Assembly (NCBI GenBank): GCA_964352815.1
Contig: CAYGTO010000003.1
Coordinates: 133,015 to 197,014, forward strand
DNA length: 64,000 nt
From: an uncultured Azospirillaceae bacterium
GTDB lineage: Bacteria; Pseudomonadota; Alphaproteobacteria; Rickettsiales; UBA3002
Direction: 5' to 3'
Part shown: positions 1 to 64,000 of the stretch, piece after piece
Layout: every line of letters starts with the position of its first letter
How positions within the stretch are numbered: the first letter of the stretch is position 1
Notes under the pieces: generated by a model
The model's input: the letters and a program-made list of their open reading frames with translations, nothing else
What the model was told of the DNA's origin: nothing
The model's database searches: none
Program-made: the position numbers and the translations under genes

Positions 1-2
1 TT

Positions 3-407
3 CCAAAGGGATATAAGCCCACAGCAAAAGAAGAATACATGAATGATAAGCAGCTAGAATATTTTCGTTTAAAGCTGCGTGATTGGCGTAAAGAATTGCT
101 CGCAGAGTCGCAAGAAACCATGGAAAACCTTCGTGAAGAGAACTGGCACGAGGCAGACATTGCCGACCGTGCATCCATTGAAACTGAAGCTGGCGTTGAG
201 CTACGCACGCGCAACCGCTACCTGAAACTGGTGAACAAAATTGATGCCGCATTGCGCCGCATTGATACGGGTGAGTATGGGTTCTGCGAGGAAACGGGTG
301 AGCCTATTGGTCTGAAACGTCTCGAAGCGCGCCCGGTCGCAACCTTGTGCATTGAGGCCCAAGAACGCCATGAAAAGATTGAAAAACAATATGTTGACGA
401 AGATTAG
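3..407 (+). CDS. dksA: RNA polymerase-binding transcription factor DksA (5' end cut by window edge)
   Basis: The frame stays open to the window edge. The upstream residues PKGYKPTAKEEY-MNDKQLEYF match the conserved DksA entry (..GEEYMN..QL..F). The coiled-coil tip ADIADRASIETE and the C-terminal RLEARP motif are present. Only 2 of the 4 canonical zinc-finger Cys remain (CEET...LCIEA). Confidence 0.85.
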   Translation, partial: PKGYKPTAKEEYMNDKQLEYFRLKLRDWRKELLAESQETMENLREENWHEADIADRASIETEAGVELRTRNRYLKLVNKIDAALRRIDTGEYGFCEETGEPIGLKRLEARPVATLCIEAQERHEKIEKQYVDED

Positions 408-484
408 ACTCTTTCTAATCTTCTAAGACATCGGTGGCATTCTCCCTATAATTAAGCCTTTATTTACGCCCTTTTGCTATCCTG

Positions 485-844
485 ATGCGTAGTAATAATA
501 CAATCAGGGTAGGCAAGCGTATGGACAGTGATGTGGCATCACTTCGTGATTTGACGTCAGGATATGAGTATCTGACGGATGTTTCACGTCTAGATCAACT
601 TGCCGCTGTCATCGCCGCGCTTGCTGAGCCCGGCATGGACCCCGCAGACGCGTTGAGCTATTTTGACAAGTTTGTATCCAGCGCATCCAACGCAGAACAT
701 GCCCCGATTAAGGAACAAATGCATGCCCTTGGCTTTTATTCATACGATCATTTTGTTGACGCGCTTACTCCGCTCATTGCACATCATGGACGCCAGCTAT
801 GGGAAAAAGGGATCTTGTCACGCCCCCTTACCACCTGCCACTAA
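485..844 (+). CDS. hypothetical protein
   Basis: 119-aa ORF filling an otherwise empty gap, on the same strand as its neighbours. No recognisable motif. The start is uncertain (internal Met at 521). Confidence 0.35.
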   Translation: MRSNNTIRVGKRMDSDVASLRDLTSGYEYLTDVSRLDQLAAVIAALAEPGMDPADALSYFDKFVSSASNAEHAPIKEQMHALGFYSYDHFVDALTPLIAHHGRQLWEKGILSRPLTTCH

Positions 845-901
845 CCACTCTCCACATGCGCCCGTAAGCATCTTGCGAGAAACCCGCATTCGCGCTACAC
901 T

Positions 902-2076
902 GTGCCAACTGTTAGGAGCTCTATGACGCAGCATCTTCCGAATAGTCTGACCCTACGTGGCGGCGACATTGGCGACTATGTCGAGCTGGTCCAAAGACGC
1001 TTGGTTGAACTCAGCCTGTTTGAAGAGGGCAATATCAGCGGCGAGTATGATGAAGCGACGGGCTCCGCCATTCGCCATTTCCAAACATTGAATAATCTTG
1101 AAGTCGATGGCGTGACTGGCCCGAGCACTGCGCGCGCGCTCAAACTCACAAAAGACGAGACGGCCTCTGCGCCAGTGGATGAAGAAAAGAAGGAAGCTGC
1201 ACAGGCGGCAGAAGCATCGGAGCGTGAATTACTCGCGAAACAAGAAGCCGAAGCCCGCCTTGCTGAACAAGCAGCACGCGAAGAGGCTCTTGCCGCGGAG
1301 ACGACACAAGCACACCCAGACCCCCTCGAAATGATCGAGCCTGAAGCGGCAGCGCAAGAAGCCGACCTTGAAGCACGCCCATCGGTTCCCACGCCACCAC
1401 CGAATCCATTTGCGAGCAAAGATAAGGATGTGTATCGCGAGATGAAGGAAGGCATGGACCGCCAGGAGTTCATGGATGACACGTTGCAAGCATCAACGGA
1501 TGCCCCAACCCAAAACGCGGACGCAGTGCCAGAAAAACCGGCTGAGTCAAAACAGGTTGCAGCCGAGGCGGCGCATGATAAGGCCGGTGCTGAGATGCGC
1601 CGCAATATGCTAGAACAGCAAGAGGTCGCAGCTACTCCCGAGAAACCTATTGACGTTGCTGCCGTGCCGAAAGAGGTGCCAAAGGAAGCGGCACCCCAAG
1701 CAAATGATAAAGAGATGCGCCAGGCGATAGAGGATCAGACCGAAGCGATGAAAGAAACGGCCGCCAGCCCGCCTGTCCCGCCGTCACGCGATGCGCAAGC
1801 GGCAGAGCAAAGCCAAGCACAAGCTGATCAGAAAGCAAATGTGATGGAACGCGCGGGCGGGGCCAAGCCGATCATTATTGATGCCGCAGTATTTGAACGC
1901 GTGGCGCAGCAAATCGAAGCGAAGCTCGAGCCAGAGACTGTCAAAGAAGTCAAAGCAACGGGCAAACAAATGGCGCAAGCCGGTGTCAGCGAAGCGGTGC
2001 TCGATCGCGAAGACCTCACGCGCACTGTCAACACGCCAGCAGTTGAGCGTGGTACGGATCAGCAGATGGAAATCGG

Positions 2077-2080
<4 letters not shown>
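902..2080 (+). CDS. peptidoglycan-binding-domain protein with long acidic low-complexity tail
   Basis: The N-terminal GDYVELVQRRL...GEYDEATGSAIRHFQTLNNLEVDGVTGPSTARAL fits the PG_binding_1 repeat pattern. The remaining ~300 aa are Ala/Glu/Gln/Pro-rich. ATG 923 is an alternative start. Confidence 0.6.
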
Positions 2081-6717
<4,637 letters not shown>

Positions 6718-6726
6718 GTCTCTTCC

Positions 6727-7560
6727 CTAAAAAATCGCATACCAGGAGTCATCGTCTGCCGCGCGTTCTGCGACCGGCTCTCCTTTAAGTAGCTTATAGC
6801 TAAATCGATACCATTTGCTTCCGGGATAGTTATACCCGAGTACCGCCGCATATTTTTCTGCTTCATCCGGTAGGCCTAAAATCGTATAAGTTTCGACTAA
6901 GCGGTGAAGCGCTTCTGGGATATGGCTAGTGGTTTGATAGCCTTCCGCGACCGAACGGAATCGACCAATCGCCGCCACATATTCTTGGCGCTGAAGATAA
7001 TAACGACCAATTTCCATTTCCTTTCCCGCCAAGTGATCTTCTGTCAGATCCAGCTTGAGCTGCGCATCTTGCGCATATTCTGAGTTCGGATAACGCGCAA
7101 CCACTTCCCGCAACGCCTGACGCGCTTGAGAGGTTATGCCTTGGTCACGCCCAACATCGGTAATTTGGTCATAATAAGATAAGGCGCGTAGGTAATATGC
7201 ATAAGGTGCGCTTCTTCCGGTAGGGTGCAATTTGACGTAACGCTCCGAGATCAATACCGCCTCTTCATATTCTTGGCCACGGTATGCAGAATAGGCCGCC
7301 ATAATTTGTGCACGCGAGGCGAGCGGTGAATAAGGATATTGCTGCTCGACTTCTTCGAACGCCTTAATTGCGCTTTTATAACTTCCACCCGAGAACAAAA
7401 GCTGCGCTTCTTGGTAGAGCTCTTTCGCAGATTGATTGGACGAAGACGCCTCTTGCTGTTCTACCTCACCGCCACAGCCCGTTAGCCAAAGAAGCGCTAT
7501 GCCACAGCAAAGAATGATAAGGACGCGCGTTGCCCAAGGAATCATGACCATAATGATCAT
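6727..7560 (-). CDS. bamD: outer membrane assembly lipoprotein BamD (YfiO/ComL)
   Basis: Signal peptide with lipobox LTGC and TPR-like repeats. It holds the conserved position between lpxC and recN. Confidence 0.85.
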   Translation of the reverse strand: MIIMVMIPWATRVLIILCCGIALLWLTGCGGEVEQQEASSSNQSAKELYQEAQLLFSGGSYKSAIKAFEEVEQQYPYSPLASRAQIMAAYSAYRGQEYEEAVLISERYVKLHPTGRSAPYAYYLRALSYYDQITDVGRDQGITSQARQALREVVARYPNSEYAQDAQLKLDLTEDHLAGKEMEIGRYYLQRQEYVAAIGRFRSVAEGYQTTSHIPEALHRLVETYTILGLPDEAEKYAAVLGYNYPGSKWYRFSYKLLKGEPVAERAADDDSWYAIF

Positions 7561-7654
7561 CCATGCCTGTTGATTAAGATGGTTTAAGAATTACCCATTT
7601 TGAACCGTGATGGCAAGCATCAACGGCTAGCTACTCGCTGCTATTTTATCATGT

Positions 7655-8590
7655 TTAATGGATTTGTTTGCTGATATCTGCGGGAGCAGTCATATGCGCT
7701 GGGCTGTGCAACATATGTTGCGCCACTGCGTCGCCCATCTCCTCCATCACTGCACGCATCAGCTTGTTATTGATGCCATGCCCAGGGCGAGAGGTTGTCA
7801 CTGCGCCGCGCAAATGTGCACCGAGCAAGAAGTAGTCACCCAAACAATCGAGCGCTTTGTGACGCACGAATTCGTCATTAAAACGAAGCCCATCTTCATT
7901 GAGAATCTTATTTTGGCCGATCACCACCGCATTATCGAGCGATCCACCACGCGCGAGCCCCATTGAGCGAAGCTTCTGAACGTCCGTTTCAAAACCAAAC
8001 GTACGCGCACGGCTCAGAAGCTGGCGGAACGTGACTTTAGAGAAATCATAAAACCCGCACTGGCGGCCAATCACCTGATGCGCAAAGTCAATCTCAACAT
8101 CGAGAGTGAATCCATCATAAGGCTCAATCATGGCAAAACTGTCACCGTCGCGAACCGCGATGGTACGATCGACTTCAATCCACTGGCGTGGCGCCTCAAA
8201 GCGGCGAATCCCCGCACATTCGATCAAGAAAATAAAGGGCTCCGAGCTCCCATCCATAATCGGCACTTCCGGCCCATCAATTTCAATCGTCACATTATCA
8301 ATGCCGCAGCCCCAGAGCGCGGCCATCAAATGTTCAACCGTTGCCACCGATGTACCGAATTCGTTCGTAATCGTGGTTCCTAAGGTGGTTTCCGTCACCG
8401 CGTCATAACGCGCGGGCACGATCGCGACATTGGCCTCAACATCCGTTCGCACAAAATGGATCCCCGTGTAAGGCTCTGACGGCTTAAGCGTGATCGTCAC
8501 AGGCGCACCGGTATGCACCCCAACCCCTTGGCATGAAGTGGTTTTGGTAATCGTCGTCTGGCGCTCGTTTACGTGTCCGCTGCTCATCAC
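7655..8590 (-). CDS. lpxC: UDP-3-O-acyl-N-acetylglucosamine deacetylase
   Basis: Motifs GVGVHTG, TVEHLMAAL and HKALDCLGD; located downstream of ftsZ. Confidence 0.95.
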   Translation of the reverse strand: MMSSGHVNERQTTITKTTSCQGVGVHTGAPVTITLKPSEPYTGIHFVRTDVEANVAIVPARYDAVTETTLGTTITNEFGTSVATVEHLMAALWGCGIDNVTIEIDGPEVPIMDGSSEPFIFLIECAGIRRFEAPRQWIEVDRTIAVRDGDSFAMIEPYDGFTLDVEIDFAHQVIGRQCGFYDFSKVTFRQLLSRARTFGFETDVQKLRSMGLARGGSLDNAVVIGQNKILNEDGLRFNDEFVRHKALDCLGDYFLLGAHLRGAVTTSRPGHGINNKLMRAVMEEMGDAVAQHMLHSPAHMTAPADISKQIH

Positions 8591-8716
8591 TCGTCACAGA
8601 ATTCAATCAATTTATGTAAAATTTTACGAAGTATACAAAGATTTCCTGCGAAATACAATTAACTTTTTGAAAGAAAACAGTTTTTGTCTTCTTTATTGTA
8701 TCAATATGGCAGTTGA

Positions 8717-10360
8717 TCAGTTGGCCTGGCGGCGCAAAAATGCAGGTATATCAAGATATTCTTCATTTTCTTCCGAAGCGACCGGTGCCGGCTTATCGCT
8801 CACACGCGCACGTGGTGCTTCCGCAACTTGCGCATTGCCACGTGGGGCTGGTTTTGCCGCCAGCGCTTTGCCTACTCCCGTGATACGCTGGAAAAATCCA
8901 TACGATGATTCATCGTCATCTTTATCATCCATCGCCTCATCTGCCATTACGGCGCTACGTGCTTGACGCTGACGATCGCGCGTGGGGTGCTCGGCTCGCG
9001 GGCTGATGAACAAATCACCAATATCCTTATCGCTTTCTTCCTCTGAAGACATAGCACTCACCTCTTCAATAATCGCACGTTCGTGAAGCATCATATCACG
9101 ATCAGCTGAAGCGCGTTTTGCCACCTCTTCACGCACAGACTTTGTAAGATGCTGCTTTTCATCTGGTCCCTTTGAACGCTCAGCAGGCGTATCTTTCACG
9201 TCTTCACGTGCCTCTTTCTCTGGCTCCGCGTCAAAGCGTTGCTCGCGGCGTGTGAAGGCTGTACCACCCGATTCTCTCACAATCTCTGCGGGAGAACGAT
9301 CGCGGCGAGACTGAATTTTCGGCGCAACAAATCCGCTGATCGGCTTTGACTCTTTAACTGGCTTGGGCGCCATCGGCGCTCTATTCTGCTCAGCACTACG
9401 AATTCCCGTGGCCACCACTGAAACGCGCATGATGCCTTCGAGTGAATCGGAGAAGGTCGAACCAAAAATAATATTCGCTTCTGGATCAACTTCATCACGA
9501 ATGCGATTCGCTGCTTCATCCACTTCAAAGAGCGTCATATCCGGGCCACCAGTGATGTTAATCAAGACCGCTTTCGCACCTTTCAGTGACACATCATCAA
9601 GCAGCGGATTCGAAATCGCCGACTCTGCCGCATCAATCGCACGATGCTCAGAACTCGCCTCACCTGTACCCATCATCGCTTTACCCATCTCGCTCATCAC
9701 CGCGCGGATATCCGCAAAGTCAAGATTCACCAGGCCTGGTTTCACCATCAAATCAGTAACGCCGCGCACGCCCGAGTGTAGCACCTCATCTGCCAAACGG
9801 AACGCATCCGCGAAGGTGGTCTTCTCATTCGCAATACGGAAGAGATTTTGGTTCGGAATCACGATCAACGTATCCACATATTCTTGAAGCTCTTCAATGC
9901 CGCGCTCAGCGATTTTCATCCGGTGCGAGCCTTCGAATTGGAAAGGCTTTGTCACAACACCAACGGTCAGAATACCTTGATCACGCGCGAGCTGCGCAAT
10001 GACAGACGCTGCACCCGTGCCCGTACCACCGCCCATTCCGGCCGTGATAAACACCATATGACTACCATCAATATGATCCGCAATCTCTTCGATTGCTTCT
10101 TCCGCCGCCGCGCGCCCAATATCCGGGTTAGCACCCGCACCCAAGCCACGCGTCACATGGACACCAAGCTGAATTGTACGATCCGTCATTGCGGACTCAA
10201 GCGCTTGTGCATCCGTGTTCGCCATCACGAAGCCAACCCCTTCTAAATTCGAGGCAATCATGTTGTTCACCGCATTTCCGCCGGCACCGCCCACACCTAC
10301 CACCGTGATCTTCGGTTTAAGCGTGTCATGCTGTGTTGGTACATGCAAATTCAATGTCAT
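8717..10360 (-). CDS. ftsZ: cell division protein FtsZ
   Basis: [12 protein letters not shown] and the tubulin signature GGGTGTGA, a long disordered linker, and the C-terminal DIPAFLRRQ peptide. Start placed at ATG 10360, which is preceded by GGAGGA; the ORF is open to 10384. Confidence 0.95.
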
Positions 10361-10453
10361 AGATCCTCCATGCGGGTTCTGCATTTATTACAAAGTAGTG
10401 TGTTCATATATCACTGGCGAACACAATATCTGGTATATCCACAAGATTCAGCA

Positions 10454-11707
10454 CTAAAAACGCTCTCTGAACCATCGCTTAATAGCCCCCAACCAAGCCA
10501 TGATTCCAGAAGAGGTTTGCCGCTTCATAAACAGCTCATCTTCCCAGCTATGGTGCAGCATATAATCGACCATCCCCACCACGGTAGAGAAAGCCGGCCC
10601 ACTGACCGAATCGGCTAAGCCAGGCATCGTATGCGGCTTGCCAGGACGCACCTGTTTTCCGAGCATACGCGATGCCATTTCGATCATTCCAATCATTTGA
10701 CTTCCGCCTCCCGTAATCACGCAACGCCGACCTGCCACCTTGTCCATTCCCGCGGTTTCCAAACGGCCACGGATCATCTCAAACATCTCCTCCAGACGCG
10801 GACGAACGACACCAATAAGCATCGAGCGCGGCAGCTGCGCCGGATCATCTTCATCGTCATCCTCACCCAGCTGAGGCACATCGATCATTACATCTTCATC
10901 TTTAGGTGAAATCAACGCGCTGCCATGCACCGTCTTGATACGCTCCGCATGATACAGCGACGTCGAGAGACCTTTCGCAATATCATTCGTGACATGCATG
11001 CCTCCAATCGGCAACGACTCAGAGAATACATTCTTGCCATCAACAAAGACAGCAATGCCTGTAGTTCCGCCACCAATATCAATGAGCGTCACCCCCAGAT
11101 CCATCTCATCTTTTTGCACGGCAGACATCGCAGAGGCATGCGGCGCGAACACATAATCTTCAATGTCCAAATGACATTTCGCAATACAGTTTGAAATGTT
11201 GCGCAAGGTTGAGTTTTTCACCAGCACAATATGCACATCGACTTTGAGCAATTCTCCCATCATGCCGCGCGGGTCCTTAAGGCCTTTCGAATCATCGACG
11301 CTGTAATGAAGCGGGAAACAATGAACGATGCTTAACCCTTCACCGAGCACACTATCACAGCCCTCATGGATCGCGTCGACAACATCTTGGTCGCTGACGC
11401 CATCACCAGAAATTTCTAGCTCGACGCTCACCGTGCGTGAAATCACCGAGGCGCCCGAAAGATTCACCACGACCTTATCGACTGTCTTCCCCGCCATCTC
11501 TTCCGCCGCATGGACCGCAGCCACCACAGAGGTTTGCGCCTCCCCAACATCGGTAATCGCACCTGCCTTGATTCCCTTAGCAAGCTGATGGCCAATACCA
11601 AGCACATGAAACACGCCTTCTTCATTGGTTTGCCCAATCAGGCACGCGACTTTACTTGTGCCAATATCGAGCACCGCGATCATTTCATTAGGGCGCATCA
11701 CTGCCAT
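10454..11707 (-). CDS. ftsA: cell division protein FtsA
   Basis: Actin-like ATPase motifs DIGTSKV and DIGGGTT; located between ftsQ and ftsZ. Confidence 0.95.
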   Translation of the reverse strand: MAVMRPNEMIAVLDIGTSKVACLIGQTNEEGVFHVLGIGHQLAKGIKAGAITDVGEAQTSVVAAVHAAEEMAGKTVDKVVVNLSGASVISRTVSVELEISGDGVSDQDVVDAIHEGCDSVLGEGLSIVHCFPLHYSVDDSKGLKDPRGMMGELLKVDVHIVLVKNSTLRNISNCIAKCHLDIEDYVFAPHASAMSAVQKDEMDLGVTLIDIGGGTTGIAVFVDGKNVFSESLPIGGMHVTNDIAKGLSTSLYHAERIKTVHGSALISPKDEDVMIDVPQLGEDDDEDDPAQLPRSMLIGVVRPRLEEMFEMIRGRLETAGMDKVAGRRCVITGGGSQMIGMIEMASRMLGKQVRPGKPHTMPGLADSVSGPAFSTVVGMVDYMLHHSWEDELFMKRQTSSGIMAWLGAIKRWFRERF

Positions 11708-11727
11708 CTTCTTTACTCCTACTATCC

Positions 11728-12603
11728 TTATGGCAAGCGGTATGAGGCTTGTCTATGCATTTGCTCTCGCGTTTCAACAAATAAACGATCCTCGAGCCGC
11801 ATGTCGATCACATCGACCTGGCGATCAAGCAATCCTTGCTCTCTTTGCAATTCAGCTAAACGCGCAAGCGCCATTTCCGGATCTTTTTCAGGCAGCTTCA
11901 ACCGAAGCCCACTGTGCAGCAACACATCCCAACGGCGCCCACCAACGCGCGACGCAGCAACCACCTCTCCGCTCAACACGGAAGCATTGATCATTGCGAG
12001 CAACGATGCTGCATGCTCAGGCGCATCTTCACCAACCAGCACCGGAAGCCCCGTCATCTGTTCGGCAACCTGATTCTCTAGTAACACCCCATCTGCATCA
12101 AGCACATGAATCGCGCCACCATGCTGCCACAGCGCGGAAGGCTGGCGCTCATGAATGACGATGGTAAGCCGGTCAGGCAATTGGCGATACACTGTCGCGT
12201 CGCGCACCTCTGGCAATGCCGTCAATTTTGCGCGCAATGACTCCAGTGATAGCAATAATAGCGGGTCACCTGGCTTCACATTAATCGCCTGCTTGATAGT
12301 GGTAAGCGGCGTATTCTCACGCCCCTCAATGTATATCTGCGCCACAGAAAAACCCGCCTCATTCGACCATTGCGCCAGCTTTCGCTCAACGGAACGATGC
12401 AGCGCCTCATATTTTTCTGGCTGCGTATATAAATAGCCGCCATAGCCAAGCCCCACCACTGCAATACCCGACAGCGCGATCAGCCCATAGAAGCGGATGC
12501 GTTCATAAAGCTGCGTCTTCGCCTTATTGCGCGATACGCGTTCCGACTGGCGTTGCCGCCGCGTCTTCGTACTGCGCTGTGGTTTGCGTCTAGCCATGAT
12601 CAT
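11728..12603 (-). CDS. ftsQ: cell division protein FtsQ
   Basis: Basic N-terminal tail, single TM helix, POTRA-like region; located between ddl and ftsA. Confidence 0.85.
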   Translation of the reverse strand: MIMARRKPQRSTKTRRQRQSERVSRNKAKTQLYERIRFYGLIALSGIAVVGLGYGGYLYTQPEKYEALHRSVERKLAQWSNEAGFSVAQIYIEGRENTPLTTIKQAINVKPGDPLLLLSLESLRAKLTALPEVRDATVYRQLPDRLTIVIHERQPSALWQHGGAIHVLDADGVLLENQVAEQMTGLPVLVGEDAPEHAASLLAMINASVLSGEVVAASRVGGRRWDVLLHSGLRLKLPEKDPEMALARLAELQREQGLLDRQVDVIDMRLEDRLFVETREQMHRQASYRLP

Positions 12604-13525
12604 TGTCCAATCGTGCCATGCGCACGAGTTCTTTCACCAATGTCGCAAAATCCATTCCGTCATGCGCAGCAATTTCTGGCGTCAGCGAGAGCGGCGTCAT
12701 GCCAGGCTGCGTGTTGGTTTCGAGAAGATAGAATATACCATGGTTTTCATCATAACGGAAGTCACTACGCGTGACACCGCGGCAACCCAGCGCCCGATGC
12801 GCCCGCTCCGCCAATTGCAACACCTCCCCATACGCATTCGCATCAATCGGCGCCGGCATGATATGCTCTGCCTTACCATCAGTGTATTTTGCTTCATAAT
12901 CGTAGAACCCTTGCTTCGGACGAATCTCAATCGCACCGAGCGCTTTTGCGCCCTCACCCTCGCCCAGCACCGCGACCTGAACCTCACGGCCAGGGATGTA
13001 TTTCTCAACCAACACCTGATCACCAAAGGGCCAATCTGCTTCGCCAAATGCATAATCCGCATCATCATGAATAATACTGACGCCAACGCTCGAGCCTTCA
13101 TTGAGCGGCTTAATCACAAAGGGCCGCGCCATCGGCTCACCCTGAAGCATTGCCGTTTTGCTACACACACTGCCCGCAGCACATTGCAGCCCCTCCGCCT
13201 CGAACACTTTCTTCGCCATCGGCTTATCCATCGCAAGCGCCGAGGCAAGCACCCCTGAATGGGTGTAGGGAATTGCGAGCATTTCCAGCACCCCTTGAAC
13301 CGTGCCATCTTCGCCGTAACGCCCATGCAGCGCGTTGAACACCACATCTGGCTTAGCTTGCGTCAACTGCGCCGCCACATCCTGCTTTGCATCGATCAGG
13401 CTCACCTTATAGCCCAGCGATTCAAGGGCTGCCGCCACCGCCTTCCCGCTCATCAGTGACACCTCACGTTCGGCCGACAGGCCGCCATACAATACTGCTA
13501 CATGTAAATCTGTTGTCATATCCAC
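12590..13525 (-). CDS. ddl: D-alanine--D-alanine ligase
   Basis: ATP-grasp protein with ALHGRYGEDGTVQG and LETNTQPGMT motifs. Confidence 0.95.
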   Translation of the reverse strand: MDMTTDLHVAVLYGGLSAEREVSLMSGKAVAAALESLGYKVSLIDAKQDVAAQLTQAKPDVVFNALHGRYGEDGTVQGVLEMLAIPYTHSGVLASALAMDKPMAKKVFEAEGLQCAAGSVCSKTAMLQGEPMARPFVIKPLNEGSSVGVSIIHDDADYAFGEADWPFGDQVLVEKYIPGREVQVAVLGEGEGAKALGAIEIRPKQGFYDYEAKYTDGKAEHIMPAPIDANAYGEVLQLAERAHRALGCRGVTRSDFRYDENHGIFYLLETNTQPGMTPLSLTPEIAAHDGMDFATLVKELVRMARLDNDHG

Positions 13526-13664
13526 CTACCTTATACAGATAGTACAGAAACGCGAGGGTGTGACGGAGATTTCTAAGAGAGGGTTTTTCGAGCACCGCAG
13601 CGTACATAAGTACGTGAGGATGAGAGAAAAAACATCGACACAGAAATCGCCCGCACGCTAGCGT

Positions 13665-14687
13665 TTATGAGCTATCTGGCTTACCGATGCGCTGAATCTC
13701 CCATTGGAGCTCCACCCCGAAGTGATCCTTGACCCGGCGGCGCATCTCTTCCCCAAGCGCTTCCAGGTCGCGTGCTGTCGCTGTGCCGGTGTTAATCATG
13801 AAGTTGCAATGCTTCTCCGACATCTGCGCACCTTCTAATTCTAAACCTCGGCCGCCCACCGCGTCAATCATTTGCCACGCTTTGTGCCCCTCGGGATTCT
13901 TAAAGGTGCTGCCCCCCGTCCGCTCGCGCACTGGCTGGGTCGCCTCGCGCGCCTGTTTTATCTCACGAATTCGCTGATGTATCTCTTCTGGCTCACCTTT
14001 CTCAACGCGGAAAATGGCCTTAGTAAACACCCAATCGTTCGGCGCGGTCGAATGGCGGTAGCTATAGCCCAGCTCATCGACGCTGACCCGTTTAGTCTCT
14101 CCCTCGCCGGTGACCAGTTCAGCCGCAATCAGCACATCACTCATCTCCGTGCCATACGCACCCGCATTCATCCGAAGCGCGCCGCCAATCGTGCCCGGAA
14201 TGCCGCTCAAAAATTCGAGGCCAGCAATGCCATGATCGGCGGCGTAGAGGGCGACATTGGCATCCAGGCAACCCGCGCCAACAAACAAAGACTCGTCACT
14301 CTGCGAGGAGGCGCCAGCCTCCGCGGCAGTCCATTCTCGCATCACATCGCTAGAATGGATCGCGTCGCTTCGCTCGCGAAATGCTTCACTCTGAAACCTG
14401 AACCCCGAATCCTGAACCCTGAGCTCCGTAAACCCCCGCCCGAGCTTGATGACCACCCCGTCGATCCCACCATCGCGCACGATCACGTTCGAGCCCACGC
14501 CCAGCACCGTCACCGGCAGGTCTGCGGGCTTCTGCCTCATAAAGTAAGCAAGGTCTTCCGCATTTTCCGGTTTAAAGAGCAACTCCGCTGGGCCACCCAC
14601 CCGAAACCAGTTGGTCTTCGCCAGGTCAGCGTTCTCGCGCAGCTTGCCACGGAGATCAGGCATTATGCTTGTTAGTTCATATTTCAT
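13665..14687 (-). CDS. murB: UDP-N-acetylenolpyruvoylglucosamine reductase, carrying a repeat-derived in-frame insertion
   Basis: GVGSN, GIPGTIGGALRMNAGAYG and GSTFKNP motifs. About 45 extra residues (RVQDSGFRFQSEAFRERSDAIHSSDVMREWTAAEAGASSQSDE) lie between GRGFTEL and LFVGAG. Confidence 0.9.
   Translation of the reverse strand: MKYELTSIMPDLRGKLRENADLAKTNWFRVGGPAELLFKPENAEDLAYFMRQKPADLPVTVLGVGSNVIVRDGGIDGVVIKLGRGFTELRVQDSGFRFQSEAFRERSDAIHSSDVMREWTAAEAGASSQSDESLFVGAGCLDANVALYAADHGIAGLEFLSGIPGTIGGALRMNAGAYGTEMSDVLIAAELVTGEGETKRVSVDELGYSYRHSTAPNDWVFTKAIFRVEKGEPEEIHQRIREIKQAREATQPVRERTGGSTFKNPEGHKAWQMIDAVGGRGLELEGAQMSEKHCNFMINTGTATARDLEALGEEMRRRVKDHFGVELQWEIQRIGKPDSS
14300..14384. repeat. nested-palindrome element, TTCGCGAG subfamily, inside murB
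   Basis: The minus-strand reading gcatTTCGCGAGcgaagcgacGCGATCCATTC...GAATGGactgccgcg...cgcctcCTCGCAGA is colinear with the glyS copy at 63442-63570. Confidence 0.7.
14389..14436. repeat. tandem heptamer array (TGAAACC family) inside murB
   Basis: tctgaaa cctgaac cccgaat cctgaac cctgagc tccgtaa. It encodes the QDSGFRFQS stretch on the minus strand. Confidence 0.7.
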
Positions 14688-14757
14688 ATGTTCTCTTGAC
14701 TACAATCGCCAGTTCCAGATAACAAGTTGATTATGTTAACAAGAGCGGAGTGTAACC

Positions 14758-15186
14758 ATGAGAAGACCCGAATGGACCAAGCCTTGGGCATGTAGGCAAG
14801 ATACCAAGGGGGGATCATGCAGTTTGCGCCATTTTCCCATTCGCGAGGCAAAAGAAGGGGATCACCCTCATGGGGGAATTCCGGGAAACTATGTTGTTGT
14901 TGAGATGGTATTTGATGATCCAGATAAGGAGCGTCTAAAGCCAGGGATTGAATCAATGCTCAATGCATATCGGGGTAATGATGGTCAGCTTTTTACCATT
15001 TTTCAGAAAGATGGTCCACCTACGAGAATGGATGTGATGGTTATGAAGCATTTTCTTTTAGAGTCTGGCTGGACAGAAACAGATATTGCAGAGGCGACAA
15101 ACCGTTATCCTGAAGCGCTAGGAGTTAACGAAAGATGGGTAGATACAGTTACTCGTGGCCAGGAAACAGCAAATATGGCTCTTTAG
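14758..15186 (+). CDS. hypothetical protein (orphan, opposite strand, inside the dcw cluster)
   Basis: 142-aa ORF filling the 0.5-kb murB-murC gap. GGAG lies 8 nt upstream of the ATG. The region looks AT-richer than its flanks. No motif recognised. Confidence 0.5.
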
Positions 15187-16679
15187 GCGCTAGCGCTGTT
15201 ATGCTGGCCGATCAGTTTCTCCAGCTCTCCTGGCAGTGCGTTTGCCCATTTCGAGATGGAGCCGGCGCCGAGGCATATGACATAATCATTCGGCTGCGCA
15301 ATCTGGTGAATCGTCTCGGCGAGCTTCGTTTCAGATTCCAGCAGTGAGACTTGCTGATGGCCATGTGAGCGGATACCCTCGGCCAGCGACTCCTGACTGA
15401 TGCCCTCAATCGGCGATTCGCCCGCTTCATAAATATCAGTGACCACCACATGATCCGCATCATTAAAACAGGTGCAGAATTCTTCAAACAAATCGCGCAC
15501 GCGGCTGTAGCGGTGCGGCTGCACCACCGCAATCACGCGACTGTCTTTCTGGTCAGCGAGTCGGCGCGCTGAGGAGAGTGTCGCCGCAATTTCGACCGGG
15601 TGATGGCCATAATCATCGATAATCGTCACCCCATTCACCTTCCCCGTCTTGGTAAAGCGCCGCTTCACCCCTTGGAAATCGTTGAAGCCTTTGATAATCG
15701 CTGCCACTTCCATGTTCAGCTCATAACAGACCGACAGGGCCGCGAGTGCGTTGCGCAAATTATGATCGCCCTGCATCGGCAGGAACACGCCCTCAATCAC
15801 TCGAACCTCGTCGCTCTGCTGATCGGTGATTTCGACATCAAAGCGCTGGCCCTCGCCTTGCGGCTCAATATTCACCACGCGCACCATCGCTTGTGGCGAG
15901 AACCCGTAGGTGACAATCCGCCGGTCCGAAATTTTCGCCACCAACGCCTGTACTTCCGGATGATCGATACACAACACGCCGAAGCCATAGAATGGAAGGT
16001 TCTCAAGGAACTGACGGAACGCCGCACGCAGATTATCGAAGCTGCCATAATGATCGAGATGTTCCGGGTCGATATTCGTCACCACCGCAATGGTCGAGGG
16101 GATTTTGATAAAGGTGCCATCCGATTCATCGGCCTCAACAATCATCCACTCACCTTTGCCGAGCCGCGTGTTCGTCCCATATGCATTAATGATTCCCCCA
16201 TTAATAACGGTCGGGTTTCGACTCGCCGCTTCAAACAGACTGGCGAGCATCGAGGTTGTCGTGGTTTTGCCATGCGTTCCCGCAATGGAGATGGTCATTT
16301 TCAAGCGCATTAATTCGCCAAGCATTTCACTACGCCGCACCACTGGGATGCGCATGCGCCGTGCTTCGACCATTTCTGGATTTCCATCTTTGACTGCTGA
16401 AGAAATCACCACCACCGCGGCTTTCTCAACATTCTCAGGCATATGGCCAATCGCCACCTCAATGCCAAGGCCGCGCAGACGTTCGACATTCGGCCCTTCG
16501 GCAATGTCACTGCCCTGCACATGATAATTTAGATTATGGAGCAGCTCGGCAATACCGCTCATGCCAATACCACCAATGCCGACGAAATGGATGATGCCAA
16601 TATCGAGTGACATGGTTTTGCCAACCGGAAAAGGGCGAATCGGGATCGTCTTCCCGTCAGGGTTCACTGCCGGCGTCAT
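15183..16679 (-). CDS. murC: UDP-N-acetylmuramate--L-alanine ligase
   Basis: [12 protein letters not shown] and [12 protein letters not shown] motifs. There is an ATGA overlap with the murG stop. Alternative start at 16613 ([10 protein letters not shown]). Confidence 0.93.
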
Positions 16680-17896
16680 GCGGCGGCCTCGCTAATCGAG
16701 GAGCGCGTATCAGCTTGCGATGTTTTAGATGCTTCCTTAGCAGGCTTTTTATTTTTCTCACGCACGCCAGCCGCCATATCCAGCACAAGGTCCGCTAGCT
16801 TCTGCGCAGCATTTGGCGCCCCAATTTTCTGGATCATCGCCGCCGCTTTGGTCAACGCGCCCGGCAATGTCAAAAATGATTCCAGACGCGCCGCAAGTGC
16901 CTCTGAGGTAAAGCCATCTTGAGGCATGAGCCAAGCACCGCCAACATCTTCCGCGGCCTGTGCATTATAATATTGATGGTTATCCGTAGCAGCCGGAAGC
17001 GGCACCAAAATCGCTGGACGCCCTGCGACAGAAAGCTCCGCCATAGTCGACGCGCCCGAGCGGCTAATCACCAGATGGGCATTCGCAATTTTACTCGCCA
17101 CATCTGCAAAGAAGGTTGAGAGATTTGCACTAACACCCATCTCTTGATACATCGCGCGCACACGGTCCAAATCTTCCACGCGACATTGCTGATCGATGCG
17201 AATACGTTGGCGTAGTGTCTCAGGTAATCGCTTGATCGCTTCAGGAACCACCGTGCCGAATATGCTCGCCCCTTGCGATCCGCCGAGCACAAGCAGGTTC
17301 AGCATCGCGTCTTCCTGAAGCTCGCTGTAAGGAATATTGCGCAAGGCGCAAACCGATGCACGTACCGGGTTTCCAACCACTGCCGTTTTACGGTGCGCTT
17401 CCTTTGCCACACGCTGCGTGTTCTCATAGGTCAGCGCGATACGGCGCATGCGATGCGTCAGCATACGGTTTGCTTTTCCAAGGACCGAGTTTTGTTCATG
17501 AATCGTGGTCGGAAGCCGTAAATAAGACGCCGCCATCATGGTAGGGAAGGATGGATAACCGCCGAAACCGACCACCGCTTCTGCGTTCAGTTTTTTGAGC
17601 AACTGTCGTGATTGCATCATACCAATCGCGATACACGCCATACCCCATACTTTTTTTATGATATTGCCGCCGGGCGATGCCGCATGTACATAATAAATCG
17701 GTATCTTCCCTAGAGCGCTTTTGTCCGAGACATTATTATAATCTGCAAATCGCTTATCTGTAATGAGCACCACTTTACGCCCACGCGCGATCAACTCTTC
17801 AGCCAGCGCTTCGGCGGGAAAGATATGGCCACCTGTGCCACCCGCTGCCAAAACAATGGGGCGAGGATCCGTTTTCTGTGTGGCAGATTCTGTCAT
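16676..17896 (-). CDS. murG: undecaprenyldiphospho-muramoylpentapeptide beta-N-acetylglucosaminyltransferase
   Basis: [10 protein letters not shown] motif and GT28 architecture. A ~30-aa Lys/Ser-rich C-terminal extension is present. Confidence 0.93.
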
Positions 17897-17910
17897 ACGC
17901 GCTCGTTCAG

Positions 17911-19035
17911 TTATAAAGCGCTGTTATACTCGCCATAGCGTTTACGAGTCAAGGCAAGCATCATCCCCATGCCCAATGCTGTCGCCATCACGGAAGAGCC
18001 GCCATAGCTGATAAAGGGCAGCGTCATGCCTTTAGCGGGCAGTAAGCTGACCGCCACGCCCATATTGATAAGCGCCTGAATTCCAAAGAGAGTTAGCAGG
18101 CCTGACACGGAGAGAATCACGAACAAATCATGCTCTTCATAAAGCTTGATAAAGCCGCGCAGCACGACAAAAGCGAACACACCCACAATGATCAAACATA
18201 AGAGCAATCCGAATTCTTCTCCTGCAACAGCGAAAATAAAATCCGTATGCGAATCGGGGATGAAATGCTTTACAGTGCCTTCGCCTGGGCCCTGCCCTAG
18301 CACTCCGCCTTCGCGGAAGGCCTGAAGAGATTTCTCGACCTGATAATTATCGCCGCTTGATGGGTCGAGGAAGTGATCGATACGCCGTTTCACATGCGTA
18401 AAGCTATGATAGGCGAGCACACTGCCCGCAATCGCCGCAGCAATCAGCATAATGACCCAAAAGAACGGCATACCCGCGAGGAAGAATTGCAAACCAAACA
18501 TTGCGGTAACGGTCACCGTCATACCAAAGTCAGGTTGCAGCAACAGGAGCGCGGCAACAATCAAATAAAGCGCGATCGCAATACGGTATCCCGGAAAGCC
18601 TGGCGTACGCATACGCTCGCTGAACAGCCATGCCAAGAGCACAGCGAAGGCGGGTTTCAAAAATTCAGAGGGCTGAAGTGACAGGCCAGCAAAGCGAATC
18701 CAACGCACCGCCCCCTTATTTTCAAACCCAATAATCGGCAAAAGCATCATCGCCACCACCATCACTAAGAATACAAACACAGCGAGCCGCCGAATCGTTT
18801 GTACTTTCATCATGGACACGCAGACAAGCGTGGCAATCGCCATAGAAATAAACACCATCTGACGCCAGACAAAATGGAATGAATCATGACCAATCCGCTC
18901 CGCCACGGCGGGGCTTGCTGCGGTCGTTAGCACGACCCCGAGGCTCATTAATACCATCAATGCGATCCAGGTCGGGCGATCAATCGTCCACCACCAACGC
19001 ATCAAAAAGGAGGGGTCCCGCCTATCGGTATACAT
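17911..19035 (-). CDS. ftsW: peptidoglycan glycosyltransferase FtsW
   Basis: Polytopic SEDS protein with PSEFLKP motif. Start placed at MYTDRRD (19035), just overlapping the murD end; the ORF is open to 19200. Confidence 0.9.
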   Translation of the reverse strand: MYTDRRDPSFLMRWWWTIDRPTWIALMVLMSLGVVLTTAASPAVAERIGHDSFHFVWRQMVFISMAIATLVCVSMMKVQTIRRLAVFVFLVMVVAMMLLPIIGFENKGAVRWIRFAGLSLQPSEFLKPAFAVLLAWLFSERMRTPGFPGYRIAIALYLIVAALLLLQPDFGMTVTVTAMFGLQFFLAGMPFFWVIMLIAAAIAGSVLAYHSFTHVKRRIDHFLDPSSGDNYQVEKSLQAFREGGVLGQGPGEGTVKHFIPDSHTDFIFAVAGEEFGLLLCLIIVGVFAFVVLRGFIKLYEEHDLFVILSVSGLLTLFGIQALINMGVAVSLLPAKGMTLPFISYGGSSVMATALGMGMMLALTRKRYGEYNSAL

Positions 19036-20449
19036 GCTTCGCTCCGCTTTCTGTTTTGTTGGTCGAAATGTAATGCTCAACGTAAGAGATGAAGGCATCG
19101 CCCCGCATTTCAAAATTCGCAAATTGATCAAACGACGCGCAGGCTGGTGAAAGAAGCACCACGCACGATTGGCTGCTATCGACCATGAAGGCATGCGCAT
19201 CGGTGAGCGCTTGGCTACACGCCGCCTTTAGCGTATTCGCCTTCACATAGGGCGCTTTGCCTTCTAATGTCTTGGCAAACGCTTCCGTCGCCTCGCCAAT
19301 CAAATAGGTGTTGCGCAGTTTTGAGAAATACGGTTCCAGCGGAGCAATACCCCCTTCCTTCGCGACACCGCCCGCAATCCAAAATATGTTATCGAAACTC
19401 TCCAGCGCTTTCGCTGCCGCATCCGCGTTCGTCGCCTTCGAATCATTGACAAAATGAATGCTCTGATACGCACCCAAATACTGCATCCGATGCGCAAGCC
19501 CAGGGAAGCTGTGCAACGCATCAACGATCACCTGGTGCGGAATGCCGGAAGCATAACATGCTGCATAGGCCGCTGCGACATTCTGATGGTTATGCTTTCC
19601 TTGCAATGTTTTTAAATCTTGGAGCGGGATGAGTGGAAGAGAATCTTTCTCTAAATTATTGTTCAGCACATTGTTACGTATGTCGATTCCGTTTCCCACC
19701 ATCGTATCAACCGAAATCGGAATTACACGCTGTTTACGTGCCGAGATCAGCTCATGATATATGGCCTCACTGTATTCATCATCGATCCCAATGATCGCAA
19801 TATCGTCTTCCGTCTGGTTGGCAAACATTCTCTTCTTCGCTGCGATATACCCTGCCATATCGCCATGGCGATCAAGATGGTCTTCGCTTATGTTTAGCCA
19901 TACCGCGATATTTGGCCGGAACGTATCAACAAGATCTAACTGGTAAGAAGACAGCTCGAGCACATAAGTGCCGCTCACAGTAATTGGCTTGAGCGATAAC
20001 ACCGGCTCACCGATATTACCGCCCATTTGTACACGCTTCTCTGCTGTCTTGAAAATGTGATGGATCAGCGCCGTGGTTGTCGACTTGCCATTCGTCCCCG
20101 TAACGCTGATATAACTCGCCTTGGGGCACGCCTGATAAAGCAATTCAATATCACCCAAAATTGGCAACTCATGATTATGCGCATATTCAACCACCGGGTG
20201 CGGCGTGGGGTGTGTTAGCGGCACACCAGGGCTCATAATCACCGCCTCAATCGTATTCCACGGCATATGGTCTGGGTCTGCCACCCGGCCATATTGCTCA
20301 TATTCCTGTTGTTCTTCGACGCTTAATTTATCATCCCAGAGATATAGCTCCGCAGCGGACTTCTTCATCGCTTCCGCTGTCGCATGACCGCTTTTACCCA
20401 GCCCAATCAGTGCGTAATGTTTATGGCGCCAAAGGTCAGATTTGATCAT
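19022..20449 (-). CDS. murD: UDP-N-acetylmuramoylalanine--D-glutamate ligase
   Basis: VTGTNGKST P-loop, Mur ligase domains, and position in the cluster. Confidence 0.93.
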   Translation of the reverse strand: MIKSDLWRHKHYALIGLGKSGHATAEAMKKSAAELYLWDDKLSVEEQQEYEQYGRVADPDHMPWNTIEAVIMSPGVPLTHPTPHPVVEYAHNHELPILGDIELLYQACPKASYISVTGTNGKSTTTALIHHIFKTAEKRVQMGGNIGEPVLSLKPITVSGTYVLELSSYQLDLVDTFRPNIAVWLNISEDHLDRHGDMAGYIAAKKRMFANQTEDDIAIIGIDDEYSEAIYHELISARKQRVIPISVDTMVGNGIDIRNNVLNNNLEKDSLPLIPLQDLKTLQGKHNHQNVAAAYAACYASGIPHQVIVDALHSFPGLAHRMQYLGAYQSIHFVNDSKATNADAAAKALESFDNIFWIAGGVAKEGGIAPLEPYFSKLRNTYLIGEATEAFAKTLEGKAPYVKANTLKAACSQALTDAHAFMVDSSQSCVVLLSPACASFDQFANFEMRGDAFISYVEHYISTNKTESGAKHVYR

Positions 20450-20452
20450 GAT

Positions 20453-21541
20453 CTATCTCAACTTCAATGTGCTTAAGCCAATTAATGCGAGCACCACAGC
20501 GATGATCCAAAAGCGAATCACAATAGTCGGTTCATGCCAGCCTTTCTTTTCGAAATGGTGGTGAATCGGCGCCATACGGAACACGCGCTTCCCGGTCAGC
20601 TTAAACGACGCCACCTGCACCATGACCGAGAGCGCTTCCATAACAAAAACACCGCCAATAATGGCGAGCACAATCTCATGCTTCGTAACAACACTGACAC
20701 CACCCAGCGTTCCACCAAGCGCCAGTGAGCCGGTATCGCCCATGAACACCATGGCTGGCGGCGCATTATACCATAAGAAGCCGAGCCCAGCGCCAACTAC
20801 CGCGGCACATAAGACCGCGAGCTCACCACTACCGGGAATCAAATTAATATGCAGATATTCCGAGTAAATTGCATTCCCCGAAACATAGGCGATAATCCCG
20901 AAACTCGCCGCAGCAATCATGATCGGCACAATCGCAAGCCCATCGAGCCCGTCCGTGAGATTCACCGCATTCGATGCACCAACAATCACAATCAGGGTGA
21001 AAGGAACATAGAGATAGCCGAGGTCAATCAGTAGATTCTTTACAAAGGGGAGAGACAAATGACTGTTAAATGCTGCGGGGACATGTTGCTGCATCCAATA
21101 GACTGCCGCAATGGAGAGAAGAATTTGTCCGAACAATTTTCCTTTTCCCGAGAGGCCTTTATGGTTCTGTTTCGTCACTTTCAAATAGTCGTCGTAGAAA
21201 CCCAGCGCGCCGAAACCAAGTGTGAGCAAGAGCACCATCCATATGAACGGGTTCTCAATATCCGCCCATAATATTGTCGATACGGTAAGTGAGATGAGCA
21301 TCATCAGGCCGCCCATCGTCGGCGTTCCCTGCTTCGTCAGCAAATGTGATTCCGGCCCATCCTCACGAATAGGCTGCCCCTCGCGCTGCTTCTTTTTAAG
21401 CCAGCGAATCAGCGATGGACCAATACACAGCGAAAGAACGAGCGAGGTGAGTACCGCACCCCCGCTGCGAAAAGTGAGGTATTGAAACAAGTTGAAGATC
21501 GCGTAATCTTCGGCATAGGGAAAGAGTAGTTGATAAAGCAT
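20453..21541 (-). CDS. mraY: phospho-N-acetylmuramoyl-pentapeptide transferase
   Basis: Polytopic membrane protein with [13 protein letters not shown] motif. Confidence 0.95.
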
Positions 21542-21552
21542 GCGTCTCCTCG

Positions 21553-22989
21553 TTATGCCTCTGTTTCGTAGTCTTCGACAAGTGCAGCATTGCGATCAAT
21601 GGCTTCCACCACATCTCGCATCCGACTTCCGTTCGACCCTTTGACCAGTACAATATCACGATCCTGTAATTTCGCCACCGCTTTTGGTGCCAAACCCGCG
21701 GCGGTTTCATTATAGTCGCCGCGCATACTATCGGGCAGTTCGTCATACATGTGCTTCATCATTTGACCCGCCGCAAACACCAAATCGATCTGATTGTTGA
21801 TCAGTGCAGGCACAAGCGCGAGATGCATCTCTTGCGCCTTATCTCCAAGCTCCAACATATCGCCTAGCACTGCGACAGTACGCGAACCTTTCTCTTGCAT
21901 CTTCAGCATATAGAGCTTTTCGAATGCCGCTTCCATTGCCACAGGGCTCGCATTATAGCTATCATCAATCAGTTTTAAACTGCCGCCCTTCACCTTTAAC
22001 TTTGCGATCTTCCCGCGGCCATCTGGCTCTTGGAAGTTTGAGAGTGCCACGGCTGCTTTTGCAACATCGCCGTTCACTGCATCGACCATGCCTAATACCG
22101 CAACGGACATTAGTCCCCAATGCTTCCCAACCGCCGCAAGGCTATAACTCAAGCGCGTCTCACCAACCACCGCATGCACTTCAGAGATAAGCCCTTCGCC
22201 GCGCTCATCGAAATGATATTGCTTCATCTGACATTGCGCTTCCTCCGTTGATCCAAAGGAACGGATATCACAAAGCCCTTTTGTTTTAGCATTGGCGTTA
22301 ACACGGTCATAATGCGGGTTGTCCGCATTAATAAACGCCACGCCTTTATCGCTCATACCATCAAAGATTTCTGACTTCGCATCCGCAATCCCCTCGACGG
22401 AATCGAAGAATTCTATGTGTACTGCATCCACAGTCGTGATCACAGCCACATCAGGCTTGACCCACTGACTAAGCTGTGAAATTTCACCCGCATGATTCAT
22501 ACCCATTTCGATCACCGCATAATCGACTTTCTCTGGCATATTCGCGAGCGTCAGTGGCACGCCCAAATGGTTATTCAAATTGCCTTTTGTCGCGTACACA
22601 TCACCCAATGCCGACAGGGCGCATGACAACATTTCCTTACACCCTGTTTTGCCAACACTCCCGGTAATTCCGAGGAACGTTGCATCACTTCTACTGCGCG
22701 CATAGACACCCAATTGCTGCAGCGCCACTTCCGTATCATCCACCATGATGCATTGCTGCGCATCTACCCCCTCAGCAGGCTGCGAAACGATTACGGCAAC
22801 CGCGCCGCTCTCAATCGCATCTTTAGCATAGTCATGACCATCAAACCGCTCGCCTTTCAGCGCTACAAACAGGTCTCCTGGCGCCACCGTCCGGCTGTCA
22901 ATCGACACTCCCGTTGCTTGCCAATCTCCTTCACAGTTCACAGATAATGCGGCTGCTACATCCTCTGCATTCCATCGCGTTTTAACCAT
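21553..22989 (-). CDS. murF: UDP-N-acetylmuramoyl-tripeptide--D-alanyl-D-alanine ligase
   Basis: [10 protein letters not shown]-loop, Mur ligase domains, and position in the cluster. Confidence 0.93.
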
Positions 22990-24481
22990 GATTCACACAC
23001 TCCTTGATAATTTCTGCATCGTTAAAATGAGTTCGCTCGCCGTGAACTTCTTGATAGGTCTCATGCCCTTTACCCGCGACCACTAAAAGATCGCCCGCTT
23101 CTAATGCGTGCACTGCTTGGGTGATTGCTTCTTTACGATCACCAATATCCTGAACGTCAGCTGACCCTTGCACCTGCGCGGCACCTTGCATGATAGCAGC
23201 ACGAATCAACTCGGGGTCTTCACTACGCGGATTATCGTCGGTAATGGTCACCACATCTGCATGCTGCGCCGCAATATTTCCCATCACTTCACGTTTCTCA
23301 ACATCACGATTACCCCCGCAACCGAACACCACATGCAACCGCTTCTGCGTGTGATGACGCAGCGACGTCAGGATCGTTTCGAGCGCGTCTGGCGTATGCG
23401 CATAATCGACGAAAAGCGATGCGCCTAACGCATGTGTCGCAACCTTCTCAAGCCGACCAGTCACTCCTTGCAACTGCGCAACGTGCGGCACCATGTCTTC
23501 AGCACTGAACCCGGCATGATGGGCAAGCCCAAGCGCCGCGAGCACATTTTCCATCTGGAACAAGCCAAAGAGCGGAACACTCACCTCATGTCGCTCACCG
23601 AAGATATTCAATGTCGCGTCCAGGCCTTCAGCAGTCGCATGCAGCGCTTCTACACGGAAATCATTCCCTTCTTTCCCATACGTCAACATGTCGAAGCCAG
23701 CATCCATACATTGCTGAATCACATAGTCACTCACCTTACTGTCCGCATTGATCACGCAGCGTTTTGCAACATAATTCTGATCCAAAAACAAGCGCATCTT
23801 AGCTGCTAAGTATGCTTCTTCTGTTTTATGATAATCAAGATGGTCGTGTGTCAAATTGGTGAAAGCCGTTGCCGTCCATACCACACCATCTAATCGGTGT
23901 TGATCGAGCCCATGACTCGATGCTTCAATCGCTACATTATCAATATCATGCTGCGTGCATTGCTGCAGCATATGATGCAATGAAATAGGGTCTGGTGAGG
24001 TGTTCAGCGCAGCAAATTTCTGATCAAACGCAGGGTCACCTGTCTCCACCCCAATCGTTCCAATTGAAGCAGACTTACGCCCCGCTAACGTGCAGAGCTG
24101 ACGGTAAAATGACACCACCGAACTCTTCCCGTTCGTCCCTGTTACACCAACCATGGTGCGAGGTTGAGGTTTAAAGAACGCTGCCGCGAGACGTGCAATG
24201 GCTGCACGATCATTCGCAACCTCAACCACCGGAATCGGCGGAGAGGATAGTAGCCTACCTTCACGTACTAAGATTGCTGCTGCACCTTTCTCGATGGCTG
24301 CATCCACATACTCCACACCATCGCTTTCCGTGCCGCGAATGGCTGCGAATAAATTACCTGGCTCCACTTTCCGAGAGTCCAAAGCTAAGCCCGTCAACGT
24401 CACATCCTCTACGCATTTCGGCGCAATCATCGTTTCATGCAACAAACGGTTCAGGGAATGGTTAGCGCGGCTCATAATCAC
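22982..24481 (-). CDS. murE: UDP-N-acetylmuramoyl-L-alanyl-D-glutamate--2,6-diaminopimelate ligase
   Basis: GVTGTNGKSS P-loop, DNPR motif (ITDDNPRSEDP), and position in the cluster. Confidence 0.93.
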   Translation of the reverse strand: MIMSRANHSLNRLLHETMIAPKCVEDVTLTGLALDSRKVEPGNLFAAIRGTESDGVEYVDAAIEKGAAAILVREGRLLSSPPIPVVEVANDRAAIARLAAAFFKPQPRTMVGVTGTNGKSSVVSFYRQLCTLAGRKSASIGTIGVETGDPAFDQKFAALNTSPDPISLHHMLQQCTQHDIDNVAIEASSHGLDQHRLDGVVWTATAFTNLTHDHLDYHKTEEAYLAAKMRLFLDQNYVAKRCVINADSKVSDYVIQQCMDAGFDMLTYGKEGNDFRVEALHATAEGLDATLNIFGERHEVSVPLFGLFQMENVLAALGLAHHAGFSAEDMVPHVAQLQGVTGRLEKVATHALGASLFVDYAHTPDALETILTSLRHHTQKRLHVVFGCGGNRDVEKREVMGNIAAQHADVVTITDDNPRSEDPELIRAAIMQGAAQVQGSADVQDIGDRKEAITQAVHALEAGDLLVVAGKGHETYQEVHGERTHFNDAEIIKECVNHG

Positions 24482-26294
24482 CTCGCAACGTGGCCTGAAT
24501 CAATTGGGCTTGCTGCGGGCGAGTGGCTGGCTGTTTCTCAGTCTGGCGGACCATCTGGAACGGCTCTTTTTTCTCGGGTTCAATTTCAATGATCGGCTGC
24601 ACACCAAGGAGCGGTGCAACGCGTTCGATAATCTTTCCTGCGGTTGGCACAGCGGTCCACCCCGCCGTGGCATACCCGAAGGTTTTCTTGGTGCCACGCG
24701 GCTCATCGAGCATCGTCACCAACACATATTTCGGTTGATCTGTTGGGAATACCGACACAAATGATGTCACCATATCCTTATGCTGGTAACTTCCATTTTT
24801 GAACTTTTCTGCCGTTCCAGTTTTCCCGCCGACGCGATACCCTTTAACATTCGCCTTTGACGCGGTACCCTCTTCGACCACCATGCGCAGCATTTTACTG
24901 ATATTGCGCGATGCTTCTTCACTAATAATCCGCTCACCTTTTACGGAGGCCTTTTCTGTTTTCTGCAGCGTCAATGACAGCGATTCGCCGCCGCGCACCA
25001 ACGTACCAATCGCTTTCACCATATGCAGCGGCGACACAGAAATACCATGCCCATAGGACACCGTCATCATACTAATATCACGCCACTTTTTCGGTGTCAT
25101 CGGGTTTGCGCGCTCTGGCAATTCAATCGTTACAGGCTCGAACAAGCCGAGCTTTTTAAGGAAAGATTGCTGCTTCTCCGCGCCGACATCCATCGCAATT
25201 TTTACCGTTCCAATGTTCGACGATTGCGCAAAAATATCTGCAACACTATGCCATCCTTTCATCGGGTGATGGTCATTAATCGTATAGCCCGCCACGCGAA
25301 TCGGGTCAGAAATATCGTAGCCCTGATAGGGTGTAATCACCTCATGATGCAGCCCCATCGCGACCGTGAACGTTTTGAAGGTCGAGCCCATCTCATACAC
25401 ACCAAGCGTCGCACGATTGAACATGGCTTGCTCCGATGCGTCCGATGGACGGTTCGGATTAAACGATGGCAAGCTCGAAAGCGCGATGACCTCACCGTTA
25501 TGAATATCGGCAAGTACTGCGGTTGCGCCAATTGCTTTAAACTCTTTCATCGCTGCCTGAAGTTCTTCATGCACCACCGTTTGCGCACTTACGTCAATCG
25601 ATAAGGCAAGCGCTTCATCGGCGTAAGGCGAAGATAAGGTTTCATCGAAATATTTTTCCACGCCGGATAGGCCCTGATTATCAATCCCGACATAGCCCAG
25701 CACATGCGCCAAGATATCACCGTACGGATAAACACGCTTAGAATCTGGCTCAAAGAACAGCCCGGCAACCCCGAGTGCATTGACCTTTTCTTGTTCTTCT
25801 GGTGTAAGGTGACGTTTGATGTAAGAGAATTTAGACTCGCGCGATAGGCTATTTAGCAGCACCTCTTTCGACAGCTCCGGCAAGATACGGTGCAGTTGCG
25901 TTATCACCCATTCTTTATCACGGATAAGCTGTGGGTTCGCGACCAATGAAGCCGTGCGAATATTATCGGCAAGCACATTACCACGGCGATCGACAATCGC
26001 ATGACGCACTTTCAACTCTTTTTGCTGCGCCGCAATGACCTTCTCAGTCTCGCCATCACTGCTTAGTAAAAGCTGCGGGTTCGTGACTAACTGCTTGAAC
26101 GGAATCGCACCCACCGGCATCAGACTGACTTCGAGCACACGAATCGCTAACGCCGCATAACTCAGTGCAAACACCATGATCACGCATACGATGCGGATAC
26201 GCCCTTGATCGATGATACGTTTGGATGTGCTCTCACCATGAATCACATATTCTTTCGGGCGCCGACGCGATTCATATGCGTGCTGCCAGCGCAT
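24462..26294 (-). CDS. ftsI: peptidoglycan D,D-transpeptidase FtsI (PBP3)
   Basis: N-terminal TM anchor and transpeptidase motifs STFK, SSN and KTGT. Confidence 0.93.
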   Translation of the reverse strand: MRWQHAYESRRRPKEYVIHGESTSKRIIDQGRIRIVCVIMVFALSYAALAIRVLEVSLMPVGAIPFKQLVTNPQLLLSSDGETEKVIAAQQKELKVRHAIVDRRGNVLADNIRTASLVANPQLIRDKEWVITQLHRILPELSKEVLLNSLSRESKFSYIKRHLTPEEQEKVNALGVAGLFFEPDSKRVYPYGDILAHVLGYVGIDNQGLSGVEKYFDETLSSPYADEALALSIDVSAQTVVHEELQAAMKEFKAIGATAVLADIHNGEVIALSSLPSFNPNRPSDASEQAMFNRATLGVYEMGSTFKTFTVAMGLHHEVITPYQGYDISDPIRVAGYTINDHHPMKGWHSVADIFAQSSNIGTVKIAMDVGAEKQQSFLKKLGLFEPVTIELPERANPMTPKKWRDISMMTVSYGHGISVSPLHMVKAIGTLVRGGESLSLTLQKTEKASVKGERIISEEASRNISKMLRMVVEEGTASKANVKGYRVGGKTGTAEKFKNGSYQHKDMVTSFVSVFPTDQPKYVLVTMLDEPRGTKKTFGYATAGWTAVPTAGKIIERVAPLLGVQPIIEIEPEKKEPFQMVRQTEKQPATRPQQAQLIQATLRGDYEPR

Positions 26295-26614
26295 CAGCGA
26301 ACTCCCTCATCCGCCTGCGCGACATGCTCACCTTTTTGCTGCAATGGCAGCACTGAGATTTCTACCACACGCTCTGCATTCATCGGCTTCATGGGAAGCA
26401 GTGCATTCGACAAACGCCGCAAACGTGACGGGTGATTAAGCGCTGCCCACTCAAGCGTTAACATTGAAAGCGATTCTTTCTCATGGTGCAGCTGATCTTC
26501 CAGAGCAAGGTTCGCTTGGCGCAACTCTTCCACCTGATACTTCACCATATACAGACCATAGGCCGCGACGGCGAAGACGATAACCCAGCTCAACATGTTA
26601 AATTTCATACTCAT
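26294..26614 (-). CDS. ftsL: cell division protein FtsL
   Basis: 106-aa protein with a single TM helix and a coiled coil; located between rsmH and ftsI. Confidence 0.75.
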   Translation of the reverse strand: MSMKFNMLSWVIVFAVAAYGLYMVKYQVEELRQANLALEDQLHHEKESLSMLTLEWAALNHPSRLRRLSNALLPMKPMNAERVVEISVLPLQQKGEHVAQADEGVR

Positions 26615-27594
26615 GCCGCCACCTCTAATTTACGCGCCGCGCGCAATTTGGCAGAACGTGCACGCGGGTTTGCGCGTGACTCTTCATCGCTGGCAAGCAT
26701 CGCTTTCTTATTGATCAGCGCCAATTCCAACACATTCTCATTCGCCGGCATATCCGGTAAATGGCGCGACACACCGCCGCCCGTCTGCTCACTATGGTCT
26801 TTGAAAAACCGCTTCACGATCCGGTCTTCGAGCGAATGGAACGTCACCACCACCAGCCGGCCACCCGGCTTCAGAAGTGACTTTGCCGCTTCGAGCCCGC
26901 GCTGCACTTCGCCCAGCTCATCATTCACCGCGATGCGCAACGCCTGAAATGTTTTGGTTGCCGGATCGGTTTTCCCGCCCTTATTACCAATCGCTTTGCT
27001 GACAATTTCTGAAAGCTGTAGCGTCCGCTCAATCGGCTGCTCATTACGCGCCGCAACGATTGCCTTTGCAATTCGGCGCGAGGCACGCTCTTCACCATAC
27101 AGATAAATCAGATCAGCCAGCTCTTTTTCTGGAAGCGTATTAACCAATTCTGATGCGCTACGCGTCGCCACCGCATCTCCGTTTTCTCCCGCCATGCGCA
27201 TATCGAGTGGCCCGTCTTTCTGAAAGGAAAAGCCACGTTCCGCCTGATCAATCTGCATGGACGAGACCCCGAGATCCATCACCACCCCATCGATGGATTC
27301 AATCCCATGCGCGGCCAACAAAGCAACCATATCACTGAAACAGCCAGAACAAAAAAGAAAGCGCCCGGGAAAATCCCGGGCAAGCGCTTCGGCAAGCATC
27401 ACTACATTCGGATCACGATCGATCGCGATCACCGTGCACTGCGCCGCATTCAGCAGCGCGCGCGTATATCCTCCAGCGCCAAAGGTCGCATCGAGATAGG
27501 TCTCATCATCGGCTGGCGCCAATGTTTCCAACACCTCTGGCAACATCACCGGCACGTGCCCACCGGAATCTGATGTCTGCTCTAGCTCTCTCAC
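26611..27594 (-). CDS. rsmH: 16S rRNA (cytosine1402-N4)-methyltransferase
   Basis: HVPVML entry, DATFGAGGY and DLGVSS motifs. Confidence 0.95.
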   Translation of the reverse strand: MRELEQTSDSGGHVPVMLPEVLETLAPADDETYLDATFGAGGYTRALLNAAQCTVIAIDRDPNVVMLAEALARDFPGRFLFCSGCFSDMVALLAAHGIESIDGVVMDLGVSSMQIDQAERGFSFQKDGPLDMRMAGENGDAVATRSASELVNTLPEKELADLIYLYGEERASRRIAKAIVAARNEQPIERTLQLSEIVSKAIGNKGGKTDPATKTFQALRIAVNDELGEVQRGLEAAKSLLKPGGRLVVVTFHSLEDRIVKRFFKDHSEQTGGGVSRHLPDMPANENVLELALINKKAMLASDEESRANPRARSAKLRAARKLEVAA

Positions 27595-27624
27595 CCGTGT
27601 CGCCCCTGGTCATTGACTGACCCG

Positions 27625-28092
27625 TTAGCTGTTATTCGTTTCGCGCCGCGACTTCATACTTCCGCGCCGCTCTTTGGCAAGCGCTCTTGCCGCTGCCGCA
27701 TAGTCTTTAAAGGTCTCTGGCTGCCAAATTTCGAAGGTCTCCCCCTTCCCTACGAACACGGCCTGAGCCTCAATCTTCATTTCTTCCAGCAATGGTTCGG
27801 GCAACATCACACGCCCCTCACCATCAAAGCTTAACTGCACCGACCCGCCCATAATCGCGGTGGCAAACGCATCACGCTCTTCTGAAAACGGGTCGAGCGA
27901 TTCAATCTGCGCATGCAGCTTTTCAATTCGGTCCATCCCGCACGCTTCAATGCACGGGTTGACGAAAGACGGATAGACAATGATGCCGCTGAAATGCTGA
28001 TGCTGAAGCGCACTGCGAAATTGCGCCGGCACCGACACTCGGCCCTTCTTGTCGATCTTTTTTTCAAATGTGGAGAGGAACAACCCCATCAC
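27625..28092 (-). CDS. mraZ: division/cell wall cluster transcriptional repressor MraZ
   Basis: Two SpoVT/AbrB-like halves (DKKGRVSVP and DGEGRVMLP); first gene of the dcw cluster. Confidence 0.95.
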   Translation of the reverse strand: MMGLFLSTFEKKIDKKGRVSVPAQFRSALQHQHFSGIIVYPSFVNPCIEACGMDRIEKLHAQIESLDPFSEERDAFATAIMGGSVQLSFDGEGRVMLPEPLLEEMKIEAQAVFVGKGETFEIWQPETFKDYAAAARALAKERRGSMKSRRETNNS

Positions 28093-28140
28093 ATCCCGCC
28101 TTTCATTTGCTTCGAGCGCCAGAATGTTCGCGTTATTCTC

Positions 28141-28223
28141 GTCATCTCGAACACTGCAAGCTTTGGCGAAGCAGTGGAGAGATCTTAGATTTCTCGTCGC
28201 GCTCCGCGCTCACTCGAAATGAC
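28141..28223. repeat. nested-palindrome element (GTCAT...ATGAC family), intergenic upstream of mraZ
   Basis: GTCATCTCGAA...GAGAGATCTtagATTTCTC...CTCGAAATGAC. It has the same architecture as the copies at 41308 and 54193. Confidence 0.8.
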
Positions 28224-28315
28224 GATCTATGTTTCGTGAGATTCTGCTTTGCGCGGCACCCCGCCATTTCCTTCAAAGCCATCCTCTTCTATCCGCGACA
28301 CCATTCTGGTCGTTA

Positions 28316-28395
28316 TTGGTATTATTTGGATATATTTGGGATATTATGGTTTTTATTTGGGAAAGTCAAGTTCGAAATTGGGGAAAACAGTGGAT
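28316..28395. promoter_or_regulatory. phased (A/T)TTGG(G/A) repeats, candidate MraZ operator / curved DNA upstream of mraZ
   Basis: TGG cores start at 28318, 28327, 28337, 28347 and 28358 (9-11 bp spacing), then at 28379 and 28391, in an AT-rich tract 225-300 bp upstream of mraZ. Confidence 0.4.
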
Positions 28396-28469
28396 TATCA
28401 ACACACTAGCTGTGGATAAGGCTGGGGATGAGGATGTGGAGATTAGGATCTAGGTATCTGAAGTATAAA

Positions 28470-28540
28470 GGTTTTAGTTTTCAGGTTGTAGGTTACAGCA
28501 TGGCTATTTCTGAAACCTGCAACCTAACACCTACAACCTA
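28470..28540. repeat. inverted heptamer arrays (GGTTTCA/TGAAACC family) forming a hairpin at the rnpB 3' end
   Basis: The left arm is ggtttta gttttca ggttgta ggttaca. A 13-nt loop follows. The right arm is tgaaacc tgcaacc taacacc tacaacc. On the minus strand the hairpin is followed by TTTAT. Confidence 0.75.
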
Positions 28541-28544
28541 TCCA

Positions 28545-29042
28545 ACGAAGAGGGCCGATAAGCCGGGTTCTGTCACTGGCATTGCCAGGGATGGCCATTC
28601 ATCTAGGCCGCTTGTTGCCAAACGGCTCATGCACCCTACCCGAGATGCTGGTGCGAAACTCACTTGCGGCGATTACCTTTGCACTACCAAAAGCGTTCGG
28701 ACACGGCCGCGCGCATCTCCTATTTGGGCTTGCTCCAGACAAGGTTTACCATGCCGCCTGTGTTACCAAAGGCGCGGTGGGCTCTTACCCCACCCTTTCA
28801 CCGTTGCTTTGCATATGCTCCCCGCTTCGGTCGTCTGACCTACGCGATGGAGCGCCGCTCAGGGCTGGCCTTGCTGCTGCAAGGAATATTGCCCCGAAAC
28901 TACATACAAAGCAGTCTACTTTCTGTGGCACTGTCTCTCGGATCACTCCGGGCGGGGGTTACCCGCTGCCTTGTTTCGTGGAGCCCGGACTTTCCTCCCC
29001 CTATCGCGAGCGATAGAGAGCGACCATCTGGCCCTCTTCGGA
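28545..29042 (-). ncRNA. rnpB: RNase P RNA (bacterial type A)
   Basis: The reverse complement contains GGAGGAAAGTCCGGGCTCCA, GGTGAAAGGGTGGGGTAAGAGCCCACCGC, GGTAAAC, GAGCAAGCCCAAATAGG, CCTAGATGAATGG and ACAGAACCCGGCTTATCGGCC. The P1 helix is formed by GAAGAGGGCC/GGCCCTCTTC at the two ends. Confidence 0.93.
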
Positions 29043-29071
29043 GGCTCCTTATACACAAAATGAATGAAATA

Positions 29072-29287
29072 TCAATGCTTAACGAACCAGGCTTTGAGCG
29101 CATCGATTTCGCCCTGGGTCGGTGTGCGGCTCATATAGTCCGCCCCGCGCAAAGGAATGTCACCCTTGGCCGTGTGCAGGCAATTCTCTCCGTGGCGCAC
29201 CGCCTCGTCGACCTCAACCTTATCATTGGCCGACATATAGACAGGATAGCGCGCCATCATTTGCGATGGTTTCGCCCCCATAGTCAC
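29072..29287 (-). CDS. hypothetical small protein
   Basis: 71-aa ORF with no competing frame; no motif recognised. Confidence 0.45.
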   Translation of the reverse strand: MTMGAKPSQMMARYPVYMSANDKVEVDEAVRHGENCLHTAKGDIPLRGADYMSRTPTQGEIDALKAWFVKH

Positions 29288-29367
29288 CTCATCTATTGGA
29301 AATCAGCCATTAGGATAGATCAGAAATCTTAGGATTGGGTAAAGTTTCGGTGGGAATTAAGGGGTAT

Positions 29368-29586
29368 TTATCTCGAAGCTCCATGATATGCCTCATCAAC
29401 CCTGCGATATAACGTGCTATCTGTAACACGTTCCAAATGCCCGCCTTTTTCTACGGCATAATAGCCACCGGCATAGCGTATGTGAGTCACAGAGTCTTTT
29501 TCTTCTGGATGCATGCGCTGATATTGCCCACTAGAGACCACTCGAATGGTTTGCGGATCAATGACAGTTTTTGGTTTGTCTAACAT
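29368..29586 (-). CDS. hypothetical small protein
   Basis: 72-aa ORF with GAAGAGGA upstream of the ATG; no motif recognised. Confidence 0.45.
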   Translation of the reverse strand: MLDKPKTVIDPQTIRVVSSGQYQRMHPEEKDSVTHIRYAGGYYAVEKGGHLERVTDSTLYRRVDEAYHGASR

Positions 29587-29637
29587 AAGTCCTCTTCGCT
29601 AACGAAGGGAGATTAGAAAAAAGAACCGATATGTGTG

Positions 29638-30366
29638 TTACAATTGTGTTAAAAGTGCTGCCAGCCGCTTCTGGCATGCTTCGTCCCATTGCCCATCGAC
29701 TGTCTCAGGCCGGAAATGGCGCTGGAAGGCGCTGATGACGGATGATATCTCATCATCACTTGGGGATTCGGAGAGGCCGTATCCGTATTGTGACAAGGTA
29801 ATAGGTAATTGGGAATGGGCAATGGATTGCGTGCTATTACCTATTTCCAATTCCCCATTGCCGATCTTAGGCCACAGCCCAATGCCTTCTTTCGCGAACC
29901 TTTCCCAAGGAAATAGCTCCCCCGGATCTTGCTTTCGGCTCGGCGCGACATCGCTATGGCCAACCACATTGCGCGCAGGAATATCATGGCGTGACAGAAT
30001 CCCATGGCTAAGCGCAATCAACGCTTCCATCTGTACTTCGGGAAATGTCCGGTAACCCCATTCATGGCCGGGATTGACAATCTCAATGCCGATTGAGCGC
30101 GCATTAATGTTGCTATGGCCGCGCCAGCTCGCTACCCCCGCATGCCAGGCGCGTTTTTCCTCATCGACCAGCTGAAGCACCCGCCCATTCTCTTCCACCA
30201 TATAATGCGCCGAGACCTTTGCCTCCGCGTCACACATACGCTCGAGCGCCTCATTTCCTGTTTTCATGCCGGTGTAATGCATGATCAGCATATCCACAGG
30301 TTGCAGAGACCCATCCGGGTTCACGCGCTCGTCGAAATTGGGGCTCTTTCTTCTCACAATTGTCAT
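29638..30366 (-). CDS. N-acetylmuramoyl-L-alanine amidase (AmpD/AmiD-like) with C-terminal PG-binding domain
   Basis: Amidase_2 pattern (MHYTG, AHYMV, WHAG, GHSDVAPSRKQDPG) and a C-terminal PG_binding_1-like segment. Start placed at MTIVRRK (30366); the ORF is open to 30438. Confidence 0.88.
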   Translation of the reverse strand: MTIVRRKSPNFDERVNPDGSLQPVDMLIMHYTGMKTGNEALERMCDAEAKVSAHYMVEENGRVLQLVDEEKRAWHAGVASWRGHSNINARSIGIEIVNPGHEWGYRTFPEVQMEALIALSHGILSRHDIPARNVVGHSDVAPSRKQDPGELFPWERFAKEGIGLWPKIGNGELEIGNSTQSIAHSQLPITLSQYGYGLSESPSDDEISSVISAFQRHFRPETVDGQWDEACQKRLAALLTQL

Positions 30367-30424
30367 ACTTCTCTTGTAACGGGTTTGATACAAAGATTCA
30401 AAATGAATTAGCGGATGGAACGTT

Positions 30425-31033
30425 ATGAAACATACCACTGAAGCTTCTCCTCATGAACACGCAACATCAAGTTCTGGCATCCCAGTGCACTGGCGTTCTC
30501 ATAGCGTCGAGCCGATTGAATATGATCAGCTAGACGGCCTACTCCGCGACCATGGACTCTACGCGGACAGCGTACAGTTTTTTGAAAGAGCTAAATTTAC
30601 ACCAATCAAATTATATCAAACAACGTATGGTGGTGATGTGTATACAAATTACGGTATCATGGTCCGGTTCGAATCACTTTCATTCTCTCCAGAGATGTTG
30701 GAAGAACCTCTCAAAACTGAAGCTATGGATAATTACTACGAACTATTGGCCGGCCAAATAATTAAAGCGATCTCCCCTGGTGCTGAAGGCGCAGGCTCTG
30801 TTTGCAATGAATATGGGGACCCGCTCTACTCTGCATTCCCGCAAATCGTGAAAGACGAAATTGGGAATATATGCGTTACCCTTATGTTCGCCAGGCCTAA
30901 AGGGGTGTCAATGGACGAGCTCGATAAGGCCGAAGCTTCCATACTATTTCGTGATCAAATCGATACATATATTAGTAACATTCCTTGCAATTTGAACATT
31001 GCTCCTGTGCAAGCGAGCGTTAGCCGCCATTAA
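30425..31033 (+). CDS. hypothetical protein (orphan)
   Basis: 202-aa ORF divergent from the amidase gene; AT-richer by eye; no motif recognised. Confidence 0.5.
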   Translation: MKHTTEASPHEHATSSSGIPVHWRSHSVEPIEYDQLDGLLRDHGLYADSVQFFERAKFTPIKLYQTTYGGDVYTNYGIMVRFESLSFSPEMLEEPLKTEAMDNYYELLAGQIIKAISPGAEGAGSVCNEYGDPLYSAFPQIVKDEIGNICVTLMFARPKGVSMDELDKAEASILFRDQIDTYISNIPCNLNIAPVQASVSRH

Positions 31034-31902
31034 AGCTTATTGAACCGCACGAGTTTCGGTCGTCTGAAGACGATCACTGCGACGCCAACCATGGTGACGC
31101 AGGCGCCGAGGATCATGTCGGGTTTAAGCTCTTCGCCAAGCAGCGCAACGCTCAACCCAATCCCGATAAACGGAATCAGTAAGGAGAAAGGCGTGACTTG
31201 CGACACCGGGTATAGCCGCAGCAAATGATACCACAGCCCATACGCAACAATGGTAGAAATAATGGCTGAATAGATAATTCCCGCGCCGGCATTGAACGGC
31301 GTGTTTATGATCAACTCGATATGGTTTGACTCTAAAATCAATGACGCGGCAGCCAATTGTGGCAGCGCGGTCAGCGAGCTCCAGGCGATGATCGGGATGA
31401 TGCGTGTTTCTTCAAGGGTTTTGGCGTAAATATTCGATGACGCCCAACAAAACGCACCGGCGACCGCCAGGAGGAACGGCACCCATTGTTCGCTGACGTT
31501 CGGCGTGCCCGCAAGCAACATCAGCCCCATAAAGGCGATGCACAGCCCCATCGTGCGCCACATGCCGATTTGGTCTTTGAGGAAAATGGTGCCGAGCACT
31601 ACGGAAAAGGGGACGCCCATCTGAATTGCGACAACGGCGGTGGAGACATCAAGCCCCATGCGCAGCGCGGCAAAAACAAGCGAGAAATGCAGGCTCACCA
31701 TGAGCAAGGCAAGAATCGACAGCTTCCCCCACCCCATCGGCCGCGGCCCCGCGAACGGCAAGAGTAGAATCACCACCAACACATAGCGGATGAGGATGGT
31801 GTAGATTGGCGGGAAATGCATCACCGCATATTTCGACGCAACAAAATTCCCGCCCCAGCTGATGGCGACGATGATGGCGTAGAGAATGTGAATCGGTTTC
31901 AT
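31030..31902 (-). CDS. EamA/DMT-family transporter
   Basis: About 10 TM helices in a duplicated EamA-type arrangement, 290 aa. Confidence 0.8.
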   Translation of the reverse strand: MKPIHILYAIIVAISWGGNFVASKYAVMHFPPIYTILIRYVLVVILLLPFAGPRPMGWGKLSILALLMVSLHFSLVFAALRMGLDVSTAVVAIQMGVPFSVVLGTIFLKDQIGMWRTMGLCIAFMGLMLLAGTPNVSEQWVPFLLAVAGAFCWASSNIYAKTLEETRIIPIIAWSSLTALPQLAAASLILESNHIELIINTPFNAGAGIIYSAIISTIVAYGLWYHLLRLYPVSQVTPFSLLIPFIGIGLSVALLGEELKPDMILGACVTMVGVAVIVFRRPKLVRFNKL

Positions 31903-31939
31903 GGGCTAGGGTTTAGGGGTTCGGGATTAGGGTGTAAAG
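31903..31939. repeat. heptamer array (divergent GGTTTAG/GGGTTCG variant)
   Basis: gggctag ggtttag gggttcg ggattag ggtgtaa, immediately upstream of the transporter start. Confidence 0.5.
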
Positions 31940-32149
31940 CTGTATTGCTTAAATGATGCATCGAACCAATGTCTTACCCCTTACGGAACCTTTTTTCCTG
32001 AGCGCACCCAGAAGGCAGTGAGCGATCTTTTTTTAATATGTGGCGAAAATTGTGTTATTCGAGAACCGCAGCGCAGTCTACTTTCGGGTACATGAGCAGC
32101 GGAAGTAGAGAATAAAGCAATTTGCAGCCCATAATAAAAAGATCGAGGC

Positions 32150-32180
32150 AAAAAAAAGGGCACATCTCAATGATGCGCCC
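32150..32180 (-). terminator. rho-independent terminator candidate downstream of the DjlA-like gene
   Basis: The minus strand reads GGGCGCA-tcattgaga-TGTGCCC followed by TTTTTTTT. Confidence 0.6.
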
Positions 32181-32300
32181 CAAGTCGCTCGGCAAGCAAC
32201 AGTTGATCGGCGCGCTCACAGCAGCGCCGAGATATCTCTCTCATGGAATGATGTGGCGATCCGCCAATTCACTCCTCCCACTCTTCCGCGTGATGATGGC

Positions 32301-33068
32301 TTAAGCGATGGCTCGCTTCAGTCCTCTCTCGCGTAATATTGCATCATAGGCCTCGTTGATGATGGCCATTTTGCGGTTTAACCAACGCGCTTTGGTCATG
32401 TCGTGTGACTGGCCAGCTAGCTGATAATCCGGATGGTATTTTCGTGTGAGCACGCGGTAGCGTGTCTTCAACGTGTCGTTCGACACATTGGTATGCACAC
32501 CGAGTACCTTATAAGGGTTCGATTCGCCGACATTCAGACCATAGCGCGACACCATCACTTGCCAGCGCGTCTCCGAAATATCGAATTCTTTGGCGATATC
32601 GGCGATATAACGCTCATCATCCGACGAAAGCTCATGATCCGCTGCCGCGATTTGCAGCAACCGGCTCACCACCTCATGATACATATCGGTACGGTCCGGA
32701 AAGATGTCATGAATTTGGCGAACATATTGACGATACGATGGTGTTTCCTTGGCCATGCGGAACAAAAGCGCGCGGGCTTTCTCCTCCTCTTCCTTCTGCA
32801 TAGGGAACACATCACAGAATTTCACATATTTATTACGGCTGATCATATTGCCCGACTTCATCAACTTACTGGCAAGCGCAATCACCGCAAAGGTAAAGGC
32901 AACCTGCGGGTTCGGATGAAGATCCTGCTTAGAATGCGTTTGACGCTGCATAGGCTTTCTACGATATAGCTTTCCACTCGCTTTCGCTTGCTTACGCTGC
33001 TGACCGCCGCTCATGCTGCCATAGGTCGTGTAACCGCGCGAAATAGGTTGTTGTTGTGCTATATACAT
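32301..33068 (-). CDS. DjlA-like co-chaperone (TerB-like domain plus C-terminal J domain)
   Basis: C-terminal J domain (NPYKVLGV...YRVLTRKYHPD) preceded by a TerB-like helical region. Confidence 0.75.
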   Translation of the reverse strand: MYIAQQQPISRGYTTYGSMSGGQQRKQAKASGKLYRRKPMQRQTHSKQDLHPNPQVAFTFAVIALASKLMKSGNMISRNKYVKFCDVFPMQKEEEEKARALLFRMAKETPSYRQYVRQIHDIFPDRTDMYHEVVSRLLQIAAADHELSSDDERYIADIAKEFDISETRWQVMVSRYGLNVGESNPYKVLGVHTNVSNDTLKTRYRVLTRKYHPDYQLAGQSHDMTKARWLNRKMAIINEAYDAILRERGLKRAIA

Positions 33069-33321
33069 ATACGAGCATGTTCCGTGTTTAGTGACGTTTT
33101 TTGTGCTAACACCACTATATATAGACGCGTTTCAGCGAGACCATCTATATTTTGTGATTATCCACACATGGGCGAGCGGCCTGTGCATGACATCCTTGGA
33201 CGCCCGTATAAAAGATTAACAAAAAATGAACAAGCGTTTTCGCAGCGAAATCCACTTACACGAAAAAGAATCAAGTTAAAGGAGTGTGTTATACGAAATA
33301 AGCGAATAAATGCTCGTTAAA

Positions 33322-33648
33322 CTATTCACTCGCGCGTTTCTGGATTTCGTTCTGCGCAGCCCCAACCAACTCATCCATTTTTTCACGCACTTCTTGTTCG
33401 GAAATGGTGAGTCCAGCCTTTTTCAGATCACCAAACACTTTACGCAGAACATCATCATCGCCGGCTTCTTCAAAATCAGAGAGGATCACTTCTTTAGCGT
33501 ATTCTTCACTGTCCTCTTCATTTTTACACATTTCATCGGCGGCCCACTTTCCTAGAAGCTTATTACGAAGCGCCATTACCTTAAATTGCATCTCGCTATC
33601 ATGCGCATATTTCTCTTCAAACGCCTTTTTCCGATCATCAAAATCCAT
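33322..33648 (-). CDS. ATP synthase inhibitor zeta subunit family protein (DUF1476)
   Basis: MDFDDRKKAFEEKYAHDSEMQFKV.ALRNKLLGKWAA closely parallels the Paracoccus zeta-subunit N-terminus; 108 aa. Confidence 0.8.
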   Translation of the reverse strand: MDFDDRKKAFEEKYAHDSEMQFKVMALRNKLLGKWAADEMCKNEEDSEEYAKEVILSDFEEAGDDDVLRKVFGDLKKAGLTISEQEVREKMDELVGAAQNEIQKRASE

Positions 33649-33770
33649 TCTAACCTCAAATGATAGTTAATATTGTTTGTGATTTGCGGTATAATAAGGT
33701 AATGCATACAGAAATGCACTAGGAAAATCATCCTATTAGACGAATCACAAGTGAATCAAAGCGAGTTACC

Positions 33771-34733
33771 ATGGCCCCCAAACAGCCCATCTATGAAGGA
33801 AAAGCGAAAAAACTATTCGAAGGCCCGGAGCCAGGAACGTTGATCGCGCATTTTAAAGATGACGCGACGGCCTTCAATAATAAGAAAAAGGGCACGATTA
33901 GCGGCAAAGGCGTACTGAATAACCGCATTTCCGAATATTTGATGACGCGCCTATTTGAAATTGGCATCCCGAATCACTTCATCAAACGTATCAACATGCG
34001 CGAACAGCTGGTGCGGGCGGTGGAAATTATCCCGATTGAAGTGGTCGTACGCAACCATGCGGCGGGGCAGTTTGCTGAGCGTTTTGGCGCGATCGAAGGT
34101 GAACCGATTGGCGTGCCACTCGTTGAGTTTTACCTGAAAGATGATCGGCTGGGTGACCCTATGCTTAGCGAAGAACATATTTTCACCTTCGATATTTGCG
34201 ACCCGATGGAACTGGAAGAAATTCGCCATTATGCGATCCGCATCAATGACTATCTAATGGGCCTCTTTGGCGGTGTTGGCGTACGCCTGATCGATATGAA
34301 ACTCGAATTTGGCCGCCTCTATGATGAAGAAATGGTGCAAATTATTCTGGCCGACGAGATCAGCCCTGATAATTGCCGCCTGTGGGATATGACCAGCGGT
34401 GATAAGCTCGATAAGGATCGTTTCCGCAAGGATTTGGGCGGCGTTGCAGATGCGTATCGTGAGATTGCAAGACGCCTGGGACTGCTGCGCGAAGGAGAAG
34501 ATCTACCGCAAGATGATAATATAGGATTAATTGAAACCGTTGATCGCAAAGTTGAAACGCTACCCTATGTTCGCAAGAAAGGGGCAACAGGGCCAGTTGC
34601 TGTGAAACCTGCAGCCAGCTCAGGCAACAGCAAAACAACCAAAGCGGCGCCGAAAAAGAAAAGCGCGAGCACCTCTAAGTCGACGAGTAAGAAGAAACCG
34701 ACCTCTTCCGGCCGGAGCAATAAGCCGAAATAA
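33771..34733 (+). CDS. purC: phosphoribosylaminoimidazole-succinocarboxamide synthase with Lys/Ser-rich C-terminal tail
   Basis: YEGKAKKLF entry and a SAICAR synthase core up to ~aa 250, followed by a ~65-aa basic low-complexity tail. Confidence 0.92.
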
Positions 34734-34791
34734 CTTGCTTCCTCCATGCAGATGCGCCATTTTCTCTTCCTGAAACGAGAAAGGACATCGC

Positions 34792-35061
34792 ATGTATAAA
34801 GCCGATATTCACATTACCCTCAAACATGGCGTGCTTGATCCGCAAGGCAAAGCAAGCCTCGTCGCGCTTGATCACCTTGGCTTCCAGGGCGTATCCGATG
34901 TGCGCCAGGGAAAATACATTGAAGTGATGTTTGACGCGGCTGATGCGAAAGAAGCCGAAGCGCAGGCACGCGACATGTGCGAGAAGCTGCTCGCCAATAC
35001 GGTGATCGAAAAATACGATATTACTATTTCAAAAGCCGCTGACAGCAAGGATGCGGCTTGA
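34792..35061 (+). CDS. purS: phosphoribosylformylglycinamidine synthase subunit PurS
   Basis: 89-aa protein with LKHGVLDPQG motif; located between purC and purQ. Confidence 0.9.
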   Translation: MYKADIHITLKHGVLDPQGKASLVALDHLGFQGVSDVRQGKYIEVMFDAADAKEAEAQARDMCEKLLANTVIEKYDITISKAADSKDAA

Positions 35062-35077
35062 TGCATTATTTCACTAT

Positions 35078-35233
35078 GTCATCTTCGGGGCTTTTGTCAG
35101 TAAGACAAAAGAGCCCGGGGATCCAGGATAAACATGTCAGAAGACATGTTTATTTCCATGAATGTCTTCTGACATTCATGGAATGGATTGCCTGCGACTC
35201 GTGGTATACTGACCACTCGCGCGTGGCAATGAC
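35078..35233. repeat. long (156 bp) four-hairpin variant of the GTCAT...ATGAC element, purS-purQ spacer
   Basis: GTCATCTTCGGGG...GTGGCAATGAC, with perfect internal hairpins ataaacatgtc-agaa-gacatgtttat and ttccatgaatgtc-ttct-gacattcatggaa. Confidence 0.85.
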
Positions 35234-35256
35234 AGCATTATGCAGGAGCGACTAAC

Positions 35257-35940
35257 ATGCATGCAGGCGTCATTATCTTCCCTGGCTCGAACTGCGATCG
35301 TGATTCCATCACAGTTCTAGAACAATGCGGCTTCACCGTTAGCCGTTTGTGGCACGGCGACGCCGATATCCCTAGCGACATGGAATTGGTCGTCCTACCC
35401 GGCGGGTTTTCGTATGGCGACTATTTGCGCTGCGGTGCGATGGCGGCACATTCGCCTATTATGCAATCGGTCATCCAATTTGCTGGCCAGGGCAAATACG
35501 TCCTTGGGATTTGTAATGGGTTTCAGATGCTCTGTGAAACCGGGCTTCTTCCTGGTGCGTTGATGCGCAATCTCGGCCTGTCTTTCCTGTGTAAAGAGGT
35601 GAGCTTGCGCGTGGAAACCGCTGCCTCGCCTTTCACTAAACAGTATACGCAGGGCCAAATTCTGAATGTCCCCATCGCGCATTTTGACGGCAATTACTAT
35701 GCCACCGATGATGCGCTCAAGCTGCTGAATGATAATGACCAAGTCGCCTTCCGCTATTGCCATACGGATGGCACGATGGATGAGCGCGCCAACCCGAACG
35801 GCTCGGCGCAGCATATTGCCGGGATTCTCAATGCTTCACGCAACGTGCTCGGCATGATGCCGCACCCGGAGCGCCACAGCGAATCGATCCTCGGCGGGCT
35901 GGACGGCAAAGCGCTGTTTGAAGGGCTTTTGGCGGCGTAA
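35257..35940 (+). CDS. purQ: phosphoribosylformylglycinamidine synthase glutaminase subunit PurQ
   Basis: Class I amidotransferase with GICNGFQ nucleophile elbow and MPHPER. Confidence 0.93.
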   Translation: MHAGVIIFPGSNCDRDSITVLEQCGFTVSRLWHGDADIPSDMELVVLPGGFSYGDYLRCGAMAAHSPIMQSVIQFAGQGKYVLGICNGFQMLCETGLLPGALMRNLGLSFLCKEVSLRVETAASPFTKQYTQGQILNVPIAHFDGNYYATDDALKLLNDNDQVAFRYCHTDGTMDERANPNGSAQHIAGILNASRNVLGMMPHPERHSESILGGLDGKALFEGLLAA

Positions 35941-36070
35941 TTCAGCTTTTTTGCAACTGCGACGCCAGTAGGCCGGAGCGGGAACAATCTTCATATAATC
36001 GTCACATTTCAGGCCCTATGTCATGCTATACTTAAAGGTGAGAAAGTAATTATTCTCATAGGTTGAAACT

Positions 36071-36598
36071 ATGGAAACATTGAAGAAATTTATGAATGGC
36101 TGCGCCGATGCAGCAGGCTGGGTGGGCAAAAAAGCCTCTGATTTCCCGCTGCGCATTGAAATGCACCATGATACGCGTCCGAACACCACATCGGGCACCT
36201 TGATCGTGGAAGCGATCAAATGGGGCACTGTGGCCGCGATTGGTGCGCTCGGATTCTTTGCCTTTGGCCCTGCTTCAACGGTAGGCATTGTCCTTATGGC
36301 TGTTTCCGGAACCCTCGGCGCCATTAGCCTCTATGACGATATTGGCGGCCTCAAAGACCGCATGGAACGTCGCACCATTCAGCGCATGAAACGCCTCAAA
36401 GAAGATGCGGGTTTAAGCGAAGAGCAAGTCCTCGATCTCTGCCATAGCTCGGCAGAAAAAGACAAAACCACCTCTCCGGTACACAACGCACGCACCGCGC
36501 TCGCAGAGCCGATTGAGGCACGCCGCGAAGGCGCCAAGGAAAGCTGGGCCAGCCGCATTTTAGGCGAGCCTGAGCATACGGCCGAAAAAGCCCGCTAA
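36071..36598 (+). CDS. hypothetical membrane protein
   Basis: 175-aa ORF with two adjacent hydrophobic helices and a charged C-terminal half; inserted between purQ and purL. Confidence 0.5.
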   Translation: METLKKFMNGCADAAGWVGKKASDFPLRIEMHHDTRPNTTSGTLIVEAIKWGTVAAIGALGFFAFGPASTVGIVLMAVSGTLGAISLYDDIGGLKDRMERRTIQRMKRLKEDAGLSEEQVLDLCHSSAEKDKTTSPVHNARTALAEPIEARREGAKESWASRILGEPEHTAEKAR

Positions 36599-36684
36599 AC
36601 ACCCCTTTTCTCCCGAATGACTGATAAGTTTCGCTTGCTCGAAAAAGCGCTGCCACCTATGGTGCATTCAACCAAAGGAGTGCT

Positions 36685-38907
36685 ATGTTGTCTGCGAAAA
36701 AGAAGGCTGATCAAGCCGATGCATTCGAAATCACCGATGCAATCATCTCTGAGCATGGGCTCACCAGCGACGAATATGCGCTGATCAAAAAAATCTTGAA
36801 ACGCGAGCCGAACCTGACCGAACTCGGAATTTTCTCGGTCATGTGGTCAGAGCATTGTTCTTATAAAACCACGCGCAACTGGCTGTCAAAGCTGCCGACC
36901 GAAGGTAAGCACGTGATTTGCGGGCCAGGCGAGAATGCAGGGGTGATTGATTTGGGCGATAATCACGCCGCGATTTTTAAGATGGAAAGCCATAACCACC
37001 CCTCCTTCATCGAGCCGCATCAAGGCGCAGCAACGGGTGTTGGCGGCATTTTGCGCGATGTGTTCACCATGGGCGCACGCCCGATCGCACTAATGAACGC
37101 GCTACGTTTCGGCGACCCGGCCCATAGCAAAACGCGCCATATTGTGCGCGGCGTCGTTGCAGGCATTGGCCATTACGGCAACTGTGTCGGCGTGCCAACC
37201 GTGGGCGGCGAATGTAATTTCCACCCGGCTTATAATGGCAACCCGCTGGTCAATGCCATGTGCGTCGGCCTCGCCGATAAGGACAAAATCTTTTACGCCA
37301 AAGCCAGCGGCGTTGGCAATCCGGTGCTCTATGTTGGCGCGAAGACGGGCCGTGATGGCATCCATGGCGCGACCATGGCGTCGGCCGAGTTTGACGAAAA
37401 TACGGAAGAAAAACGCCCGACCGTTCAGGTGGGCGATCCGTTCACCGAGAAGCTGCTCATCGAGGCCTGCCTTGAGCTCATGGCCACCGATGCAATCATC
37501 GCAATTCAAGATATGGGCGCAGCCGGCCTGACCTGCTCCTCGCTCGAAATGGCTGATAAGGGCGAGCTAGGCATTAAGCTCGACCTCGACAAAGTGCCAA
37601 CGCGCGAAGCCAGCATGACGCCATATGAAATCATGCTTTCAGAAAGCCAGGAGCGCATGCTGATGGTGATCAAGCCTGAGCGCGAACAGATGGCCTATGA
37701 CATTATCAAGAAATGGGAACTCGATATTGCGACCGTCGGTGAGCTGACCGATACCGGCCGTATGGAAGTGTTCATGCATGGCGAATGCGCGGTGGATATT
37801 CCGGTCGCGCCGCTGTCAGACAAAGCCCCGCGCCTGAACCGGCCCTACACGATTCGCCGCGAAGAAATGACGCTTAACGCTGAAGATGTTGCCACCACTG
37901 ATATTGGCCTCGCGCTGCGTAACTTGCTCACTAGCCCGGACATTGCGAGCAAGCGTTGGATTTGGCAGCAATATGATCATATGGTGATGAACGACACCGT
38001 CGTGCGCCCGGGCAGTGACGCGGCCGTCGTGCGTATTCATGGGACCGAGAAAGCCATCGCCATCAGCACCGATTGCACCCCGCGCTATTGCTATGCCGAT
38101 CCGGTCGAAGGCGGCAAACAGGCGGTGGTCGAAACCTGGCGCAACCTCACCGCCACCGGCGCAACGCCGCTCGCCATCACCAACTGCCTGAACTTCGGCA
38201 ACCCTGAAAAAGAAGCGATCATGGGCCAACTTGTCGGCTGTATCGAAGGGATGGCGGAAGCCTGCAAGGCGCTTGATTACCCGGTCGTCTCGGGCAATGT
38301 TTCCCTCTATAACGAAACCCATGGCGAAGGTATTTTGCCAACGCCCGCCATTGGCGGTGTCGGGCTTTTGGAAGATGTGGAGAAGCGCTGCGGCATGGCC
38401 TTCACCGAACCTGGCCATGCGATTTTAGTGCTCGGCAAAACCGAGGGCCATCTGGGCGCTTCACTGTACTTGCGTGATTTGGTCGGCCGTGAAGAGGGCG
38501 CGCCGCCGCCGGTCAATCTGGAAGAAGAAAAATATATCGGTGAATTTGTCCGCGGCCTCATTTCCGTCGGTTTGCTTTCCGCCTGCCACGACATTAGCGA
38601 TGGTGGCTTACTCGTCGCACTCGCCGAAATGTGTTTCGCCTATGAAATCGGCGCCGAAATCGCCTTCCCACCCGAAATCATGCCGCATGCCTATGCGTTT
38701 GGCGAAGATCAGGGCCGCTACCTCATCGCCATGCCCGCGAAGAAGAAGGAAGAAATCATGCTTAAACTCAATACAGCTGATATTGATTTCTTTGATTTGG
38801 GTGAGACCAAGGGCGATCAGTTGATTGTGCGCGGCCTGACCTCCATTCCGATTTCACATTTGAAAGAATCACACGAGGCCTGGCTACCGGGGTATATGAG
38901 TTCGTGA
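36685..38907 (+). CDS. purL: phosphoribosylformylglycinamidine synthase subunit PurL (small type)
   Basis: 740 aa with SEHCSYK and ESHNHPS motifs and duplicated AIR-synthase-like domains. Confidence 0.95.
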
Positions 38908-38917
38908 TATTTTTATT

Positions 38918-39074
38918 GTCATCCTCGGGGCTTTTGTCAGCAAGACAAAAGAACCCGGGGATCCAGAATCTAAAAGGTCAGAAGACCTTTTAGATTTCTC
39001 ATGAAGTCTACTGACTTCATGAGAATGGATTGCCTGGATGCGTTCGCTTACTGCTCACTTACCGTGGCAATGAC
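38918..39074. repeat. long (157 bp) four-hairpin variant of the GTCAT...ATGAC element, purL-bolA spacer
   Basis: The ends are near-identical to 35078-35233. The internal hairpins are aatctaaaaggtc-agaa-gaccttttagatt and tctcatgaagtc-tact-gacttcatgaga. Confidence 0.85.
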
Positions 39075-39098
39075 ACCAACTGTGAAAAGGAGACCACC

Positions 39099-39332
39099 AT
39101 GCCGATGAGCCAAACCGAAATCGAATCACGCATCAAAGCCGCCCTGCCCGATGCTGACATCCAGATGATCGCGCTGGTCGATGATGGTGATCACTGGGAA
39201 ATCACCGTGACCGACGCCACGTTTGAAGGCAAAAGTCGCGTGCAACAGCACCAAATGATCTACGCCGCCCTCGGCAGTGATATGGGCACCACGCTCCATG
39301 CGCTGTCAGTGAAGACGAAATTGCCGGCATAG
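39099..39332 (+). CDS. BolA-family protein
   Basis: 77-aa BolA-like protein (..F.GKSRVQQHQMIYAAL......LHALS.KT). AAGGAG lies upstream of ATG 39099. The listed ORF start (39030) lies inside the repeat. Confidence 0.85.
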   Translation: MPMSQTEIESRIKAALPDADIQMIALVDDGDHWEITVTDATFEGKSRVQQHQMIYAALGSDMGTTLHALSVKTKLPA

Positions 39333-39380
39333 CTTGCATTTTGTGAGTTTTTCTCTATCTAAGAGGAAAAGGAGATTCCC

Positions 39381-39713
39381 ATGACCGACACCGCCCAAAC
39401 CATCCAATCGACCATCGAGAATAACGACATTGTGCTCTATATGAAGGGCTCAAAGAAACTGCCACAATGTGGCTTTTCCGGGCTTGTCGTCACCGTGATG
39501 GAACGCCTTGGCGTCGATGAATATCAAGACATCGATGTGCTGCGCGACCCGGAAATTCGTCAGGGCATCAAGGATTTCTCAAACTGGCCGACCATCCCAC
39601 AGCTCTACATTAAAGGCGAATTCATTGGCGGCGCCGATATCGTCCGCGAAATGTATGAGTCCGGCGAGCTCGAACAGCTCCTCAAAGATAAAGGCATTCG
39701 GGCAGCGGCATAA
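39381..39713 (+). CDS. grxD: monothiol glutaredoxin (Grx4 family)
   Basis: CGFS active site and WPTIPQLYI motif. Confidence 0.95.
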   Translation: MTDTAQTIQSTIENNDIVLYMKGSKKLPQCGFSGLVVTVMERLGVDEYQDIDVLRDPEIRQGIKDFSNWPTIPQLYIKGEFIGGADIVREMYESGELEQLLKDKGIRAAA

Positions 39714-40289
39714 TTAAAACCCGCGGCCTTGATCTTTCTCTTTCCCCGGTACTTGCTGCACATTATTCGATAGCTCTCCCAAGCTGCTCAAATTCGCGAG
39801 CTGCATCGTCGTGAAAATACCTTTTTTTGCCAGTTCCATCCCAATATTCTCAACCTCTCGCTCTGCCCCGGGGCGCACCAGAAACGCCTCTTTGAGACGC
39901 TTCAGCGTCTCGCGCGAAAAGAAATAGGCCAGCCACCCCTGACGCACCGCTTCTTTTTTGCGCTCTTGCTCCGCCTCGCGCTGACGCTCGAGAATGGCTT
40001 TGAGCAGCTGCGCTTTTTCAGCATCGAGCGCCTGGACAATTTCTTGCACTTTTCGCACCAGCTCCTGACGCATCGTATCGTTCATATGCTCAACAATTTC
40101 CGCGATGAGAAGATCCACATCCTTATTCCCCGCCAACACCTGCTCGACGATCAGATCAATGTCGTTCTGATAGAGCTTGAGCAGCTCTTCCGGGTCATAG
40201 CCGGCCGGCTTCCCCGCGCGCAGAAAGCCCACCGCGGTGAACATCACCTGGTTGATATTGGCTTTCTTGAGCTGTTTGGGCATGGGCAT
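39714..40289 (-). CDS. hypothetical coiled-coil protein
   Basis: 191-aa ORF, charged and helical; no motif recognised. Confidence 0.5.
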   Translation of the reverse strand: MPMPKQLKKANINQVMFTAVGFLRAGKPAGYDPEELLKLYQNDIDLIVEQVLAGNKDVDLLIAEIVEHMNDTMRQELVRKVQEIVQALDAEKAQLLKAILERQREAEQERKKEAVRQGWLAYFFSRETLKRLKEAFLVRPGAEREVENIGMELAKKGIFTTMQLANLSSLGELSNNVQQVPGKEKDQGRGF

Positions 40290-40454
40290 TTCTGCAGTTT
40301 ACTGGAATCCGCGCCAGAATCAAATGCGAGATCCTGCGGTCGCGCCGCGGGATGGCATATACAAATATTGGAACGAGGTCAGCAGACCGAGCCTTTAGTG
40401 CGCGAAGCGCTTAGGTTCATCGCGCGTAACAGCAGTGCAGCGCGGGAACAAACG

Positions 40455-40484
40455 CAAAAAACAAAAAGGCCGCCCGAAGGCGGC
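40455..40484 (-). terminator. rho-independent terminator of rpsD
   Basis: The minus strand reads GGCCGCC-TTCG-GGCGGCC followed by TTTTTGTTTTTT, 50 nt after the rpsD stop. Confidence 0.85.
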
Positions 40485-40533
40485 CCAAGCTCAGACAAGC
40501 ATCTCGCTTTCTCAAGCGGGATGGATAACGGGA

Positions 40534-41151
40534 TTAACGTGAATAGAATTCCACCACGAGGTTTGGCTCCATCTGCACCGGATACGGGATATCCATCAGC
40601 TGTGGCACGCGTTTGAAGGTGCCTTTGAAGCCTTGATCTTCTAACACAATATATTCTGGTGTTTCGCGCTCAGCGCTGCCCACCGCTTCAATCACCATCG
40701 GAATCTGGCGTGACTTTTCTTTCACTTCCACCACATCGCCGACTTTTAGGCGGTAGCTTGGAATGTTAATTTTTTTGCCATTCACTTTCACATGACCGTG
40801 ATTCACGAACTGGCGCGCCGCGAAGACGGTTGGCACCACGCGCATGCGGTAGATCACCGCATCCAGGCGCTGCTCAAGCAAGCCAACGAGATTCTCTGAC
40901 GTATCGCCTCTCAGGCGCACGGCTTCCGCATAAATGCGGCGGAACTGTTTTTCCGTCAGATCGCCATAATATTTTTTCAATTTTTGCTTCGCGCGCAGCT
41001 GCGTTCCGAAGTCAGACAGCTTGCGGCGGCGGAGCGGCCCATGCTGACCTGGCGTATATGAACGGCGGTTAACAGGGTCTTTTGCGCGGCCCCAAAGGCT
41101 CTCACCTAGGCTACGGCTAATTTTGTATTTAACAGGACTTCTACGACTCAT
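40534..41151 (-). CDS. rpsD: 30S ribosomal protein S4
   Basis: [17 protein letters not shown] entry and S4 RNA-binding domain. GAGGAAAG lies upstream of ATG 41151. Confidence 0.95.
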
Positions 41152-41307
41152 CTTTCCTCGCAATGGTTAGTTCGTTGCTGCTTTCACAAGGCGGGCAATA
41201 TGTGCACCAGTTTCTTGGCTTTGCAGAGAGGAAAGCTGCTCCGAGCTGCAAAGTTCACGTTGGTATAGAAGGATTACTTCGAATGTCAAGGGGTAATTAG
41301 CAAGACC

Positions 41308-41391
41308 GTCATTCTCGACGGCGCTGCTGCGCATGTCGGGAATCTAACCGATACGATCCCCGAGACGAACAGCAGTTCGCTCGAGGATGAC
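41308..41391. repeat. nested-palindrome element (GTCAT...ATGAC family)
   Basis: GTCATTCTCGAC...GTCGGGAATCT...GATCCCCGAGAC...CTCGAGGATGAC. Its reverse complement is largely colinear with the copy at 54193-54277. Confidence 0.85.
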
Positions 41392-41409
41392 GTTATGGTA
41401 TTGAAATGA

Positions 41410-42081
41410 TTAAAGCTGTGCTTGCTGCTGTGGTGCGGCTACATTGAGGCCACCATCCAGCGCCATGCTTGCAGTCGCAAGCTGCGTGCCTGTCATATTG
41501 TGCGGCATTTGCGGCGTACCGAAGGCCGGCGCCATCGCCATTTGCTGCGTTGCGTTTTGCAAGACCGCTTCACGCATTTGATTTTCTGCAGTCAGGCGTT
41601 CATTTGCTACGGCAAGTTCCGCACGTTCTGCAGCCAATGCACGTGCTTCTTCACTATCGCCTGAGCTGCGCGTCATGGCTGATACGGCTGCTAAGCCACC
41701 TGCGACGGCGGTAACACCTGCGGCAGGATACAAGAATTTCTTACTGACCATAAAGTTAGCAGTGCCCTTACCAAGGTTATATACCTTACTTCCTACGTAA
41801 CCAAGGCCTTTGCCTGTGTAGTTTGCGGCTGCAGCACCTAGAGCATCTGCCTCTAACGCAGTTGCAGCTCTCGCACCACTAGCAGCCGTTGTAGCCGCTT
41901 TACCCACGGTCTCTAAACCTGCTTGATACGCTGGCCCAAGTCTTTGTGCTGTACCAGCTGCGACTTCACTCCCCGCACCCGATAAAAACTTTGAACCTTT
42001 TCTTAAAGGCCAAAGGGCAACTTTACCGATAGTCTCGGGAATTCTTACTGCGCCAGTTGCTAATTTGCCTAACATGCTCAT
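41410..42081 (-). CDS. hypothetical Gly/Ala-rich protein, paralogue of the upstream gene
   Basis: Start placed at MSMLGK (42081), 10 nt after the upstream stop. Ala/Gly-rich, with one hydrophobic segment, a coiled coil (ERAELAVANERLTAENQ) and a C-terminal MAPAFGTPQMP motif. Confidence 0.55.
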   Translation of the reverse strand: MSMLGKLATGAVRIPETIGKVALWPLRKGSKFLSGAGSEVAAGTAQRLGPAYQAGLETVGKAATTAASGARAATALEADALGAAAANYTGKGLGYVGSKVYNLGKGTANFMVSKKFLYPAAGVTAVAGGLAAVSAMTRSSGDSEEARALAAERAELAVANERLTAENQMREAVLQNATQQMAMAPAFGTPQMPHNMTGTQLATASMALDGGLNVAAPQQQAQL

Positions 42082-42091
42082 TTTTACTATC

Positions 42092-42691
42092 CTATCTCGT
42101 TGCTTCCTGCAGCAGGGCGGCGTCTCGCACTTGCCCTTGATACGCTGCTTCATTCATATCCACCGCTGCACTGCCTGGCACACCGCCGGCAAAGGCTGGG
42201 TGCATCGCTTGGCGTGGCTGCGCGCGTTCCATCACAGCCTGCTGCAACATGCCCGCTGCCTGTTCTTGCTGTGCGCGTACATTCATCAGCTGACGCGTGG
42301 TTTCTTGCTCTGCTTGCAACCCGCGCGCTTGCCCGCGGATCACTTCGTTTTTCTTGCCACCGAGCAGGCCTGTTACTGTTGAGGCCACCGCACCGGTTGC
42401 ACCGCCTACAGGTGTTCCAGCGACGGCTCCAACCAAGCCAGCGCCACCACTAATGATTCCTACAGTGGTTGCTAACGTGGTAAAAAAGCTCGTTGATGCA
42501 ACGATTCCCACTGCGCCGCCAACAAGCCCTAGAACAGCTCCGATACCTAATGCAAAGGGTAGCGCCGCAACTGCAAACGCGATTCCGCCGGCTATGGCGC
42601 CTGTAAAACCGCTTTCCGCGGAGCTTTCGAGCACTCTGCGTCCATATGATTTCGGGCGTGCTGTTTCAAAATTAGTTCCATCTAATGGCAT
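42092..42691 (-). CDS. hypothetical glycine-zipper membrane protein
   Basis: About 85 aa of uninterrupted Gly/Ala/Val-rich hydrophobic sequence, then a Gln-rich coiled coil and an AMHPAFAGGVP motif. Confidence 0.55.
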   Translation of the reverse strand: MPLDGTNFETARPKSYGRRVLESSAESGFTGAIAGGIAFAVAALPFALGIGAVLGLVGGAVGIVASTSFFTTLATTVGIISGGAGLVGAVAGTPVGGATGAVASTVTGLLGGKKNEVIRGQARGLQAEQETTRQLMNVRAQQEQAAGMLQQAVMERAQPRQAMHPAFAGGVPGSAAVDMNEAAYQGQVRDAALLQEATR

Positions 42692-43153
42692 GATTCGCTC
42701 ACATAGTTTTATTTACTATGACTAATCTACCATTTCGCCATTAGCCTGTGTGTGACAGTTTTATGACAATTGCGGATGGAAATCGCTTGAGAAGCGATTT
42801 TCAACGCAAAATCAGAGAAAGCTTAGCGTTGCAAGGCGAATGCCGCGGCAATGCTTAGCGGATCTGTGGTGTTCGCCCCCGCTCCGGCCTGCTGGCCTCA
42901 TGAGAAAAAAGCGTTGATAATGCTTTTTTCGAAAATCTCTCCGAGGCTTGCTTTTTATGAGGCGCCTGTCCTCCGAAGCCTTAGCGAAGGAGGAAGTGTA
43001 TCGAGCCGATGTAAAAAGCCTAGCCGCAGGTGTGGTTTTTATATTTGCTCCTGCTCGGTCTCCTGACCTCGCAATGAGCCTAACGCCTCCGGCGACTAAA
43101 GGGCTTCGCCTACTGGCTGCACGCCCATAACAAACTGATTTAATTAATTTTAT

Positions 43154-43984
43154 CTACCTAAACTCAAACAGCGCTCGGAAAATCCCATGCCAGGTGTTTA
43201 CTTCCTGCGTGCTAAGGTCCGCTCTCAATAAAGAAGTGCGGATATTGCGCCACATGGCAGACTTTTTCTCGGGCACGCTCCAGAAATTCGCCTGATCAAG
43301 CATGGGTTCAAGCTGGTCAAACAGCGCCTGTAGCTCACCGTGGGTTGCATTTACACCGTCATCCTGAGAGAGCGCAGCGACCGAAGGATCTTCTATCCTG
43401 TGGCGCGATAGATCCTTCGCCGGCGGCTCAGGATGACGAAGATTAGCCTCCCGAATCCCGAATTCTTGCCTAAACCACTCATAACACACAATATTAACTG
43501 CTTGACCAAGATTCAGGGACGGATAGTCCGGATTCGCCGGAATCGGCAGAATCGCCTGCGCCAGCGTGACATGTTCATTGGTCAGGCCCGTGCGTTCTGG
43601 GCCGAAAAGAATGGCTACACTGTCATCCCGCGATTTAATCGCGGGATCTCTACTTGCATCCAGAGATCCCCTGGTCAAGCCACGGGATGACAACATTTCA
43701 CTAATATCCGCCTCCGGCTTATGCATCTCTCGGTCGCGCGCCGTGGTGGCCAGTACATAGTCACAGTCCGCTATGGCCGCTTCTAACGTGTCATAGAGCT
43801 GCGCCGCCTCAATCAGGTGCTTTGCCCCCGCCGACAGGCTCAGCGCCCGCTCATTGGGCCAGCCATCGCGCGGATTGACAATTCTAAGCTCCGACACGGC
43901 GAAATTATGCATTGCCCGCGCCGCCGCACCAATATTCTCGCCCATTTGCGGCTCAACGAGGATGATTTTCGGAGATTGTTGCAT
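43154..43984 (-). CDS. SpoU/TrmH-family RNA 2'-O-methyltransferase (TrmJ/LasT-like) with two repeat-derived insertions
   Basis: ILVEPQMGENIGAAARAM, ILFGPERTGL and SLNLGQAV motifs. The extra segments LSSRGLTRGSLDASRDPAIKSRDDS and HPEPPAKDLSRHRIEDPSVAALSQDDG coincide with the two repeat copies. Confidence 0.85.
   Translation of the reverse strand: MQQSPKIILVEPQMGENIGAAARAMHNFAVSELRIVNPRDGWPNERALSLSAGAKHLIEAAQLYDTLEAAIADCDYVLATTARDREMHKPEADISEMLSSRGLTRGSLDASRDPAIKSRDDSVAILFGPERTGLTNEHVTLAQAILPIPANPDYPSLNLGQAVNIVCYEWFRQEFGIREANLRHPEPPAKDLSRHRIEDPSVAALSQDDGVNATHGELQALFDQLEPMLDQANFWSVPEKKSAMWRNIRTSLLRADLSTQEVNTWHGIFRALFEFR
43358..43437. repeat. nested-palindrome element (GTCATCCTGAG subfamily) inside the methyltransferase CDS
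   Basis: 80 bp, identical at 75 of 80 positions to 45121-45200, in the same orientation. Confidence 0.9.
43622..43691. repeat. nested-palindrome element (GTCATCCCGCG variant) inside the methyltransferase CDS
   Basis: GTCATCCCGCG-atttaat-CGCGGGATCTCT-acttgcatcc-AGAGATCCC-ctggtcaagcca-CGGGATGAC. Confidence 0.85.
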
Positions 43985-44053
43985 TGCACCACTACAGTTC
44001 ATTGTTTTTTAATGATTTTTCATTATTGTTATATGGTCTAAAAGGAAAATGCA

Positions 44054-44836
44054 ATGCCACGTAGAAAGAACACTGTAAACGTCAAAATACTCGCTTTGGT
44101 CGACACGCTGGATTTACTGCTATCATTAAAAGAAGCAGATCTGCCTGAGGGTGAAACTGATTTATTCCCTGGTCTTGTAGGCCTTCCTGTCTACAAATCC
44201 GCTGATTATCAGTCACAAATCAAACAGTTAAATCTTGCTATGAAATCACTTGCTGACACAATGGGTAAACAACCAATATCTTTTGGCAAATCGGAACGTG
44301 ATCATGATAGGGAAGCTGGCGGCCTGTATGTACTTCATGTTTCTATTCCCGAACCACCTCATGAATATTTAGATATATTACGTACATTTCTAGAAACTCA
44401 TAAAACTAAGCATGGCATTCCAGAAGGCTTCATCGATTACCGCCATACCCCCCAGATGCCTGTGGATTTGTTGATTGCGTGTTTAGCTGAAGTTAGAGAA
44501 AACTCGGCCCCTGAAGATACATCTGCAACATTAGAAACACCAATAAACAACGGGTTACATGCCGCTGCGCTTTCTAAACTCCTCAACGCAGCCAAAGCCA
44601 GCGCTTACGGCGATACGCATGAAATACTATTTAAACCTGCATATACAGGAGTCGAAGTAACCTCATCAGGCATAGGACTGCACGAAGCGATTGATAAGCT
44701 GACATCAAACTTAAAACAGCCAGAGAGAAAGAAGGCGTTTGCTAATCACATCCAACAACCCGATTTCGCGCGGGCAGCTCAAAGCGTTTACGCTGCTTAC
44801 GTAGCGCCAATTGCGCGTTCACATGGGTATGTTTAG
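44054..44836 (+). CDS. hypothetical protein (orphan)
   Basis: 260-aa ORF, AT-richer than neighbours by eye; no motif recognised. Confidence 0.5.
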   Translation: MPRRKNTVNVKILALVDTLDLLLSLKEADLPEGETDLFPGLVGLPVYKSADYQSQIKQLNLAMKSLADTMGKQPISFGKSERDHDREAGGLYVLHVSIPEPPHEYLDILRTFLETHKTKHGIPEGFIDYRHTPQMPVDLLIACLAEVRENSAPEDTSATLETPINNGLHAAALSKLLNAAKASAYGDTHEILFKPAYTGVEVTSSGIGLHEAIDKLTSNLKQPERKKAFANHIQQPDFARAAQSVYAAYVAPIARSHGYV

Positions 44837-46512
44837 CCAAGCAACCCGTAGGTAAGCGCGTCTTTGAGCGCCTCATAGGACGCATCGATAATGTTGTGCG
44901 ACACACCGATCGTGGTCCAGCTTTGACCCTTCTCATTCGTGCTTTCGATCATCACACGGGTCAGCGCGGCCGTTGCATCTTTCGGCGTTAGAATTCGCAC
45001 TTTGTAGTCACTCAGATGCATTTTCTTGAGCTTTGGATAGGTCGGCATTAGCGCGGCACGCAGCGCGGCATCGAGTGCATTGACCGGGCCATTACCCTCG
45101 CCTGCTGTCAGGCAGGTACCGTCATCCTGAGAGAGCGCAGCGAGCGAAGGATCTTCCATCCTGTGACACGATAGATCCTTCGCCTGCGGCTCAGGATGAC
45201 GGTTTGTTTTTTTGGATTTTGTAGCAACCGTCAGCTTCACCGTCGCCTCCGACACCGTCACCTTTCTGCCCTTCGCATTAAATCGCCGCTCATCAGTAAC
45301 ACGGAAATGCTCCAGCTCAAAAAATTCGGGCACCAGCCCCAGCTTCCGGCGCACGAGCAGCTCAAAACTCGCATCGGCATCTTCATAGGCATAGCCAAGT
45401 TTCTCGCGCTCCTTGATCAGCTTGACCAAATCATCCAGCTTCGGGTTCTCTTTCTCTTTGCCAAGCCCCATCGCTTCGAGGCGGGTGATGATGTTTGACT
45501 TACCCGCCTTATCGGACACCAGAATCTGGCGCTGATTGCCGACTTGCGCCGGATCAATATGCTCATAGCTCTTCGTGCTTTTCGCCATCGCCGAGACATG
45601 CAAGCCGCCCTTATGCGCAAAGGCCGCGCTACCAACATAGGGCAAATGGCTATTCGGAATCCGGTTCAGCCGCTCATCGACCAGGCGCGACAACTTTACC
45701 AGCTGCTGAAGTTTTTTCTCAGACGCGCCGGTTTTATAGCCCAGCTTCAGCATCAGATTTGGAATGATCGAAATCAAATTCGCATTGCCGCAGCGCTCGC
45801 CAATCCCGTTGATCGTGCCTTGCACCTGGCGCACGCCCGCTTCCACCGCCGCGATTGAATTCGCCACGGCCTGTTCGGTGTCGTTATGGCAATGAATGCC
45901 CAAATGATCGCCCGGAATATGCTGCGTAATTTGCGTTACAATCTCGCTGATCTCATGCGGCAGCGTGCCGCCATTCGTATCACACAGCACCACCCAGCGC
46001 GCGCCGGCCTCATACGCGGCTTTCAGGCAATCAAGCGTGTAGTCTGAGTTCGCCTTGAACCCGTCGAAACAGTGTTCCGCATCAAACAAAACTTCGCGCT
46101 TTTTCGACACCGCATGGGCGATACTGTCGGAAATCATTTTCACATTCTCTTTTTGTGAGACGCCCAATGCGTTCTCGACCTGCCAATCCCAGCTTTTGCC
46201 GACGATGCATAACGCGCCCGGATGCGCATCGAGCAGCGCGTTCAGCCCCGGATCATTCGCCGCGCTACGGCCATTGCGCCGCGTCATGCCAAAGGCAGTG
46301 ACCTTCGCTTTTTTAAGCTTCGGCTGTTCCGCAAAAAATTGATCATCTGTCGGGTTCGCGCCCGGCCATCCGCCTTCAATATAATCAATGCCGAACTCAT
46401 CGAGCGCCTTCGCAATCGCGATTTTATCAGACACGGTGAAATCAACCCCACGCGCCTGCGCGCCATCGCGCAGGGTGGAATCATAGAGAGTAATGCGGTC
46501 TTGTTTAGTCAT
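44833..46512 (-). CDS. cimA: citramalate synthase-type LeuA-family enzyme with a repeat-derived insertion
   Basis: LYDSTLRDGAQ entry, HCHND metal motif and a C-terminal LeuA-dimer domain. Start placed at MTKQDR (46512). The extra segment RHPEPQAKDLSCHRMEDPSLAALSQDDG coincides with the repeat. Confidence 0.8.
   Translation of the reverse strand: MTKQDRITLYDSTLRDGAQARGVDFTVSDKIAIAKALDEFGIDYIEGGWPGANPTDDQFFAEQPKLKKAKVTAFGMTRRNGRSAANDPGLNALLDAHPGALCIVGKSWDWQVENALGVSQKENVKMISDSIAHAVSKKREVLFDAEHCFDGFKANSDYTLDCLKAAYEAGARWVVLCDTNGGTLPHEISEIVTQITQHIPGDHLGIHCHNDTEQAVANSIAAVEAGVRQVQGTINGIGERCGNANLISIIPNLMLKLGYKTGASEKKLQQLVKLSRLVDERLNRIPNSHLPYVGSAAFAHKGGLHVSAMAKSTKSYEHIDPAQVGNQRQILVSDKAGKSNIITRLEAMGLGKEKENPKLDDLVKLIKEREKLGYAYEDADASFELLVRRKLGLVPEFFELEHFRVTDERRFNAKGRKVTVSEATVKLTVATKSKKTNRHPEPQAKDLSCHRMEDPSLAALSQDDGTCLTAGEGNGPVNALDAALRAALMPTYPKLKKMHLSDYKVRILTPKDATAALTRVMIESTNEKGQSWTTIGVSHNIIDASYEALKDALTYGLLG
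45121..45200. repeat. nested-palindrome element (GTCATCCTGAG subfamily) inside cimA
   Basis: 80 bp, identical at 75 of 80 positions to 43358-43437. Confidence 0.9.
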
Positions 46513-46621
46513 GACGAGCATTAGGCGAGATTTTTGCAAAAAAATCAAGAATCGTCACAATTCTGAAACAATCCTATGTTATTAAGCCCAAATATTAAGA
46601 ATATAAGGAAGGACAAATAAG

Positions 46622-47065
46622 ATGAATATGACAAGAACAGATGATCAACTTTCAGGCGCGGTACGTAGGGTAGTTGATGACTTAGCGGCTGGAACATTAA
46701 AAGGTACTCATACAATAGATTTAGGCAAATTCTCTGTAGAAATTTCTCAAGAGGGAGGAAACTGTTATTCTCTGAATAGGGTTAAGTCTACCCACGGTGG
46801 CAGCCCTAAAGACCCTAATGGAGAAGGCGAATCTAGGCTGGATTCATATTTTGCCATCAACCATGTATACAAAACGTTATCAGAGAATGGATATCTCCCC
46901 GAAAGAGATGGAAGTGGACCACCTCCCTCATTTCCTATTAGCGGTTTGCAAGGCGGCGAGGCAAGCGACGTTGTATACGCTCTTGCCACAGCGCATGTGA
47001 ATCAACAGGCTTTGAAGCAAAAAATAGCGCATGCTCAAGAAATAGCAGCCGGGGTACGCCTGTAA
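46622..47065 (+). CDS. hypothetical protein (orphan)
   Basis: 147-aa ORF with AAGGAAGGA upstream; AT-richer by eye; no motif recognised. Confidence 0.5.
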   Translation: MNMTRTDDQLSGAVRRVVDDLAAGTLKGTHTIDLGKFSVEISQEGGNCYSLNRVKSTHGGSPKDPNGEGESRLDSYFAINHVYKTLSENGYLPERDGSGPPPSFPISGLQGGEASDVVYALATAHVNQQALKQKIAHAQEIAAGVRL

Positions 47066-47105
47066 AGCTCTCAGTTTTCTAATTATCCTTAAGGTTATAA
47101 GAAAA

Positions 47106-48452
47106 TTACGCCGCTTCGCCTCGTAGGCGTTTCTCCGTACGTTCGCGCCCCAAAAGCGCCACCACTTTCGGTAGTTCAGGGCCGTCCTCACGCGCGGTGA
47201 GTGCGCGGCGCAGTGGCATGAACAGCTGCTTGCCTTTGCGGCCAGATTCGCTCTTGAGCGCATCGAGCATGGTCTTCCAGCTTTCTTCACTCACTTCACC
47301 CTCTGGCAGCAATTCCGCCGCACGCGCGGTAAATTCCTCATCACCGGTTTCAATCAAGGGCTCGATCGGCTCGCGTAGCAACGCCCACCAATCCTTAATG
47401 TCATGGAATTGTGCCAGGTTACGCTTCACCTGTTCCCAGAAATCTTCATCAACCTGCTCAAATCCCGCCATCACCAAATGCGGCTTGGCGTCGGCGAAGG
47501 ACAGGCCATGAATCAGCTTCTCATTCAGCCGCACCAGCTCTTCCTGATCGTAATTCGCCATCGAGCGGCCGAACTTCGTAATATCGAAACTTTGAATCAG
47601 CGTATCCATCGATTCAAACGCCGCAATCGCATCGGACGTACCGATTTTTGCCAAATAAGAATTGACCGCCATGGGAAGATAGGCCGCGTCACGTAGCCCC
47701 TCAATGTCACCGCCACCCTCGCGCTTCGATAGTTTCGCACCGCCCATTTGCAGCAGTGCCGTATGGCCAAAGACCGGCACATCATAGCCCAGCGTTTGCA
47801 TGAGCTGCACCTGAATCGCCGTGTTCGAGACATGATCTTCGCCGCGCAAAATATGGGTGATGCCCATCTGCCCATCATCCACCGAAGTCGAAAGGGTAAA
47901 GAGCGGCACGCCATCTTCGCGCACAAGCACCGGGTCAGACAGATTCTGTCCCTCAAACTCGACCGGGCCGCGCACCAAATCCTCCCACGCAATTTTTGCA
48001 TGATCGAGCTTGAAGCGCCAATGGGCTTTGCGTCCTTCTGCCTCATAGGCCTGCTTCTCATCATCGGTGAGTTTCAACGCGCCGCGATCATAAATCGGCG
48101 GTTTCCCACGGCTAGCGAGCATTTTGCGTTTCACTTCCAGCTCGTCCGGCGTCTCGTAACACGGATAAAGCCGGCCATCTTCGATCAGCTTTTGCTTCGC
48201 CGCCTTATAGCGCTCAAAGCGGTCAGACTGCCGGTCACTCTGATCCCACTCCAGCCCAAGCCATTTCAAATCCGTGCGTATCGCCTCTTCATATTCCGCT
48301 TTCGAGCGCTCCTGATCCGTGTCATCGATGCGCAGCACAAACGTACCGCCCTGCGCTTTGGCGAACAAAAAATTCACCAGCGCGGTGCGGGTGTTGCCCA
48401 CATGGAGCTTACCGGTTGGGGATGGTGCAAAACGGACTTTAGGTTGATTCAT
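47106..48452 (-). CDS. gltX: glutamate--tRNA ligase
   Basis: RFAPSPTGKLHVGN (HIGH) and KLSKR (KMSKS) motifs. Start placed at MNQPKV (48452); the listed ORF start (48500) lies inside the adjacent repeat. Confidence 0.93.
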   Translation of the reverse strand: MNQPKVRFAPSPTGKLHVGNTRTALVNFLFAKAQGGTFVLRIDDTDQERSKAEYEEAIRTDLKWLGLEWDQSDRQSDRFERYKAAKQKLIEDGRLYPCYETPDELEVKRKMLASRGKPPIYDRGALKLTDDEKQAYEAEGRKAHWRFKLDHAKIAWEDLVRGPVEFEGQNLSDPVLVREDGVPLFTLSTSVDDGQMGITHILRGEDHVSNTAIQVQLMQTLGYDVPVFGHTALLQMGGAKLSKREGGGDIEGLRDAAYLPMAVNSYLAKIGTSDAIAAFESMDTLIQSFDITKFGRSMANYDQEELVRLNEKLIHGLSFADAKPHLVMAGFEQVDEDFWEQVKRNLAQFHDIKDWWALLREPIEPLIETGDEEFTARAAELLPEGEVSEESWKTMLDALKSESGRKGKQLFMPLRRALTAREDGPELPKVVALLGRERTEKRLRGEAA

Positions 48453-48495
48453 GAGAGGTTTGTAATGGTTGAGGGGTGAAATGTAAATGGAAACT

Positions 48496-48581
48496 GTCAT
48501 TGCGAGGAGCGATAGCGACGAAGCAATCTTTTGAAAGTGACTACTGAGATTGCCGCGCTCACTTCGTTCGCTCGCAATGAC
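48496..48581. repeat. nested-palindrome element (GTCATTGCGAG variant), gltX-nadE spacer
   Basis: GTCATTGCGAG...GAAGCAATCT-tttgaaagtgactact-GAGATTGC...CTCGCAATGAC. Confidence 0.85.
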
Positions 48582-48587
48582 GTGATA

Positions 48588-50255
48588 CTAAATAACGCGT
48601 TGCTGGATCCAGTGATTGGTGATCGGGTAGCGACGATCGCGCCCGAACGACATGCCGGATAGGCGTACGCCGGGCGGCGACTGACGGCGCTTATACTCCG
48701 CCGTATAGATGAGCTTGATGATGTTGCGCACCATTTCCGGTTCGTAGCCACGCTCGAGCACCTCTTCTAGCGAGAGACGTGCTTCAATGAAACACTGCAA
48801 AATGCTATCGAGCTTGTCATATGGAGGAAGCGAATCTTGATCTTTCTGATCATGGCGCAGCTCGGCAGTGGGCGGCTTAGTAATCATCCGCTCGGGAATC
48901 ACTGCTTTCGCAGGCCCTTTAAATTCCATGCCCTTCCCTTTAAAATCGATCTCGCCTTTATTACGCCAGCGCGCGAGCGCAAACACGCTTGTTTTATAGC
49001 AATCTTTCAGCACCGAATAACCACCACACATATCACCATACAGCGTCGAGTAGCCAACCGACAGTTCCGATTTATTCCCTGTCGTCAGGACCATATCGCC
49101 AAATTTATTACTCATCGCCATCAGAATATTGCCACGTATGCGCGCCTGAATATTTTCCTCAGTAATGTCTGCTTTCTGATCTTTGAACATCTCGCTAAAC
49201 GTATCATCATACGCTTCCATGAGTTTACCGATTGGCATCGTATCCATCTGTACGCCTAGAGTTTCTGCCATTTCCGTGGCATCCTCGTTGCTATCGTTCG
49301 ACGTGTAAGGCGATGGCATAAGCACGGTACGCACCCGATCCGGCCCCAGCGCATCAACCGCCACTGCTGTGGTAACACCCGAATCAATGCCGCCCGACAG
49401 GCCAATGATCACCCCTGGGAAGCCATTTTTCTCCACATAATCCTTCAGCCCGAGCACCATCACTTGGTACATGGTCGCCTCGTCGGCATAGGAGAAATCG
49501 CAGGGTTCCAAAGGTTCTTTAGCCGGCTCATAGGCCGCCACCTCTTCGGCGCAATGGGCGAGGTTCTGCGTCACAACCCCATCTTTGTTGCACACGAAAG
49601 ACCGGCCATCAAACACCAGCTCATCTTGTCCGCCCACATTATTCACGTAAATCACATCACAGCCTGCTTCTTGCGCCAGCTCTGACACCATCTCAAAGCG
49701 GCGCGGCGCTTTATCCATCTCAAAGGGCGAAGCATTCTGCGAAATAATCAGATCTGGCATGAGGCTAATCACATGCTCGCGGCATTTCGGATCCCACGTC
49801 TCCTCACAAATCATGATTGCAACGCGCGTCCCGTGGAAGTTATACAGCTTTGGAAGATCACCTGCGACAAACAAACGCTTTTCATCGAACACGCCATAAT
49901 TGGGGAGCGCCGCCTTGTAGCTGTGAAAATTCATTTCACCCTTCTCAAGGAGAAACGTCGCATTATAGAGCGAAGCCTCCTCTTCCCATAGGCCGCCGAC
50001 AAGCATAGAAAGGTCCTCGCCGCGCGTGGCTTCTCGAAGCGTTTCAACGGCCTCCATTGCCACCTTACGAAAGGCGGTTTTGTAGAGAATATCTTCGGCC
50101 GGATAACCGGTGATGGCCATTTCCGGGAAAATGATCATCCCCTTCTCGCCCTTCTTCAACTTCTTAGCGGCCTCGCGGTACATCTCCTCGATGCGCGCTG
50201 TGTTGCCGTCAATATCGCCGACGATGGAATTAAGCTGTGCTAAGAAAAAGGTCAT
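48588..50255 (-). CDS. nadE: glutamine-dependent NAD+ synthetase
   Basis: N-terminal nitrilase-like (CN hydrolase) domain plus a C-terminal NAD synthetase domain with the SGGIDS PP-loop. Confidence 0.92.
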   Translation of the reverse strand: MTFFLAQLNSIVGDIDGNTARIEEMYREAAKKLKKGEKGMIIFPEMAITGYPAEDILYKTAFRKVAMEAVETLREATRGEDLSMLVGGLWEEEASLYNATFLLEKGEMNFHSYKAALPNYGVFDEKRLFVAGDLPKLYNFHGTRVAIMICEETWDPKCREHVISLMPDLIISQNASPFEMDKAPRRFEMVSELAQEAGCDVIYVNNVGGQDELVFDGRSFVCNKDGVVTQNLAHCAEEVAAYEPAKEPLEPCDFSYADEATMYQVMVLGLKDYVEKNGFPGVIIGLSGGIDSGVTTAVAVDALGPDRVRTVLMPSPYTSNDSNEDATEMAETLGVQMDTMPIGKLMEAYDDTFSEMFKDQKADITEENIQARIRGNILMAMSNKFGDMVLTTGNKSELSVGYSTLYGDMCGGYSVLKDCYKTSVFALARWRNKGEIDFKGKGMEFKGPAKAVIPERMITKPPTAELRHDQKDQDSLPPYDKLDSILQCFIEARLSLEEVLERGYEPEMVRNIIKLIYTAEYKRRQSPPGVRLSGMSFGRDRRYPITNHWIQQRVI

Positions 50256-50380
50256 AAATTCGTCATACACGTTTGATACATTCTAATGTAGTGAAAGCGT
50301 AGATTTATACAATGAAGAAGAAGATAATGGCCGATGAGTCGTACATAGATATCACTCTTACATTGTTTAATCGCAGCATT

Positions 50381-52297
50381 CTACCCCGCCTGCTTCGTCT
50401 CCAGCGTGAGCCAGCGGGCTTCTAGCATGTCTAGCCGCTCTCTTAGTTTAGCATACTCACGAGTGGCACGGTCGAAGGCTTCGGGCTCTTTGGTATAGAA
50501 GTCGGGCGCAGCGAGGCGTTGATTGAGTGCCGCTAGTTCCTGTTCCAATGCTTCAATTTTTTCTATCAGGGTTTTAAGCTCATGCTGCTCGGAAAAGGTG
50601 AGTTCGGGTTTCGCCTTGGGTGCGGGCTGTTTGGGTGACGCTGTACCGCTTGCATCTTCGGGCTTTTTGCCTTTGGCGGAAGCGACACTGCTTTTGGAGG
50701 AACGTTTTTTACTGCTCCCGGTTTTTGAAGATTCGCGCTGTTTCTCTTTCGGTGTTGTCTCGCTATTTTTTAGCTTCCCCGATTCTTTCAAATAATCGCT
50801 ATAACCGCCAATATAGCTATCGACCTGCGCGTCGCCTTCAAAGGCCAAGGTCTTGGTCACCGTTTGATCCAGAAAGTCGCGATCATGGCTGACCACAAAC
50901 AGCGTACCATCATAATTCGCCAAAATCTCCTCAAGCATATCGAGCGTTTCCATGTCGAGATCATTGGTCGGCTCATCGAGAATCAGCAGATTCCCTGGAT
51001 TTGCCAGCACTTTTGCGAGCAACAACCGATTCTTCTGCCCACCCGACAGCGTCGCCACTTTCACATCCTTATCGCGCGGATCGAACATGAAATCTTTCAT
51101 ATAGCCGCACACATGGCGCTGCTTCTTACCCACCGTGATATATTCGCTATCGCCATTGCAAAGGTTGCGGCGGATCGAATGGTCCGGGTTCAGCGTGCTG
51201 CGCTTTTGGTCAAAGTAGGAAATATCCAGCGTGTAGGCGCGTTTGACCTTGCCCGCATCCGGCGCCAAATCACCCACGAGCAGCTTCAGAAAACTCGTTT
51301 TCCCCGAGCCATTTTTGCCCAAAATGCCAATCCGCTCTCCCTTCATCACGCGCAGATTAAACTGATCGAGAATGGGCTTTGCGTTCTCCCTTTCGCCAAA
51401 AGATTTTCGCACCTTGAAAAACTCTGCCACCACATTGCTGCTCTGGCTTGATTCCAGCGGCGCCAGCTCAAGCTTGCTATTGATTTTGCGGAATTGATAT
51501 TTATCCGCGCGGAGTTTTTCCTTCGCCTCATGCACCAGCTGAAGCCGGCGCACATTGCGTTTGCGCCGCGCTTTGACGCCGCGGCTTGCCCATTCAATCT
51601 CTTGCGCCAGCGCCGATTCGCGGTTTTTCAGCTCGCGCGCCTCATGTTCCAGTAGCTCAGCAGACCATTGCTCAAAATGGCCGAACCCTTTCGGGCAGAC
51701 GCGAATATTCCCGCGATCCAGCCAAAACACTTTGTTCGAAATATTCGCGAGGAAGGTTTTATCATGGCTGATGCACAGCACCGTCCCACGATATTGCTTC
51801 AGATACTGCTCGAGCCACTCAATCCCTTCCAAATCCAAATGGTTGGTCGGCTCATCGAGCATCAACACATCCGGCTCATCCACCAGCGAGCGTGCGAGCG
51901 CCACGCGCCGTAACTGCCCACCTGAAAGCCGGCCCATCGTATCTTCCAGCCGCAAGCCCAGCGGCTCGGTCACCATCTCCACGCGGTAGTGATATTCCTC
52001 GCCCTTATATTCCTCGGAAAGCCCTTCATGAACATAGTCAAACACTGTGATCTCAGGCTCAAACGGCGGATCCTGATGCAAATAGCCAATCTCCGTGCCT
52101 GGCAGCGACCAGCGCTCACCGCCATCCAGCTCGCGCTCGCCGGAAATCATATGCATCAGCGTGGTTTTCCCTGCGCCATTCTTCCCGACCAAACAAATCT
52201 TATCACCCTCGTGAATATTGAAGCTCAGCCCATCAAACAGCGGCACCTTACCAAAGGTGACATAGGCATCGGTGATGCTGAGAATCAGATTGCTCAT
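50381..52297 (-). CDS. uup: ABC-F family ATPase (Uup-like)
   Basis: Two ABC cassettes (GKNGAGKTT, GKNGSGKTS, LSGG signatures), no TM domain, a basic linker and a C-terminal coiled coil. Confidence 0.8.
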   Translation of the reverse strand: MSNLILSITDAYVTFGKVPLFDGLSFNIHEGDKICLVGKNGAGKTTLMHMISGERELDGGERWSLPGTEIGYLHQDPPFEPEITVFDYVHEGLSEEYKGEEYHYRVEMVTEPLGLRLEDTMGRLSGGQLRRVALARSLVDEPDVLMLDEPTNHLDLEGIEWLEQYLKQYRGTVLCISHDKTFLANISNKVFWLDRGNIRVCPKGFGHFEQWSAELLEHEARELKNRESALAQEIEWASRGVKARRKRNVRRLQLVHEAKEKLRADKYQFRKINSKLELAPLESSQSSNVVAEFFKVRKSFGERENAKPILDQFNLRVMKGERIGILGKNGSGKTSFLKLLVGDLAPDAGKVKRAYTLDISYFDQKRSTLNPDHSIRRNLCNGDSEYITVGKKQRHVCGYMKDFMFDPRDKDVKVATLSGGQKNRLLLAKVLANPGNLLILDEPTNDLDMETLDMLEEILANYDGTLFVVSHDRDFLDQTVTKTLAFEGDAQVDSYIGGYSDYLKESGKLKNSETTPKEKQRESSKTGSSKKRSSKSSVASAKGKKPEDASGTASPKQPAPKAKPELTFSEQHELKTLIEKIEALEQELAALNQRLAAPDFYTKEPEAFDRATREYAKLRERLDMLEARWLTLETKQAG

Positions 52298-52392
52298 AGG
52301 ACAAAGGGTTTCGTTACCAGCGCGATGCTATAGCGCAGCAGATGGGGAAAGGCAATGGGTCAATGCGGCAGCGATCGCGCCGAGATAGGATA

Positions 52393-53325
52393 CTAAAGCT
52401 TTTCCATCAATTCCGGAACGATGTCGAACAGATCGCCCACCAGCCCATAATCGGCGATTTCGAAGATAGGCGCATTTTCGTCTTTATTGATTGCAACGAT
52501 CACTTTGGATTCCTTCATCCCCGCCAAATGCTGAATCGCGCCAGAAATACCAATCGCGATGTACAGCTCAGGCGCCACGATTTTTCCTGTCTGGCCGACC
52601 TGGTAATCGTTAGGCACATAGCCCGCATCGACGGCCGCGCGTGACGCACCAATCGCTGCGCCCAGCTTATCGGCCAGCGGCTCGAGTAGCCCATTAAATT
52701 TCTCGCCATCGCCAAAGCCGCGCCCACCAGAAATGACGATATTCGCAGCGGCAAGATCGGGGCGATCGCCCTCAGATTCGCTATGCGAGACATAGGTGGA
52801 AAGCCCTGAACTGGACGGGCATTCAATCACTTCAGCGCTCGCCGAACCGCTTTCACCTGCTTTATCAAAGCTTGAAGGTCGCACCGTAACCACCTTAATT
52901 TCGTCAGAACTTTGCACCGTTTCGATCGCATTACCCGCATAGATCGGGCGACGGAACGTGTCAGCCGATTCGACCGCAATAATGTCTGATATTTGCTGAA
53001 CGTTCAATTTCGCTGCGATGCGCGGCATGATATCTTTGCCAGTCGTCGTTGCTGGTGCAAGGATATGCGAATAGCTGCTTGCAAGCGGCGCCACCAGCGC
53101 TTCCATATTCTCCGCAAGCGGCCAGCTGTAATGCCCGGCATCGGCATGGAGCACCTTCGCCACCCCGTCAATTTTTGTCGCCTGCGCGGCGGCATCGCCT
53201 GCATTATGGCCTGCTACAAGCAGATGAATGTCACCTGCACTCATTGCCTGCGCCGCGGCGACCGTCGCATGCGTCGCCGGATTCACGGTTTTGTGATCAT
53301 GTTCTGCAATGATTAATACTGCCAT
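52393..53325 (-). CDS. etfA: electron transfer flavoprotein subunit alpha
   Basis: 310 aa with the C-terminal FAD-binding motif [19 protein letters not shown]. Confidence 0.93.
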
Positions 53326-53336
53326 ATTCTACTCCT

Positions 53337-53412
53337 ACGTTTCGCGAAGGAGCGAAGCGACTGACGCGATCCAGGGCGTGACTCTGGATTGCTTCGCTAC
53401 GCTCGCAAAGCG
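53337..53412. repeat. nested-palindrome element, degenerate TTCGCGA subfamily, etfB-etfA spacer
   Basis: acgTTTCGCGAAG-gagcgaagcgactgac-GCGATCCAG-ggcgtgact-CTGGATTGC-ttcgctacg-CTCGCAAAGCGt. Confidence 0.65.
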
Positions 53413-54168
53413 TTACAACACCTTTGCTTCGTTCTTCAACTTATCGACCAGCTCATCAACATCTGCCACCTTCACCCCGCCGCTTCGTTTCGGCGGCTCG
53501 GTCACTTTGAGCACACTCACGCGCGGCGCAAGATCAATGCCGAGCGACGATGCTTCAACCGTCTCCATCGGCTTGCTGCGCGCTTTCATAATATCGGGCA
53601 GTTTCGCATAGCGCGGCTCATTCAGTCGCAAATCCGTCGTCACCACGCATGGTAGATTGAGGCCTACTGTCATTAAGCCGCCATCGACTTCGCGGGTCAC
53701 TTCGATGGCTTGACCATCGATCTTCAACTCCGAGGCGAAGGTTCCTTGGCCCCAGCCTAGCATGGCCGCGAGCATTTGGCCGGTTTGGTTTGCATCATCA
53801 TCAATCGCCTGCTTACCCATAATGACCAGATCGGGCGATTCTTGTTTCACAATATGTTCAAGAATTTTCGATGCAGCCAGTGGCTGAATCACCTCATCTT
53901 CGCCGGTTTGAATGCGAATCGCCTTATCAACCCCGAGCGCCAGTGCGGTACGCAGCACATCTTCTACTTTCGCCGGACCAACCGACACGGCGACGACTTC
54001 GCTTGCTGCGCCCTTCTCTTTCAGGCGAATTGCTTCTTCCACCGCGATTTCATCGAACGGGTTCATCGACATTTTCACGCCGCCCAGCTCAACGCCAGTT
54101 TCATCGGATTTCACACGGATTTTGACATTGTAATCAACCACACGCTTGACGGGGACAAGGATTTTCAT
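53413..54168 (-). CDS. etfB: electron transfer flavoprotein subunit beta
   Basis: [19 protein letters not shown] entry; 251 aa. Confidence 0.93.
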
Positions 54169-54192
54169 CGGCCACCTTCCTGTTCGTTTTTC

Positions 54193-54277
54193 GTCATCTT
54201 CGAGCGAACTGCTGTTCGCCTCGGAGATCTATGTTACATCAGATTCCCGACGCTCGCTAGGCTCGGTCGAGAATGAC
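54193..54277. repeat. nested-palindrome element (GTCAT...ATGAC family) upstream of etfB
   Basis: GTCATCTTCGAG-cgaactgctgttcgc-CTCGGAGATCT...AGATTCCCGAC...GTCGAGAATGAC. Confidence 0.85.
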
Positions 54278-54354
54278 GATTTTGTTATTAGAATGATTAT
54301 AGCCGGAAATGCGCTTGCTCTCAAGCGACACTATGGATGCGTTGCAGCATGAAT

Positions 54355-54546
54355 TTAGGCCTGATTTGTCAGCAAGATAAAGGCGATAATAGCCAGCGCA
54401 ATGCCCTGAAACACCACCCGTGCGCCCATGAGCTTCACACCATATTTGCGGTTGAACTTCCCGCCGCGCACCATCGCGGCGATACCCACCAAGCAGATGA
54501 GGGCCGTAGCGATCATAAAAATCAAGAGTAATGTGTTTGGTTCCAT
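54355..54546 (-). CDS. twin transmembrane helix small protein (HIG1-like)
   Basis: 63 aa with two TM helices joined by a basic loop (RGGKFNRKYG..LM..RV). Confidence 0.75.
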   Translation of the reverse strand: MEPNTLLLIFMIATALICLVGIAAMVRGGKFNRKYGVKLMGARVVFQGIALAIIAFILLTNQA

Positions 54547-54549
54547 TGT

Positions 54550-54732
54550 TTATCCGCTCGCATAATGGCGTTCGTGGAAGACAAAGGTGCGGCTGCAATA
54601 GGGGCAGACGACCTGGTCTGTTTCTGGATCAATGTGCAGGTAGACACGCGGATGTCCTAGCGGACCAGAGCCACCGTCACAGCTGACTTTTTTGTCATAC
54701 ACTTCGATCACTTCAAAAGGAGATTGGCTCAT
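54550..54732 (-). CDS. zinc-finger (zf-CHCC, NDUFS6-like) protein
   Basis: VSCDGG..PLGHPRVYL....D..VVCPYCS pattern. Start placed at MSQSPF (54732). Confidence 0.8.
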   Translation of the reverse strand: MSQSPFEVIEVYDKKVSCDGGSGPLGHPRVYLHIDPETDQVVCPYCSRTFVFHERHYASG

Positions 54733-54779
54733 TTTATTCCTCTTTTTTGGATATAAGTCATTTTTCTCATCGCGCAAGC

Positions 54780-55847
54780 TTATGGGAACACAAACACGGC
54801 ATTTTTCTGCCCAGTCACCACAGAAGAACGCCGCGCTGAACGACTGTTCGGAAAGACCGCATCGGGCTGCAAACTACGAATCACAGAGACGCTCGACGTC
54901 GATGGCCGTACTCCTTCAGGGCGAAGACTGCGCGGCGCAGAGGATACAGACACTTCAATCGGTTTCACGCTTGGGTCGTCTTCCTGAGCGGATGATGTTG
55001 CTGCGCGGCTATTGGTTTTGGGGCGGATAACCAAAACCGGCGACTCTTTGGACTCACCATTTTCATCCAGCACCGCAATACGATTAATGGATTGCAGCGG
55101 ACGCTGAAGTGCTGGAGAGACAGACCCACCGGCGGCAGGACTTAAATTTGCCAGGAACGCCACCTCTTGCAACGGGTCACTTGAATAGTCATTCGATGCC
55201 ATCATCGCCGCACGCTGCTCACGGCCATTCTTCAAGCGAACAGACAATTTTTTCCAATGATCATAGACTTTTGCGTAGTAACGCGCGCCTTTGCTAGGCG
55301 TTCGAGAATGGTAAATAGACGCTGCGCGCTGCCAATCGCCCGTCTCTAAATAGTTGATACGGAGAAATCGTGCCGCATAACCAACATTGTATGCGGGGTC
55401 AAACGCTTGATCAAGGTTCGCAAAGGCAGCTGGGTGGTGAAACAGGTTCACCTGCATACACCCCACATCAATGCTTTTCTTACCTTGCCGCTGAAATTCG
55501 CGCACGTTCGCTACTGCTTCGCGCTTACTATTATAGAAATAGCCCTGCCCTTCGACATTGGCGGTCCAAGGCCATGGCAACAACATTTTTAACTGTGAGC
55601 TATAGCGTCCCGATTCGGTCGTCGCGATAGCCGCCAGCAAATGTTGCGGTATCCCGTGAAACCTCTCATGCTTTGAGAAATGCTGCGTACAGCGCCTGGC
55701 TTCACGCACAAGTTGTGCTTCTGACACTTTCGCTCCGGTAACCGCGATTGCAGGCGTTCCTGTCGTTGCGGTGATTCCGATACACAGCGCGAGTGCTGAA
55801 ACGGTCATCTTGCGATATGGATTATGTAACATATTTTTGCACCCCAC
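54780..55847 (-). CDS. lytic transglycosylase (SLT domain) protein
   Basis: Signal peptide; ATTESGRY catalytic Glu region, PWPWT and DVGCMQVN motifs. Confidence 0.85.
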   Translation of the reverse strand: MGCKNMLHNPYRKMTVSALALCIGITATTGTPAIAVTGAKVSEAQLVREARRCTQHFSKHERFHGIPQHLLAAIATTESGRYSSQLKMLLPWPWTANVEGQGYFYNSKREAVANVREFQRQGKKSIDVGCMQVNLFHHPAAFANLDQAFDPAYNVGYAARFLRINYLETGDWQRAASIYHSRTPSKGARYYAKVYDHWKKLSVRLKNGREQRAAMMASNDYSSDPLQEVAFLANLSPAAGGSVSPALQRPLQSINRIAVLDENGESKESPVLVIRPKTNSRAATSSAQEDDPSVKPIEVSVSSAPRSLRPEGVRPSTSSVSVIRSLQPDAVFPNSRSARRSSVVTGQKNAVFVFP

Positions 55848-55936
55848 CCAAGCGCAAACTTCATTTTTATTCAGACCTTATTAAAGAACCAAATTTTCGT
55901 AGTCTTGTCACGGGGATTGTTGCCTGGGTGCACAGC

Positions 55937-56926
55937 TTAGCGCAGAGGCGCTATCGATTCCGCTGAGGACGCGTCACTGACCTTTTCTTCTCGCACGCCA
56001 ATTAACCACGCCATCATATCATTATATACATTCTGTCGCTGGTGATCGCGTAGCAACATATGATAGCCTTCCGGATATTCTTTATAGGTTACTTCGCTCT
56101 GATTAAAGAGCGGGCGCACGCGCTGAATCGAGTCGGCTGGAATGATCTGGTCTTTTTGCCCATACAGAAGCAGGGTCGGAACGCTGATATCTGGCGCGGC
56201 CAAATGCGTTTCATCCATCACATTCACCAGCCCATAGATCGCATCGGCTCGCGTTGACGTAACGATGTTCGGGTCGCCCGCCATCTGCGTGAGCACTTGC
56301 ATATTATCTGTTGCCACCACATCAAGCCCTTCGCCTGTAAATTCAGAGGCTGGGAAGGTGCGCGTGACGAGCCACAGCGGAAAGCGGTGGAATACGCTAA
56401 GCGACGCATCGCCCCATACGGCAGGGCCGACTAAGATCATCCCATCGATGAGAGACGCTACCTCTGTTTCTGACGCCGCAAGCATCGCAATCGCGCCGCC
56501 CATACTCTCGCCCATTAGGTAAAGCGGCACATCCGGATTGCCTTGCTTAATAAGGCGGAGTGTTTGCGCTACATCATTCACCAGATGATCACGGCCTGCC
56601 CAAATGCCCCGATGCGACTCATTTCGACCAAAGCCGCGTTGGTCATACGCAATCAAGGCCACATTCTGCGAGGCTAAAAACGTGCCGGGCAATGCGAAGG
56701 CCTGGCTGTAATCATTGAAGCCATGTAGCGCGAGAATGATCGCATCTGATTTGCCTTTCGGCAACCACATAGAGAGAGGCAATGTCTGGCCATCGGGCGC
56801 AGTGTAATGGCTCGTACTGAGAGAAGCGTCTTGCGTAGTTTCTGCGAGGGGATGCTGTTCGGGCGCTGCGCATGCGCTGACGCATGCCATGAGTATAAAA
56901 GTGAAAATGTAAGGCATCATACGCAT
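55937..56926 (-). CDS. alpha/beta hydrolase lipoprotein (lysophospholipase-like)
   Basis: Lipobox VSAC, HGFND oxyanion region and nucleophile elbow GESMGG. Confidence 0.8.
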   Translation of the reverse strand: MRMMPYIFTFILMACVSACAAPEQHPLAETTQDASLSTSHYTAPDGQTLPLSMWLPKGKSDAIILALHGFNDYSQAFALPGTFLASQNVALIAYDQRGFGRNESHRGIWAGRDHLVNDVAQTLRLIKQGNPDVPLYLMGESMGGAIAMLAASETEVASLIDGMILVGPAVWGDASLSVFHRFPLWLVTRTFPASEFTGEGLDVVATDNMQVLTQMAGDPNIVTSTRADAIYGLVNVMDETHLAAPDISVPTLLLYGQKDQIIPADSIQRVRPLFNQSEVTYKEYPEGYHMLLRDHQRQNVYNDMMAWLIGVREEKVSDASSAESIAPLR

Positions 56927-57002
56927 CGGCGGAAGTGATAGCGAATTTGCCTGCCACGAACAAGGATTGTTTTATGTGCGCCTGCTTTTGCGCGCCCAAA
57001 AC

Positions 57003-57031
57003 TTGCCGAAATCACTGTTTTTTGGTATAAT
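57003..57031 (+). promoter_or_regulatory. sigma70-type promoter candidate for usg
   Basis: TTGCCG, a 17-nt spacer, then TATAAT, about 30 nt upstream of ATG 57062. Confidence 0.4.
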
Positions 57032-57061
57032 TTGAGAAAGAAGAAAAAAATAGGGAAGCGT

Positions 57062-57331
57062 ATGACGCCTGCGGACTTTGAGTTGCTTGTCAAAGATTAT
57101 CGCCTGACCACGGCGGAGATCTTCTATTGCTTCCCTGATCACCCCTCCCTACTACAAACATTCGTCTGGCAAGAGCTTGATCTCGCGCCTAAATTCCCAG
57201 AATTAAATAAATTTTTGGGCTTTTGGGAAGACTCGATCGATGGCCGCTTACACTCCGTTCAGGTTACAAGCGCCGAGACCATTTCTCCAGCACAATTCGC
57301 CTGGCGCAGCGGCTCACTCCAACTCCAGTAA
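57062..57331 (+). CDS. usg: Usg-family protein
   Basis: DYRLTTAEI.Y..PDHP.LLQ.F.WQ..D..P.FP pattern. Start placed at MTPADF. Confidence 0.8.
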   Translation: MTPADFELLVKDYRLTTAEIFYCFPDHPSLLQTFVWQELDLAPKFPELNKFLGFWEDSIDGRLHSVQVTSAETISPAQFAWRSGSLQLQ

Positions 57332-57415
57332 GAGTATTCCTACACATGGTGACACGAAGAGGTTGCCATTCAGGGCTGCTTTGCCATAGACATAGCGCAA
57401 GGAAGAGAGGTTTCT

Positions 57416-58510
57416 TTGCGTATCATCAATATGATGCTCGGCACCAAACGCGGCGGCATTGAACAGGCCGTGATCGACTATGCCGAAGCCATGCAGCATC
57501 AAGGCATTGAGGTGCTGAATGTGTTTCGCAAAGATGCGTGGGCGATGGAAGCTTCTGCCTATTTAAATCAATCATCATGCATCATTAACCCGCTCTCACG
57601 TTGGGATCCCCTCACCACGCAGCAGCTGCGCAAACGTGGAGAAGCCTTCGACGCACAGGCAGTCATTGCGCATGGTAACCGCGCGATTCAATTTGCGCTG
57701 CGTGCCTTTGGCGGACGCATCCCGGTCATTGCTGTCGCGCATAATTACCATATTAAGCGTTTCCCACAGTGCGACGCCGCCTTCACCATCACGCGTGATT
57801 TATACGAAGAGCTCGCCGCCATCGACATGCCACGTCACACGCTGTTTCACGTACCCAATATGGTACGTGTGCCCGATCACACACCACGCAGCGCATTTCA
57901 CTCCCCCGTGCGTATTGGCAGCATGGGACGGTTTGTCGCAAAGAAGGGCTTCCCTTGTTTCGTAAAAGCATTGGGTGAACTACATCAACGAGGCGTGCCA
58001 TTCCATGGCATTTTGGGCGGCGACGGTCCTGAGCTAAATGAAATTCAGCGCGTCGCGGAACGCGCGGGTCTACCTATTCTTACGCGCGCCCCTGAGCACA
58101 GCGACGAAGGCAGCGCGCTCTATTTGCCCGGCTGGGTGAATGATAAATGGCGCTTTTTTGAAGAGATCGACATATTCGCCCTGCCCTCCCATCACGAACC
58201 GTTTGGCATTGTATTAATCGAAGCGATGGCCGCTGGCCTTCCCACTGTCACCACTGCAAGCGAAGGGCCATGTGAGATCATTACGCAACATCAAGACGCC
58301 GTCATGGTCGACCTGAATGATCATCGCGCAATGGCCGACGCGTTCGAAGCCTGGATCGCATCGCCCGAGACGGCGCTCAATGTTGGCAACGCCGCTTATG
58401 ACACTGCCAAGCGCCGCTACGCTCTCTCCGAAGCTGCCAAAACCATTGAAGCCGCGTTGCGACGTGTGATCTTTGCAAGGCCCGATACGCGCATTATATT
58501 ATCTGCATGA
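57416..58510 (+). CDS. glycosyltransferase family 4 (GT-B)
   Basis: EPFGIVLIEAMAAGLPTV (EX7E region). TTG start preceded by GGAAGAGAGG. Confidence 0.8.
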   Translation: MRIINMMLGTKRGGIEQAVIDYAEAMQHQGIEVLNVFRKDAWAMEASAYLNQSSCIINPLSRWDPLTTQQLRKRGEAFDAQAVIAHGNRAIQFALRAFGGRIPVIAVAHNYHIKRFPQCDAAFTITRDLYEELAAIDMPRHTLFHVPNMVRVPDHTPRSAFHSPVRIGSMGRFVAKKGFPCFVKALGELHQRGVPFHGILGGDGPELNEIQRVAERAGLPILTRAPEHSDEGSALYLPGWVNDKWRFFEEIDIFALPSHHEPFGIVLIEAMAAGLPTVTTASEGPCEIITQHQDAVMVDLNDHRAMADAFEAWIASPETALNVGNAAYDTAKRRYALSEAAKTIEAALRRVIFARPDTRIILSA

Positions 58511-59346
58511 CCATTTATTCTGCACCCCTCATAGATCGATCCATCCTGTGCATCAGCGGGCCAGACCGCTCGACATTCCTTCAAGGGCTCATCACCAATG
58601 ATGTGGCGCGTTGCGACAAAGGCGAGCCGATCTTCACCGCCATGCTCACCCCGCAAGGTAAGCTCTTCGCGGATTTCTTCATATTACCAGAAGCCGGTCA
58701 TTTCCTCATCGACACCCATCACAGCTACGCGGCGGAGCTGATGAAAAAACTGCGCATGTATAAGCTGCGCGCCGATGTTGAGATTGAAGATATCTCGGCG
58801 GATAGGGTAGTAGCCGCAAGCTGGGGCGATGCCGCTGCTACATATGAATCGATTCTGTCTTTCAATGATCCGCGCCATGACGCTCTCGGCATGCGCCATT
58901 ATGGCCGCGCGGAGGCAATGAAATCACTGCTCGCAGCAGGCGAGCCCGCTTCTTATCATGCGCACCGCATCAGCCTCGTCGTTGCGGAAGGCGCGTATGA
59001 CGCCACCGACCGGAGCTTCATCCTCGATATGGGCTATGAAGAGCTGAACGCCGTCGACTACCAAAAGGGCTGTTATGTCGGCCAAGAAGTCACGGCGCGG
59101 ATGCATTATCGCGGCGTGAAGCGCAAAGGCATGGTCTGCATCGGGGCGCATAGCCCTGAAGCCAGCCTGCCCGAGCTTGGTACACCGCTAATCGCGCATG
59201 GCGACAAGGAAACCACTATTGGCGAGATGCGCTCCAGCGAAGGCCCCATCGGGCTCGCCATGGTCAAGTTGGAAGCGCTTGGGGACGCTCAGGCGGCAAA
59301 CCTTGACATCACCGCCGGCGAAACCCACATTAAGATAAAGACATAA
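58507..59346 (+). CDS. ygfZ: folate-binding YgfZ/CAF17-family protein
   Basis: GcvT-like N-terminus (ISGPDRSTFLQGLITNDV) and KGCYVGQE motif. Confidence 0.85.
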   Translation: MTIYSAPLIDRSILCISGPDRSTFLQGLITNDVARCDKGEPIFTAMLTPQGKLFADFFILPEAGHFLIDTHHSYAAELMKKLRMYKLRADVEIEDISADRVVAASWGDAAATYESILSFNDPRHDALGMRHYGRAEAMKSLLAAGEPASYHAHRISLVVAEGAYDATDRSFILDMGYEELNAVDYQKGCYVGQEVTARMHYRGVKRKGMVCIGAHSPEASLPELGTPLIAHGDKETTIGEMRSSEGPIGLAMVKLEALGDAQAANLDITAGETHIKIKT

Positions 59347-59475
59347 ACCGTGCGGCGCCGTATAATCGTAATCGGCTGAAAAATAAGCAAGTCTCATTTT
59401 GGGTGGCTCTGTGCTGCGCTGTTTCTTCCGTGCAAATATGCACTTGATATGGTAAGATAAAGGAATGACCGAAGT

Positions 59476-60189
59476 ATGAAATTTACATCCTTCTTCAAGC
59501 AAAAACAAAAAGAACAGGAATCGCAGGCATCTATGGATCAAACTGACCCGAACACCAGCTACCCTCCCCTGACTGAACCCGGCGCGTCGAGCGCTTCCAC
59601 CATTGAAGATGCGCAATTTTCGCTGCTTGGCAGTGATGGGTTTTTATCGGGCACTTTGCTGGTCGCCTCTCCACTTATCACGGAAAGTGTGTTCCACAAA
59701 TCAGTGATTTACCTGTTCGCGCACAGCGATGATGGCGCGATGGGCTGCATGATCAACCAGCCGATCGATACCGTGAATTATGGCGCGTTGCTTGGCGAAT
59801 CCGACCCGGCGGTGCAAACCGGTCAGCGCGAGTTGGATGTTTATTTTGGCGGCCCCGTGGAACGCACACGCGGCTTTGTGCTGCATAGTAGCGAATATAA
59901 ACCAGAATTGGCGCTACACGCCCATGATGATGTGTCAATTACCGCTGTTTCGGGCATTTTGCGCGACATGGCGCAAGGCGAAGGCCCGGATCATGCCTCA
60001 CTGATTGTTGGCTATGCTGGCTGGGCGCCAGGGCAGCTAGAAACAGAAATTGAGCAAAATAGCTGGATTAATGTCCCTGCGAGCAAAGAGCTTCTGTTTG
60101 ATACGCCGAACGACCTCAAATGGGCCCGCGCCAGCCAATCGCTCGGCTTCGACATGGCGTTTTATTCGCACAGCGTCGGGCATGCGTAG
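59476..60189 (+). CDS. YqgE/AlgH-family protein
   Basis: GTLLVASP.....F.KSVIYL..H...GAMG..INQP and GYAGWAPGQLE motifs. The N-terminal ~45 aa are low complexity and the start is uncertain. Confidence 0.85.
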   Translation: MKFTSFFKQKQKEQESQASMDQTDPNTSYPPLTEPGASSASTIEDAQFSLLGSDGFLSGTLLVASPLITESVFHKSVIYLFAHSDDGAMGCMINQPIDTVNYGALLGESDPAVQTGQRELDVYFGGPVERTRGFVLHSSEYKPELALHAHDDVSITAVSGILRDMAQGEGPDHASLIVGYAGWAPGQLETEIEQNSWINVPASKELLFDTPNDLKWARASQSLGFDMAFYSHSVGHA

Positions 60190-60250
60190 TTATACCTTTG
60201 CGCGCTAATACCCATTGATTTTCCTAGGCAACCCGGTTACAACCGCGTGC

Positions 60251-61210
60251 ATGTCGAAAAGTACATCCAAAACCCCCTTCGCATTCCAGGATATCATCCT
60301 GACACTTCAGCATTTTTGGGCGGAGCAGGGGTGCGTGATTTTGCAGCCCTACGACATGGAAGTGGGCGCCGGGACGTTCCACCCCGCGACGACGCTACGC
60401 GCGCTCGGACCGGAGCATTGGAACGCGGCCTATGTTCAGCCTTGCCGCCGCCCATCCGATGGCCGTTACGGTGAAAACCCCAACCGGCTGGGCCATTATT
60501 ATCAGTTTCAGGTCATTCTGAAGCCCTCACCCGACAACATCCAGCAGCTTTATCTCGACTCGATCGCCGCGCTCGGCATCGATCCGCTCAAACATGATAT
60601 TCGTTTCGTGGAAGATGACTGGGAATCCCCTACTCTTGGCGCGTGGGGGCTGGGCTGGGAAGTCTGGTGCGACGGCATGGAAGTGACGCAATTCACCTAT
60701 TTTCAGCAAGTGGGCGGCATTGAGTGCAAGCCCGTCTCCGGCGAGCTAACCTACGGGCTGGAGCGGCTGGCGATGTATATTCAGGGCGTTGAGAATGTGT
60801 ATGACCTGGTATGGAATCAGGTGCCTGGTGCCAGGGGCCAGGGGTCAGGAAGTCATCCTGAAACCCGAAACCTGAAACCTGTAACCTATGGCGATGTGTT
60901 CCTACGCAATGAACGCGAGCAAACCGCCTATAGCCTAGAGCATGCAAACACCGACATATTGCTGCAACATTTTAAAGATGCCGAAGCCGAATGCGCGCAG
61001 CTTCTTGAAAAGAAACTTGCTTTGCCTGCCTATGATCACTGCATCAAAGCCTCGCATCTGTTCAACCTGCTCGATGCGCGTGGGGTGATTTCGGTGACCG
61101 AACGTGCGGCATATATTGGCCGCGTCCGCGCCTTAGCCAAAGGCTGCTGTGAAGAATATGTGAGGGGTCAGGTTTCAGGTTTCGGGTTTCAGGAAAAAGA
61201 GGCTTCATGA
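60251..61210 (+). CDS. glyQ: glycine--tRNA ligase alpha subunit, with an internal and a C-terminal repeat-derived segment
   Basis: [17 protein letters not shown] entry, colinear with E. coli GlyQ. The extra [22 protein letters not shown] lies before YGDVF. The C-terminus [14 protein letters not shown] is encoded by the heptamer array. Confidence 0.92.
60820..60886. repeat. inverted heptamer arrays inside glyQ
   Basis: The left arm is ggtgcct ggtgcca ggggcca ggggtca. The loop is aagtcat. The right arm is cctgaaa cccgaaa cctgaaa cctgtaa. Confidence 0.8.
61164..61193. repeat. heptamer array, left arm flanking the four-helix-bundle gene
   Basis: ggggtca ggtttca ggtttcg ggtttca gg. This is the inverted complement of 61570-61600. 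Confidence 0.8.
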
Positions 61211-61587
61211 TTCGTTCTTATCAGGATTTAGAGGTGTGGAAGAAATCCTTGAGGCTGGTTAAAGACGTGTATGGCTGCACAAGACTTTACCCAAAATCCG
61301 AACTCTATGGCCTTGTAAGCCAGACACAACGAGCCGCTGTATCGGTGCCAGCCAATATTGCTGAAGGCCGCACGCGTTATTCCAAAAAAGATTTTGTTTC
61401 TCATTTGAAGATTGCTTCTGGCTCTTTAGCCGAGCTTGAAACGCATCTTTTCATTGCCACTGAACTCGGCTATATCACGATAGAACAGCGAGACGCTTTG
61501 TTAAATACATCCGCCGAGATAGGCCGGATGCTCAATGGCCTGGTGAATTCGTTGAAAAGCGAAAAACAACTGGAACCCGAAACCTGA
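61207..61587 (+). CDS. four-helix-bundle protein (23S rRNA intervening-sequence protein / Avd-like family)
   Basis: LEVWKKS..L.....Y.....[44 protein letters not shown] matches the family signature. There is an ATGA overlap with the glyQ stop. Confidence 0.88.
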
Positions 61588-61600
61588 CACCTGAAACCTA
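61570..61600. repeat. heptamer array, right arm flanking the four-helix-bundle gene
   Basis: ctggaac ccgaaac ctgacac ctgaaac cta. It encodes the last residues (LEPET) of the four-helix-bundle ORF. Confidence 0.8.
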
Positions 61601-61602
61601 TT

Positions 61603-61932
61603 ATGCAACGACTCATGCTCAAATCCAAGCTCCACCGCGCGAAAGTGACCGATTCAGACCTCAACTATGAAGGCTCAATCGGCATTGATCGCGACTGGAT
61701 GGATGAAGTCGGGCTACTCCCTTACGAGCAAGTCGATGTGGCGAGTATTGCGAATGGCGCGCGCTTCACCACCTATGTCATCGAAGAAGAACGCGGATCA
61801 GAGAAAATCGTCATCAATGGCGCCGCTGCGCATCTCGTGAATATTGGCGACTTGGTCATCATCATGGGTTATTGCGTGATGAGCGATGGTGATGCGCAGC
61901 AAGCAACACCGAAGATTAAGCGATTGGAGTAA
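61603..61932 (+). CDS. panD: aspartate 1-decarboxylase
   Basis: LKSKLHRAKVT entry and the self-processing site YEGSIGID; 109 aa. Confidence 0.93.
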   Translation: MQRLMLKSKLHRAKVTDSDLNYEGSIGIDRDWMDEVGLLPYEQVDVASIANGARFTTYVIEEERGSEKIVINGAAAHLVNIGDLVIIMGYCVMSDGDAQQATPKIKRLE

Positions 61933-61957
61933 GGAAACATCACTAGCGGAGGAAAGG

Positions 61958-62584
61958 ATGTCAACAAGGAGAGAATATAATAGAAAAGAGCTGTTCAAGA
62001 TAGGGGAAGACGGAAAGCCCGTCCATGTAAGCGATATTTTGTCATGGCTACGCAGCGAAAAAACCACGGATAGTGATATCGCATCACTTACGCGTGGGGA
62101 AATTTCGGCTATTTTGGGAACGGAGCACATTAATGTGAATCGATATGCTGCAAAGCTGGCTGCAGAAAAAGAGTTTCAACTTTTACAAGACTGTAGAGAA
62201 GAAAGAGGAAAGACCAGAATGAAAATGATTACCACAACTGATAACGAGGGTAGGATTGTCGACGCGATGTCAGTCTTTGAATCGCTTGAAGAGGGAGACA
62301 GAGCACTTGCGCGCGAAAGCATGGCTGTTTCACATAATAAAAGATTAAGCCAAGAGCTAGACCGCTTAAAAGATGCTGGCGGTGACCTTTTTAGGCAATG
62401 TTCTGCTATCATGATAAAAGATGCTAACAAAGCCCTCAAATTAGCGCATAAGATACAAGAATTCATGCATCATGATCTTGGTATTGCGTATACTGCCGTT
62501 GATACGCTTGTGGACTCGATTCAGTCGAAAGGCCCTTTAAAAGCGCTAGACCCTAGAGAGAAACGATCACCGCGAGCCGCCTAA
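61958..62584 (+). CDS. hypothetical protein (orphan)
   Basis: GGAGGAAAGG lies upstream of ATG 61958. TAATG overlap with the glyS start. AT-richer by eye; no motif recognised. Confidence 0.5.
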   Translation: MSTRREYNRKELFKIGEDGKPVHVSDILSWLRSEKTTDSDIASLTRGEISAILGTEHINVNRYAAKLAAEKEFQLLQDCREERGKTRMKMITTTDNEGRIVDAMSVFESLEEGDRALARESMAVSHNKRLSQELDRLKDAGGDLFRQCSAIMIKDANKALKLAHKIQEFMHHDLGIAYTAVDTLVDSIQSKGPLKALDPREKRSPRAA

Positions 62585-64000
62585 TGCCCACCCTTCTATT
62601 CGAATGTTTCTCCGAAGAAATGCCCGCACGGATGCAAGCGCCGGCGGAAGCGCAGCTGCATGAGCGGTTTGAAAAAGCGCTTAAAGATTCACGGCTCGAA
62701 CATGGCACGGTGAAAACCTTTGTCAGTCCACGCCACCTTGGCATTCGCATTGAAGGCCTGCCCGCGCAGCAACCAGACATCACGATCGAGCGCAAAGGGC
62801 CCAAAGTCGGTGCGCCAGAACAGGCGATGCAGGGCTTTTTGAAATCCACGGGCCTGAGCGTGGATGAGCTTGAACAGCGCGACACAGGAAAAGGCACTTT
62901 TTATTTCGCCGTCAAAGAGGAACAAGGCAAACCGACTCGCGAGGCGCTGAAACCGATCATCGAACAGGTGATGCATGAGTTTAGCTGGCCAAAATCGATG
63001 CGCTGGGGCGCCTATGAATGTAGCTGGGTGCGCCCGCTACATCGCCTCGTTGCACTACTCGATGATCAGGTTATTCCCGCGCAATTCCACCATATCACCG
63101 CGAGCAATATCACTTTTGGTCATCGGTTTCTTGCCCCGGAAGCCATCACGCTTACCCATGCAGATGACTATGAAGCCGCCCTCGAAAAAGCCTATGTGCA
63201 GGTTGATCGCGCAACACGCCAATCGCGCATGATGGAGCAAAGTGAGGCATTGCTGTCGCAGAAAAAACTCGCACTGATAGAGGATCGTGGGCTGCTCGAT
63301 GAAGTGACCGGCCTCGTCGAATGGCCGCACCCAAAATGCGGCACGATTGACGAAACCTTCATGCGGCTGCCGAAAGAAGTGTTGGTGTCGGAAATGCGCG
63401 AGCACCAAAAATATTTTGCTACAACGGAATCAGAAAACCACACTTCGCGAGAGAGCGCAGCGACCGACGCGATCCATTCACATACGCAAGAATGGGCTGC
63501 CGCGTCTGCCTGCGCGAAGCCGGAGCTTCGCTTCGGCGAAGACAGGTCGGCTAACGCCTCCTCGCAGAACGGGATATCCCCTCACTACCTCATTATCGCT
63601 AACGTCCCCGGCGATGCAGGTGCGATTGAGCATGGGAATAACCGCGTACTACGCGCACGTCTGTCTGATGGTGCTTTCTATTGGGACAGTGACCGCGCCG
63701 TACCGCTCAGCGAATGGGCAGAAAAACTTGCATCCGTCATCTTCCATGCGAAGCTAGGTACCACTGCACAAAAGGTGCAGCGCATCCGCGATTTGTCCGG
63801 CCATCTCGCTTTGTTTGTTCCCCACGCAAATCTTGAGCATGTGGCGCGCGGAGCCGAGCTTTGCAAAGCGGATCTGGTCACCGGCATGGTCGGCGAGTTC
63901 CCCGATTTGCAGGGCATTATGGGCCAATATTACGCGCAAGAACAAAAGGAAGTCGACGAGGTCGCACGCGGCATCTATGAACATTATCTCCCGCAAGGCG
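62584..64000 (+). CDS. glyS: glycine--tRNA ligase beta subunit (3' end beyond window), with a repeat-derived insertion
   Basis: Absent from the ORF track because it has no stop in the window. Own translation of frame 1 gives MPTLLFECFSEEMPARMQ..., FVSPRHLG, REHQKYF, GNNRVLRARLSDGAFYW and HAKLGT. The frame is open to 64000. Confidence 0.9.
   Translation, partial: MPTLLFECFSEEMPARMQAPAEAQLHERFEKALKDSRLEHGTVKTFVSPRHLGIRIEGLPAQQPDITIERKGPKVGAPEQAMQGFLKSTGLSVDELEQRDTGKGTFYFAVKEEQGKPTREALKPIIEQVMHEFSWPKSMRWGAYECSWVRPLHRLVALLDDQVIPAQFHHITASNITFGHRFLAPEAITLTHADDYEAALEKAYVQVDRATRQSRMMEQSEALLSQKKLALIEDRGLLDEVTGLVEWPHPKCGTIDETFMRLPKEVLVSEMREHQKYFATTESENHTSRESAATDAIHSHTQEWAAASACAKPELRFGEDRSANASSQNGISPHYLIIANVPGDAGAIEHGNNRVLRARLSDGAFYWDSDRAVPLSEWAEKLASVIFHAKLGTTAQKVQRIRDLSGHLALFVPHANLEHVARGAELCKADLVTGMVGEFPDLQGIMGQYYAQEQKEVDEVARGIYEHYLPQG
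63442..63570. repeat. nested-palindrome element (TTCGCGAG subfamily, 129 bp) inside glyS
   Basis: acTTCGCGAGagagcgcagcgaccgacGCGATCCATTCacatacgcaaGAATGGgctgccgcg...cgcctcCTCGCAGAac. It shares 19 nt (gagagagcgcagcgaccga) with the 43358 copy and its overall layout with the murB copy. Confidence 0.75.

What the first reader, a model, noticed from the sequence alone, without database searches (positions are those of the whole stretch)
14296..14436. Composite repeat insertion (palindromic element plus heptamer array) inside essential murB
MurB has ~45 extra residues between the conserved GRGFTEL and LFVGAG segments. The DNA there consists of a TTCGCGAG-subfamily element (14300-14384) abutting six tandem heptamers (14389-14436). 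The encoded peptide ...SEAFRERSDAIHSSDVMREWTAAEAGASSQ... shares the residue pattern R-E-(S)..DAIHS...EW(A/T)AA...ASSQ with the insertion in GlyS. An essential cell-wall enzyme carrying two stacked repeat types in frame is unusual. It also shows that the two repeat families co-localise.
Basis: partly seen in the sequence, partly recalled or inferred. Interest (0 to 1): 0.7.

Follow-up and report, generated by a model that had tools for sequence, protein, structure and literature searches.

The report
Stacked selfish repeats inside murB
The cell-wall gene murB of an uncultured alphaproteobacterium carries 38 extra codons made of two kinds of repeated DNA sitting in a disordered surface loop; the phenomenon is known from Rickettsia, but the 7-base repeats prove to be the end pieces of a gene cassette found across many bacterial phyla.

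Summary
Confirmed, with corrections. murB (13665-14687, minus strand) has a 114-nt, 38-codon in-frame insertion, not about 45 residues. It consists of about 4 imperfect heptamers, not six, followed by an 81-nt palindrome (TTCGCGAG...CTCGCAGA). The palindrome has copies in glyS and in the etfB-etfA spacer. None of 119 MurB homologues has this segment. It sits in a beta-hairpin turn and is predicted disordered, while the enzyme core is intact.

It is not exceptional in this lineage. Of 19 internal insertions among the 120 nearest MurBs, 17 lie in the same turn. The four I read as DNA are other palindromes or a heptamer hairpin. In this window glyQ, glyS, leuA and a trmJ-like gene also carry in-frame repeats.

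The heptamers are not plain microsatellites. In the window they form inverted arms around a PF05635 (23S-rRNA-IVS / Avd-like) gene. Seventy of 81 loci with such a gene, from 15 or more phyla, have period-7 arrays at the gene ends.

Best reading: nested selfish insertions tolerated in a permissive loop. This works like Rickettsia palindromic elements, with a solo arm of an IVS-like cassette added. It is a new variant of a known kind. The general cassette architecture is the more interesting lead.

The parts
13665..14687 (-). murB CDS (UDP-N-acetylmuramate dehydrogenase), 340 aa, intact
   Evidence: ORF. NCBIfam NF010480 scores 386.8 bits against a cut-off of 259. All family-invariant residues are present. 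The AlphaFold core has pLDDT above 90. Foldseek TM-score normalised to the target is 0.85-0.93 against solved MurB structures.
14299..14412 (-). whole in-frame insertion, 114 nt = 38 codons (QDSGFRFQSEAFRERSDAIHSSDVMREWTAAEAGASSQ)
   Evidence: Absent from 119 homologues. Falls in the gap of the 9dtk alignment. pLDDT is 42-69 between strands E89-92 and E132-137. Only 2 of its 6 frames are free of stop codons.
14389..14422 (-). heptamer arm; G-rich on the coding strand (GGGTTCA GGATTCG GGGTTCA GGTTTCA G); its outer end overlaps the native R-V codons
   Evidence: TRF period 7, 4.6 copies. 75% identical to the reference arm of repeat family D1. One of 6 arms in the window, against 0 in shuffles. 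No second arm anywhere in murB.
14300..14380 (-). palindromic element, TTCGCGAG...CTCGCAGA subfamily
   Evidence: Aligned with the glyS and etf-spacer copies. Blastn hits within the window. RNA fold -39 kcal/mol, z = -1.97.
14386..14393 (-). 8-bp direct repeat CAGAGTGA, left copy (possible target-site duplication)
   Evidence: Exact repeat with 90-nt spacing. Deleting one copy plus the palindrome leaves ELRVQDSGFRFQSDESLF in frame. Background: 150 of 64000 positions have an exact 8-mer repeated 60-130 nt downstream.
14296..14303 (-). 8-bp direct repeat CAGAGTGA, right copy; overlaps the palindrome terminus
63444..63568 (+). same palindromic subfamily, in frame in glyS, with a further nested hairpin insertion
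   Evidence: (family D4). The Pfam tRNA_synt_2f match is split into two stretches at this point.
53341..53409 (+). same palindromic subfamily, intergenic between etfA and etfB
   Evidence: Fold z = -3.39.
60818..60889 (+). heptamer hairpin without an ORF (two inverted arms), in frame in glyQ; the segment reads [20 protein letters not shown], about 15 residues longer than the solved orthologue 7qcf at this point
   Evidence: The extra residues show as a gap in the alignment to 7qcf GlyQ.
61163..61194 (+). left heptamer arm of the PF05635 cassette; also encodes the C-terminus of GlyQ
   Evidence: (I3, I4)
61207..61587 (+). PF05635 / TIGR02436 four-helix-bundle ('23S rRNA intervening sequence protein', Avd-like) gene; its start overlaps the glyQ stop (ATGA)
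   Evidence: Pfam E = 5.7e-38. NCBIfam TIGR02436 and NF008911.
61570..61601 (+). right heptamer arm of the cassette, inverted relative to the left arm (87% complementary over 30 nt)
   Evidence: (I4)
28465..28541 (.). heptamer hairpin (two inverted arms) abutting the 3' end of the RNase P RNA gene
43355..43463 (-). second composite: ATTCGGG x2 heptamers plus a GTCATCCTGAG-type palindrome, in frame in a TrmJ-family methyltransferase
   Evidence: (D2)
43621..43692 (-). another GTCATCC-type palindrome, in frame in the same TrmJ-family gene
   Evidence: (I6)
45118..45201 (-). GTCATCCTGAG-type palindrome in frame in leuA, read in the same frame as the trmJ copy (RHPEPxAKDLS.HR.EDPS.AALSQDDG)
   Evidence: (D2)

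Best explanation
The extra 114 nt in murB are two nested pieces of selfish repeated DNA. They landed in, and are tolerated by, a solvent-exposed beta-hairpin turn of the FAD-binding domain.

Inferred step 1: a G-rich heptamer arm was inserted. It is the same kind of arm that flanks the PF05635 four-helix-bundle gene 47 kb away and forms ORF-less hairpins in glyQ and beside the RNase P RNA gene. This left ...ELRV-QDSGFRFQ-SDES...

Inferred step 2: an 81-nt palindromic element of the TTCGCGAG subfamily inserted at the inner end of that arm, possibly duplicating the 8-bp target CAGAGTGA. It belongs to a larger GTCATCC / AGCGAC-GATC superfamily with about 10 copies in this window.

Both additions are multiples of three and free of stop codons in the frame used. 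Only 2 of the 6 frames are open. In an essential gene, selection removes every other insertion. The insert is translated as a disordered loop and MurB keeps working.

Shown here: the repeat identity of both parts, their absence from homologues, the location in the fold, and recurrence of insertions at this loop. Inferred: the order of events, the transposition mechanism, and that the protein is active.
For: Not ancestral. The segment is absent from 119 homologues, and the nearest (64% identity) has no insert.

Repeat nature. The palindrome has copies in glyS and in the etf spacer. The heptamer arm matches 5 other arms in the window, against 0 in shuffles.

Tolerance. The MurB core is predicted with confidence and the insert has pLDDT 42-69 between two strands. 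The core matches solved MurBs with target-normalised TM-scores of 0.85-0.93. All invariant residues are kept. The gap in the 9dtk alignment is a 3-residue turn.

Permissive site. Of 19 internal insertions of 8 aa or more in the 120 nearest MurBs, 17 are in this turn. In L001 and L002 the insert is a palindrome with further copies in the same locus. In L086 it is a GTCATCC...GGATGAC palindrome, and in L085 an in-frame heptamer hairpin.

Same behaviour elsewhere in the window: glyQ, glyS, leuA and trmJ, with related copies read in the same frame.

The 8-bp direct repeat with 90-nt spacing supports a two-step history. The identical protein is recorded from two sources, NCBI and Logan.
Against: No close relative is available, so there is no empty-site allele and no direct evidence of insertion rather than loss elsewhere.

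Only one heptamer arm is present, so its origin from a two-armed element is an inference.

The CAGAGTGA repeat overlaps the palindrome terminus, and the glyS, etf, leuA and trmJ copies show no clear duplication. It could be chance, at roughly 1-2% by my estimate.

No transposase or other mobilising enzyme was identified. Only about half of the window's ORFs were scanned against Pfam, so this is not a demonstrated absence.

The palindrome folds only moderately better than shuffles (z = -1.97).

Enzyme activity, translation of the insert and essentiality in this organism are untested.
Confidence: 0.8

Rival explanations
1. The heptamer run is an ordinary microsatellite. It grew in place by polymerase slippage, seeded by the native AGGGTT codons, and has nothing to do with the arms of the PF05635 cassette. 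Its position next to the palindrome is then a coincidence, or the palindrome simply targets simple repeats.
For: Only one arm is present in murB. The units are imperfect, with 80% matches. The outer end overlaps native codons. Heptamer repeats are known to be over-represented in bacteria in general (PMC4692102).
Against: The arm is 75% identical over 32 nt to the cassette arms, not merely periodic. It has the same polarity as cassette left arms, G-rich YAGGNNN on the coding strand with the cargo at the inner end. A second composite with the same order and orientation exists in trmJ. In L085 a complete two-armed heptamer hairpin sits in exactly this MurB loop.
Confidence: 0.2
2. The insert has been co-opted. 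As RNA, the palindrome and arm form a structure that regulates processing or stability of the dcw-operon transcript, for example as an RNase III site. Alternatively, the disordered loop provides a new interaction surface on MurB.
For: The terminal inverted repeats of the Coxiella IVS form a stem that RNase III cleaves (PMC4990558). A heptamer hairpin sits exactly at the 3' end of the RNase P RNA gene. The palindrome has some folding potential.
Against: The composite as a whole does not fold better than shuffles (z = -0.88). There are no promoter-like or terminator-like signals in the insert. No Rfam family matches it. Unrelated sequences occupy the same loop in other lineages, which fits tolerance rather than a specific function. 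No conservation can be measured because there are no relatives.
Confidence: 0.1
3. The segment is an ancestral, lineage-specific MurB loop that only happens to resemble repeats. Alternatively, the gene is a pseudogene or an assembly artefact.
For: No close relatives exist to show an empty site. The source appears to be a metagenome-derived assembly.
Against: The DNA of the loop is repeated in glyS, the etf spacer and five other heptamer arms. The ORF is intact with all invariant residues and a confident fold. The identical protein is recorded from two sources. Independent Logan contigs of the glyQ-glyS region are 100% identical to the window.
Confidence: 0.04

Closest known systems
Rickettsia palindromic elements (RPE; Ogata et al. 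2000 Science; Claverie & Ogata 2003; cited from my own knowledge, mentioned in PMC1779305 and PMC10969869 listed)
   Same: These are dispersed palindromic repeats of about 80-150 bp. They occur in intergenic DNA and also in frame inside housekeeping genes, always in a stop-free frame, at surface positions compatible with the fold. They are found in an alphaproteobacterium.
   Different: The host is not Rickettsia: GC is 52%, and MurB is at most 64% identical to anything in the database. No sequence relationship to RPE-1 to RPE-8 was tested. Here the palindrome is stacked on a heptamer array, which is not, to my knowledge, a feature described for RPEs.
23S rRNA intervening sequences that encode an S23p / PF05635 protein (Leptospira, Coxiella; PMC4990558)
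   Same: A PF05635 ORF is bounded by terminal inverted repeats. In Coxiella, tandem heptamers (GACAGAT) lie just upstream of the ORF and a 28-bp terminal stem is cut by RNase III. The window's cassette at 61163-61601 has the same layout.
   Different: The window's cassette sits between protein-coding genes, not in rRNA. The murB piece is one arm only, has no ORF, and is translated as part of an enzyme.
Heptamer repeats of cyanobacteria (STRR) and Xanthomonas (GGGAATC; PMC4692102)
   Same: These are tandem G-rich heptamers, typically about 4 units long. In Xanthomonas there are 70-75 convergent (inverted) pairs. STRR repeats occur inside the cyanobacterial RNase P RNA gene (Vioque 1997, cited from my own knowledge; the paper that raised this lead was not opened). 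In Nostoc punctiforme a four-helix-bundle gene is flanked by TCAGGAG / CTGACTC arrays.
   Different: Those studies describe the repeats as under-represented in coding regions and not linked to mobile elements or to PF05635 genes. Here the arrays are in frame in essential genes and demonstrably flank PF05635 genes.
MITEs and REP/ERIC/Correia-type small palindromic elements
   Same: They are short, have no ORF of their own, carry terminal inverted repeats, form hairpins, occur in many copies, and are occasionally intragenic.
   Different: No cognate transposase or RAYT gene was seen. A target-site duplication is suggested for only one copy.

Membership tests
Protein-coding palindromic repeats of the RPE kind | Dispersed multi-copy palindromic element of roughly 80-150 bp | tested here: met
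   There are 3 copies of the TTCGCGAG subfamily and at least 7 of the related GTCATCC superfamily in 64 kb. Hairpin folds have z from -1.9 to -3.4.
Protein-coding palindromic repeats of the RPE kind | In-frame, stop-free insertion in otherwise conserved protein genes | tested here: met
   murB, glyS, leuA and trmJ. Related copies are read in the same frame.
Protein-coding palindromic repeats of the RPE kind | Insertion site on the protein surface, compatible with the fold | tested here: met
   The insert is in a beta-hairpin turn with low pLDDT while the core is confident. It falls in a 3-residue turn of 9dtk. The same turn is hit in 17 of 19 cases. This rests on prediction and alignment, not on a solved structure of this protein.
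Protein-coding palindromic repeats of the RPE kind | Sequence homology to an RPE-1 to RPE-8 consensus; Rickettsia host | not tested
   No RPE consensus was available in the tools. The host is clearly not Rickettsia (GC 0.52; MurB relatives). I therefore say it works like an RPE, not that it is a member.
IVS-like PF05635 cassette with inverted heptamer arms | PF05635 / TIGR02436 ORF between the arms | tested here: not met
   The murB insert carries a palindrome, not an ORF. The window's own cassette at 61163-61601 does meet this.
IVS-like PF05635 cassette with inverted heptamer arms | Two arms of tandem heptamers in inverted orientation | tested here: not met
   Only one arm is present in murB. 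Of 81 PF05635 loci, 70 have period-7 arrays at the gene ends and 44 have them on both sides. The inverted match exceeds all 50 shuffles in 65 of 80 loci.
IVS-like PF05635 cassette with inverted heptamer arms | Arm sequence and polarity: G-rich, YAGGNNN-type units on the upstream/coding strand, cargo at the inner end | tested here: met
   The murB units are TCAGGGT, TCAGGAT, TCGGGGT and TCAGGTT, 75% identical to the reference arm. Of 57 upstream consensus units, 30 contain AGG, against 24% expected, and 27 of those 30 are preceded by a pyrimidine.
IVS-like PF05635 cassette with inverted heptamer arms | Location in 23S rRNA helix 25/45 and excision by RNase III | not testable with these tools
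   The window contains no rRNA gene. Cleavage needs an experiment.
MITE | Terminal inverted repeats | tested here: met
   The termini TTCGCGAG and CTCGCAGA are imperfectly complementary. The D2 family has ACCGTCATCCTGAG / CTCAGGATGACGGT.
MITE | Target-site duplication | tested here: inconclusive
   An 8-bp CAGAGTGA repeat flanks the murB copy. No clear duplication was seen by eye at the glyS, etf, leuA or trmJ copies.
MITE | A parent IS or transposase with the same termini | not tested
   None was noticed among the window ORFs that were scanned. The rest of the genome was not available.

The most novel reading that the evidence does not exclude
Inverted arrays of G-rich heptamers (YAGGNNN) together with a PF05635 Avd-like four-helix-bundle gene form one widespread, horizontally moving cassette. 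The classical ORF-bearing 23S rRNA intervening sequences would be only its best-known members. Its ORF-less derivatives (hairpins and solo arms) can settle in frame in essential genes such as murB, murD and glyQ, and serve as landing pads for a second family of palindromic elements. I found no paper in the held library that states this link in general terms.
Probability: 0.35. Interest if true: 0.8.

Novelty: new variant of a known kind. Interest (0 to 1): 0.58.

Why it matters
For MurB itself, the finding marks one beta-hairpin turn as a naturally validated permissive site. Unrelated sequences of 13-43 residues are tolerated there in many lineages, which is useful for protein engineering and for judging odd MurB annotations.

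For genome biology, it extends the Rickettsia phenomenon of selfish DNA inside proteins to another alphaproteobacterial lineage with ordinary GC content. It also shows two repeat families stacking on each other.

The larger point is the lead on the heptamers. What 23S rRNA intervening sequences and their S23p ORFs are, and whether they are mobile, has been open since the early 1990s (discussion in PMC4990558). Finding the same gene with inverted heptamer arms outside rRNA in 15 or more phyla, together with ORF-less versions, gives many independent insertion sites for defining ends and targets. It also suggests direct tests: RNase III cleavage, binding of the pentameric protein to heptamer DNA or RNA, and presence/absence polymorphism.

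Tried and rejected
- **Source genome and empty-site alleles.** An exact look-up of the MurB protein found no contig. A genome-contig scan for the palindrome core GAGCGNAGCGACNGACGCGATCCA found 0 matches, so the source genome is not in that collection and the core is not found in 185,579 species representatives. A metagenome scan for a 27-mer of murB just upstream of the insert also found 0. No insertion-free allele could be obtained.
- **Peptide searches with the 44-aa insert.** A full HMMER scan of 1.84 billion representatives gave one hit (P0241, E = 6.5e-4). This is a spurious ORF made of GSGFRVQ heptamer translations and matches only the heptamer part. The palindrome-encoded peptide has no detectable relative elsewhere.
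- **Rfam.** Nothing but RNase P RNA in the window. An intron, riboswitch or known RNA element at the insert is therefore rejected.
- **Promoter and terminator scan of 13500-15300.** Nothing in the insert.
- **Second heptamer arm in murB, glyS, leuA and trmJ.** None found at a lower threshold.
- **Shared context.** I tested whether IVP cassettes elsewhere share the glyQ/panD context. They do not, apart from one unrelated panD neighbour.
- **Literature.** Searches linking PF05635, S23p or four-helix-bundle genes to heptamer repeats returned only the Coxiella IVS paper.
Full report
**The observation.** murB is an intact 340-aa ORF on the minus strand, 13665-14687. It lies in a dcw cluster with ddl and ftsQ on one side and murC on the other. 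NCBIfam calls it an MurB equivalog at 386.8 bits against a cut-off of 259. I aligned it with the 120 nearest homologues drawn from 5.8 billion proteins. The stretch from DGGI...GRGF to ...GAG is 36 residues in the great majority and 74 here, so 38 residues are extra (QDSGFRFQSEAFRERSDAIHSSDVMREWTAAEAGASSQ). That corresponds to 114 nt at 14299-14412. The nearest homologue is only 64% identical and has no insert, and no homologue has this sequence.

**The palindrome.** Read on the coding strand, the insert ends with an element running from TTCGCGAG (14380-14373) to CTCGCAGA (14307-14300). Two related copies are in the window. One is in glyS (63444-63568), in frame. The other lies between etfA and etfB (53341-53409). 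A three-way alignment shows shared termini and a shared core GACGCGATCCA...GAATGG/TGGA. The glyS copy carries a further nested hairpin. The core GAGCG.AGCGAC.GA.G.GATC is shared with palindromes that end in GTCATCC...GGATGAC (43355, 45118, 41298, 54192, 43621, 35077, 38917). The subfamily therefore belongs to a superfamily with about ten copies in 64 kb. The elements fold as hairpins moderately to clearly better than shuffles: z = -1.97 for murB, -1.90 for glyS and -3.39 for the etf spacer.

**The heptamers.** TRF reports 14391-14422, period 7, 4.6 copies, 80% matches. About four units are inserted.

These are not plain microsatellites. A scan for (CCTGAAA)4-like runs finds six arms in the window and none in ten shuffles. 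The arms share a 32-nt pattern, CTGAAACC.GAAACCTGA.ACCTG.AACCTAT (family D1). Five of the six occur as inverted pairs:
- a hairpin abutting the 3' end of the RNase P RNA gene (28465-28541);
- a hairpin in frame inside glyQ (60818-60889), where the GlyQ sequence is about 15 residues longer than the solved orthologue 7qcf;
- a pair (61163-61194 and 61570-61601, 87% complementary) flanking a 126-aa gene for a PF05635 / TIGR02436 four-helix-bundle protein, the '23S rRNA intervening sequence protein', a relative of DGR Avd.

The left arm of that cassette encodes the C-terminus of GlyQ, and the gene's ATG overlaps the glyQ stop codon. murB has one arm only. Its inner end faces the palindrome, which is where the cassette carries its gene.

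**Is the link between heptamers and PF05635 genes general?** I fetched 80 genome loci encoding relatives of the window protein (44-59% identity). They come from Acidobacteriota, Planctomycetota, Chloroflexota, Desulfobacterota, Nitrospirota, Proteobacteria, Bacteroidota, Gemmatimonadota, Patescibacteria, Cyanobacteria, archaeal MAGs and others.
- TRF finds period-7 arrays within 150 nt of the gene ends in 70 of 81 loci (57 upstream, 57 downstream, 44 on both sides).
- There are 131 such arrays in 29 kb near the genes, against 63 in 180 kb elsewhere. That is roughly 13-fold denser.
- The best inverted match between the upstream and downstream flanks exceeds all 50 shuffles in 65 of 80 loci. A direct-orientation control does so in 13 of 80 (first pass).
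- The unit sequence differs between lineages, but the upstream strand is G-rich (42% G, 13% C). Of 57 consensus units, 30 contain AGG, against 24% expected, and the AGG is nearly always preceded by a pyrimidine. The murB units TCAGGGT, TCAGGAT and TCAGGTT fit this pattern.
- Cultured organisms show the same. In Nostoc punctiforme pNPUN02, gene NPUN_RS35280 has TCAGGAG x4.6 upstream and CTGACTC x3.4 at its 3' end. Calothrix and Nostoc PCC 7120 plasmids have similar arrays. A Gemmatirosa plasmid uses period 8.
- In an all-against-all comparison, most locus pairs share only the gene, with or without the arms (67-77% nucleotide identity across phyla), and have unrelated flanks. This fits horizontal movement of the cassette but does not prove it.

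The held literature has only pieces of this. In the Coxiella 23S rRNA IVS, tandem GACAGAT heptamers precede the S23p ORF, and a 28-bp terminal stem is cut by RNase III (PMC4990558). Xanthomonas has GGGAATC heptamers with 70-75 convergent pairs, described as not associated with mobile elements (PMC4692102). I found no paper stating the general link. Subscription-only literature was not searchable.

**Where the insert sits in the protein.** The Brucella ovis MurB structure 9dtk aligns to residues 8-90 and 131-335 of the query. In the crystal structure the two blocks are only three residues apart. An AlphaFold model built with 57 homologues has mean pLDDT 88.5. The core is above 90. Residues of about 93-130 score 42-69 and lie between strands E89-92 and E132-137. 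The model superposes on solved MurBs with target-normalised TM-scores of 0.85-0.93. All family-invariant residues are present. The insert is therefore a disordered excursion from a beta-hairpin turn of the FAD-binding domain.

**The loop is a recurrent target.** Among the 120 nearest MurBs there are 19 internal insertions of 8 residues or more, and 17 of them sit in this same turn. I read the DNA of four:
- L001 (GCA_964409675.1) and L002 carry GEG...PHPNPLP-type palindromes, with further copies in the same loci.
- L086 (GCA_964469525.1) carries a GTCATCCCGAGCGAAG...CTCAGGATGAC palindrome of the same superfamily as the window's D2 family.
- L085 carries a complete in-frame heptamer hairpin (GTGCTTA x2.9 / ACCAAGC x3.3).

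In L085, murD also holds a heptamer hairpin, plus an inverted pair that brackets about 85 nt of seemingly native coding sequence. So both repeat kinds have entered this loop independently in different lineages. That is what one expects of a permissive site filtered by selection.

**The rest of the window behaves the same way.** In-frame repeats occur in five genes:
- glyQ, a heptamer hairpin;
- glyS, a palindrome;
- leuA, a D2 palindrome read as RHPEPQAKDLSCHRMEDPSLAALSQDDG;
- a TrmJ-family methyltransferase, with two palindromes;
- murB itself.

One of the two trmJ palindromes is preceded, 10 nt away and in the same orientation as in murB, by ATTCGGG x2. With about 7 arrays of about 30 nt in 64 kb, a given palindrome has under 1% chance of such a neighbour (my arithmetic). 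Two cases in about ten elements therefore supports real co-localisation. The elements are stop-free in only some frames: 2 of 6 for the murB composite. This explains why related copies are read in the same frame.

**Likely history and mechanism.** An exact 8-bp direct repeat, CAGAGTGA, lies at 14386-14393 and 14296-14303, 90 nt apart. Removing one copy with the palindrome leaves ELRV-QDSGFRFQ-SDESLF in frame. Only 150 of 64000 positions in the window have an exact 8-mer repeated 60-130 nt downstream. This suggests two steps: a heptamer arm first, then the palindrome inserting at its inner end with a target duplication. The caveat is that the right copy overlaps the palindrome terminus, and the other copies show no clear duplication.

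My best explanation is nested selfish insertions tolerated in a permissive loop (confidence 0.8). I hold the sub-claim that the heptamers are a solo arm of the IVS-like cassette family at about 0.6. The rivals are in-place slippage (0.2), RNA-level or protein-level co-option (0.1), and an ancestral loop or artefact (0.04).

**Comparison with what is known.** The insert works like the Rickettsia palindromic elements: multi-copy palindromes, in-frame insertion, surface location. Those three features were tested and met. Sequence kinship to RPEs was not tested and the host is not Rickettsia, so I do not file it as a member. The heptamer part resembles the arms of S23p-bearing IVSs. As a cassette, however, the murB piece fails two defining features: it has no ORF and only one arm. 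It is a fragment of that kind, not a member.

**Verdict.** It is a new variant of a known kind. Interest is moderate for murB itself. It is raised by the general architecture of heptamer arms around PF05635 genes, which the follow-up uncovered and which deserves its own study.

Noticed in passing
window 61163-61601; loci L003-L082, L087-L091: A PF05635 / TIGR02436 four-helix-bundle gene is flanked by inverted heptamer arrays. The same layout appears in 70 of 81 loci from 15 or more phyla, and in cultured Nostoc and Calothrix plasmids. I found no paper stating this generally.
   Followed up: yes
window 28543-29039 (minus strand): The RNase P RNA gene is 497 nt against a 367-nt model. It has an 85-nt insertion in the P12 loop and a 44-nt insertion in the P15-P17 region. 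The P12 insert contains CCCTGAGCGGCGC...GACGACCGAAGCGGGGA, which resembles the core of the GTCATCCTGAG palindromes. A heptamer hairpin abuts the 3' end of the gene.
   Followed up: partly
window 14758-15186 (plus strand): A 142-aa ORF lies between murB and murC on the opposite strand and interrupts the dcw cluster. It has no Pfam or NCBIfam match. Other lineages also have small unannotated ORFs next to murB (L001, L085).
   Followed up: partly
window 43154-44002 (minus strand): A TrmJ-family RNA methyltransferase carries two in-frame palindromic elements. One is inside the SpoU domain (43621-43692). The other is a heptamer-plus-palindrome composite (43355-43463).
   Followed up: partly
window 45118-45201 in leuA (44833-46548, minus strand): An 84-nt GTCATCCTGAG palindrome, 94% identical to the trmJ copy, is in frame in 2-isopropylmalate synthase, just before the LeuA dimerisation domain.
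   Followed up: partly
L085 760-1520 (ENA ERZ4198739): murD of another alphaproteobacterium holds an in-frame heptamer hairpin (GGTGGAC / CGTCAAC). It also has an inverted pair (CAGTGGT ... CACTGGC) bracketing about 85 nt of apparently native murD coding sequence. Arms can therefore flank host DNA, not only a cargo gene.
   Followed up: no
L091 (Gemmatirosa kalamazoonensis plasmid 1, NZ_CP007129.1:1007186-1008324): The PF05635 homologue here is flanked by period-8 arrays (GAGGGCAG / CTGCCCTC / CTCCTGCC) instead of period-7 arrays.
   Followed up: no
loci L035/L064 and L059/L080/L081; L032: Some pairs of loci share their flanking genes but not the PF05635 cassette between them, which suggests repeated use of one site or fast turnover. 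L032 has two PF05635 genes in tandem.
   Followed up: no
window 61603-61932: panD and a 208-aa ORF with no family match lie between glyQ and glyS, which are usually adjacent. Logan contigs from ERR3534985 and ERR3535001 are 100% identical to the window over 60655-63087.
   Followed up: partly
PMC10910872, figure legend: A survey of CRISPR-associated genes lists '23S rRNA IVP' among the proteins linked to CRISPR arrays. The flanking heptamer arrays may be what array finders pick up. This is speculation and was not checked.
   Followed up: no

Follow-up and report, generated by a model that had tools for sequence, protein, structure and literature searches.

Tandem heptamer arrays and an IVP gene enclosed between inverted arms in the glyQ-panD region of an uncultured Azospirillaceae bacterium

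The 64,000-nucleotide stretch of DNA that we analysed (hereafter the window), from an uncultured Azospirillaceae bacterium, carries short tandem arrays of seven-nucleotide units at seven sites scattered among and within its genes (Table 1). Tandem Repeats Finder located period-7 arrays at 14391-14422, 28514-28540, 60818-60849, 60857-60887, 61168-61193, and 61570-61599. Our own periodicity scan detected six such arrays at score >=10, a count that refers to this 64-kb window and not to the whole genome, compared with an average of 0.1, and never more than 1, in 30 dinucleotide-preserving shuffles, and it yielded none with periods of 4-6 or 8-12 at the same score. Allowing up to three mismatches, the unit pair CAGGTTTCAGGTTT has 20 matches where 3.8 +/- 1.9 are expected, and a skeleton of RGG every 7 nt, repeated four times, has eight matches for an expectation of 0.05, all eight within the arrays. 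Three heptamer variants are present, GGTTTCA (the main one), AGGTAAT, and TAGGGTT, and the copies have only the 7-nt unit in common, with no full-length shared sequence. At four of the seven sites the arrays are paired in inverse orientation, each arm having about four units. The dispersed tandem heptamers are a real family, mostly of inverted arrays and tolerated within ORFs, much as a preliminary description of this DNA had proposed: every site that it listed carries a period-7 array, and the peptides that it read from the arrays within ORFs (HPETRNLKP and GQVSGFGFQ in GlyQ, DSGFRFQ in MurB) are all correct. Its 13-of-14 match in the purC tail (34603-34616) to the 28511 arm is at chance level, being the sole match outside the arrays where about four are expected.

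Table 1 Heptamer arrays of the 64-kb window and the IVP gene enclosed by two of them
Feature	Position	Strand	Sequence, match or context
murB single array	14387..14436	-	~5 units; murB ORF 13665-14687, minus
rnpB-adjoining hairpin	28468..28541	.	two inverted arrays, ~4 units each; 14-nt loop
Amidase-gene hairpin	29796..29859	.	two inverted 4-unit arrays; 8-nt loop; second heptamer variant
EamA leader single array	31903..31939	+	TAGGGTT TAGGGGT TCGGGAT TAGGGTG; third heptamer variant
glyQ internal hairpin	60818..60887	.	glyQ = 60215-61210, plus
Cassette 5' arm, G-rich	61162..61193	+	GGGGTCA GGTTTCA GGTTTCG GGTTTCA GG
IVP gene, 126 aa	61207..61587	+	PF05635, 129.8 bits (cut-off 33.8)
Cassette 3' arm, C-rich	61570..61600	+	CTGGAAC CCGAAAC CTGACAC CTGAAAC CT

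Between glyQ and panD lies a cassette of ~437 nt in which a G-rich and a C-rich arm enclose a gene of the PF05635 family. The preliminary description had recorded the arrays at 61164-61193 and 61570-61600 and overlooked that they stand as two arms around this gene. The cassette is interlocked with its neighbours: the 5' arm doubles as coding sequence for the C-terminal tail of GlyQ (the GQVSGFGFQ segment), the start codon of the enclosed gene overlaps the glyQ stop codon (ATGA), its stop codon falls within the 3' arm, and the start of panD is at 61603. The arms pair with each other in a stem of ~27-28 bp (z -3.3) when the 466-nt transcript is folded, whether the minimum-free-energy or the centroid structure is taken. 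No rRNA gene is present in the window, where rnpB is the sole Rfam match.

[quoted passage not shown] The window IVP scores 124.5 bits against TIGR02436 (cut-off 24) and 145.4 bits against NF008911 (cut-off 137), and it is homologous to XCC0516 (PDB 2GSC, five chains, E 1e-22), which crystallised as a five-subunit ring, and also to 2RLD. Avd, the accessory protein of diversity-generating retroelements (DGRs), binds nucleic acid as well as its reverse transcriptase. The two proteins are homologous, and Avd too is a four-helix bundle with five subunits (PMC10053308). The window IVP was rejected as a DGR Avd, reaching 39.4 bits against NF033474 (cut-off 80), and neither a reverse transcriptase nor a template/variable repeat pair was found near its gene, whose neighbours are glyQ and panD.

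The other sites are diverse in their context. The murB array (sense strand CAGGGTT CAGGATT CGGGGTT CAGGTTT CAGAG, encoding the DSGFRFQ peptide) falls within an extra segment of ~45 aa that interrupts the FAD_binding_4 domain. The hairpin within glyQ (left arm GGTGCCT GGTGCCA GGGGCCA GGGGTCA GG, loop AAGTCAT, right arm CCTGAAA CCCGAAA CCTGAAA CCTGTAA CC) corresponds to ~20 extra aa in a surface loop of GlyQ that is short in array-free orthologues, and in unit 2 of its right arm a T-to-C change abolishes a potential in-frame TGA. A further hairpin (AGGTAAT AGGTAAT TGGGAAT GGGCAAT and complement) is located in an Amidase_2/PG_binding_1 gene (29638-30438, minus strand), in the variable linker preceding the PG-binding domain; this inverted pair at 29796-29859, with units AGGTAAT/TGGGAAT, was missing from the earlier list. 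As had been claimed, another array site is at the 3' end of rnpB (28543-29039, minus strand; Rfam, 315 bits), where the hairpin directly abuts the gene; both of its strands fold equally (-27 kcal/mol; z -3.4 and -4.4), and no U-tract follows it. Finally, the array at 31903-31939 abuts the start codon of an EamA-family gene (31030-31902, minus strand) and contains four GGG runs on the plus strand (31909-31932), whereas the main GGTTTCA family lacks such a set of four runs.

A hairpin exactly at the rnpB 3' end, an array touching a start codon, and the four GGG runs of that array, together with the roles suggested earlier for TAACTGA, GGGAATC, and GGGACCG heptamers, would be consistent with regulatory elements of the host, in RNA or DNA, that act as terminators, processing sites, translation controls, or G-quadruplexes and are selected locus by locus to the advantage of the adjacent genes, the IVP being either a trans-acting regulator or unrelated. 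We nevertheless regard this explanation as quite unlikely. A regulatory role is hard to see for the three of the seven sites that are protein-coding (murB, the amidase gene, and the glyQ loop), all in variable loops or linkers, or for the cassette arm that encodes the GlyQ tail, and a search for U-tracts or promoters alongside the window arrays found none. Moreover, the main unit GGTTTCA has GG runs only, so that a stable three-tetrad quadruplex is unlikely, and stem stability has no sense-strand bias (40 loci vs 42), hence no sign of selection for RNA structure on the mRNA.

The association of arrays with IVP genes extends to other genomes. We sampled 79 IVP genes across a wide range of bacterial and archaeal phyla, with 305 other ORFs of the same loci as controls; 64 of the IVP genes have a heptamer array within 200 nt, on both sides in 36 cases and on one side in 28, compared with 5 and 35 of the control ORFs, respectively; the remaining 15 have no array. 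Among 238 arrays, 120 are no more than 150 nt away from an IVP gene, and in viral contigs six of nine IVP genes have adjoining arrays. In 34 of the 36 two-sided genes, the units before and after the gene are reverse complements of each other, with a median of 26 nt from the end of the upstream arm to the start codon and of 6.5 nt from the stop codon to the downstream arm. Handedness is nearly invariable, the G-rich arm being the 5' one at 31:1 for cassettes and 29:1 for short hairpins, and array length has its mode at four units, 81% of the arrays having 3-5. When 120 loci were selected by array pattern alone, five IVP genes were present in them, four of which touch the matched array; only 4 of the 120 loci have an adjacent IVP gene, and most arrays are far from any. 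All three pattern-selected pairs in which the left arm is the G-rich one and the loop measures 300-500 nt contain an IVP gene, which is the only recurrent ORF inside array pairs, and loops of 90-270 nt hold ordinary intergenic DNA with no IVP remnants. Repeat and IVP gene form a single unit found repeatedly among the phyla of Bacteria and Archaea, a general link that we found stated in no paper. The preliminary description knew of no alphaproteobacterial equivalent of the arrays; they are in fact not rare in that class and stand beside IVP genes in Brevundimonas, in a MAG labelled Rhodopseudomonas, and in other alphaproteobacterial MAGs.

Each genome has its own heptamer variant, common to the arms of the IVP gene and to the arrays elsewhere in the genome: 52% of the arrays more than 600 nt away from an IVP gene match its flanking heptamer at 6 or more of the 7 positions, compared with 9% when the flanks are taken from other loci. 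The unit around glyQ and the IVP gene reads GGTTTCA in the window, as against GGTTCCA in one relative (L084) and GGCTTCA in another (L083). Relatives keep the glyQ-IVP-panD arrangement and its four arrays, with the heptamer altered in all arrays together; array positions are unchanged even in relatives with as little as 79-81% GlyQ identity, and the IVP diverges at the rate of the neighbouring PanD. The closest named relatives by GlyQ are alphaproteobacterial. In two relatives with no IVP gene downstream of glyQ, 42 kb contained no genuine array. The IVP-heptamer unit is old and stable here, not newly inserted. IVP identity and heptamer similarity are correlated in the survey (Mantel r 0.29; 0 of 2000 permutations), but the heptamer AGGGGCT is common to genomes of three phyla whose IVPs are only averagely similar, so that this signal may reflect shared ancestry or co-transfer instead of specificity.

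These comparisons bear on two further explanations. The arrays might be ordinary microsatellites produced by polymerase slippage, neither made nor used by the IVP, whose cassette would simply insert or persist at pre-existing arrays, for instance through recombination between them. Many bacterial genomes have an excess of heptamer repeats, and slippage was put forward as the cause when this excess was first described, according to the work cited in passages of PMC4692102 and PMC4679880; in addition, Coxiella strains differ in copy number, most arrays have no IVP gene nearby, and 15 of the 79 IVP genes have no array. Slippage seems unlikely to us all the same, given that it predicts neither the reverse-complement pairing, the fixed handedness, and the mode at four units, nor an identical heptamer change in four separate arrays, and that the two relatives without an IVP gene at the glyQ site have no arrays. 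The slippage-driven length variation that the preliminary description had envisaged fits poorly with arrays that are short, paired as reverse complements, of fixed handedness, and found in the same places in relatives.

Alternatively, the hairpins might be miniature transposable elements of MITE, REP, or RPE type, with a transposase elsewhere and the IVP as a passenger, which we judge very unlikely. Small hairpins across intergenic and coding DNA, in-frame inside genes, are what such elements would look like, and relatives indeed differ in whether the GlyQ loop is filled or empty; Rickettsia palindromic elements are also scattered hairpins that are in-frame when inside genes. Yet the copies have no full-length consensus beyond the 7-nt unit, the arrays keep their positions in those relatives with divergent GlyQ, and the IVP is the only ORF that recurs within pairs. 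Flanking direct repeats at 45 hairpins were in no excess over the control level (a weak test, the borders being fuzzy), and there is therefore no evidence that the hairpins moved by transposition.

The preliminary description compared the arrays with the STRR sequences of heterocystous cyanobacteria, reportedly described by Mazel et al. in 1990 and said to have been found also within cyanobacterial rnpB by Vioque in 1997. The likeness stands in that both are dispersed, lineage-specific tandem heptanucleotide arrays associated with rnpB. Units (CCCCAGT, TTGGTCA, and CAACAGT versus GGTTTCA, AGGTAAT, and TAGGGTT) and hosts (cyanobacterial versus alphaproteobacterial) differ, however, and the window arrays are short (~4 units), mostly in inverted pairs, and outside rather than inside rnpB. 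Since two of the arrays flank a PF05635 gene as arms, the ORF-carrying rRNA intervening sequence (IVS), and not STRR only, is the nearest known construction. The 23S rRNA IVS of Leptospira and Coxiella burnetii likewise has a ~28-bp inverted-repeat stem around a PF05635 ORF, within ~430-440 nt. In Coxiella, the IVS is 428-444 nt long, its 28-bp stem contains the RNase III cut site, and three to four tandem GACAGAT units, in a number that differs among strains, are found at its 5' side, before the IVP-family ORF (called S23p) (PMC4990558). These IVSs reside in the terminal loop of helix 9, 25, or 45 of 23S rRNA and are removed from the transcript by RNase III, whereas the window cassette is placed between protein genes, overlaps coding or start regions of both neighbours, and is accompanied by ORF-less copies within protein-coding genes. 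The Coxiella ORF is considered to be decaying by its authors (PMC4990558), in contrast with the window ORF, conserved at the pace of PanD.

Other described heptamers show partial resemblance. Rehm et al. (2015, PMC4692102) described GGGAATC repeats in Xanthomonas and GGGGA(C/T)T repeats in Nostoc, which also have a mode of four units, include some inverted pairs, and recur at corresponding intergenic positions of related species while drifting in sequence and length; they were read as G-quadruplex formers, with no link drawn to the IVP family (PMC4692102). A GGGAATC x4 array is located at the annotated start of XCC0516, a gene listed only as 'conserved' in the supplementary table of that study (PMC4692102). 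The four-heptanucleotide elements of Geobacter metallireducens (GGGACCG, 49 copies) and the TAACTGA repeats of Beggiatoaceae and cyanobacteria, both described as putative regulatory sites, are similarly made of four to five tandem heptamers, genome-specific, and found between and within genes, but no inverted pairing or IVP association has been reported for them. The heptamers of our own arrays share a weak skeleton ending in (C/T)AGG.

We consider it probable, though far from assured, that the arrays form the arms of heptamer-built hairpins, a family with the construction of an IVS, one window copy (61162-61600) bearing the IVP gene in its loop. Each element would consist of two complementary arms on either side of a loop, one of them G-rich with about four 7-nt units and the other C-rich. 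Of the remaining window copies, those in glyQ, in the amidase gene, and at the rnpB 3' end would have no ORF, and those in murB and the EamA leader would be single arms; the ORF-less ones would depend on the protein from an ORF-bearing copy or descend from such a copy. Against this reading stand the 15 IVP genes without an array, the many arrays far from any IVP gene, and the lack of a sense-strand bias in stem stability. We infer that this system probably works through binding of the IVP to tandem heptamers, putatively with about one heptamer unit per subunit. Such binding would keep arrays near 4-5 units and would make the arrays of a genome change jointly with the IVP protein. HutP-type ring proteins read RNA triplets at 7-nt spacing; the likeness concerns only the mechanism (an oligomeric ring and a motif at 7-nt spacing), and HutP has no homology to the IVP. 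The arms paired in RNA would form a ~28-bp duplex, a likely RNase III substrate when the element is in rRNA. In the glyQ operon, RNase III cleavage within the 5' arm would take the stop codon off the glyQ mRNA, which makes efficient processing impossible here. Translation of glyQ would run through the 5' arm and that of the IVP gene into the 3' arm, and the duplex is therefore probably opened by ribosomes.

A wider generalisation can be offered only tentatively, and we find it rather doubtful: free-standing IVPs may be sequence-specific binders that create, homogenise, or maintain arrays, each paralogue with its own heptamer, and may be a common cause of the prokaryotic heptamer excess (STRR, GGGAATC, TAACTGA, and others) and of rRNA IVSs, and possibly the ancestor of the DGR Avd. 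If so, the way in which the arrays are made would have left its trace in the strict handedness, whereby on either strand the G-rich sequence runs 5' to 3' toward the centre; one possible route is that a templated process adds G-rich repeats to both 3' ends at a break.

Imperfect tandem heptamers are present in the window at each of the sites for which the preliminary description had reported a GGTTTCA / TGAAACC family, and Tandem Repeats Finder detected period 7 at 14391-14422, 28514-28540, 60818-60849, 60857-60887, 61168-61193 and 61570-61599. A periodicity scan of the window yielded six period-7 arrays, against a mean of 0.1 in 30 dinucleotide-preserving shuffles, and none with periods of 4-6 or 8-12. 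A search with two main-heptamer units, allowing up to three mismatches, matched the window 20 times (3.8 ± 1.9 expected), and four RGG at 7-nt intervals matched 8 times (0.05 expected). The match at 34603-34616, also attributed to the family at first, is due to chance, since about four matches are expected outside the arrays and it is the only one there. The scan added one site absent from the earlier list, an inverted pair within an Amidase_2 gene; of the seven sites in the window, four are inverted pairs and two are single arrays, with three heptamer variants: GGTTTCA (five sites), AGGTAAT/TGGGAAT (one site) and TAGGGTT (one site). As RNA, the short hairpins give good folds from either strand (-22 to -32 kcal/mol), with z-scores ranging from -1.7 (glyQ sense strand) to -4.4.

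Heptamer arrays in the window and the features that they adjoin or lie in
Arrangement	Position	Context
Single array	14387-14436	Within murB
Inverted pair	28468-28541	Adjoins 3' end of rnpB (28543-29039, minus strand)
Inverted pair	29796-29859	Within the amidase, in the variable linker that precedes the PG-binding domain
Single array	31903-31939	Ends at start codon of EamA-family gene
Inverted pair	60818-60887	Adds ~20 residues to a GlyQ surface loop
Inverted pair around ORF	61162-61193 with 61570-61600	Between glyQ and panD

[quoted passage not shown] It is homologous to the crystallised Xanthomonas protein XCC0516 (PDB 2GSC, five chains, E 1e-22). Its relationship to Avd, which serves diversity-generating retroelements as accessory protein, is more distant (39 bits for a model cut-off of 80). 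No further IVP genes or fragments were found in the window. The glyQ stop codon overlaps the IVP start codon (ATGA, 61207-61210), the IVP stop codon lies within the 3' arm, and panD starts 3 nt past that arm, 15 nt after the IVP stop, with no Shine-Dalgarno sequence for panD visible (61585-61605). The ATGA overlap and this spacing suggest translational coupling through the cassette, that is, the IVP gene with its two complementary arms. Folding of the 466-nt transcript predicts that the arms pair over about 27-28 bp, in the minimum-free-energy as well as the centroid structure. Every reading frame of a perfect array of at least three CCTGAAA units meets a stop codon; the glyQ hairpin has CCCGAAA instead of CCTGAAA as the second unit of its right arm (60860-60870), which removes a TGA from the glyQ reading frame.

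IVP genes and heptamer arrays are associated far beyond the window. We aligned 25 homologues and inspected 80 loci from species-representative genomes, with IVPs 44-59% identical to that of the window, from Acidobacteriota, Planctomycetota, Chloroflexota, Desulfobacterota, Nitrospirota, Patescibacteria, Bacteroidota, Cyanobacteria, Alpha-, Beta- and Gammaproteobacteria, and two archaeal lineages. In the fetched loci, 120 of 238 period-7 arrays lie within 150 nt of an IVP gene. Complete flanks were available for 79 IVP genes: arrays occur on both sides of 36, on one side of 28 and on neither side of 15, compared with 5 (both sides) and 35 (one side) for 305 other ORFs of the same loci. Of the 36 genes flanked twice, 34 have a downstream unit that is the reverse complement of the upstream one. 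The upstream arm ends a median of 26 nt ahead of the start codon, and the downstream arm begins a median of 6.5 nt past the stop. Arms most often consist of four units, and 81% have three to five. Arrays also adjoin 6 of 9 IVP genes on viral contigs. The IVP stop codon falls inside the array in 16 of 58 cases; as a general rule, stop codons in the C-rich arm are only modestly enriched (24 of 58 units, 18% expected), and position-wise counts did not support a 'third unit is CGGG' pattern suspected by eye. The association holds for the subfamily close to the window protein and for two cases from the literature discussed below. Pairs of neighbouring IVP genes occur in some genomes (L047 and L032). 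The two genes of L047 are accompanied by different heptamers (GGTTTTC and GTTTTCT), and another, AAAGTTC, is scattered in the vicinity with no IVP gene to be seen.

The reverse relation was examined in 120 metagenome loci selected solely by the pattern (CAGGTKT)x3+CAGG. Five of them contain an IVP gene, which touches the matched array in four, and each of the three pairs whose left arm is G-rich and whose loop measures 300-500 nt encloses one. Loops of 90-270 nt contain no IVP remnants, only ordinary, mutually unrelated intergenic DNA. In this set, therefore, arrays far outnumber IVP genes, and the IVP is their sole recurrent cargo.

The heptamer itself varies from genome to genome (CAGGTGT, CAGGGAT, TAGGGGC, AGGATTG, TGGGGTG, AGCGAGT, GGTTTTC and others) around a weak common skeleton ending in (C/T)AGG. 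In loci holding both distant (>600 nt from the gene) and gene-flanking arrays, 52% of the distant ones match the flanking heptamer at six or more of seven positions, against 9% when compared with the flanks of other loci. Similarity between heptamers is correlated with IVP identity (Mantel r 0.29, reached in 0 of 2000 permutations), a weak lead, and cross-phylum groups with a common heptamer give a mixed picture: IVPs of the AGGTGTC group are similar and those of the AGGGGCT group are not. Residues 55-68 and 102-104 stand out in residue-by-nucleotide mutual information, a value uncorrected for phylogeny and to be taken as a lead only.

In relatives of the window's organism, the order glyQ-IVP-panD-glyS is conserved (panD lies between glyQ and glyS in the clade) and arrays persist at the same four places. 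They are built of GGTTTCA in the window and in the relative's locus L085 and of GGTTCCA in L084, and all arrays of L083 consist of GGCTTCA, a pattern of concerted change and not of independent decay. IVP identity among relatives (45-65%) resembles that of PanD (50-61%; GlyQ, 79-81%), implying that the IVP gene is vertically inherited and kept under selection. Two other relatives have a GlyQ without the loop insertion and the repeat-encoded tail; they also lack the IVP gene after glyQ, and no real arrays were found in their 42 kb. The GlyQ loop is a hot spot where other relatives hold different hairpin elements. In L088 (493-1446), an element of the 'GTCAT' type fills the loop where the window has the heptamer hairpin, and in L084 (5380-5560) a different, GC-rich hairpin occupies the loop (..gagggttgggtgaggggg.. 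/ ..cccccatcccaacc..), so that this loop, between VYDLxWN and TYGDVF, accommodates several unrelated hairpin elements. Two metagenome GlyQ sequences (P0121 and P0123) contain an internal duplication with its break at the loop insertion site; the repeats probably led to chimeric assembly in both.

The 'GTCAT' type is a second repeat family of the window (GATCC..GCTTCGCT..GGATGAC, at 14355-14385 and 43410-43438) that directly adjoins heptamer arrays twice, in murB and at a two-unit mini-array (43449-43463). Just left of the rnpB hairpin, a degenerate G-rich run of period 6-7 (28409-28455; GGATAAG GCTGGG GATGAG GATGTG GAGATTA GGATCTA) may be a decayed array. The rnpB gene itself measures 497 nt for a 367-position model; two heptamer-free expansions, about 85 and 44 nt long, align to the P12 and P15/16 regions. 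Ahead of the EamA-family gene, four GGG runs with 3-4-nt loops (31909-31932, plus strand) could form a G-quadruplex on the non-coding strand, of which the main heptamer family is incapable. PADLOC defence models gave no match.

The inverted pairs have a constant handedness: the G-rich arm lies on the 5' side whichever strand is read, as follows from the repeat being inverted. This orientation was found in 31 IVP cassettes (one opposite), in 8 short hairpins of the IVP loci (one opposite) and in 29 short hairpins of the pattern-selected set (one opposite). Slippage does not predict it. Candidate explanations are selection against C-rich, Rho-attracting RNA that would be exposed while its partner arm is still untranscribed, a legacy of the cassette layout, and a mode of synthesis extending 3' ends with the G-rich strand. 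Against a reading at the RNA level or as transposons stand the lack of sense-strand bias in cassette stem stability (40 loci versus 42, with duplexfold energies inflated by long inputs), of target-site duplications beyond control level at 45 hairpin borders, and of promoter or terminator signals at the arrays.

We propose that the IVP, a five-subunit ring in the crystallised homologue, would bind tandem heptamers, which would explain the mode of four to five units, the genome-specific heptamer and the concerted change, and that ORF-less copies may depend on, or descend from, the ORF-bearing copy. The RNA duplex would be a substrate of RNase III where it is untranslated, as in rRNA. At glyQ-IVP-panD, translating ribosomes probably open the stem, since the glyQ reading frame runs through the 5' arm and that of the IVP gene extends into the 3' arm; cleavage of the 5' arm would deprive the glyQ mRNA of its stop codon.

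[quoted passage not shown] The window cassette resembles such ORF-carrying IVSs in its working but lies outside rRNA, their defining location. In Xanthomonas, a GGGAATC x4 array overlaps the annotated start of XCC0516, a gene listed only as 'conserved' (Rehm et al. 2015, supplementary table). These are two published cases that fit the link and were never connected. The window repeats are also alike in kind to the short tandemly repeated repetitive (STRR) heptamers of cyanobacteria, the Xanthomonas and Nostoc heptamers, the four-heptamer elements of Geobacter and the TAACTGA repeats of Beggiatoaceae, from all of which they differ in unit sequence and host; no link to IVPs was drawn in those reports. 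In the full-text literature searched, which included few subscription journals, heptamers with an IVP-family ORF appeared only in the single Coxiella IVS; no account of the general association was found there, and an earlier description is possible. The window thus holds a real IVS-type IVP cassette outside rRNA together with ORF-less heptamer hairpins, a more interesting finding than the repeat family originally proposed.

STRR were reportedly described in 1990, with genome surveys following later. The cassette bears on two questions of about 30 years' standing: why heptanucleotide tandem repeats are over-represented in many prokaryotic genomes, and what role the very large PF05635/TIGR02436 family plays and how rRNA IVSs originated. 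With XCC0516, a family member has been crystallised from a host that is amenable to genetics and for which a catalogue of arrays exists. The hairpins may also break assemblies, as one relative's contig stops immediately past an array, and the short in-frame ones lengthen housekeeping proteins such as GlyQ and MurB.

What the first reader, a model, noticed from the sequence alone, without database searches (positions are those of the whole stretch)
28141..54277. Family of GTCAT...ATGAC nested-palindrome elements with a copy-specific 'key' repeated four times
Clear copies lie at 28141-28223, 35078-35233, 38918-39074, 41308-41391, 43358-43437, 43622-43691, 45121-45200, 48496-48581 and 54193-54277. 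Degenerate relatives lie at 14300-14384, 53337-53412 and 63442-63570. All share one layout: (C/T)GTCAT + key, a loop, key' + ATC(T/C), a 10-18 nt spacer, (A/G)GAT + key, a loop, then key' + ATGAC(G/A). The 5-9 nt key differs between copies, for example ATCCT, ATTGC, ATCCCGCG, ATCTTCGAG and TCGCG. In most copies read, the key recurs four times in alternating orientation within the copy, with the occasional mismatch. Terminal, central and half-element hairpins are therefore all possible. That is covariation across copies, which argues for selection on, or a copying mechanism dependent on, secondary structure rather than on primary sequence. No transposase is present in the window. I cannot match the element to a named family such as REP/BIME, ERIC, Correia or RIME from memory. 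Its closest behavioural analogue is the Rickettsia palindromic element.
Basis: seen in the sequence. Interest (0 to 1): 0.8.

Follow-up and report, generated by a model that had tools for sequence, protein, structure and literature searches.

The report
CGTC-tagged palindromic repeats (RPE-like), some inside genes
The GTCAT...ATGAC elements are real, but they belong to an already described class of bacterial selfish palindromes (CGTC-tagged REPs, which include Rickettsia RPE-4 and RPE-6); here they have spread through an uncultured alphaproteobacterium and sit in frame inside four places in three housekeeping genes.

Summary
All 12 listed elements exist, and blastn-short finds no others. There are 14 strict units of the form GTCAT-key...key'-ATC against 1.8±1.2 in shuffles. 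The strict four-fold key occurs in 4 copies against 0 in shuffles.

They are head-to-head dimers of hairpin units with an unpaired (C/T)GTC head, a stem that starts with AT, and a short tail. That is the CGTC-tagged REP superfamily of Di Nocera et al. 2013. RPE-4 and RPE-6 belong to it, and no transposase has been found for it.

The four-fold key follows from two inverted copies of one hairpin. Keys are specific to subfamilies, not to copies: six subfamilies occur here, three of them heterodimers.

Key covariation is real across the wider family. In 148 independent units retrieved with the key left free, 141 have a perfectly complementary key.

New here:
- Four copies lie in frame inside murB, trmJ (two copies) and cimA.
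- Two syntenic relatives carry no units at all.
- Many units have a GCG(N1-2)AGC "mini-hairpin DNA" core.
- The same termini occur in at least 12 phyla and in viral contigs.

How the elements move remains unknown.

Verdict: a new member of a known kind, of moderate interest.

The parts
28140..28224 (.). Subfamily F head-to-head dimer (keys CTC and TTC), 48 nt upstream of mraZ and downstream of rnpB
   Evidence: fold
35077..35234 (.). Subfamily C compound element: outer CGTC units (left key CTT, right key TGC) plus two inner AT-first hairpins. It fills the purS-purQ spacer and starts 15 nt after the purS stop codon
   Evidence: the spacer is 10 bp in the syntenic relative L123
38917..39075 (.). 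Subfamily C compound element, 9 nt after the purL stop codon. Inner hairpin 1 has a different but fully compensated stem compared with the copy at 35077
   Evidence: the purL-bolA spacer is 14 bp in L123
41307..41392 (.). Subfamily B heterodimer (keys TCT and CCT), 17 nt downstream of ORF 41410-42153(-) and upstream of rpsD
43357..43438 (.). Subfamily A homodimer (key CCT), in frame in trmJ (peptide RHPEPPAKDLSRHRIEDPSVAALSQDDG) in the interdomain linker
43621..43692 (.). Subfamily E dimer of two CGTC-4-like units (9-10 bp stems, 3-5 nt loops), 72 bp = 24 codons, in frame in the trmJ catalytic domain (SSRGLTRGSLDASRDPAIKSRDD)
   Evidence: other frames give IPWSSHGMT and IPRLNRGMT, compared with R. 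conorii CGTC-4 inserts WIPWSNHGMT and AIPRLDLGI
45118..45203 (.). Subfamily A homodimer, 94% identical to the copy at 43357. CGTCAT..ATGACGGT is 84 bp = 28 codons, in frame in cimA (RHPEPQAKDLSCHRMEDPSLAALSQDDG)
   Evidence: (eight homologs at 69-82% identity lack it)
48495..48582 (.). Subfamily D homodimer (key TGC) with a GCGATAGC core, 5 nt after the nadE stop codon and upstream of gltX. Same termini and key as dimers on Novosphingobium plasmids
54192..54278 (.). Subfamily B heterodimer, inverted relative to the copy at 41307. One C-G to T-A compensated pair separates the two copies. Lies upstream of etfB
14294..14389 (.). Decayed dimer (heads CGTCAC and AGCAT, GAGCGAAGCGA core), 96 bp, in frame in murB (SEAFRERSDAIHSSDVMREWTAAEAGASSQSDE)
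   Evidence: query residues 91-130 have no counterpart in PDB 9dtk_A
53337..53412 (.). Decayed dimer (keys TCGCG and TTGC, two GAGCGNAGCGA cores) that exactly fills the etfB-etfA spacer
63442..63570 (.). Decayed or compound relative; its left unit is 88% identical to the one at 53337 and has a GAGCGCAGCGA core
13665..14687 (-). murB, host gene of an in-frame copy
43154..44002 (-). trmJ-like SpoU methyltransferase, host gene of two in-frame copies
44833..46548 (-). cimA/leuA-family citramalate synthase (database protein P0001, 562 aa), host gene of one in-frame copy

Best explanation
The elements are head-to-head dimers, built like REPINs, of CGTC-tagged REP units. Each unit has four parts: an unpaired (C/T)GTC head; a stem whose first two pairs are A-T and T-A; a free but self-complementary 'key'; and a short tail. 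Many units also have a GCG(N1-2)AGC DNA mini-hairpin at the tip.

They are non-autonomous, selfish palindromic DNA. They multiplied in this alphaproteobacterial lineage after it split from its sequenced relatives. Whole dimers are copied to new sites. Copies survive in two kinds of place: just after stop codons in tight operons, and inside tolerant loops or linkers of proteins when the copy is a multiple of 3 bp and has an open frame.

Shown here: family membership, insertion relative to relatives, in-frame copies, and key covariation.

Inferred: the elements move as folded single-stranded DNA, handled by an enzyme encoded elsewhere. That enzyme would read the head, the AT foot and the hairpin shape but not the key. 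This would explain why many keys coexist in one genome.
For: Family features:
- Every clear copy has a C/T-GTC head and an AT-first stem.
- All nine clear copies are head-to-head dimers.
- Five of eight intergenic copies lie 0-17 nt after the upstream stop codon.
- No transposase lies in the window.
- All these features match PMC3733652.

Homology to RPE-4 (CGTC-4): unit translations IPWSSHGMT and IPRLNRGMT resemble R. conorii inserts WIPWSNHGMT and AIPRLDLGI.

Same family in a host species named in that paper: Novosphingobium aromaticivorans pNL2 and N. resinovorum carry GTCATTGCGAG...CTCGCAATGAC dimers.

Insertion:
- Syntenic relatives L123 and L121/L122 have no such units (two chance regex hits only) in 26 kb, against 20 in the window.
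- The purS-purQ and purL-bolA spacers are 10 and 14 bp in L123.
- cimA homologs lack the insert.
- Solved MurB and TrmJ structures lack the inserts.
- Two copies 94% identical sit in different genes.
- Other alphaproteobacterial TrmJ proteins carry different REP peptides in the same linker.

Structure rather than sequence:
- 141 of 148 independent units have complementary keys, with at least 9 different keys.
- One stem position shows all four Watson-Crick pairs and no non-Watson-Crick pair.
- At least six keys coexist within 26 kb here.

Single-stranded DNA: the GCGNAGC/GCGNNAGC core is the mini-hairpin DNA motif. It is far more stable as DNA than as RNA (PMC13037366).
Against: - No mobilising enzyme has been identified here or in the literature.
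- No excision or insertion event is observed directly.
- There are no target-site duplications and no shared target motif.
- Most units here depart from the published dimensions of families CGTC-1 to CGTC-4 (8-9 bp stems, 4-5 nt loops).
- Figure 2 of the paper, which gives the consensus sequences, could not be read, so assignment to a numbered family rests on peptides and host species.
- Only 64 kb of this genome was available.
- The bias toward positions just after stop codons and the compensated stems would also fit an RNA-level role.
Confidence: 0.75

Rival explanations
1. The elements are functional RNA structures, such as 3'-end stabilisers, processing sites or attenuators within operon transcripts. 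Selection on the RNA hairpin would preserve them, and copy number would reflect recruitment rather than selfish spread.
For: - Five of eight intergenic copies lie 0-17 nt after the stop codon of the upstream gene in same-direction gene pairs, as PMC3733652 reports.
- As RNA they fold with z-scores of about -2 to -8.
- Some stems in subfamilies B and C contain G-T pairs, which would be G-U in RNA.
Against: - Four copies lie inside essential coding regions and are translated.
- Subfamily B occurs in both orientations relative to transcription.
- No run of T follows the elements.
- No Rfam family matches, even at E of 1 or less.
- Close syntenic relatives run the same operons without them.
- Pan-family key pairs are almost purely Watson-Crick, with almost no G-T intermediates.
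- The core motif is much weaker as RNA than as DNA.
Confidence: 0.2
2. No dedicated enzyme exists. The palindromes are kept perfect, and their arms kept in step, by intrastrand template switching (quasi-palindrome correction) during replication. New copies would arise by rare illegitimate recombination or replication errors at very stable DNA hairpins.
For: - Compensated changes occur without G-T intermediates.
- Inner hairpin 1 of subfamily C differs at 4 of 12 stem positions, all compensated, while the neighbouring outer unit differs by only about 6%.
- In many genomes the flanks outside GTCAT and the centres between units are variable yet complementary.
- No transposase is associated with the family in any study.
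- The mini-hairpin binds SSB poorly and marks priming sites on single-stranded DNA.
Against: - It does not explain how an identical 25-nt module (GTCATCCTGAGCGNAGCGAAGGATC) comes to be in at least 12 phyla.
- It does not explain how 94%-identical 84-bp dimers reach unlinked genes.
- It does not explain why the head and tail stay constant while the key is free.
Confidence: 0.15
3. The units are mainly landing pads for other mobile DNA, such as IS110/IS1111-type elements or filamentous prophages. From my own knowledge, this is the role described for Neisseria dRS3, which equals CGTC-1. On this view they are not mobile themselves.
For: PMC3733652 equates CGTC-1 in Neisseria with dRS3 repeats. That REP-like hairpins are known insertion targets rests on my own knowledge and was not tested here.
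Against: - No IS, integrase or prophage is present in the window.
- No element is interrupted.
- The units themselves are insertions relative to the relatives.
Confidence: 0.05

Closest known systems
CGTC-tagged REPs (Di Nocera, De Gregorio, Rocco 2013, BMC Genomics 14:522)
   Same: - Unpaired CGTC or TGTC head.
- Stem beginning with complementary A-T and T-A pairs.
- Short tail.
- Head-to-head dimers predominate.
- Mainly found in alphaproteobacteria.
- Lie close to the 3' end of the upstream ORF.
- Intragenic in-frame copies exist.
- No dedicated transposase.
- Heterogeneous stems within one genome.
   Different: - Only subfamily E has the published 8-9 bp stem and 4-5 nt loop.
- Subfamilies B and C have 14-18 bp stems.
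- Subfamilies A, D, F and G have a 5-bp outer stem around a 13-30 nt interior that carries a GCG(N1-2)AGC mini-hairpin.
- Tails are mostly CTT or CTC rather than CCA.
- The termini are seen here in at least 12 phyla plus viral contigs, against 5 phyla reported.
Rickettsia palindromic elements (RPE; RPE-4 = CGTC-4, RPE-6 = CGTC-1)
   Same: - Palindromic repeats inserted in frame into housekeeping genes of an alphaproteobacterium.
- Subfamily E units translate to near-identical peptides (IPWSSHGMT against WIPWSNHGMT).
- One gene can carry two inserts.
   Different: - The host is not a reduced Rickettsia genome: GC is 52%, and the pur, cimA, nadE, panD and ETF genes are present.
- Most copies belong to other subfamilies.
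- The elements are 70-88 bp, or 156 bp for the compound ones, not the 100-150 bp of RPE-1.
REPIN-RAYT systems (Bertels and Rainey 2011)
   Same: Two inverted REP hairpins separated by a short spacer fold into one long hairpin and are copied as a unit; populations of related copies persist in a lineage.
   Different: The head is CGTC, not GTAG. No RAYT lies in the window. The Y1 transposase genes found in two loci fetched by the viral-contig pattern scan (L202, L237) are flanked by a different palindrome.
Mini-hairpin DNA d(GCGNAGC)/d(GCGNNAGC) (Hirao and colleagues; review PMC13037366)
   Same: The tip of many units is exactly this motif: GCGCAGC, GCGAAGC, GCGTAGC or GCGATAGC. All four bases occur at N across the family.
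   Different: The motif was described in phage single-strand replication origins, ssi sites and N4 promoters. In the library searched it has not been described as the core of a chromosomal repeat family.
Integron attC sites
   Same: Imperfect palindromes of 60-140 bp in which short terminal cores and the fold are conserved but the interior sequence is not; they are recognised as folded single strands.
   Different: The terminal cores differ (RYYYAAC/GTTRRRY against YGTCAT/ATGACR). There is no integrase and no cassette array, and the elements sit inside conserved housekeeping operons and genes.

Membership tests
CGTC-tagged REP superfamily | Unpaired terminal CGTC motif (TGTC and CCTC variants allowed) | tested here: met
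   All 18 heads of the nine clear copies are C/T-GTC. In the pan-family sample, 146 of 148 heads are T or C before GTC.
CGTC-tagged REP superfamily | Stem starts with complementary A-T and T-A pairs | tested here: met
   GTC-AT...AT-C in every clear unit; 79 of 79 distinct pan-family units.
CGTC-tagged REP superfamily | Head-to-head dimers predominate | tested here: met
   All nine clear copies are head-to-head dimers. 54 of 148 pan-family units have a strict head-to-head partner within 60 nt, and 42 of those share the key.
CGTC-tagged REP superfamily | 3-nt unpaired tail, consensus CCA | tested here: inconclusive
   The tail is CCA in subfamily C (and in G by inspection), but CTT, CTC or CTA in A, B, D, E and F. 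The commonest pan-family triplet after ATC is CAG, i.e. tail CCA (33 of 148), followed by TCA, TCC and TCT.
CGTC-tagged REP superfamily | No flanking dedicated transposase | tested here: met
   Pfam scan of the ORFs tested and tblastn with nine RAYT/TIRYT sequences find none in the window.
CGTC families 1-4 (numbered families of the paper) | Stem of 8-9 bp and loop of 4-5 nt | tested here: inconclusive
   Met by both units of subfamily E. Subfamilies B and C have 5-nt loops but 14-18 bp stems. A, D, F and G have a 5-bp outer stem plus a long interior. The Figure 2 consensus sequences are not held, so no numbered family is assigned except that E is CGTC-4-like.
Rickettsia palindromic elements | In-frame insertion into protein-coding genes | tested here: met
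   murB, trmJ (two copies) and cimA.
Rickettsia palindromic elements | Sequence relatedness to a named RPE | tested here: met
   Subfamily E only: IPWSSHGMT and IPRLNRGMT against R. conorii CGTC-4 (= RPE-4) inserts WIPWSNHGMT and AIPRLDLGI. The comparison is at peptide level, not a DNA alignment.
Rickettsia palindromic elements | Host in the genus Rickettsia | tested here: inconclusive
The nearest named CimA homologs are Alphaproteobacteria or Rickettsiales MAGs at 65-67% identity. GC content of 52% and the biosynthetic gene set argue against Rickettsia.
REPIN-RAYT | GTAG head and a cognate RAYT gene | tested here: not met
   The head is CGTC or TGTC, and there is no RAYT in the window. The rest of the genome could not be searched.
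Classical MITE | Target-site duplication flanking terminal inverted repeats | tested here: not met
   No consistent direct repeat of 2-9 bp at any boundary offset.
Intrinsic terminator | GC-rich hairpin followed by a run of T | tested here: not met
   No T run follows the copies (flanks), and four copies are read through as coding sequence.
Any Rfam RNA family | Covariance-model match | tested here: not met
   Only RNase P at gathering score. Nothing hits the elements at E of 1 or less.

The most novel reading that the evidence does not exclude
The CGTC superfamily would be a pan-bacterial replicator shaped by single-stranded DNA. Its core is the extraordinarily stable GCGNAGC DNA mini-hairpin, and it has no transposase of its own.

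It would spread in one of two ways. Either host replication and repair propagate it, for example through SSB-excluding hairpins on the lagging strand, priming, or template switching. Or a widely conserved enzyme, not yet recognised, reads only the (C/T)GTC-AT foot and the fold.

Phages carry copies and could ferry them between phyla.
Probability: 0.15. Interest if true: 0.8.

Novelty: new member of a known kind. Interest (0 to 1): 0.4.

Why it matters
How RPEs and CGTC REPs move has been open since 2000 and 2013. They are the classic case of selfish DNA living inside protein-coding genes, yet no enzyme is known for them.

This window does not solve that question, but it gives a clean natural experiment:
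- A lineage with dense, young copies next to syntenic relatives with none.
- Four translated insertions in essential genes.
- A linker in TrmJ that different alphaproteobacteria have had invaded independently.

It also links the family to the DNA-specific mini-hairpin motif and shows the same termini in at least 12 phyla and in viral contigs. That points future work toward single-stranded DNA and toward gene-co-occurrence screens.

For annotation, these repeats create spurious small ORFs and lengthen real proteins.

Tried and rejected
- Literature search by raw sequence strings returned only primers and chance hits.
- The look-up of encoding contigs for window proteins and for P0001 found nothing on record.
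- Plasmid and phage BLAST with a CCT-key dimer found no match. The TGC-key dimer hit only 11 plasmids.
- RAYT/Y1 transposase search found none in the window. The two hits among fetched loci are flanked by an unrelated palindrome.
- Clustering ORFs within 400 bp of units across 240 loci gave only phage structural genes and an ABC ATPase, with no candidate enzyme.
- MAFFT misplaced the single gap in the unit alignment, so pair counts were computed per length class in Python rather than with the count of structure pairs.
- No covariance model was built. The window's units differ too much in interior length, and blastn-short had already shown there are no extra copies.
- Target-site duplications and a shared target motif were looked for and not found.
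- Explanations rejected: chance or base composition (shuffles); terminators (no T run, and copies in coding sequence); attC sites (different cores, no integrase); tRNA-like genes (ARAGORN found none).
Full report
**1. Observation**

The window is 64 kb with 52% GC.

Counts against dinucleotide-preserving shuffles:
- GTCAT...ATGAC pairs with complementary 11-nt ends: 7 found, 0-2 per shuffle.
- Half-elements GTCAT-XYZ...Z'Y'X'-ATC: 14 found, 1.84±1.25 expected.
- Strict four-fold key: 4 copies, none in 100 shuffles.
- GAGCG(N1-2)AGCGA module: 7 found, 0.52 expected. All 7 lie inside listed elements, including all three degenerate ones, which ties those to the family.

blastn-short of all copies against the window finds nothing else. 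Folded as DNA or RNA, the elements form long imperfect hairpins or four-way junctions, mostly far below shuffled controls.

**2. Anatomy**

Written in head orientation, each half is one unit with four parts:
- an unpaired (C/T)GTC head;
- a stem whose first two pairs are A-T and T-A;
- a variable, self-complementary key;
- a tail that starts with C.

Each element is two such units head to head around a 3-20 nt spacer. The "key four times" is therefore two inverted copies of one hairpin.

The copies fall into subfamilies rather than being unique:

| Subfamily | Copies | Notes |
|---|---|---|
| A | 43358, 45121 | 94% identical |
| B | 41308, 54193 | same heterodimer, opposite orientation; one C-G to T-A compensated pair between copies |
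| C | 35078, 38918 | 156-bp compound forms with two extra inner hairpins |
| D | 48496 | |
| E | 43622 | |
| F | 28141 | |
| G | 14294, 53337, 63442 | decayed copies |

The key is identical in both arms in A, D and E. It differs by one transition in B and F. It is unrelated between the arms in C.

**3. What it is**

The layout matches the CGTC-tagged REP superfamily of Di Nocera et al. 2013 (PMC3733652). That family is described as having:
- a CGTC or TGTC head;
- a 3-nt tail;
- predominantly head-to-head dimers;
- a distribution mainly in alphaproteobacteria;
- positions within 20 bp of the upstream ORF's 3' end;
- intragenic copies;
- no associated transposase.

The paper equates R. conorii RPE-6 with CGTC-1 and RPE-4 with CGTC-4.

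Two direct links support membership. First, the subfamily E units translate to IPWSSHGMT and IPRLNRGMT, while the paper's supplement lists R. conorii CGTC-4 inserts WIPWSNHGMT and AIPRLDLGI. Second, Novosphingobium aromaticivorans, one of the paper's host species, carries a GTCATTGCGAGG...CTCGCAATGAC dimer on plasmid pNL2, and N. resinovorum carries a similar one. Both closely resemble subfamily D.

No Rfam family matches the elements.

**4. New findings in the window**

*(a) Four copies are translated.*
- cimA carries an A copy. Eight homologs at 69-82% identity lack the roughly 33-residue insert.
- trmJ carries an E copy in the catalytic domain and an A copy in the interdomain linker.
- murB carries a decayed copy that splits the FAD-binding domain. 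Residues 91-130 have no counterpart in PDB 9dtk_A.

The intragenic copies are multiples of three (72, 84 and 96 bp) and are read in a stop-free frame. That is consistent with selection filtering which insertions survive.

Other alphaproteobacterial TrmJ proteins carry different REP-encoded peptides in the same linker, for example VIPAKAGIQ...DSSLRWNDD and SLRATAKQS...RRFAPRNDV. That site has therefore been invaded repeatedly.

*(b) Empty sites in relatives.* A syntenic relative (L123) and a closer one (L121/L122) contain no such units (two chance regex hits only) in 26 kb, against 20 in the window. Their purS-purQ and purL-bolA spacers are 10 and 14 bp, where the window has the 156-bp elements.

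*(c) Position.* Five of eight intergenic copies begin 0-17 nt after the upstream stop codon.

*(d) No transposase.* None is present in the window. There is no target-site duplication.

**5. The wider family**

The hits came from Bacteroidota, Acidobacteriota, Chloroflexota, Gemmatimonadota, Verrucomicrobiota, Planctomycetota, Firmicutes, Synergistota, Nitrospirota, Actinobacteriota, Abditibacteriota, Bdellovibrionota and alpha-, beta- and gamma-proteobacteria.

The shared module is GTCAT-CCT-GAGCGNAGCGA-AGG-ATC. The centre between the units and the flanks outside them vary, but they are often complementary too.

Results:
- 141 of 148 units had a perfectly complementary 3-nt key, where 1 in 64 is expected by chance. 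At least nine different keys were seen.
- One stem position shows T-A, C-G, G-C and A-T pairs and no mismatch. Slid controls collapse.
- G-T pairs are nearly absent.
- Where a head-to-head partner was found, 42 of 54 shared the key.

**6. Mechanism**

The tip of the canonical unit reads 5-bp stem, tandem G·A pairs, then GC-GNA-GC. This is the GCGNAGC/GCGNNAGC "mini-hairpin DNA". According to the Hirao review it is extraordinarily stable as DNA and much weaker as RNA. It occurs at priming sites on single-stranded DNA and binds SSB poorly (PMC13037366).

Four observations fit elements handled as folded single-stranded DNA by a factor that reads the foot and the shape but not the key:
- this DNA-specific core;
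- the constant head and foot;
- the free key;
- many keys within one genome.

That step is inference. No enzyme was found. The RAYT-like genes in two fetched loci are flanked by a different palindrome. Clustering of genes next to units gave no candidate.

Rivals:
- An RNA role after stop codons fits the positions, but not the translated copies, the two orientations, or the absence from relatives.
- Template-switch correction of quasi-palindromes explains the concerted arm changes and the uneven divergence in subfamily C, but not the dispersal of an identical module across phyla.
- A role as landing pads for other mobile DNA has no support here.

**7. Verdict**

It is a new member of a known kind.

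Several side results are useful: the translated copies in murB, trmJ and cimA; the empty sites in relatives; the mini-hairpin core; and a phylogenetic range much wider than the five phyla reported. The way the elements move remains the open question.

Noticed in passing
window 28543-29039 (-): The RNase P RNA (class A, 315 bits) is 497 nt against a 367-position model. It has two expansions, of about 85 nt and about 44 nt, in hairpin regions of the model; neither contains a GTCAT unit.
   Followed up: partly
window 60827-60880, inside glyQ (60215-61210, +): GlyQ has a 15-residue insert ([15 protein letters not shown]) that is absent from PDB 7qcf_A. It is encoded by short tandem motifs (CCAGGGG twice; GAAACC three times) and contains AGTCATCCTGA, which resembles the subfamily A head. 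It could be a decayed unit or a chance match.
   Followed up: partly
proteins P0128, P0130, P0132, P0139, P0149 (alignment A4): TrmJ homologs from other alphaproteobacteria carry their own REP-encoded peptides (VIPAKAGIQ...DSSLRWNDD; VIRVESRESS; SLRATAKQS...RRFAPRNDV) in the same interdomain linker. This looks like a recurrent insertion hot spot.
   Followed up: partly
Phages may carry the elements between hosts.
   Followed up: partly
L202:1185-1598 and L237:1326-1601: Y1 (RAYT/TIRYT-like) transposase genes are flanked by a different long palindrome (GTGGCGCAGGCTTC(C/A)GCCTGTGGGG...CCACAGGCTG(G)AAGCCTGCGCCAC). CGTC units lie 1-4 kb away and are not associated with these genes.
   Followed up: partly
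window 32143-32204 (-): There is a sub-threshold match to the alphaproteobacterial sRNA family suhB/mmgR (28 bits against a gathering score of 41, E = 0.04).
   Followed up: no
window 61207-61587 (+): A gene for a '23S rRNA intervening sequence protein' (PF05635, four-helix bundle) sits between glyQ and panD, where glyS would usually follow glyQ.
   Followed up: no
window 59476-60189 (+): The AlgH-like protein (DUF179) has about 65 extra N-terminal residues before the domain. This could be a wrong start codon or another insertion.
   Followed up: no
window 35125-35183 and 38964-39025: The inner hairpins of the two compound elements share their loops (GTC-AGAA-GAC and GTC-T(T/A)CT-GAC) and an AT-first stem, but they lack a CGTC head. 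Inner hairpin 1 differs at 4 of 12 stem positions between the two copies, all compensated, while the adjacent outer unit is 94% identical. This divergence is uneven and unexplained.
   Followed up: partly
window 8717-28092: This stretch holds a cell-wall and division gene cluster: Pfam identifies murB and mraZ, and I inferred the other mur/fts genes (ftsZ, ftsA, ftsQ, ddl and so on) from ORF order and size without testing them. Only one decayed element lies in these 20 kb, against eleven in the remaining 36 kb.
   Followed up: no

Follow-up and report, generated by a model that had tools for sequence, protein, structure and literature searches.

Two long palindromic elements in the pur gene string of an uncultured alphaproteobacterium resemble hairpin DNA repeats of the NTS/SRM class

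Two structured sequences of nearly equal length, copies A and B, lie 3.8 kb apart in direct orientation in the pur gene string of an uncultured alphaproteobacterium. An earlier note on this DNA read them as possible RNA modules. Are they parts of the pur message whose stems are held by selection on RNA, or are they DNA repeats? The window analysed here is the whole 64-kb stretch of DNA that contains both copies. The evidence makes it probable that the long copies are non-coding, non-autonomous palindromic DNA repeats, with outer units of the NTS/SRM (dRS3-like) class and an AT-rich palindromic core.

Both copies are found where the earlier note placed them (35078-35233 and 38918-39074), with true ends one base wider on each side (Table 1). 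They are co-oriented with each other on the gene strand, carry TGTCAT...ATGACA ends and share a setting, with a stop codon upstream and the Shine-Dalgarno sequence of the next gene downstream. Copy A is 15 nt from the purS stop and 9 nt before the purQ AGGAG, while copy B is 9 nt from the purL stop and 11 nt before the bolA AAGGAG (39087-39092). The gene labels PurS, PurQ, PurL and BolA are correct, and Grx was also identified. The remark that ORF 35058-35255 and an N-terminal extension of bolA are artefacts of the repeats is supported, since the real bolA start lies at 39099 behind AAGGAG and the ORF matches no family. No target-site duplication is visible at either long copy. Neither contains a terminator-like site (a G+C-rich stem followed by a T run) on the + strand, which makes co-transcription of the pur genes through both copies plausible. 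purS and purQ are only 3 nt apart in one relative (L014), in favour of an insertion. In one relative an unrelated palindromic element occupies the same purS-purQ spacer, as if the site were permissive and not the seat of a conserved regulator.

Table 1. Positions of the long copies, their hairpins and the short doublets in the 64-kb window
Feature	Position	Strand	Description
Long copy A	35077-35234	+	158 nt, purS/purQ spacer
Copy A left unit (H1)	35077-35126	+	TGTCAT head, ATCCAG tail
Copy A H1 base stem			ATCTTCGGGG/CCCGGGGAT with 2 T·G pairs
Copy A H1 apical stem			perfect 8 bp, CTTTTGTC-AGTAA-GACAAAAG
Copy A H2	35128-35153	+	perfect 11-bp hairpin ATAAACATGTC-AGAA-GACATGTTTAT
Copy A H3	35154-35183	+	perfect 13-bp hairpin TTCCATGAATGTC-TTCT-GACATTCATGGAA
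Copy A right unit (H4)	35184-35234	-	minus strand reads TGTCATTGCCACG...GTC-AGTA-TAC...CAGGCAATCCA
Long copy B	38917-39075	+	159 nt, purL/bolA spacer
Copy B left unit (H1)	38917-38966	+	3/50 positions differ from copy A
Copy B H2	38967-38996	+	perfect 13-bp hairpin AATCTAAAAGGTC-AGAA-GACCTTTTAGATT
Copy B H3	38996-39025	+	perfect 13-bp hairpin TTCTCATGAAGTC-TACT-GACTTCATGAGAA
Copy B right unit (H4)	39026-39075	-	base stem ATTGCC/GGCAAT and ATGACA end retained, upper stem decayed
Short doublet	28141-28223		83 nt, intergenic, mraZ / RNase P RNA gene
Short doublet	41308-41391		84 nt, family F1, downstream of rpsD
Short doublet	43355-43438		84 nt, family F2, in frame in trmJ, peptide RHPEPPAKDLSRHRIEDPSVAALSQDDG
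Short doublet	43621-43692		72 nt, in frame in trmJ
Short doublet	45118-45201		84 nt, family F2, in frame in citramalate synthase gene (cimA)
Short doublet	48496-48581		86 nt, between nadE and gltX
Short doublet	54193-54277		85 nt, family F1, upstream of etfB

The centre of each copy holds two perfect hairpins with GTC-NNNN-GAC apices, all four exactly as the earlier note quoted them. In each, the 5' arm is the reverse complement of the 3' arm, and these four are the only perfect hairpins of at least 11 bp in the 64 kb. The loop of H3 in copy A is the reverse complement of its H2 loop; in copy B, H3 abuts H2, with one T common to both. The outer units have a G+C content of 52-57% and enclose a core of 57-59 nt at 33-34%. 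Each long copy in turn carries a two-hairpin unit of about 79 nt twice, as an inverted doublet: the left half aligns to the reverse complement of the right half, and the two halves share TGTCAT, GTC-AG(T/C)A(A)-GAC, ATCCA and GTC-AG(A/T)A-GAC. In copy A, the right unit is the inverted homologue of the left unit.

Comparison of the two copies confirms near-identical ends around divergent centres. Identity reaches 47/51 positions at the 5' end and 13/13 at the 3' end, and a 22-nt motif at the 5' end has just these two occurrences in the window and none in 100 shuffles. The 5'-block differences lie at element positions 8, 25, 37 and 51, giving three in the first 50 nt, where four had been counted, and four in the first 51-53. 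The central hairpins are perfect in both copies, but H4 is not conserved: its interior is identical at 17/29 positions and its energy is -18.9 kcal/mol in copy A versus -11.6 in copy B. The two arms of the central stems did change together. An RNAalifold consensus of the two copies has 58 pairs, and 10 of these changed on both sides yet still pair, nine of them in H2/H3. The H3 differences are mirrored indels of two pairs; those in H2 are mirrored indels of two pairs plus one mirrored substitution.

In line with the earlier note, such two-sided changes could mean that the pur polycistronic mRNA contains a cis-acting RNA module under selection. Compensatory evolution at the RNA level would keep its stems, and its hairpins would protect upstream segments from 3' exonucleases, offer RNase processing sites or bind a protein. 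The position on the sense strand between co-oriented genes, clear of internal + strand terminators, agrees with this reading, as do G·U pairs in H1 and H4 and one C-G to U·G change. As RNA, both copies fold into a closed multi-hairpin structure, copy A at -78.7 kcal/mol (z = -10.3) and copy B at -77.2 kcal/mol (z = -8.9), with no shuffle as good; the antisense strands reach -72.5 and -73.4 kcal/mol, respectively. The mRNA-sense strand folds better in all seven doublets tested on both strands (two long, five short). This strand preference could be a sign of RNA-level selection and would then count against a DNA repeat, and the presence of both long copies within one 4-kb pur gene string could likewise indicate a local function.

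Several observations nonetheless make the RNA module unlikely. The sense/antisense gap comes mostly from the T·G pairs of H1, which a coding-strand C-to-T bias could yield unselected, and with DNA parameters the two strands are about equal (-48.5 vs -47.2 kcal/mol for copy A and -44.1 vs -43.7 for copy B). G·U pairs number 0 in about 48 central pairs versus 6/65 in H1 and H4 together (P about 0.01 by our own estimate). Rfam 15 gives no family match to the elements even at E<=1, only chance-level scores (E 0.07-0.5, at most 55% of the gathering score); its sole match across the window is the RNase P RNA. The unrelated palindrome in a relative's purS-purQ spacer also speaks against a conserved RNA, as do related elements inside coding sequences and a family that occurs in both orientations to transcription. 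The mirrored indels, the lack of central G·U pairs, the equal DNA folds and the decay of H4 in copy B together point to arm-to-arm copying at the DNA level over RNA selection. The repeat, its hairpins and the joint changes in the arms of the central stems stand; what is weak is the argument that compensation reveals an RNA structure under selection.

All four H2/H3 hairpins and both H1 tips carry GTC-AGNA-GAC unchanged, whatever the adjoining stem sequence. Such fixed GTC-N4-GAC tips on fast-changing stems imply a sequence constraint beyond template switching alone, a point against the DNA-repeat explanation. With a stem of at least 6 bp, the motif occurs seven times in the window versus 1.2 expected, six of these inside the long copies. 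IHF and gyrase bind BIMEs, and the three to four GTC-N4-GAC dyads per element could similarly be a cluster of double-stranded DNA sites through which a candidate dimeric regulator, nucleoid protein or recombination protein organises or regulates the pur region, with the copies bracketing purQ-purL. Enrichment and invariance of the tip fit this explanation, yet it is very unlikely: a 10-bp dyad site needs no 11-13 bp of perfectly complementary, non-conserved flanks, which argue for hairpin extrusion instead. No known operator consensus was recognised by inspection, and neither the seven short doublets nor the related loci have the tip motif. We also regard as rather unlikely that the H2/H3 palindromes form a distinct module under active maintenance and not inert filler, either a natural record of quasipalindrome template switching or the target of a second hairpin-specific enzyme, or that the copies constitute an SRM-gene-SRM bracket of purQ-orf175-purL. 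In such a bracket, an Ssn-type nuclease could control single-strand recombination or uptake of the segment, by analogy with NTS-gene-NTS DNA in Neisseria, for which this was shown.

The case for a palindromic DNA repeat draws on the rest of the window, where GTCAT...ATGAC doublets form a superfamily of nine members, two long and seven short, versus 0-1 in shuffles. The scan imposed GTCAT only and did not require the flanking Y bases; the heads read Y-GTCAT-Y in 18/18 units, and the tails read (G/A)ATC(T/C). In the doublet downstream of rpsD, the stem base of one unit (GTCATCCTCGAG...CTCGGGGATC) is similar to the base of the long left unit. The GTCATTGCGAGG units between nadE and gltX share their type with the long right unit and with the doublets of L016, a relative with 73% PurL identity. 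The in-frame doublets measure 72 and 84 nt, or 24 and 28 codons, and the 33-residue block encoded by the cimA doublet is absent from L016 CimA. The two F1 doublets have opposite orientations, so that one family occurs both ways relative to transcription. In-frame insertion into genes and the use of both orientations are how selfish palindromic DNA behaves, as in NTS/SRM, NIME or REPIN elements. With only two long copies, it is mostly the shorter relatives that justify the terms mobile and repeat family.

Comparison with the substrates of Ssn nucleases shows how close the resemblance is. NTS reads CGTCATTCCCGCGMAVGCGGGAATCYRG, and SRM hairpins of 20-50 nt follow the pattern HGTCWYN(0-2)YYVSBRHN(0-5)WNVSBRGN(0-2)RNCYNB (Chenal et al. 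2025, PMC11893778). SsnA, a GIY-YIG nuclease, binds and cuts these hairpins solely as single-stranded DNA and solely in one orientation, and SRM repeats are abundant in Rickettsia, Wolbachia and Sphingomonas (PMC11893778). The window units are likewise directional, 20-50 nt long, abundant and mostly intergenic, with a (C/T)GTCAT head directly 5' of a G+C-rich hairpin and an ATC(C/T) tail after it. The doublet units carry the SRM head (HGTCWY) and tail (RNCYNB). The strict full pattern is matched once in the window, at 43621-43651 in the left unit of a trmJ doublet, versus 0.2 in shuffles. The left units of A and B match only with the loop limit raised to 40 or less, since 21 nt with an extra perfect apical stem stand where the SRM loop has at most 5 nt, and the long right units do not match even with the loop relaxed. 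Unlike NTS/SRM repeats, the units form outward-facing inverted doublets around a two-hairpin core, and coding sequences contain three of the nine doublets, compared with just 2% of NTS inside genes in N. meningitidis (PMC11893778). A genome with such repeats would encode a cd10448 GIY-YIG SsnA homologue, typically flanked by the motif. No ssnA gene is seen in the 64 kb, and no GIY-YIG, RAYT or IS110 gene occurs among the window ORFs tested or beside the related loci.

The long form has its nearest architectural counterpart in Neisseria. In the parts of Bentley et al. 2007 (PMC1797815) that describe NIMEs, hairpin-forming inverted dRS3 units flank a lower-G+C internal segment of 19-214 bp, the dRS3 units forming G+C peaks and RS a trough. 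The long copies show the same order of GC-rich unit, AT-rich core and GC-rich unit, their core falls within that length range, and they share with NIMEs, so described, conserved ends around variable, mosaic cores. The sequences differ: the 20-bp dRS3 repeat ATTCCCNNNNNNNNGGGAAT and its consensus ATTCCCN8GGGAAT are absent from the window copies, which instead have ATCYTCGGGG...CCCGGGGAT and ATTGCC...GGCAAT. Unlike NIMEs and RS as presented in those parts of PMC1797815, the window units are isolated, outside arrays, and two perfect palindromes that share a conserved tip make up the core.

Other palindromic systems share some of these features. Like REP and REPIN elements, the window elements are inverted hairpin doublets, abundant between co-oriented genes, plausibly transcribed through and presumed to act as single-stranded DNA (general knowledge and the discussion in PMC11893778). 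Their head is GTCAT in 18/18 units, unlike the GTAG or GTGG of REP, and their halves have diverged into four local hairpins, unlike the single long hairpin of a REPIN. REP/BIME and REPIN units, with their conserved single-stranded head and inverted arrangement, are mobilised by RAYT, an IS200/IS605-like Y1 enzyme, and REPs stabilise upstream mRNA segments; no RAYT or Y1 transposase is found among the window ORFs scanned. Rickettsia palindromic elements (RPE), reportedly described by Ogata et al. in 2000, are said to be inserted in frame in protein-coding genes. The short superfamily members resemble them as palindromic repeats of an alphaproteobacterium that lie in frame in housekeeping genes, but the long copies are intergenic with lengths that are not multiples of three, and the host genome, unlike that of Rickettsia, has about 52% GC. 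Integron attC sites offer a functional analogy from general knowledge, a folded single strand between co-oriented genes whose structure is kept while its sequence varies. The window elements lack the R''/R' (RYYYAAC/GTTRRRY) core sites, their neighbours are housekeeping genes rather than cassettes, and there is no integrase.

Relatives of the units extend to other genomes. The left-unit base of the long copies, together with ATTCCCGC...GCGGGAATGACA partners, is found in gammaproteobacterial and Rhodospirillaceae MAGs, while true ATTCCCGC...GCGGGAAT partners occur in L003, L004 and L016 only. L016 carries three such doublets, including GTCATTGC units, and the PurL relatives are labelled Rickettsiales or Rhodospirillales MAGs. 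No further long copy emerged when 185,579 species genomes, the JGI metagenomes and viral contigs were scanned for the pattern, and BLAST of the element against plasmids and phages gave no match. These results, with just two long copies known in direct orientation so near each other, would suit a one-off local duplication of a structured spacer, without family or activity, whose copies are drifting; within the source genome, the long-copy search covered the 64-kb window. This is the least probable of the explanations considered. Simple drift would not leave the ends almost the same while the centres change heavily and still pair perfectly, and the heads, tails and stem bases are common to seven other window doublets and to elements of other taxa.

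A palindromic DNA repeat of this kind could arise and persist as follows. The GTCAT-headed, ATC-tailed outer hairpins would belong to the class that small GIY-YIG Ssn nucleases recognise in the form of single-stranded DNA hairpins, and the AT-rich core, two abutting palindromes with GTC-N4-GAC tips, would stand where RS sits in Neisseria dRS3-RS-dRS3. Insertion or local duplication may have brought the copies into spacers of about 30-37 nt, where they would be tolerated because they bring no terminator and do not disturb the ribosome-binding sites. The outward GTCAT heads, one per strand, may be acted on by an Ssn-type or other hairpin-specific enzyme whose gene lies elsewhere in the genome. 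The central stems would stay complementary when a change in one arm is copied to the other during replication, by quasipalindrome template switching or by repair within an extruded hairpin, with no need for RNA selection. The pur mRNA presumably reads through the elements, and any REP-like stabilisation or processing there would be secondary, more probably a side effect of the kind seen with REP elements.

In the long form, mirrored indels keep fast-changing stems perfectly complementary, which makes it a small but clean example of such change. It urges caution in covariation-based RNA discovery, since compensation alone does not show selection at the RNA level. The practical gains are modest: spurious ORFs are flagged, and candidate substrates for new Ssn specificities are provided. 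If the assignment is right, hairpin repeats of the Ssn/NTS type reach an uncultured alphaproteobacterial lineage and are dense there, at nine doublets in 64 kb. They would form REPIN-like inverted doublets and, like Rickettsia palindromic elements, enter genes in frame, and the long form would be such a repeat with an added palindromic core.

The two long elements of the pur operon, copies A and B, are co-oriented on the + strand, ~158 nt in length, and built of four hairpins (H1 to H4, 5' to 3'). Sequence comparison and folding bear out the earlier note's observation of these copies with small corrections. Their locations were right, but the natural ends, TGTCAT...ATGACA, make each copy 1 base wider on each side. 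Their ends are near-identical as described, with a 5' block that is the same at 47/51 positions; the mismatches are at element positions 8, 25, 37, and 51, so that three, rather than four, lie in the first 50 nt. TGGATTGCCTG and the final 13 nt are also common to both copies, while the centres differ. The 22-nt 5' motif occurs in the window only at copies A and B, and not once in 100 shuffles. As RNA, both copies fold into closed multi-hairpin structures with minimum free energies (MFE) of −78.7 kcal/mol (z −10.3) for copy A and −77.2 kcal/mol (z −8.9) for copy B, and in each case 0/200 shuffles fold as well.

The long copies belong to a larger group. A scan of the 64 kb for GTCAT...ATGAC pairs closing a stable fold returned 9 doublets, that is, inverted pairs of units, compared with 0-1 in shuffled sequence. 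All 18 units of the nine doublets carry a Y-GTCAT-Y head directly 5' of the hairpin, of which the scan imposed GTCAT only, and their tails read ATC(T/C). The long left unit, H1, shares the stem base GTCATCYTCG[A/G]G...C[T/C]CGG[G/A]GATC with the short family of doublets 41308 and 54193, two members that are inverted relative to each other, both in minus-strand transcription units. The long right unit, H4 (GTCATTGCC...GGCAATCCA), belongs to the type seen in the 48496 doublet and in doublets of a distant relative.

Coordinates of the long copies, short doublets and neighbouring features in the window
Feature	Coordinates	Strand	Length	Context
Copy A	35077-35234	+	158 nt	purS-purQ spacer (purS 34792-35061; purQ 35257-35940)
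Copy B	38917-39075	+	159 nt	purL-bolA spacer (purL 36685-38907; bolA 39099-39332)
Short doublet	28141-28223		83 nt	intergenic, mraZ / RNase P RNA gene
Short doublet	41308-41391		84 nt	downstream of rpsD
Short doublet	43355-43438		84 nt	in frame within trmJ (ORF 43154-44002, minus strand)
Short doublet	43621-43692		72 nt	in frame within trmJ (ORF 43154-44002, minus strand)
Short doublet	45118-45201		84 nt	in frame within citramalate synthase gene (ORF 44833-46548, minus strand)
Short doublet	48496-48581		86 nt	between nadE and gltX
Short doublet	54193-54277		85 nt	upstream of etfB
Promoter-like match	35229-35258	+		ends at purQ start
Orphan ORF	36071-36598	+	175 residues	between purQ and purL, hence between copies A and B
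RNase P RNA, bacterial class A	28543-29039	-
PF05635 gene and bracketing GAAACCY repeats	61166-61193, 61207-61587, 61570-61601
Solo GAAACCY repeat copies	60858-60889, 14391-14422, 28510-28541			one in glyQ, two elsewhere

Three short doublets are read as protein. Both 84-nt in-gene doublets encode RHPEPxAKDLSxHRxEDPSxAALSQDDG, and the genes concerned (a TrmJ-type methyltransferase and citramalate synthase) have about 35 and 44 extra residues relative to their family profiles. The citramalate synthase of L016, a relative with 73% PurL identity, lacks exactly the residue block encoded by the window's 45118-45201 doublet. That L016 gene (6469-8178) has a different ~40-residue insertion (…SPLRGGLGRGASNN…), which looks like a translated palindromic repeat. 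The in-frame peptide has 4 matches in the representative library, one of them the window's own TrmJ. Another, P0122, is a 192-aa protein with three tandem copies of YPEPKAKDLRWRSCTGDPSVASLAQD, evidently translated from tandem repeats akin to this doublet in another genome or metagenome; the two further matches are unrelated repeat proteins hit by chance. The in-frame doublets resemble Rickettsia palindromic elements, but the window's genome has ~52% GC.

The window has other features of note. The RNase P RNA gene scores 315 bits, and the nearest doublet is ~320 nt off on its low-coordinate side. A PF05635 gene (23S-rRNA-IVP / bAvd-like four-helix bundle) has inverted GAAACCY heptad-repeat copies on both sides, a tiny-cassette-like layout, and one solo copy of the repeat is in frame within glyQ, whose product is ~19 residues longer than the Pfam profile. 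At L004, a locus from another genome, a PF05635 gene lies ~1 kb from that locus's GTCAT doublets.

The left halves of the long copies align as homologues with the reverse complement of the right halves, and four blocks are kept in order: TGTCAT, a GTC-AG(T/C)A(A)-GAC tip, ATCCA, and a second GTC-AG(A/T)A-GAC tip. By this homology, the long element consists of two inverted copies of a two-hairpin unit, ~79 nt each, with H4 as the inverted counterpart of H1 and H3 as that of H2. In copy A, the loops of H2 (AGAA) and H3 (TTCT) are reverse complements. DNA-parameter folds pair ATCCA with TGGAT, enclosing H2 and H3. This central core has a G+C content of 33-34%, compared with 52-57% in the outer units. 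In a MAFFT alignment of the four half-elements, the right units are structurally inconsistent.

The four central hairpins quoted in the earlier note are exact, the 5' arm being the reverse complement of the 3' arm in 4/4, and they are the only perfect hairpins of at least 11 bp in the 64 kb. RNAalifold on copies A and B gives 58 consensus pairs, 10 of which have changed on both sides yet still pair; nine of these ten fall within the two central hairpins. Comparison of the arms likewise shows the coordinated changes to be real. Between the copies, H2 differs by two mirrored indels and one mirrored substitution and H3 by two indels, each mirrored in the opposite arm, so that all 5 events are copied exactly onto the partner arm. 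G·U pairs number 0 in about 48 central-stem pairs versus 6/65 in H1 and H4; at the latter rate, the probability of none in 48 is ~0.01 by our own calculation. The interior of H4, whose arms lie far apart, has diverged to 17/29 identity without mirroring, and in copy B this hairpin has lost most of its pairing (−11.6 vs −18.9 kcal/mol in copy A). With DNA parameters the two strands fold alike (−48.5 vs −47.2 and −44.1 vs −43.7 kcal/mol).

Templated copying from arm to arm would be expected to give just this pattern: rapid change that keeps Watson-Crick symmetry perfect and is limited to arms lying close together. Such copying is known to occur by quasipalindrome template switching, and the changes in the central stems may have arisen in this manner. 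Copying alone does not explain the GTC-N4-GAC sequence, invariant at the tips of six hairpins, which points to a sequence constraint.

The earlier note proposed that the copies may act as RNA stabilisers, processing sites or protein-binding modules, and this interpretation is partly supported: the hairpins and their coordinated changes are real, and transcriptional read-through of the elements is plausible. A dedicated RNA module in the pur transcript is improbable and comes second to a selfish palindromic DNA repeat, since under RNA-level selection G·U pairs and one-sided changes would be expected to be tolerated, whereas the central stems have no G·U and differ by mirrored indels. The RNA MFE is better on the mRNA-sense strand in 7/7 doublets compared on both strands (both long copies and those at 41308, 43355, 43621, 45118, and 54193), which favours an RNA role, but in the long copies the difference comes mostly from T·G pairs in H1. 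Folded with their flanks, doublets 28141-28223 and 48496-48581 show almost no strand difference. The sense strand is favoured in both oppositely oriented members of the 41308/54193 family, which indicates that the asymmetry arose in place, after insertion; RNA-level selection or a coding-strand C-to-T bias could account for it.

Readings of the elements as terminator, riboswitch, or promoter were rejected, since neither copy contains a + strand terminator-like site, Rfam gives no match, and there is a single weak promoter-like match, in copy A only. That match (ATGACA-18-TAACAT, sigma-70-like at 9/12), whose ATGACA is the 3' end of copy A, has no equivalent in copy B. The overlapping ORFs are artefacts of the repeats, as previously proposed, because ORF 35058-35255 has no family match and bolA starts from an ATG at 39099 behind an AAGGAG of its own, which leaves its N-terminal extension spurious. 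The orphan ORF between the copies has hydrophobic stretches and is also a gene call on a Logan contig; it has no Pfam or NCBIfam match.

The doublets can be compared with known repeats. The Neisseria NTS, CGTCATTCCCGCGMAVGCGGGAATCYRG, contains dRS3, and the degenerate Ssn-related motif (SRM) is HGTCWYN(0-2)YYVSBRHN(0-5)WNVSBRGN(0-2)RNCYNB (Chenal et al. 2025, PMC11893778). In that study, binding by small GIY-YIG SsnA nucleases required the hairpins to be single-stranded DNA in one particular orientation, and cleavage fell immediately upstream; the three bases that precede the palindrome and the C that follows it proved critical. Such repeats are enriched in symbionts, Rickettsia and Wolbachia among them, and occur in an IS-like NTS-ssnA-NTS layout (PMC11893778). 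The heads and tails of 18/18 window units fit this scheme, but the strict SRM pattern is matched by 43621-43651 only. The two long left units, in which a perfect 8-bp apical stem takes the place of the short SRM loop, fit only with a relaxed loop limit; the long right units fail to match. Among the window ORFs that were scanned, and beside related loci, no GIY-YIG or transposase gene turned up, so a link to an Ssn-type enzyme is inferred. The long copies are also like an isolated Neisseria dRS3-RS-dRS3 element (NIME), with a G+C-rich unit, a 57-59-nt AT-rich core, and an inverted G+C-rich unit, although the dRS3 consensus itself is absent; Neisseria RS segments are 19-214 bp long, of many families, and lower in G+C (PMC1797815). 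Finally, the inverted-doublet logic recalls REPINs, but the head here is GTCAT, not GTAG.

The left-unit base, CATCNTCGGGGN{20,30}CCCGGGGATCCAG, was matched exactly at 3 loci among 185,579 species genomes and at 6 among JGI metagenomes, collections that do not include the source genome. There is no long copy among these loci: the left unit is as in the window, with other partners. All consist of TGTCATCCTCGGGG-(apical part of variable sequence)-CCCGGGGATCCAG followed, after a spacer that also varies, by (A/C)TGGATTCC...GGAATGACA; this is the outward-facing doublet of the window again, with a partner unit that resembles dRS3 and without central hairpins. Viral contigs gave 0 matches to this or a second, long-form pattern, leaving no further long copies in the three collections. 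A chimeric peptide from the open frames of the conserved block, designed to catch spurious ORFs over other copies, had no match at E<=10, nor did blastn match copies A and B to plasmids and phages. Identical PurS, GrxD, and PurL sequences are confined to short Logan contigs from runs ERR3535001/2, apart from PurL, which is also on one NCBI contig; no record exists for the proteins at the two ends of the window. Breaks of Logan contigs near the elements were dropped as a sign of high copy number: copies A and B have no 31-mer in common, and one of the breaks falls within purQ.

The nearest PurL has 73% identity, and the named relatives among the matches listed (about 68-73% identical) are labelled as Rickettsiales, Rhodospirillales, or Alphaproteobacteria MAGs. 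In L016 there are three doublets within 22 kb, with GTCATTGC units among them; one contains the perfect central hairpin AAGCCGC-GTCT-GCGGCTT. Its purS-purQ spacer holds an unrelated 146-nt palindromic element (13871-14016; −89.9 kcal/mol) with CCTCTCCCTTGGGAGAGG arms, and in L014, a further relative, the purS-purQ gap is 3 nt. From these comparisons, the spacer looks like a permissive landing site and not a conserved regulatory region. Copies A and B are probably selfish palindromic DNA repeats of NTS/SRM-NIME-REPIN type, and would represent a new long form whose core is made of two palindromes.
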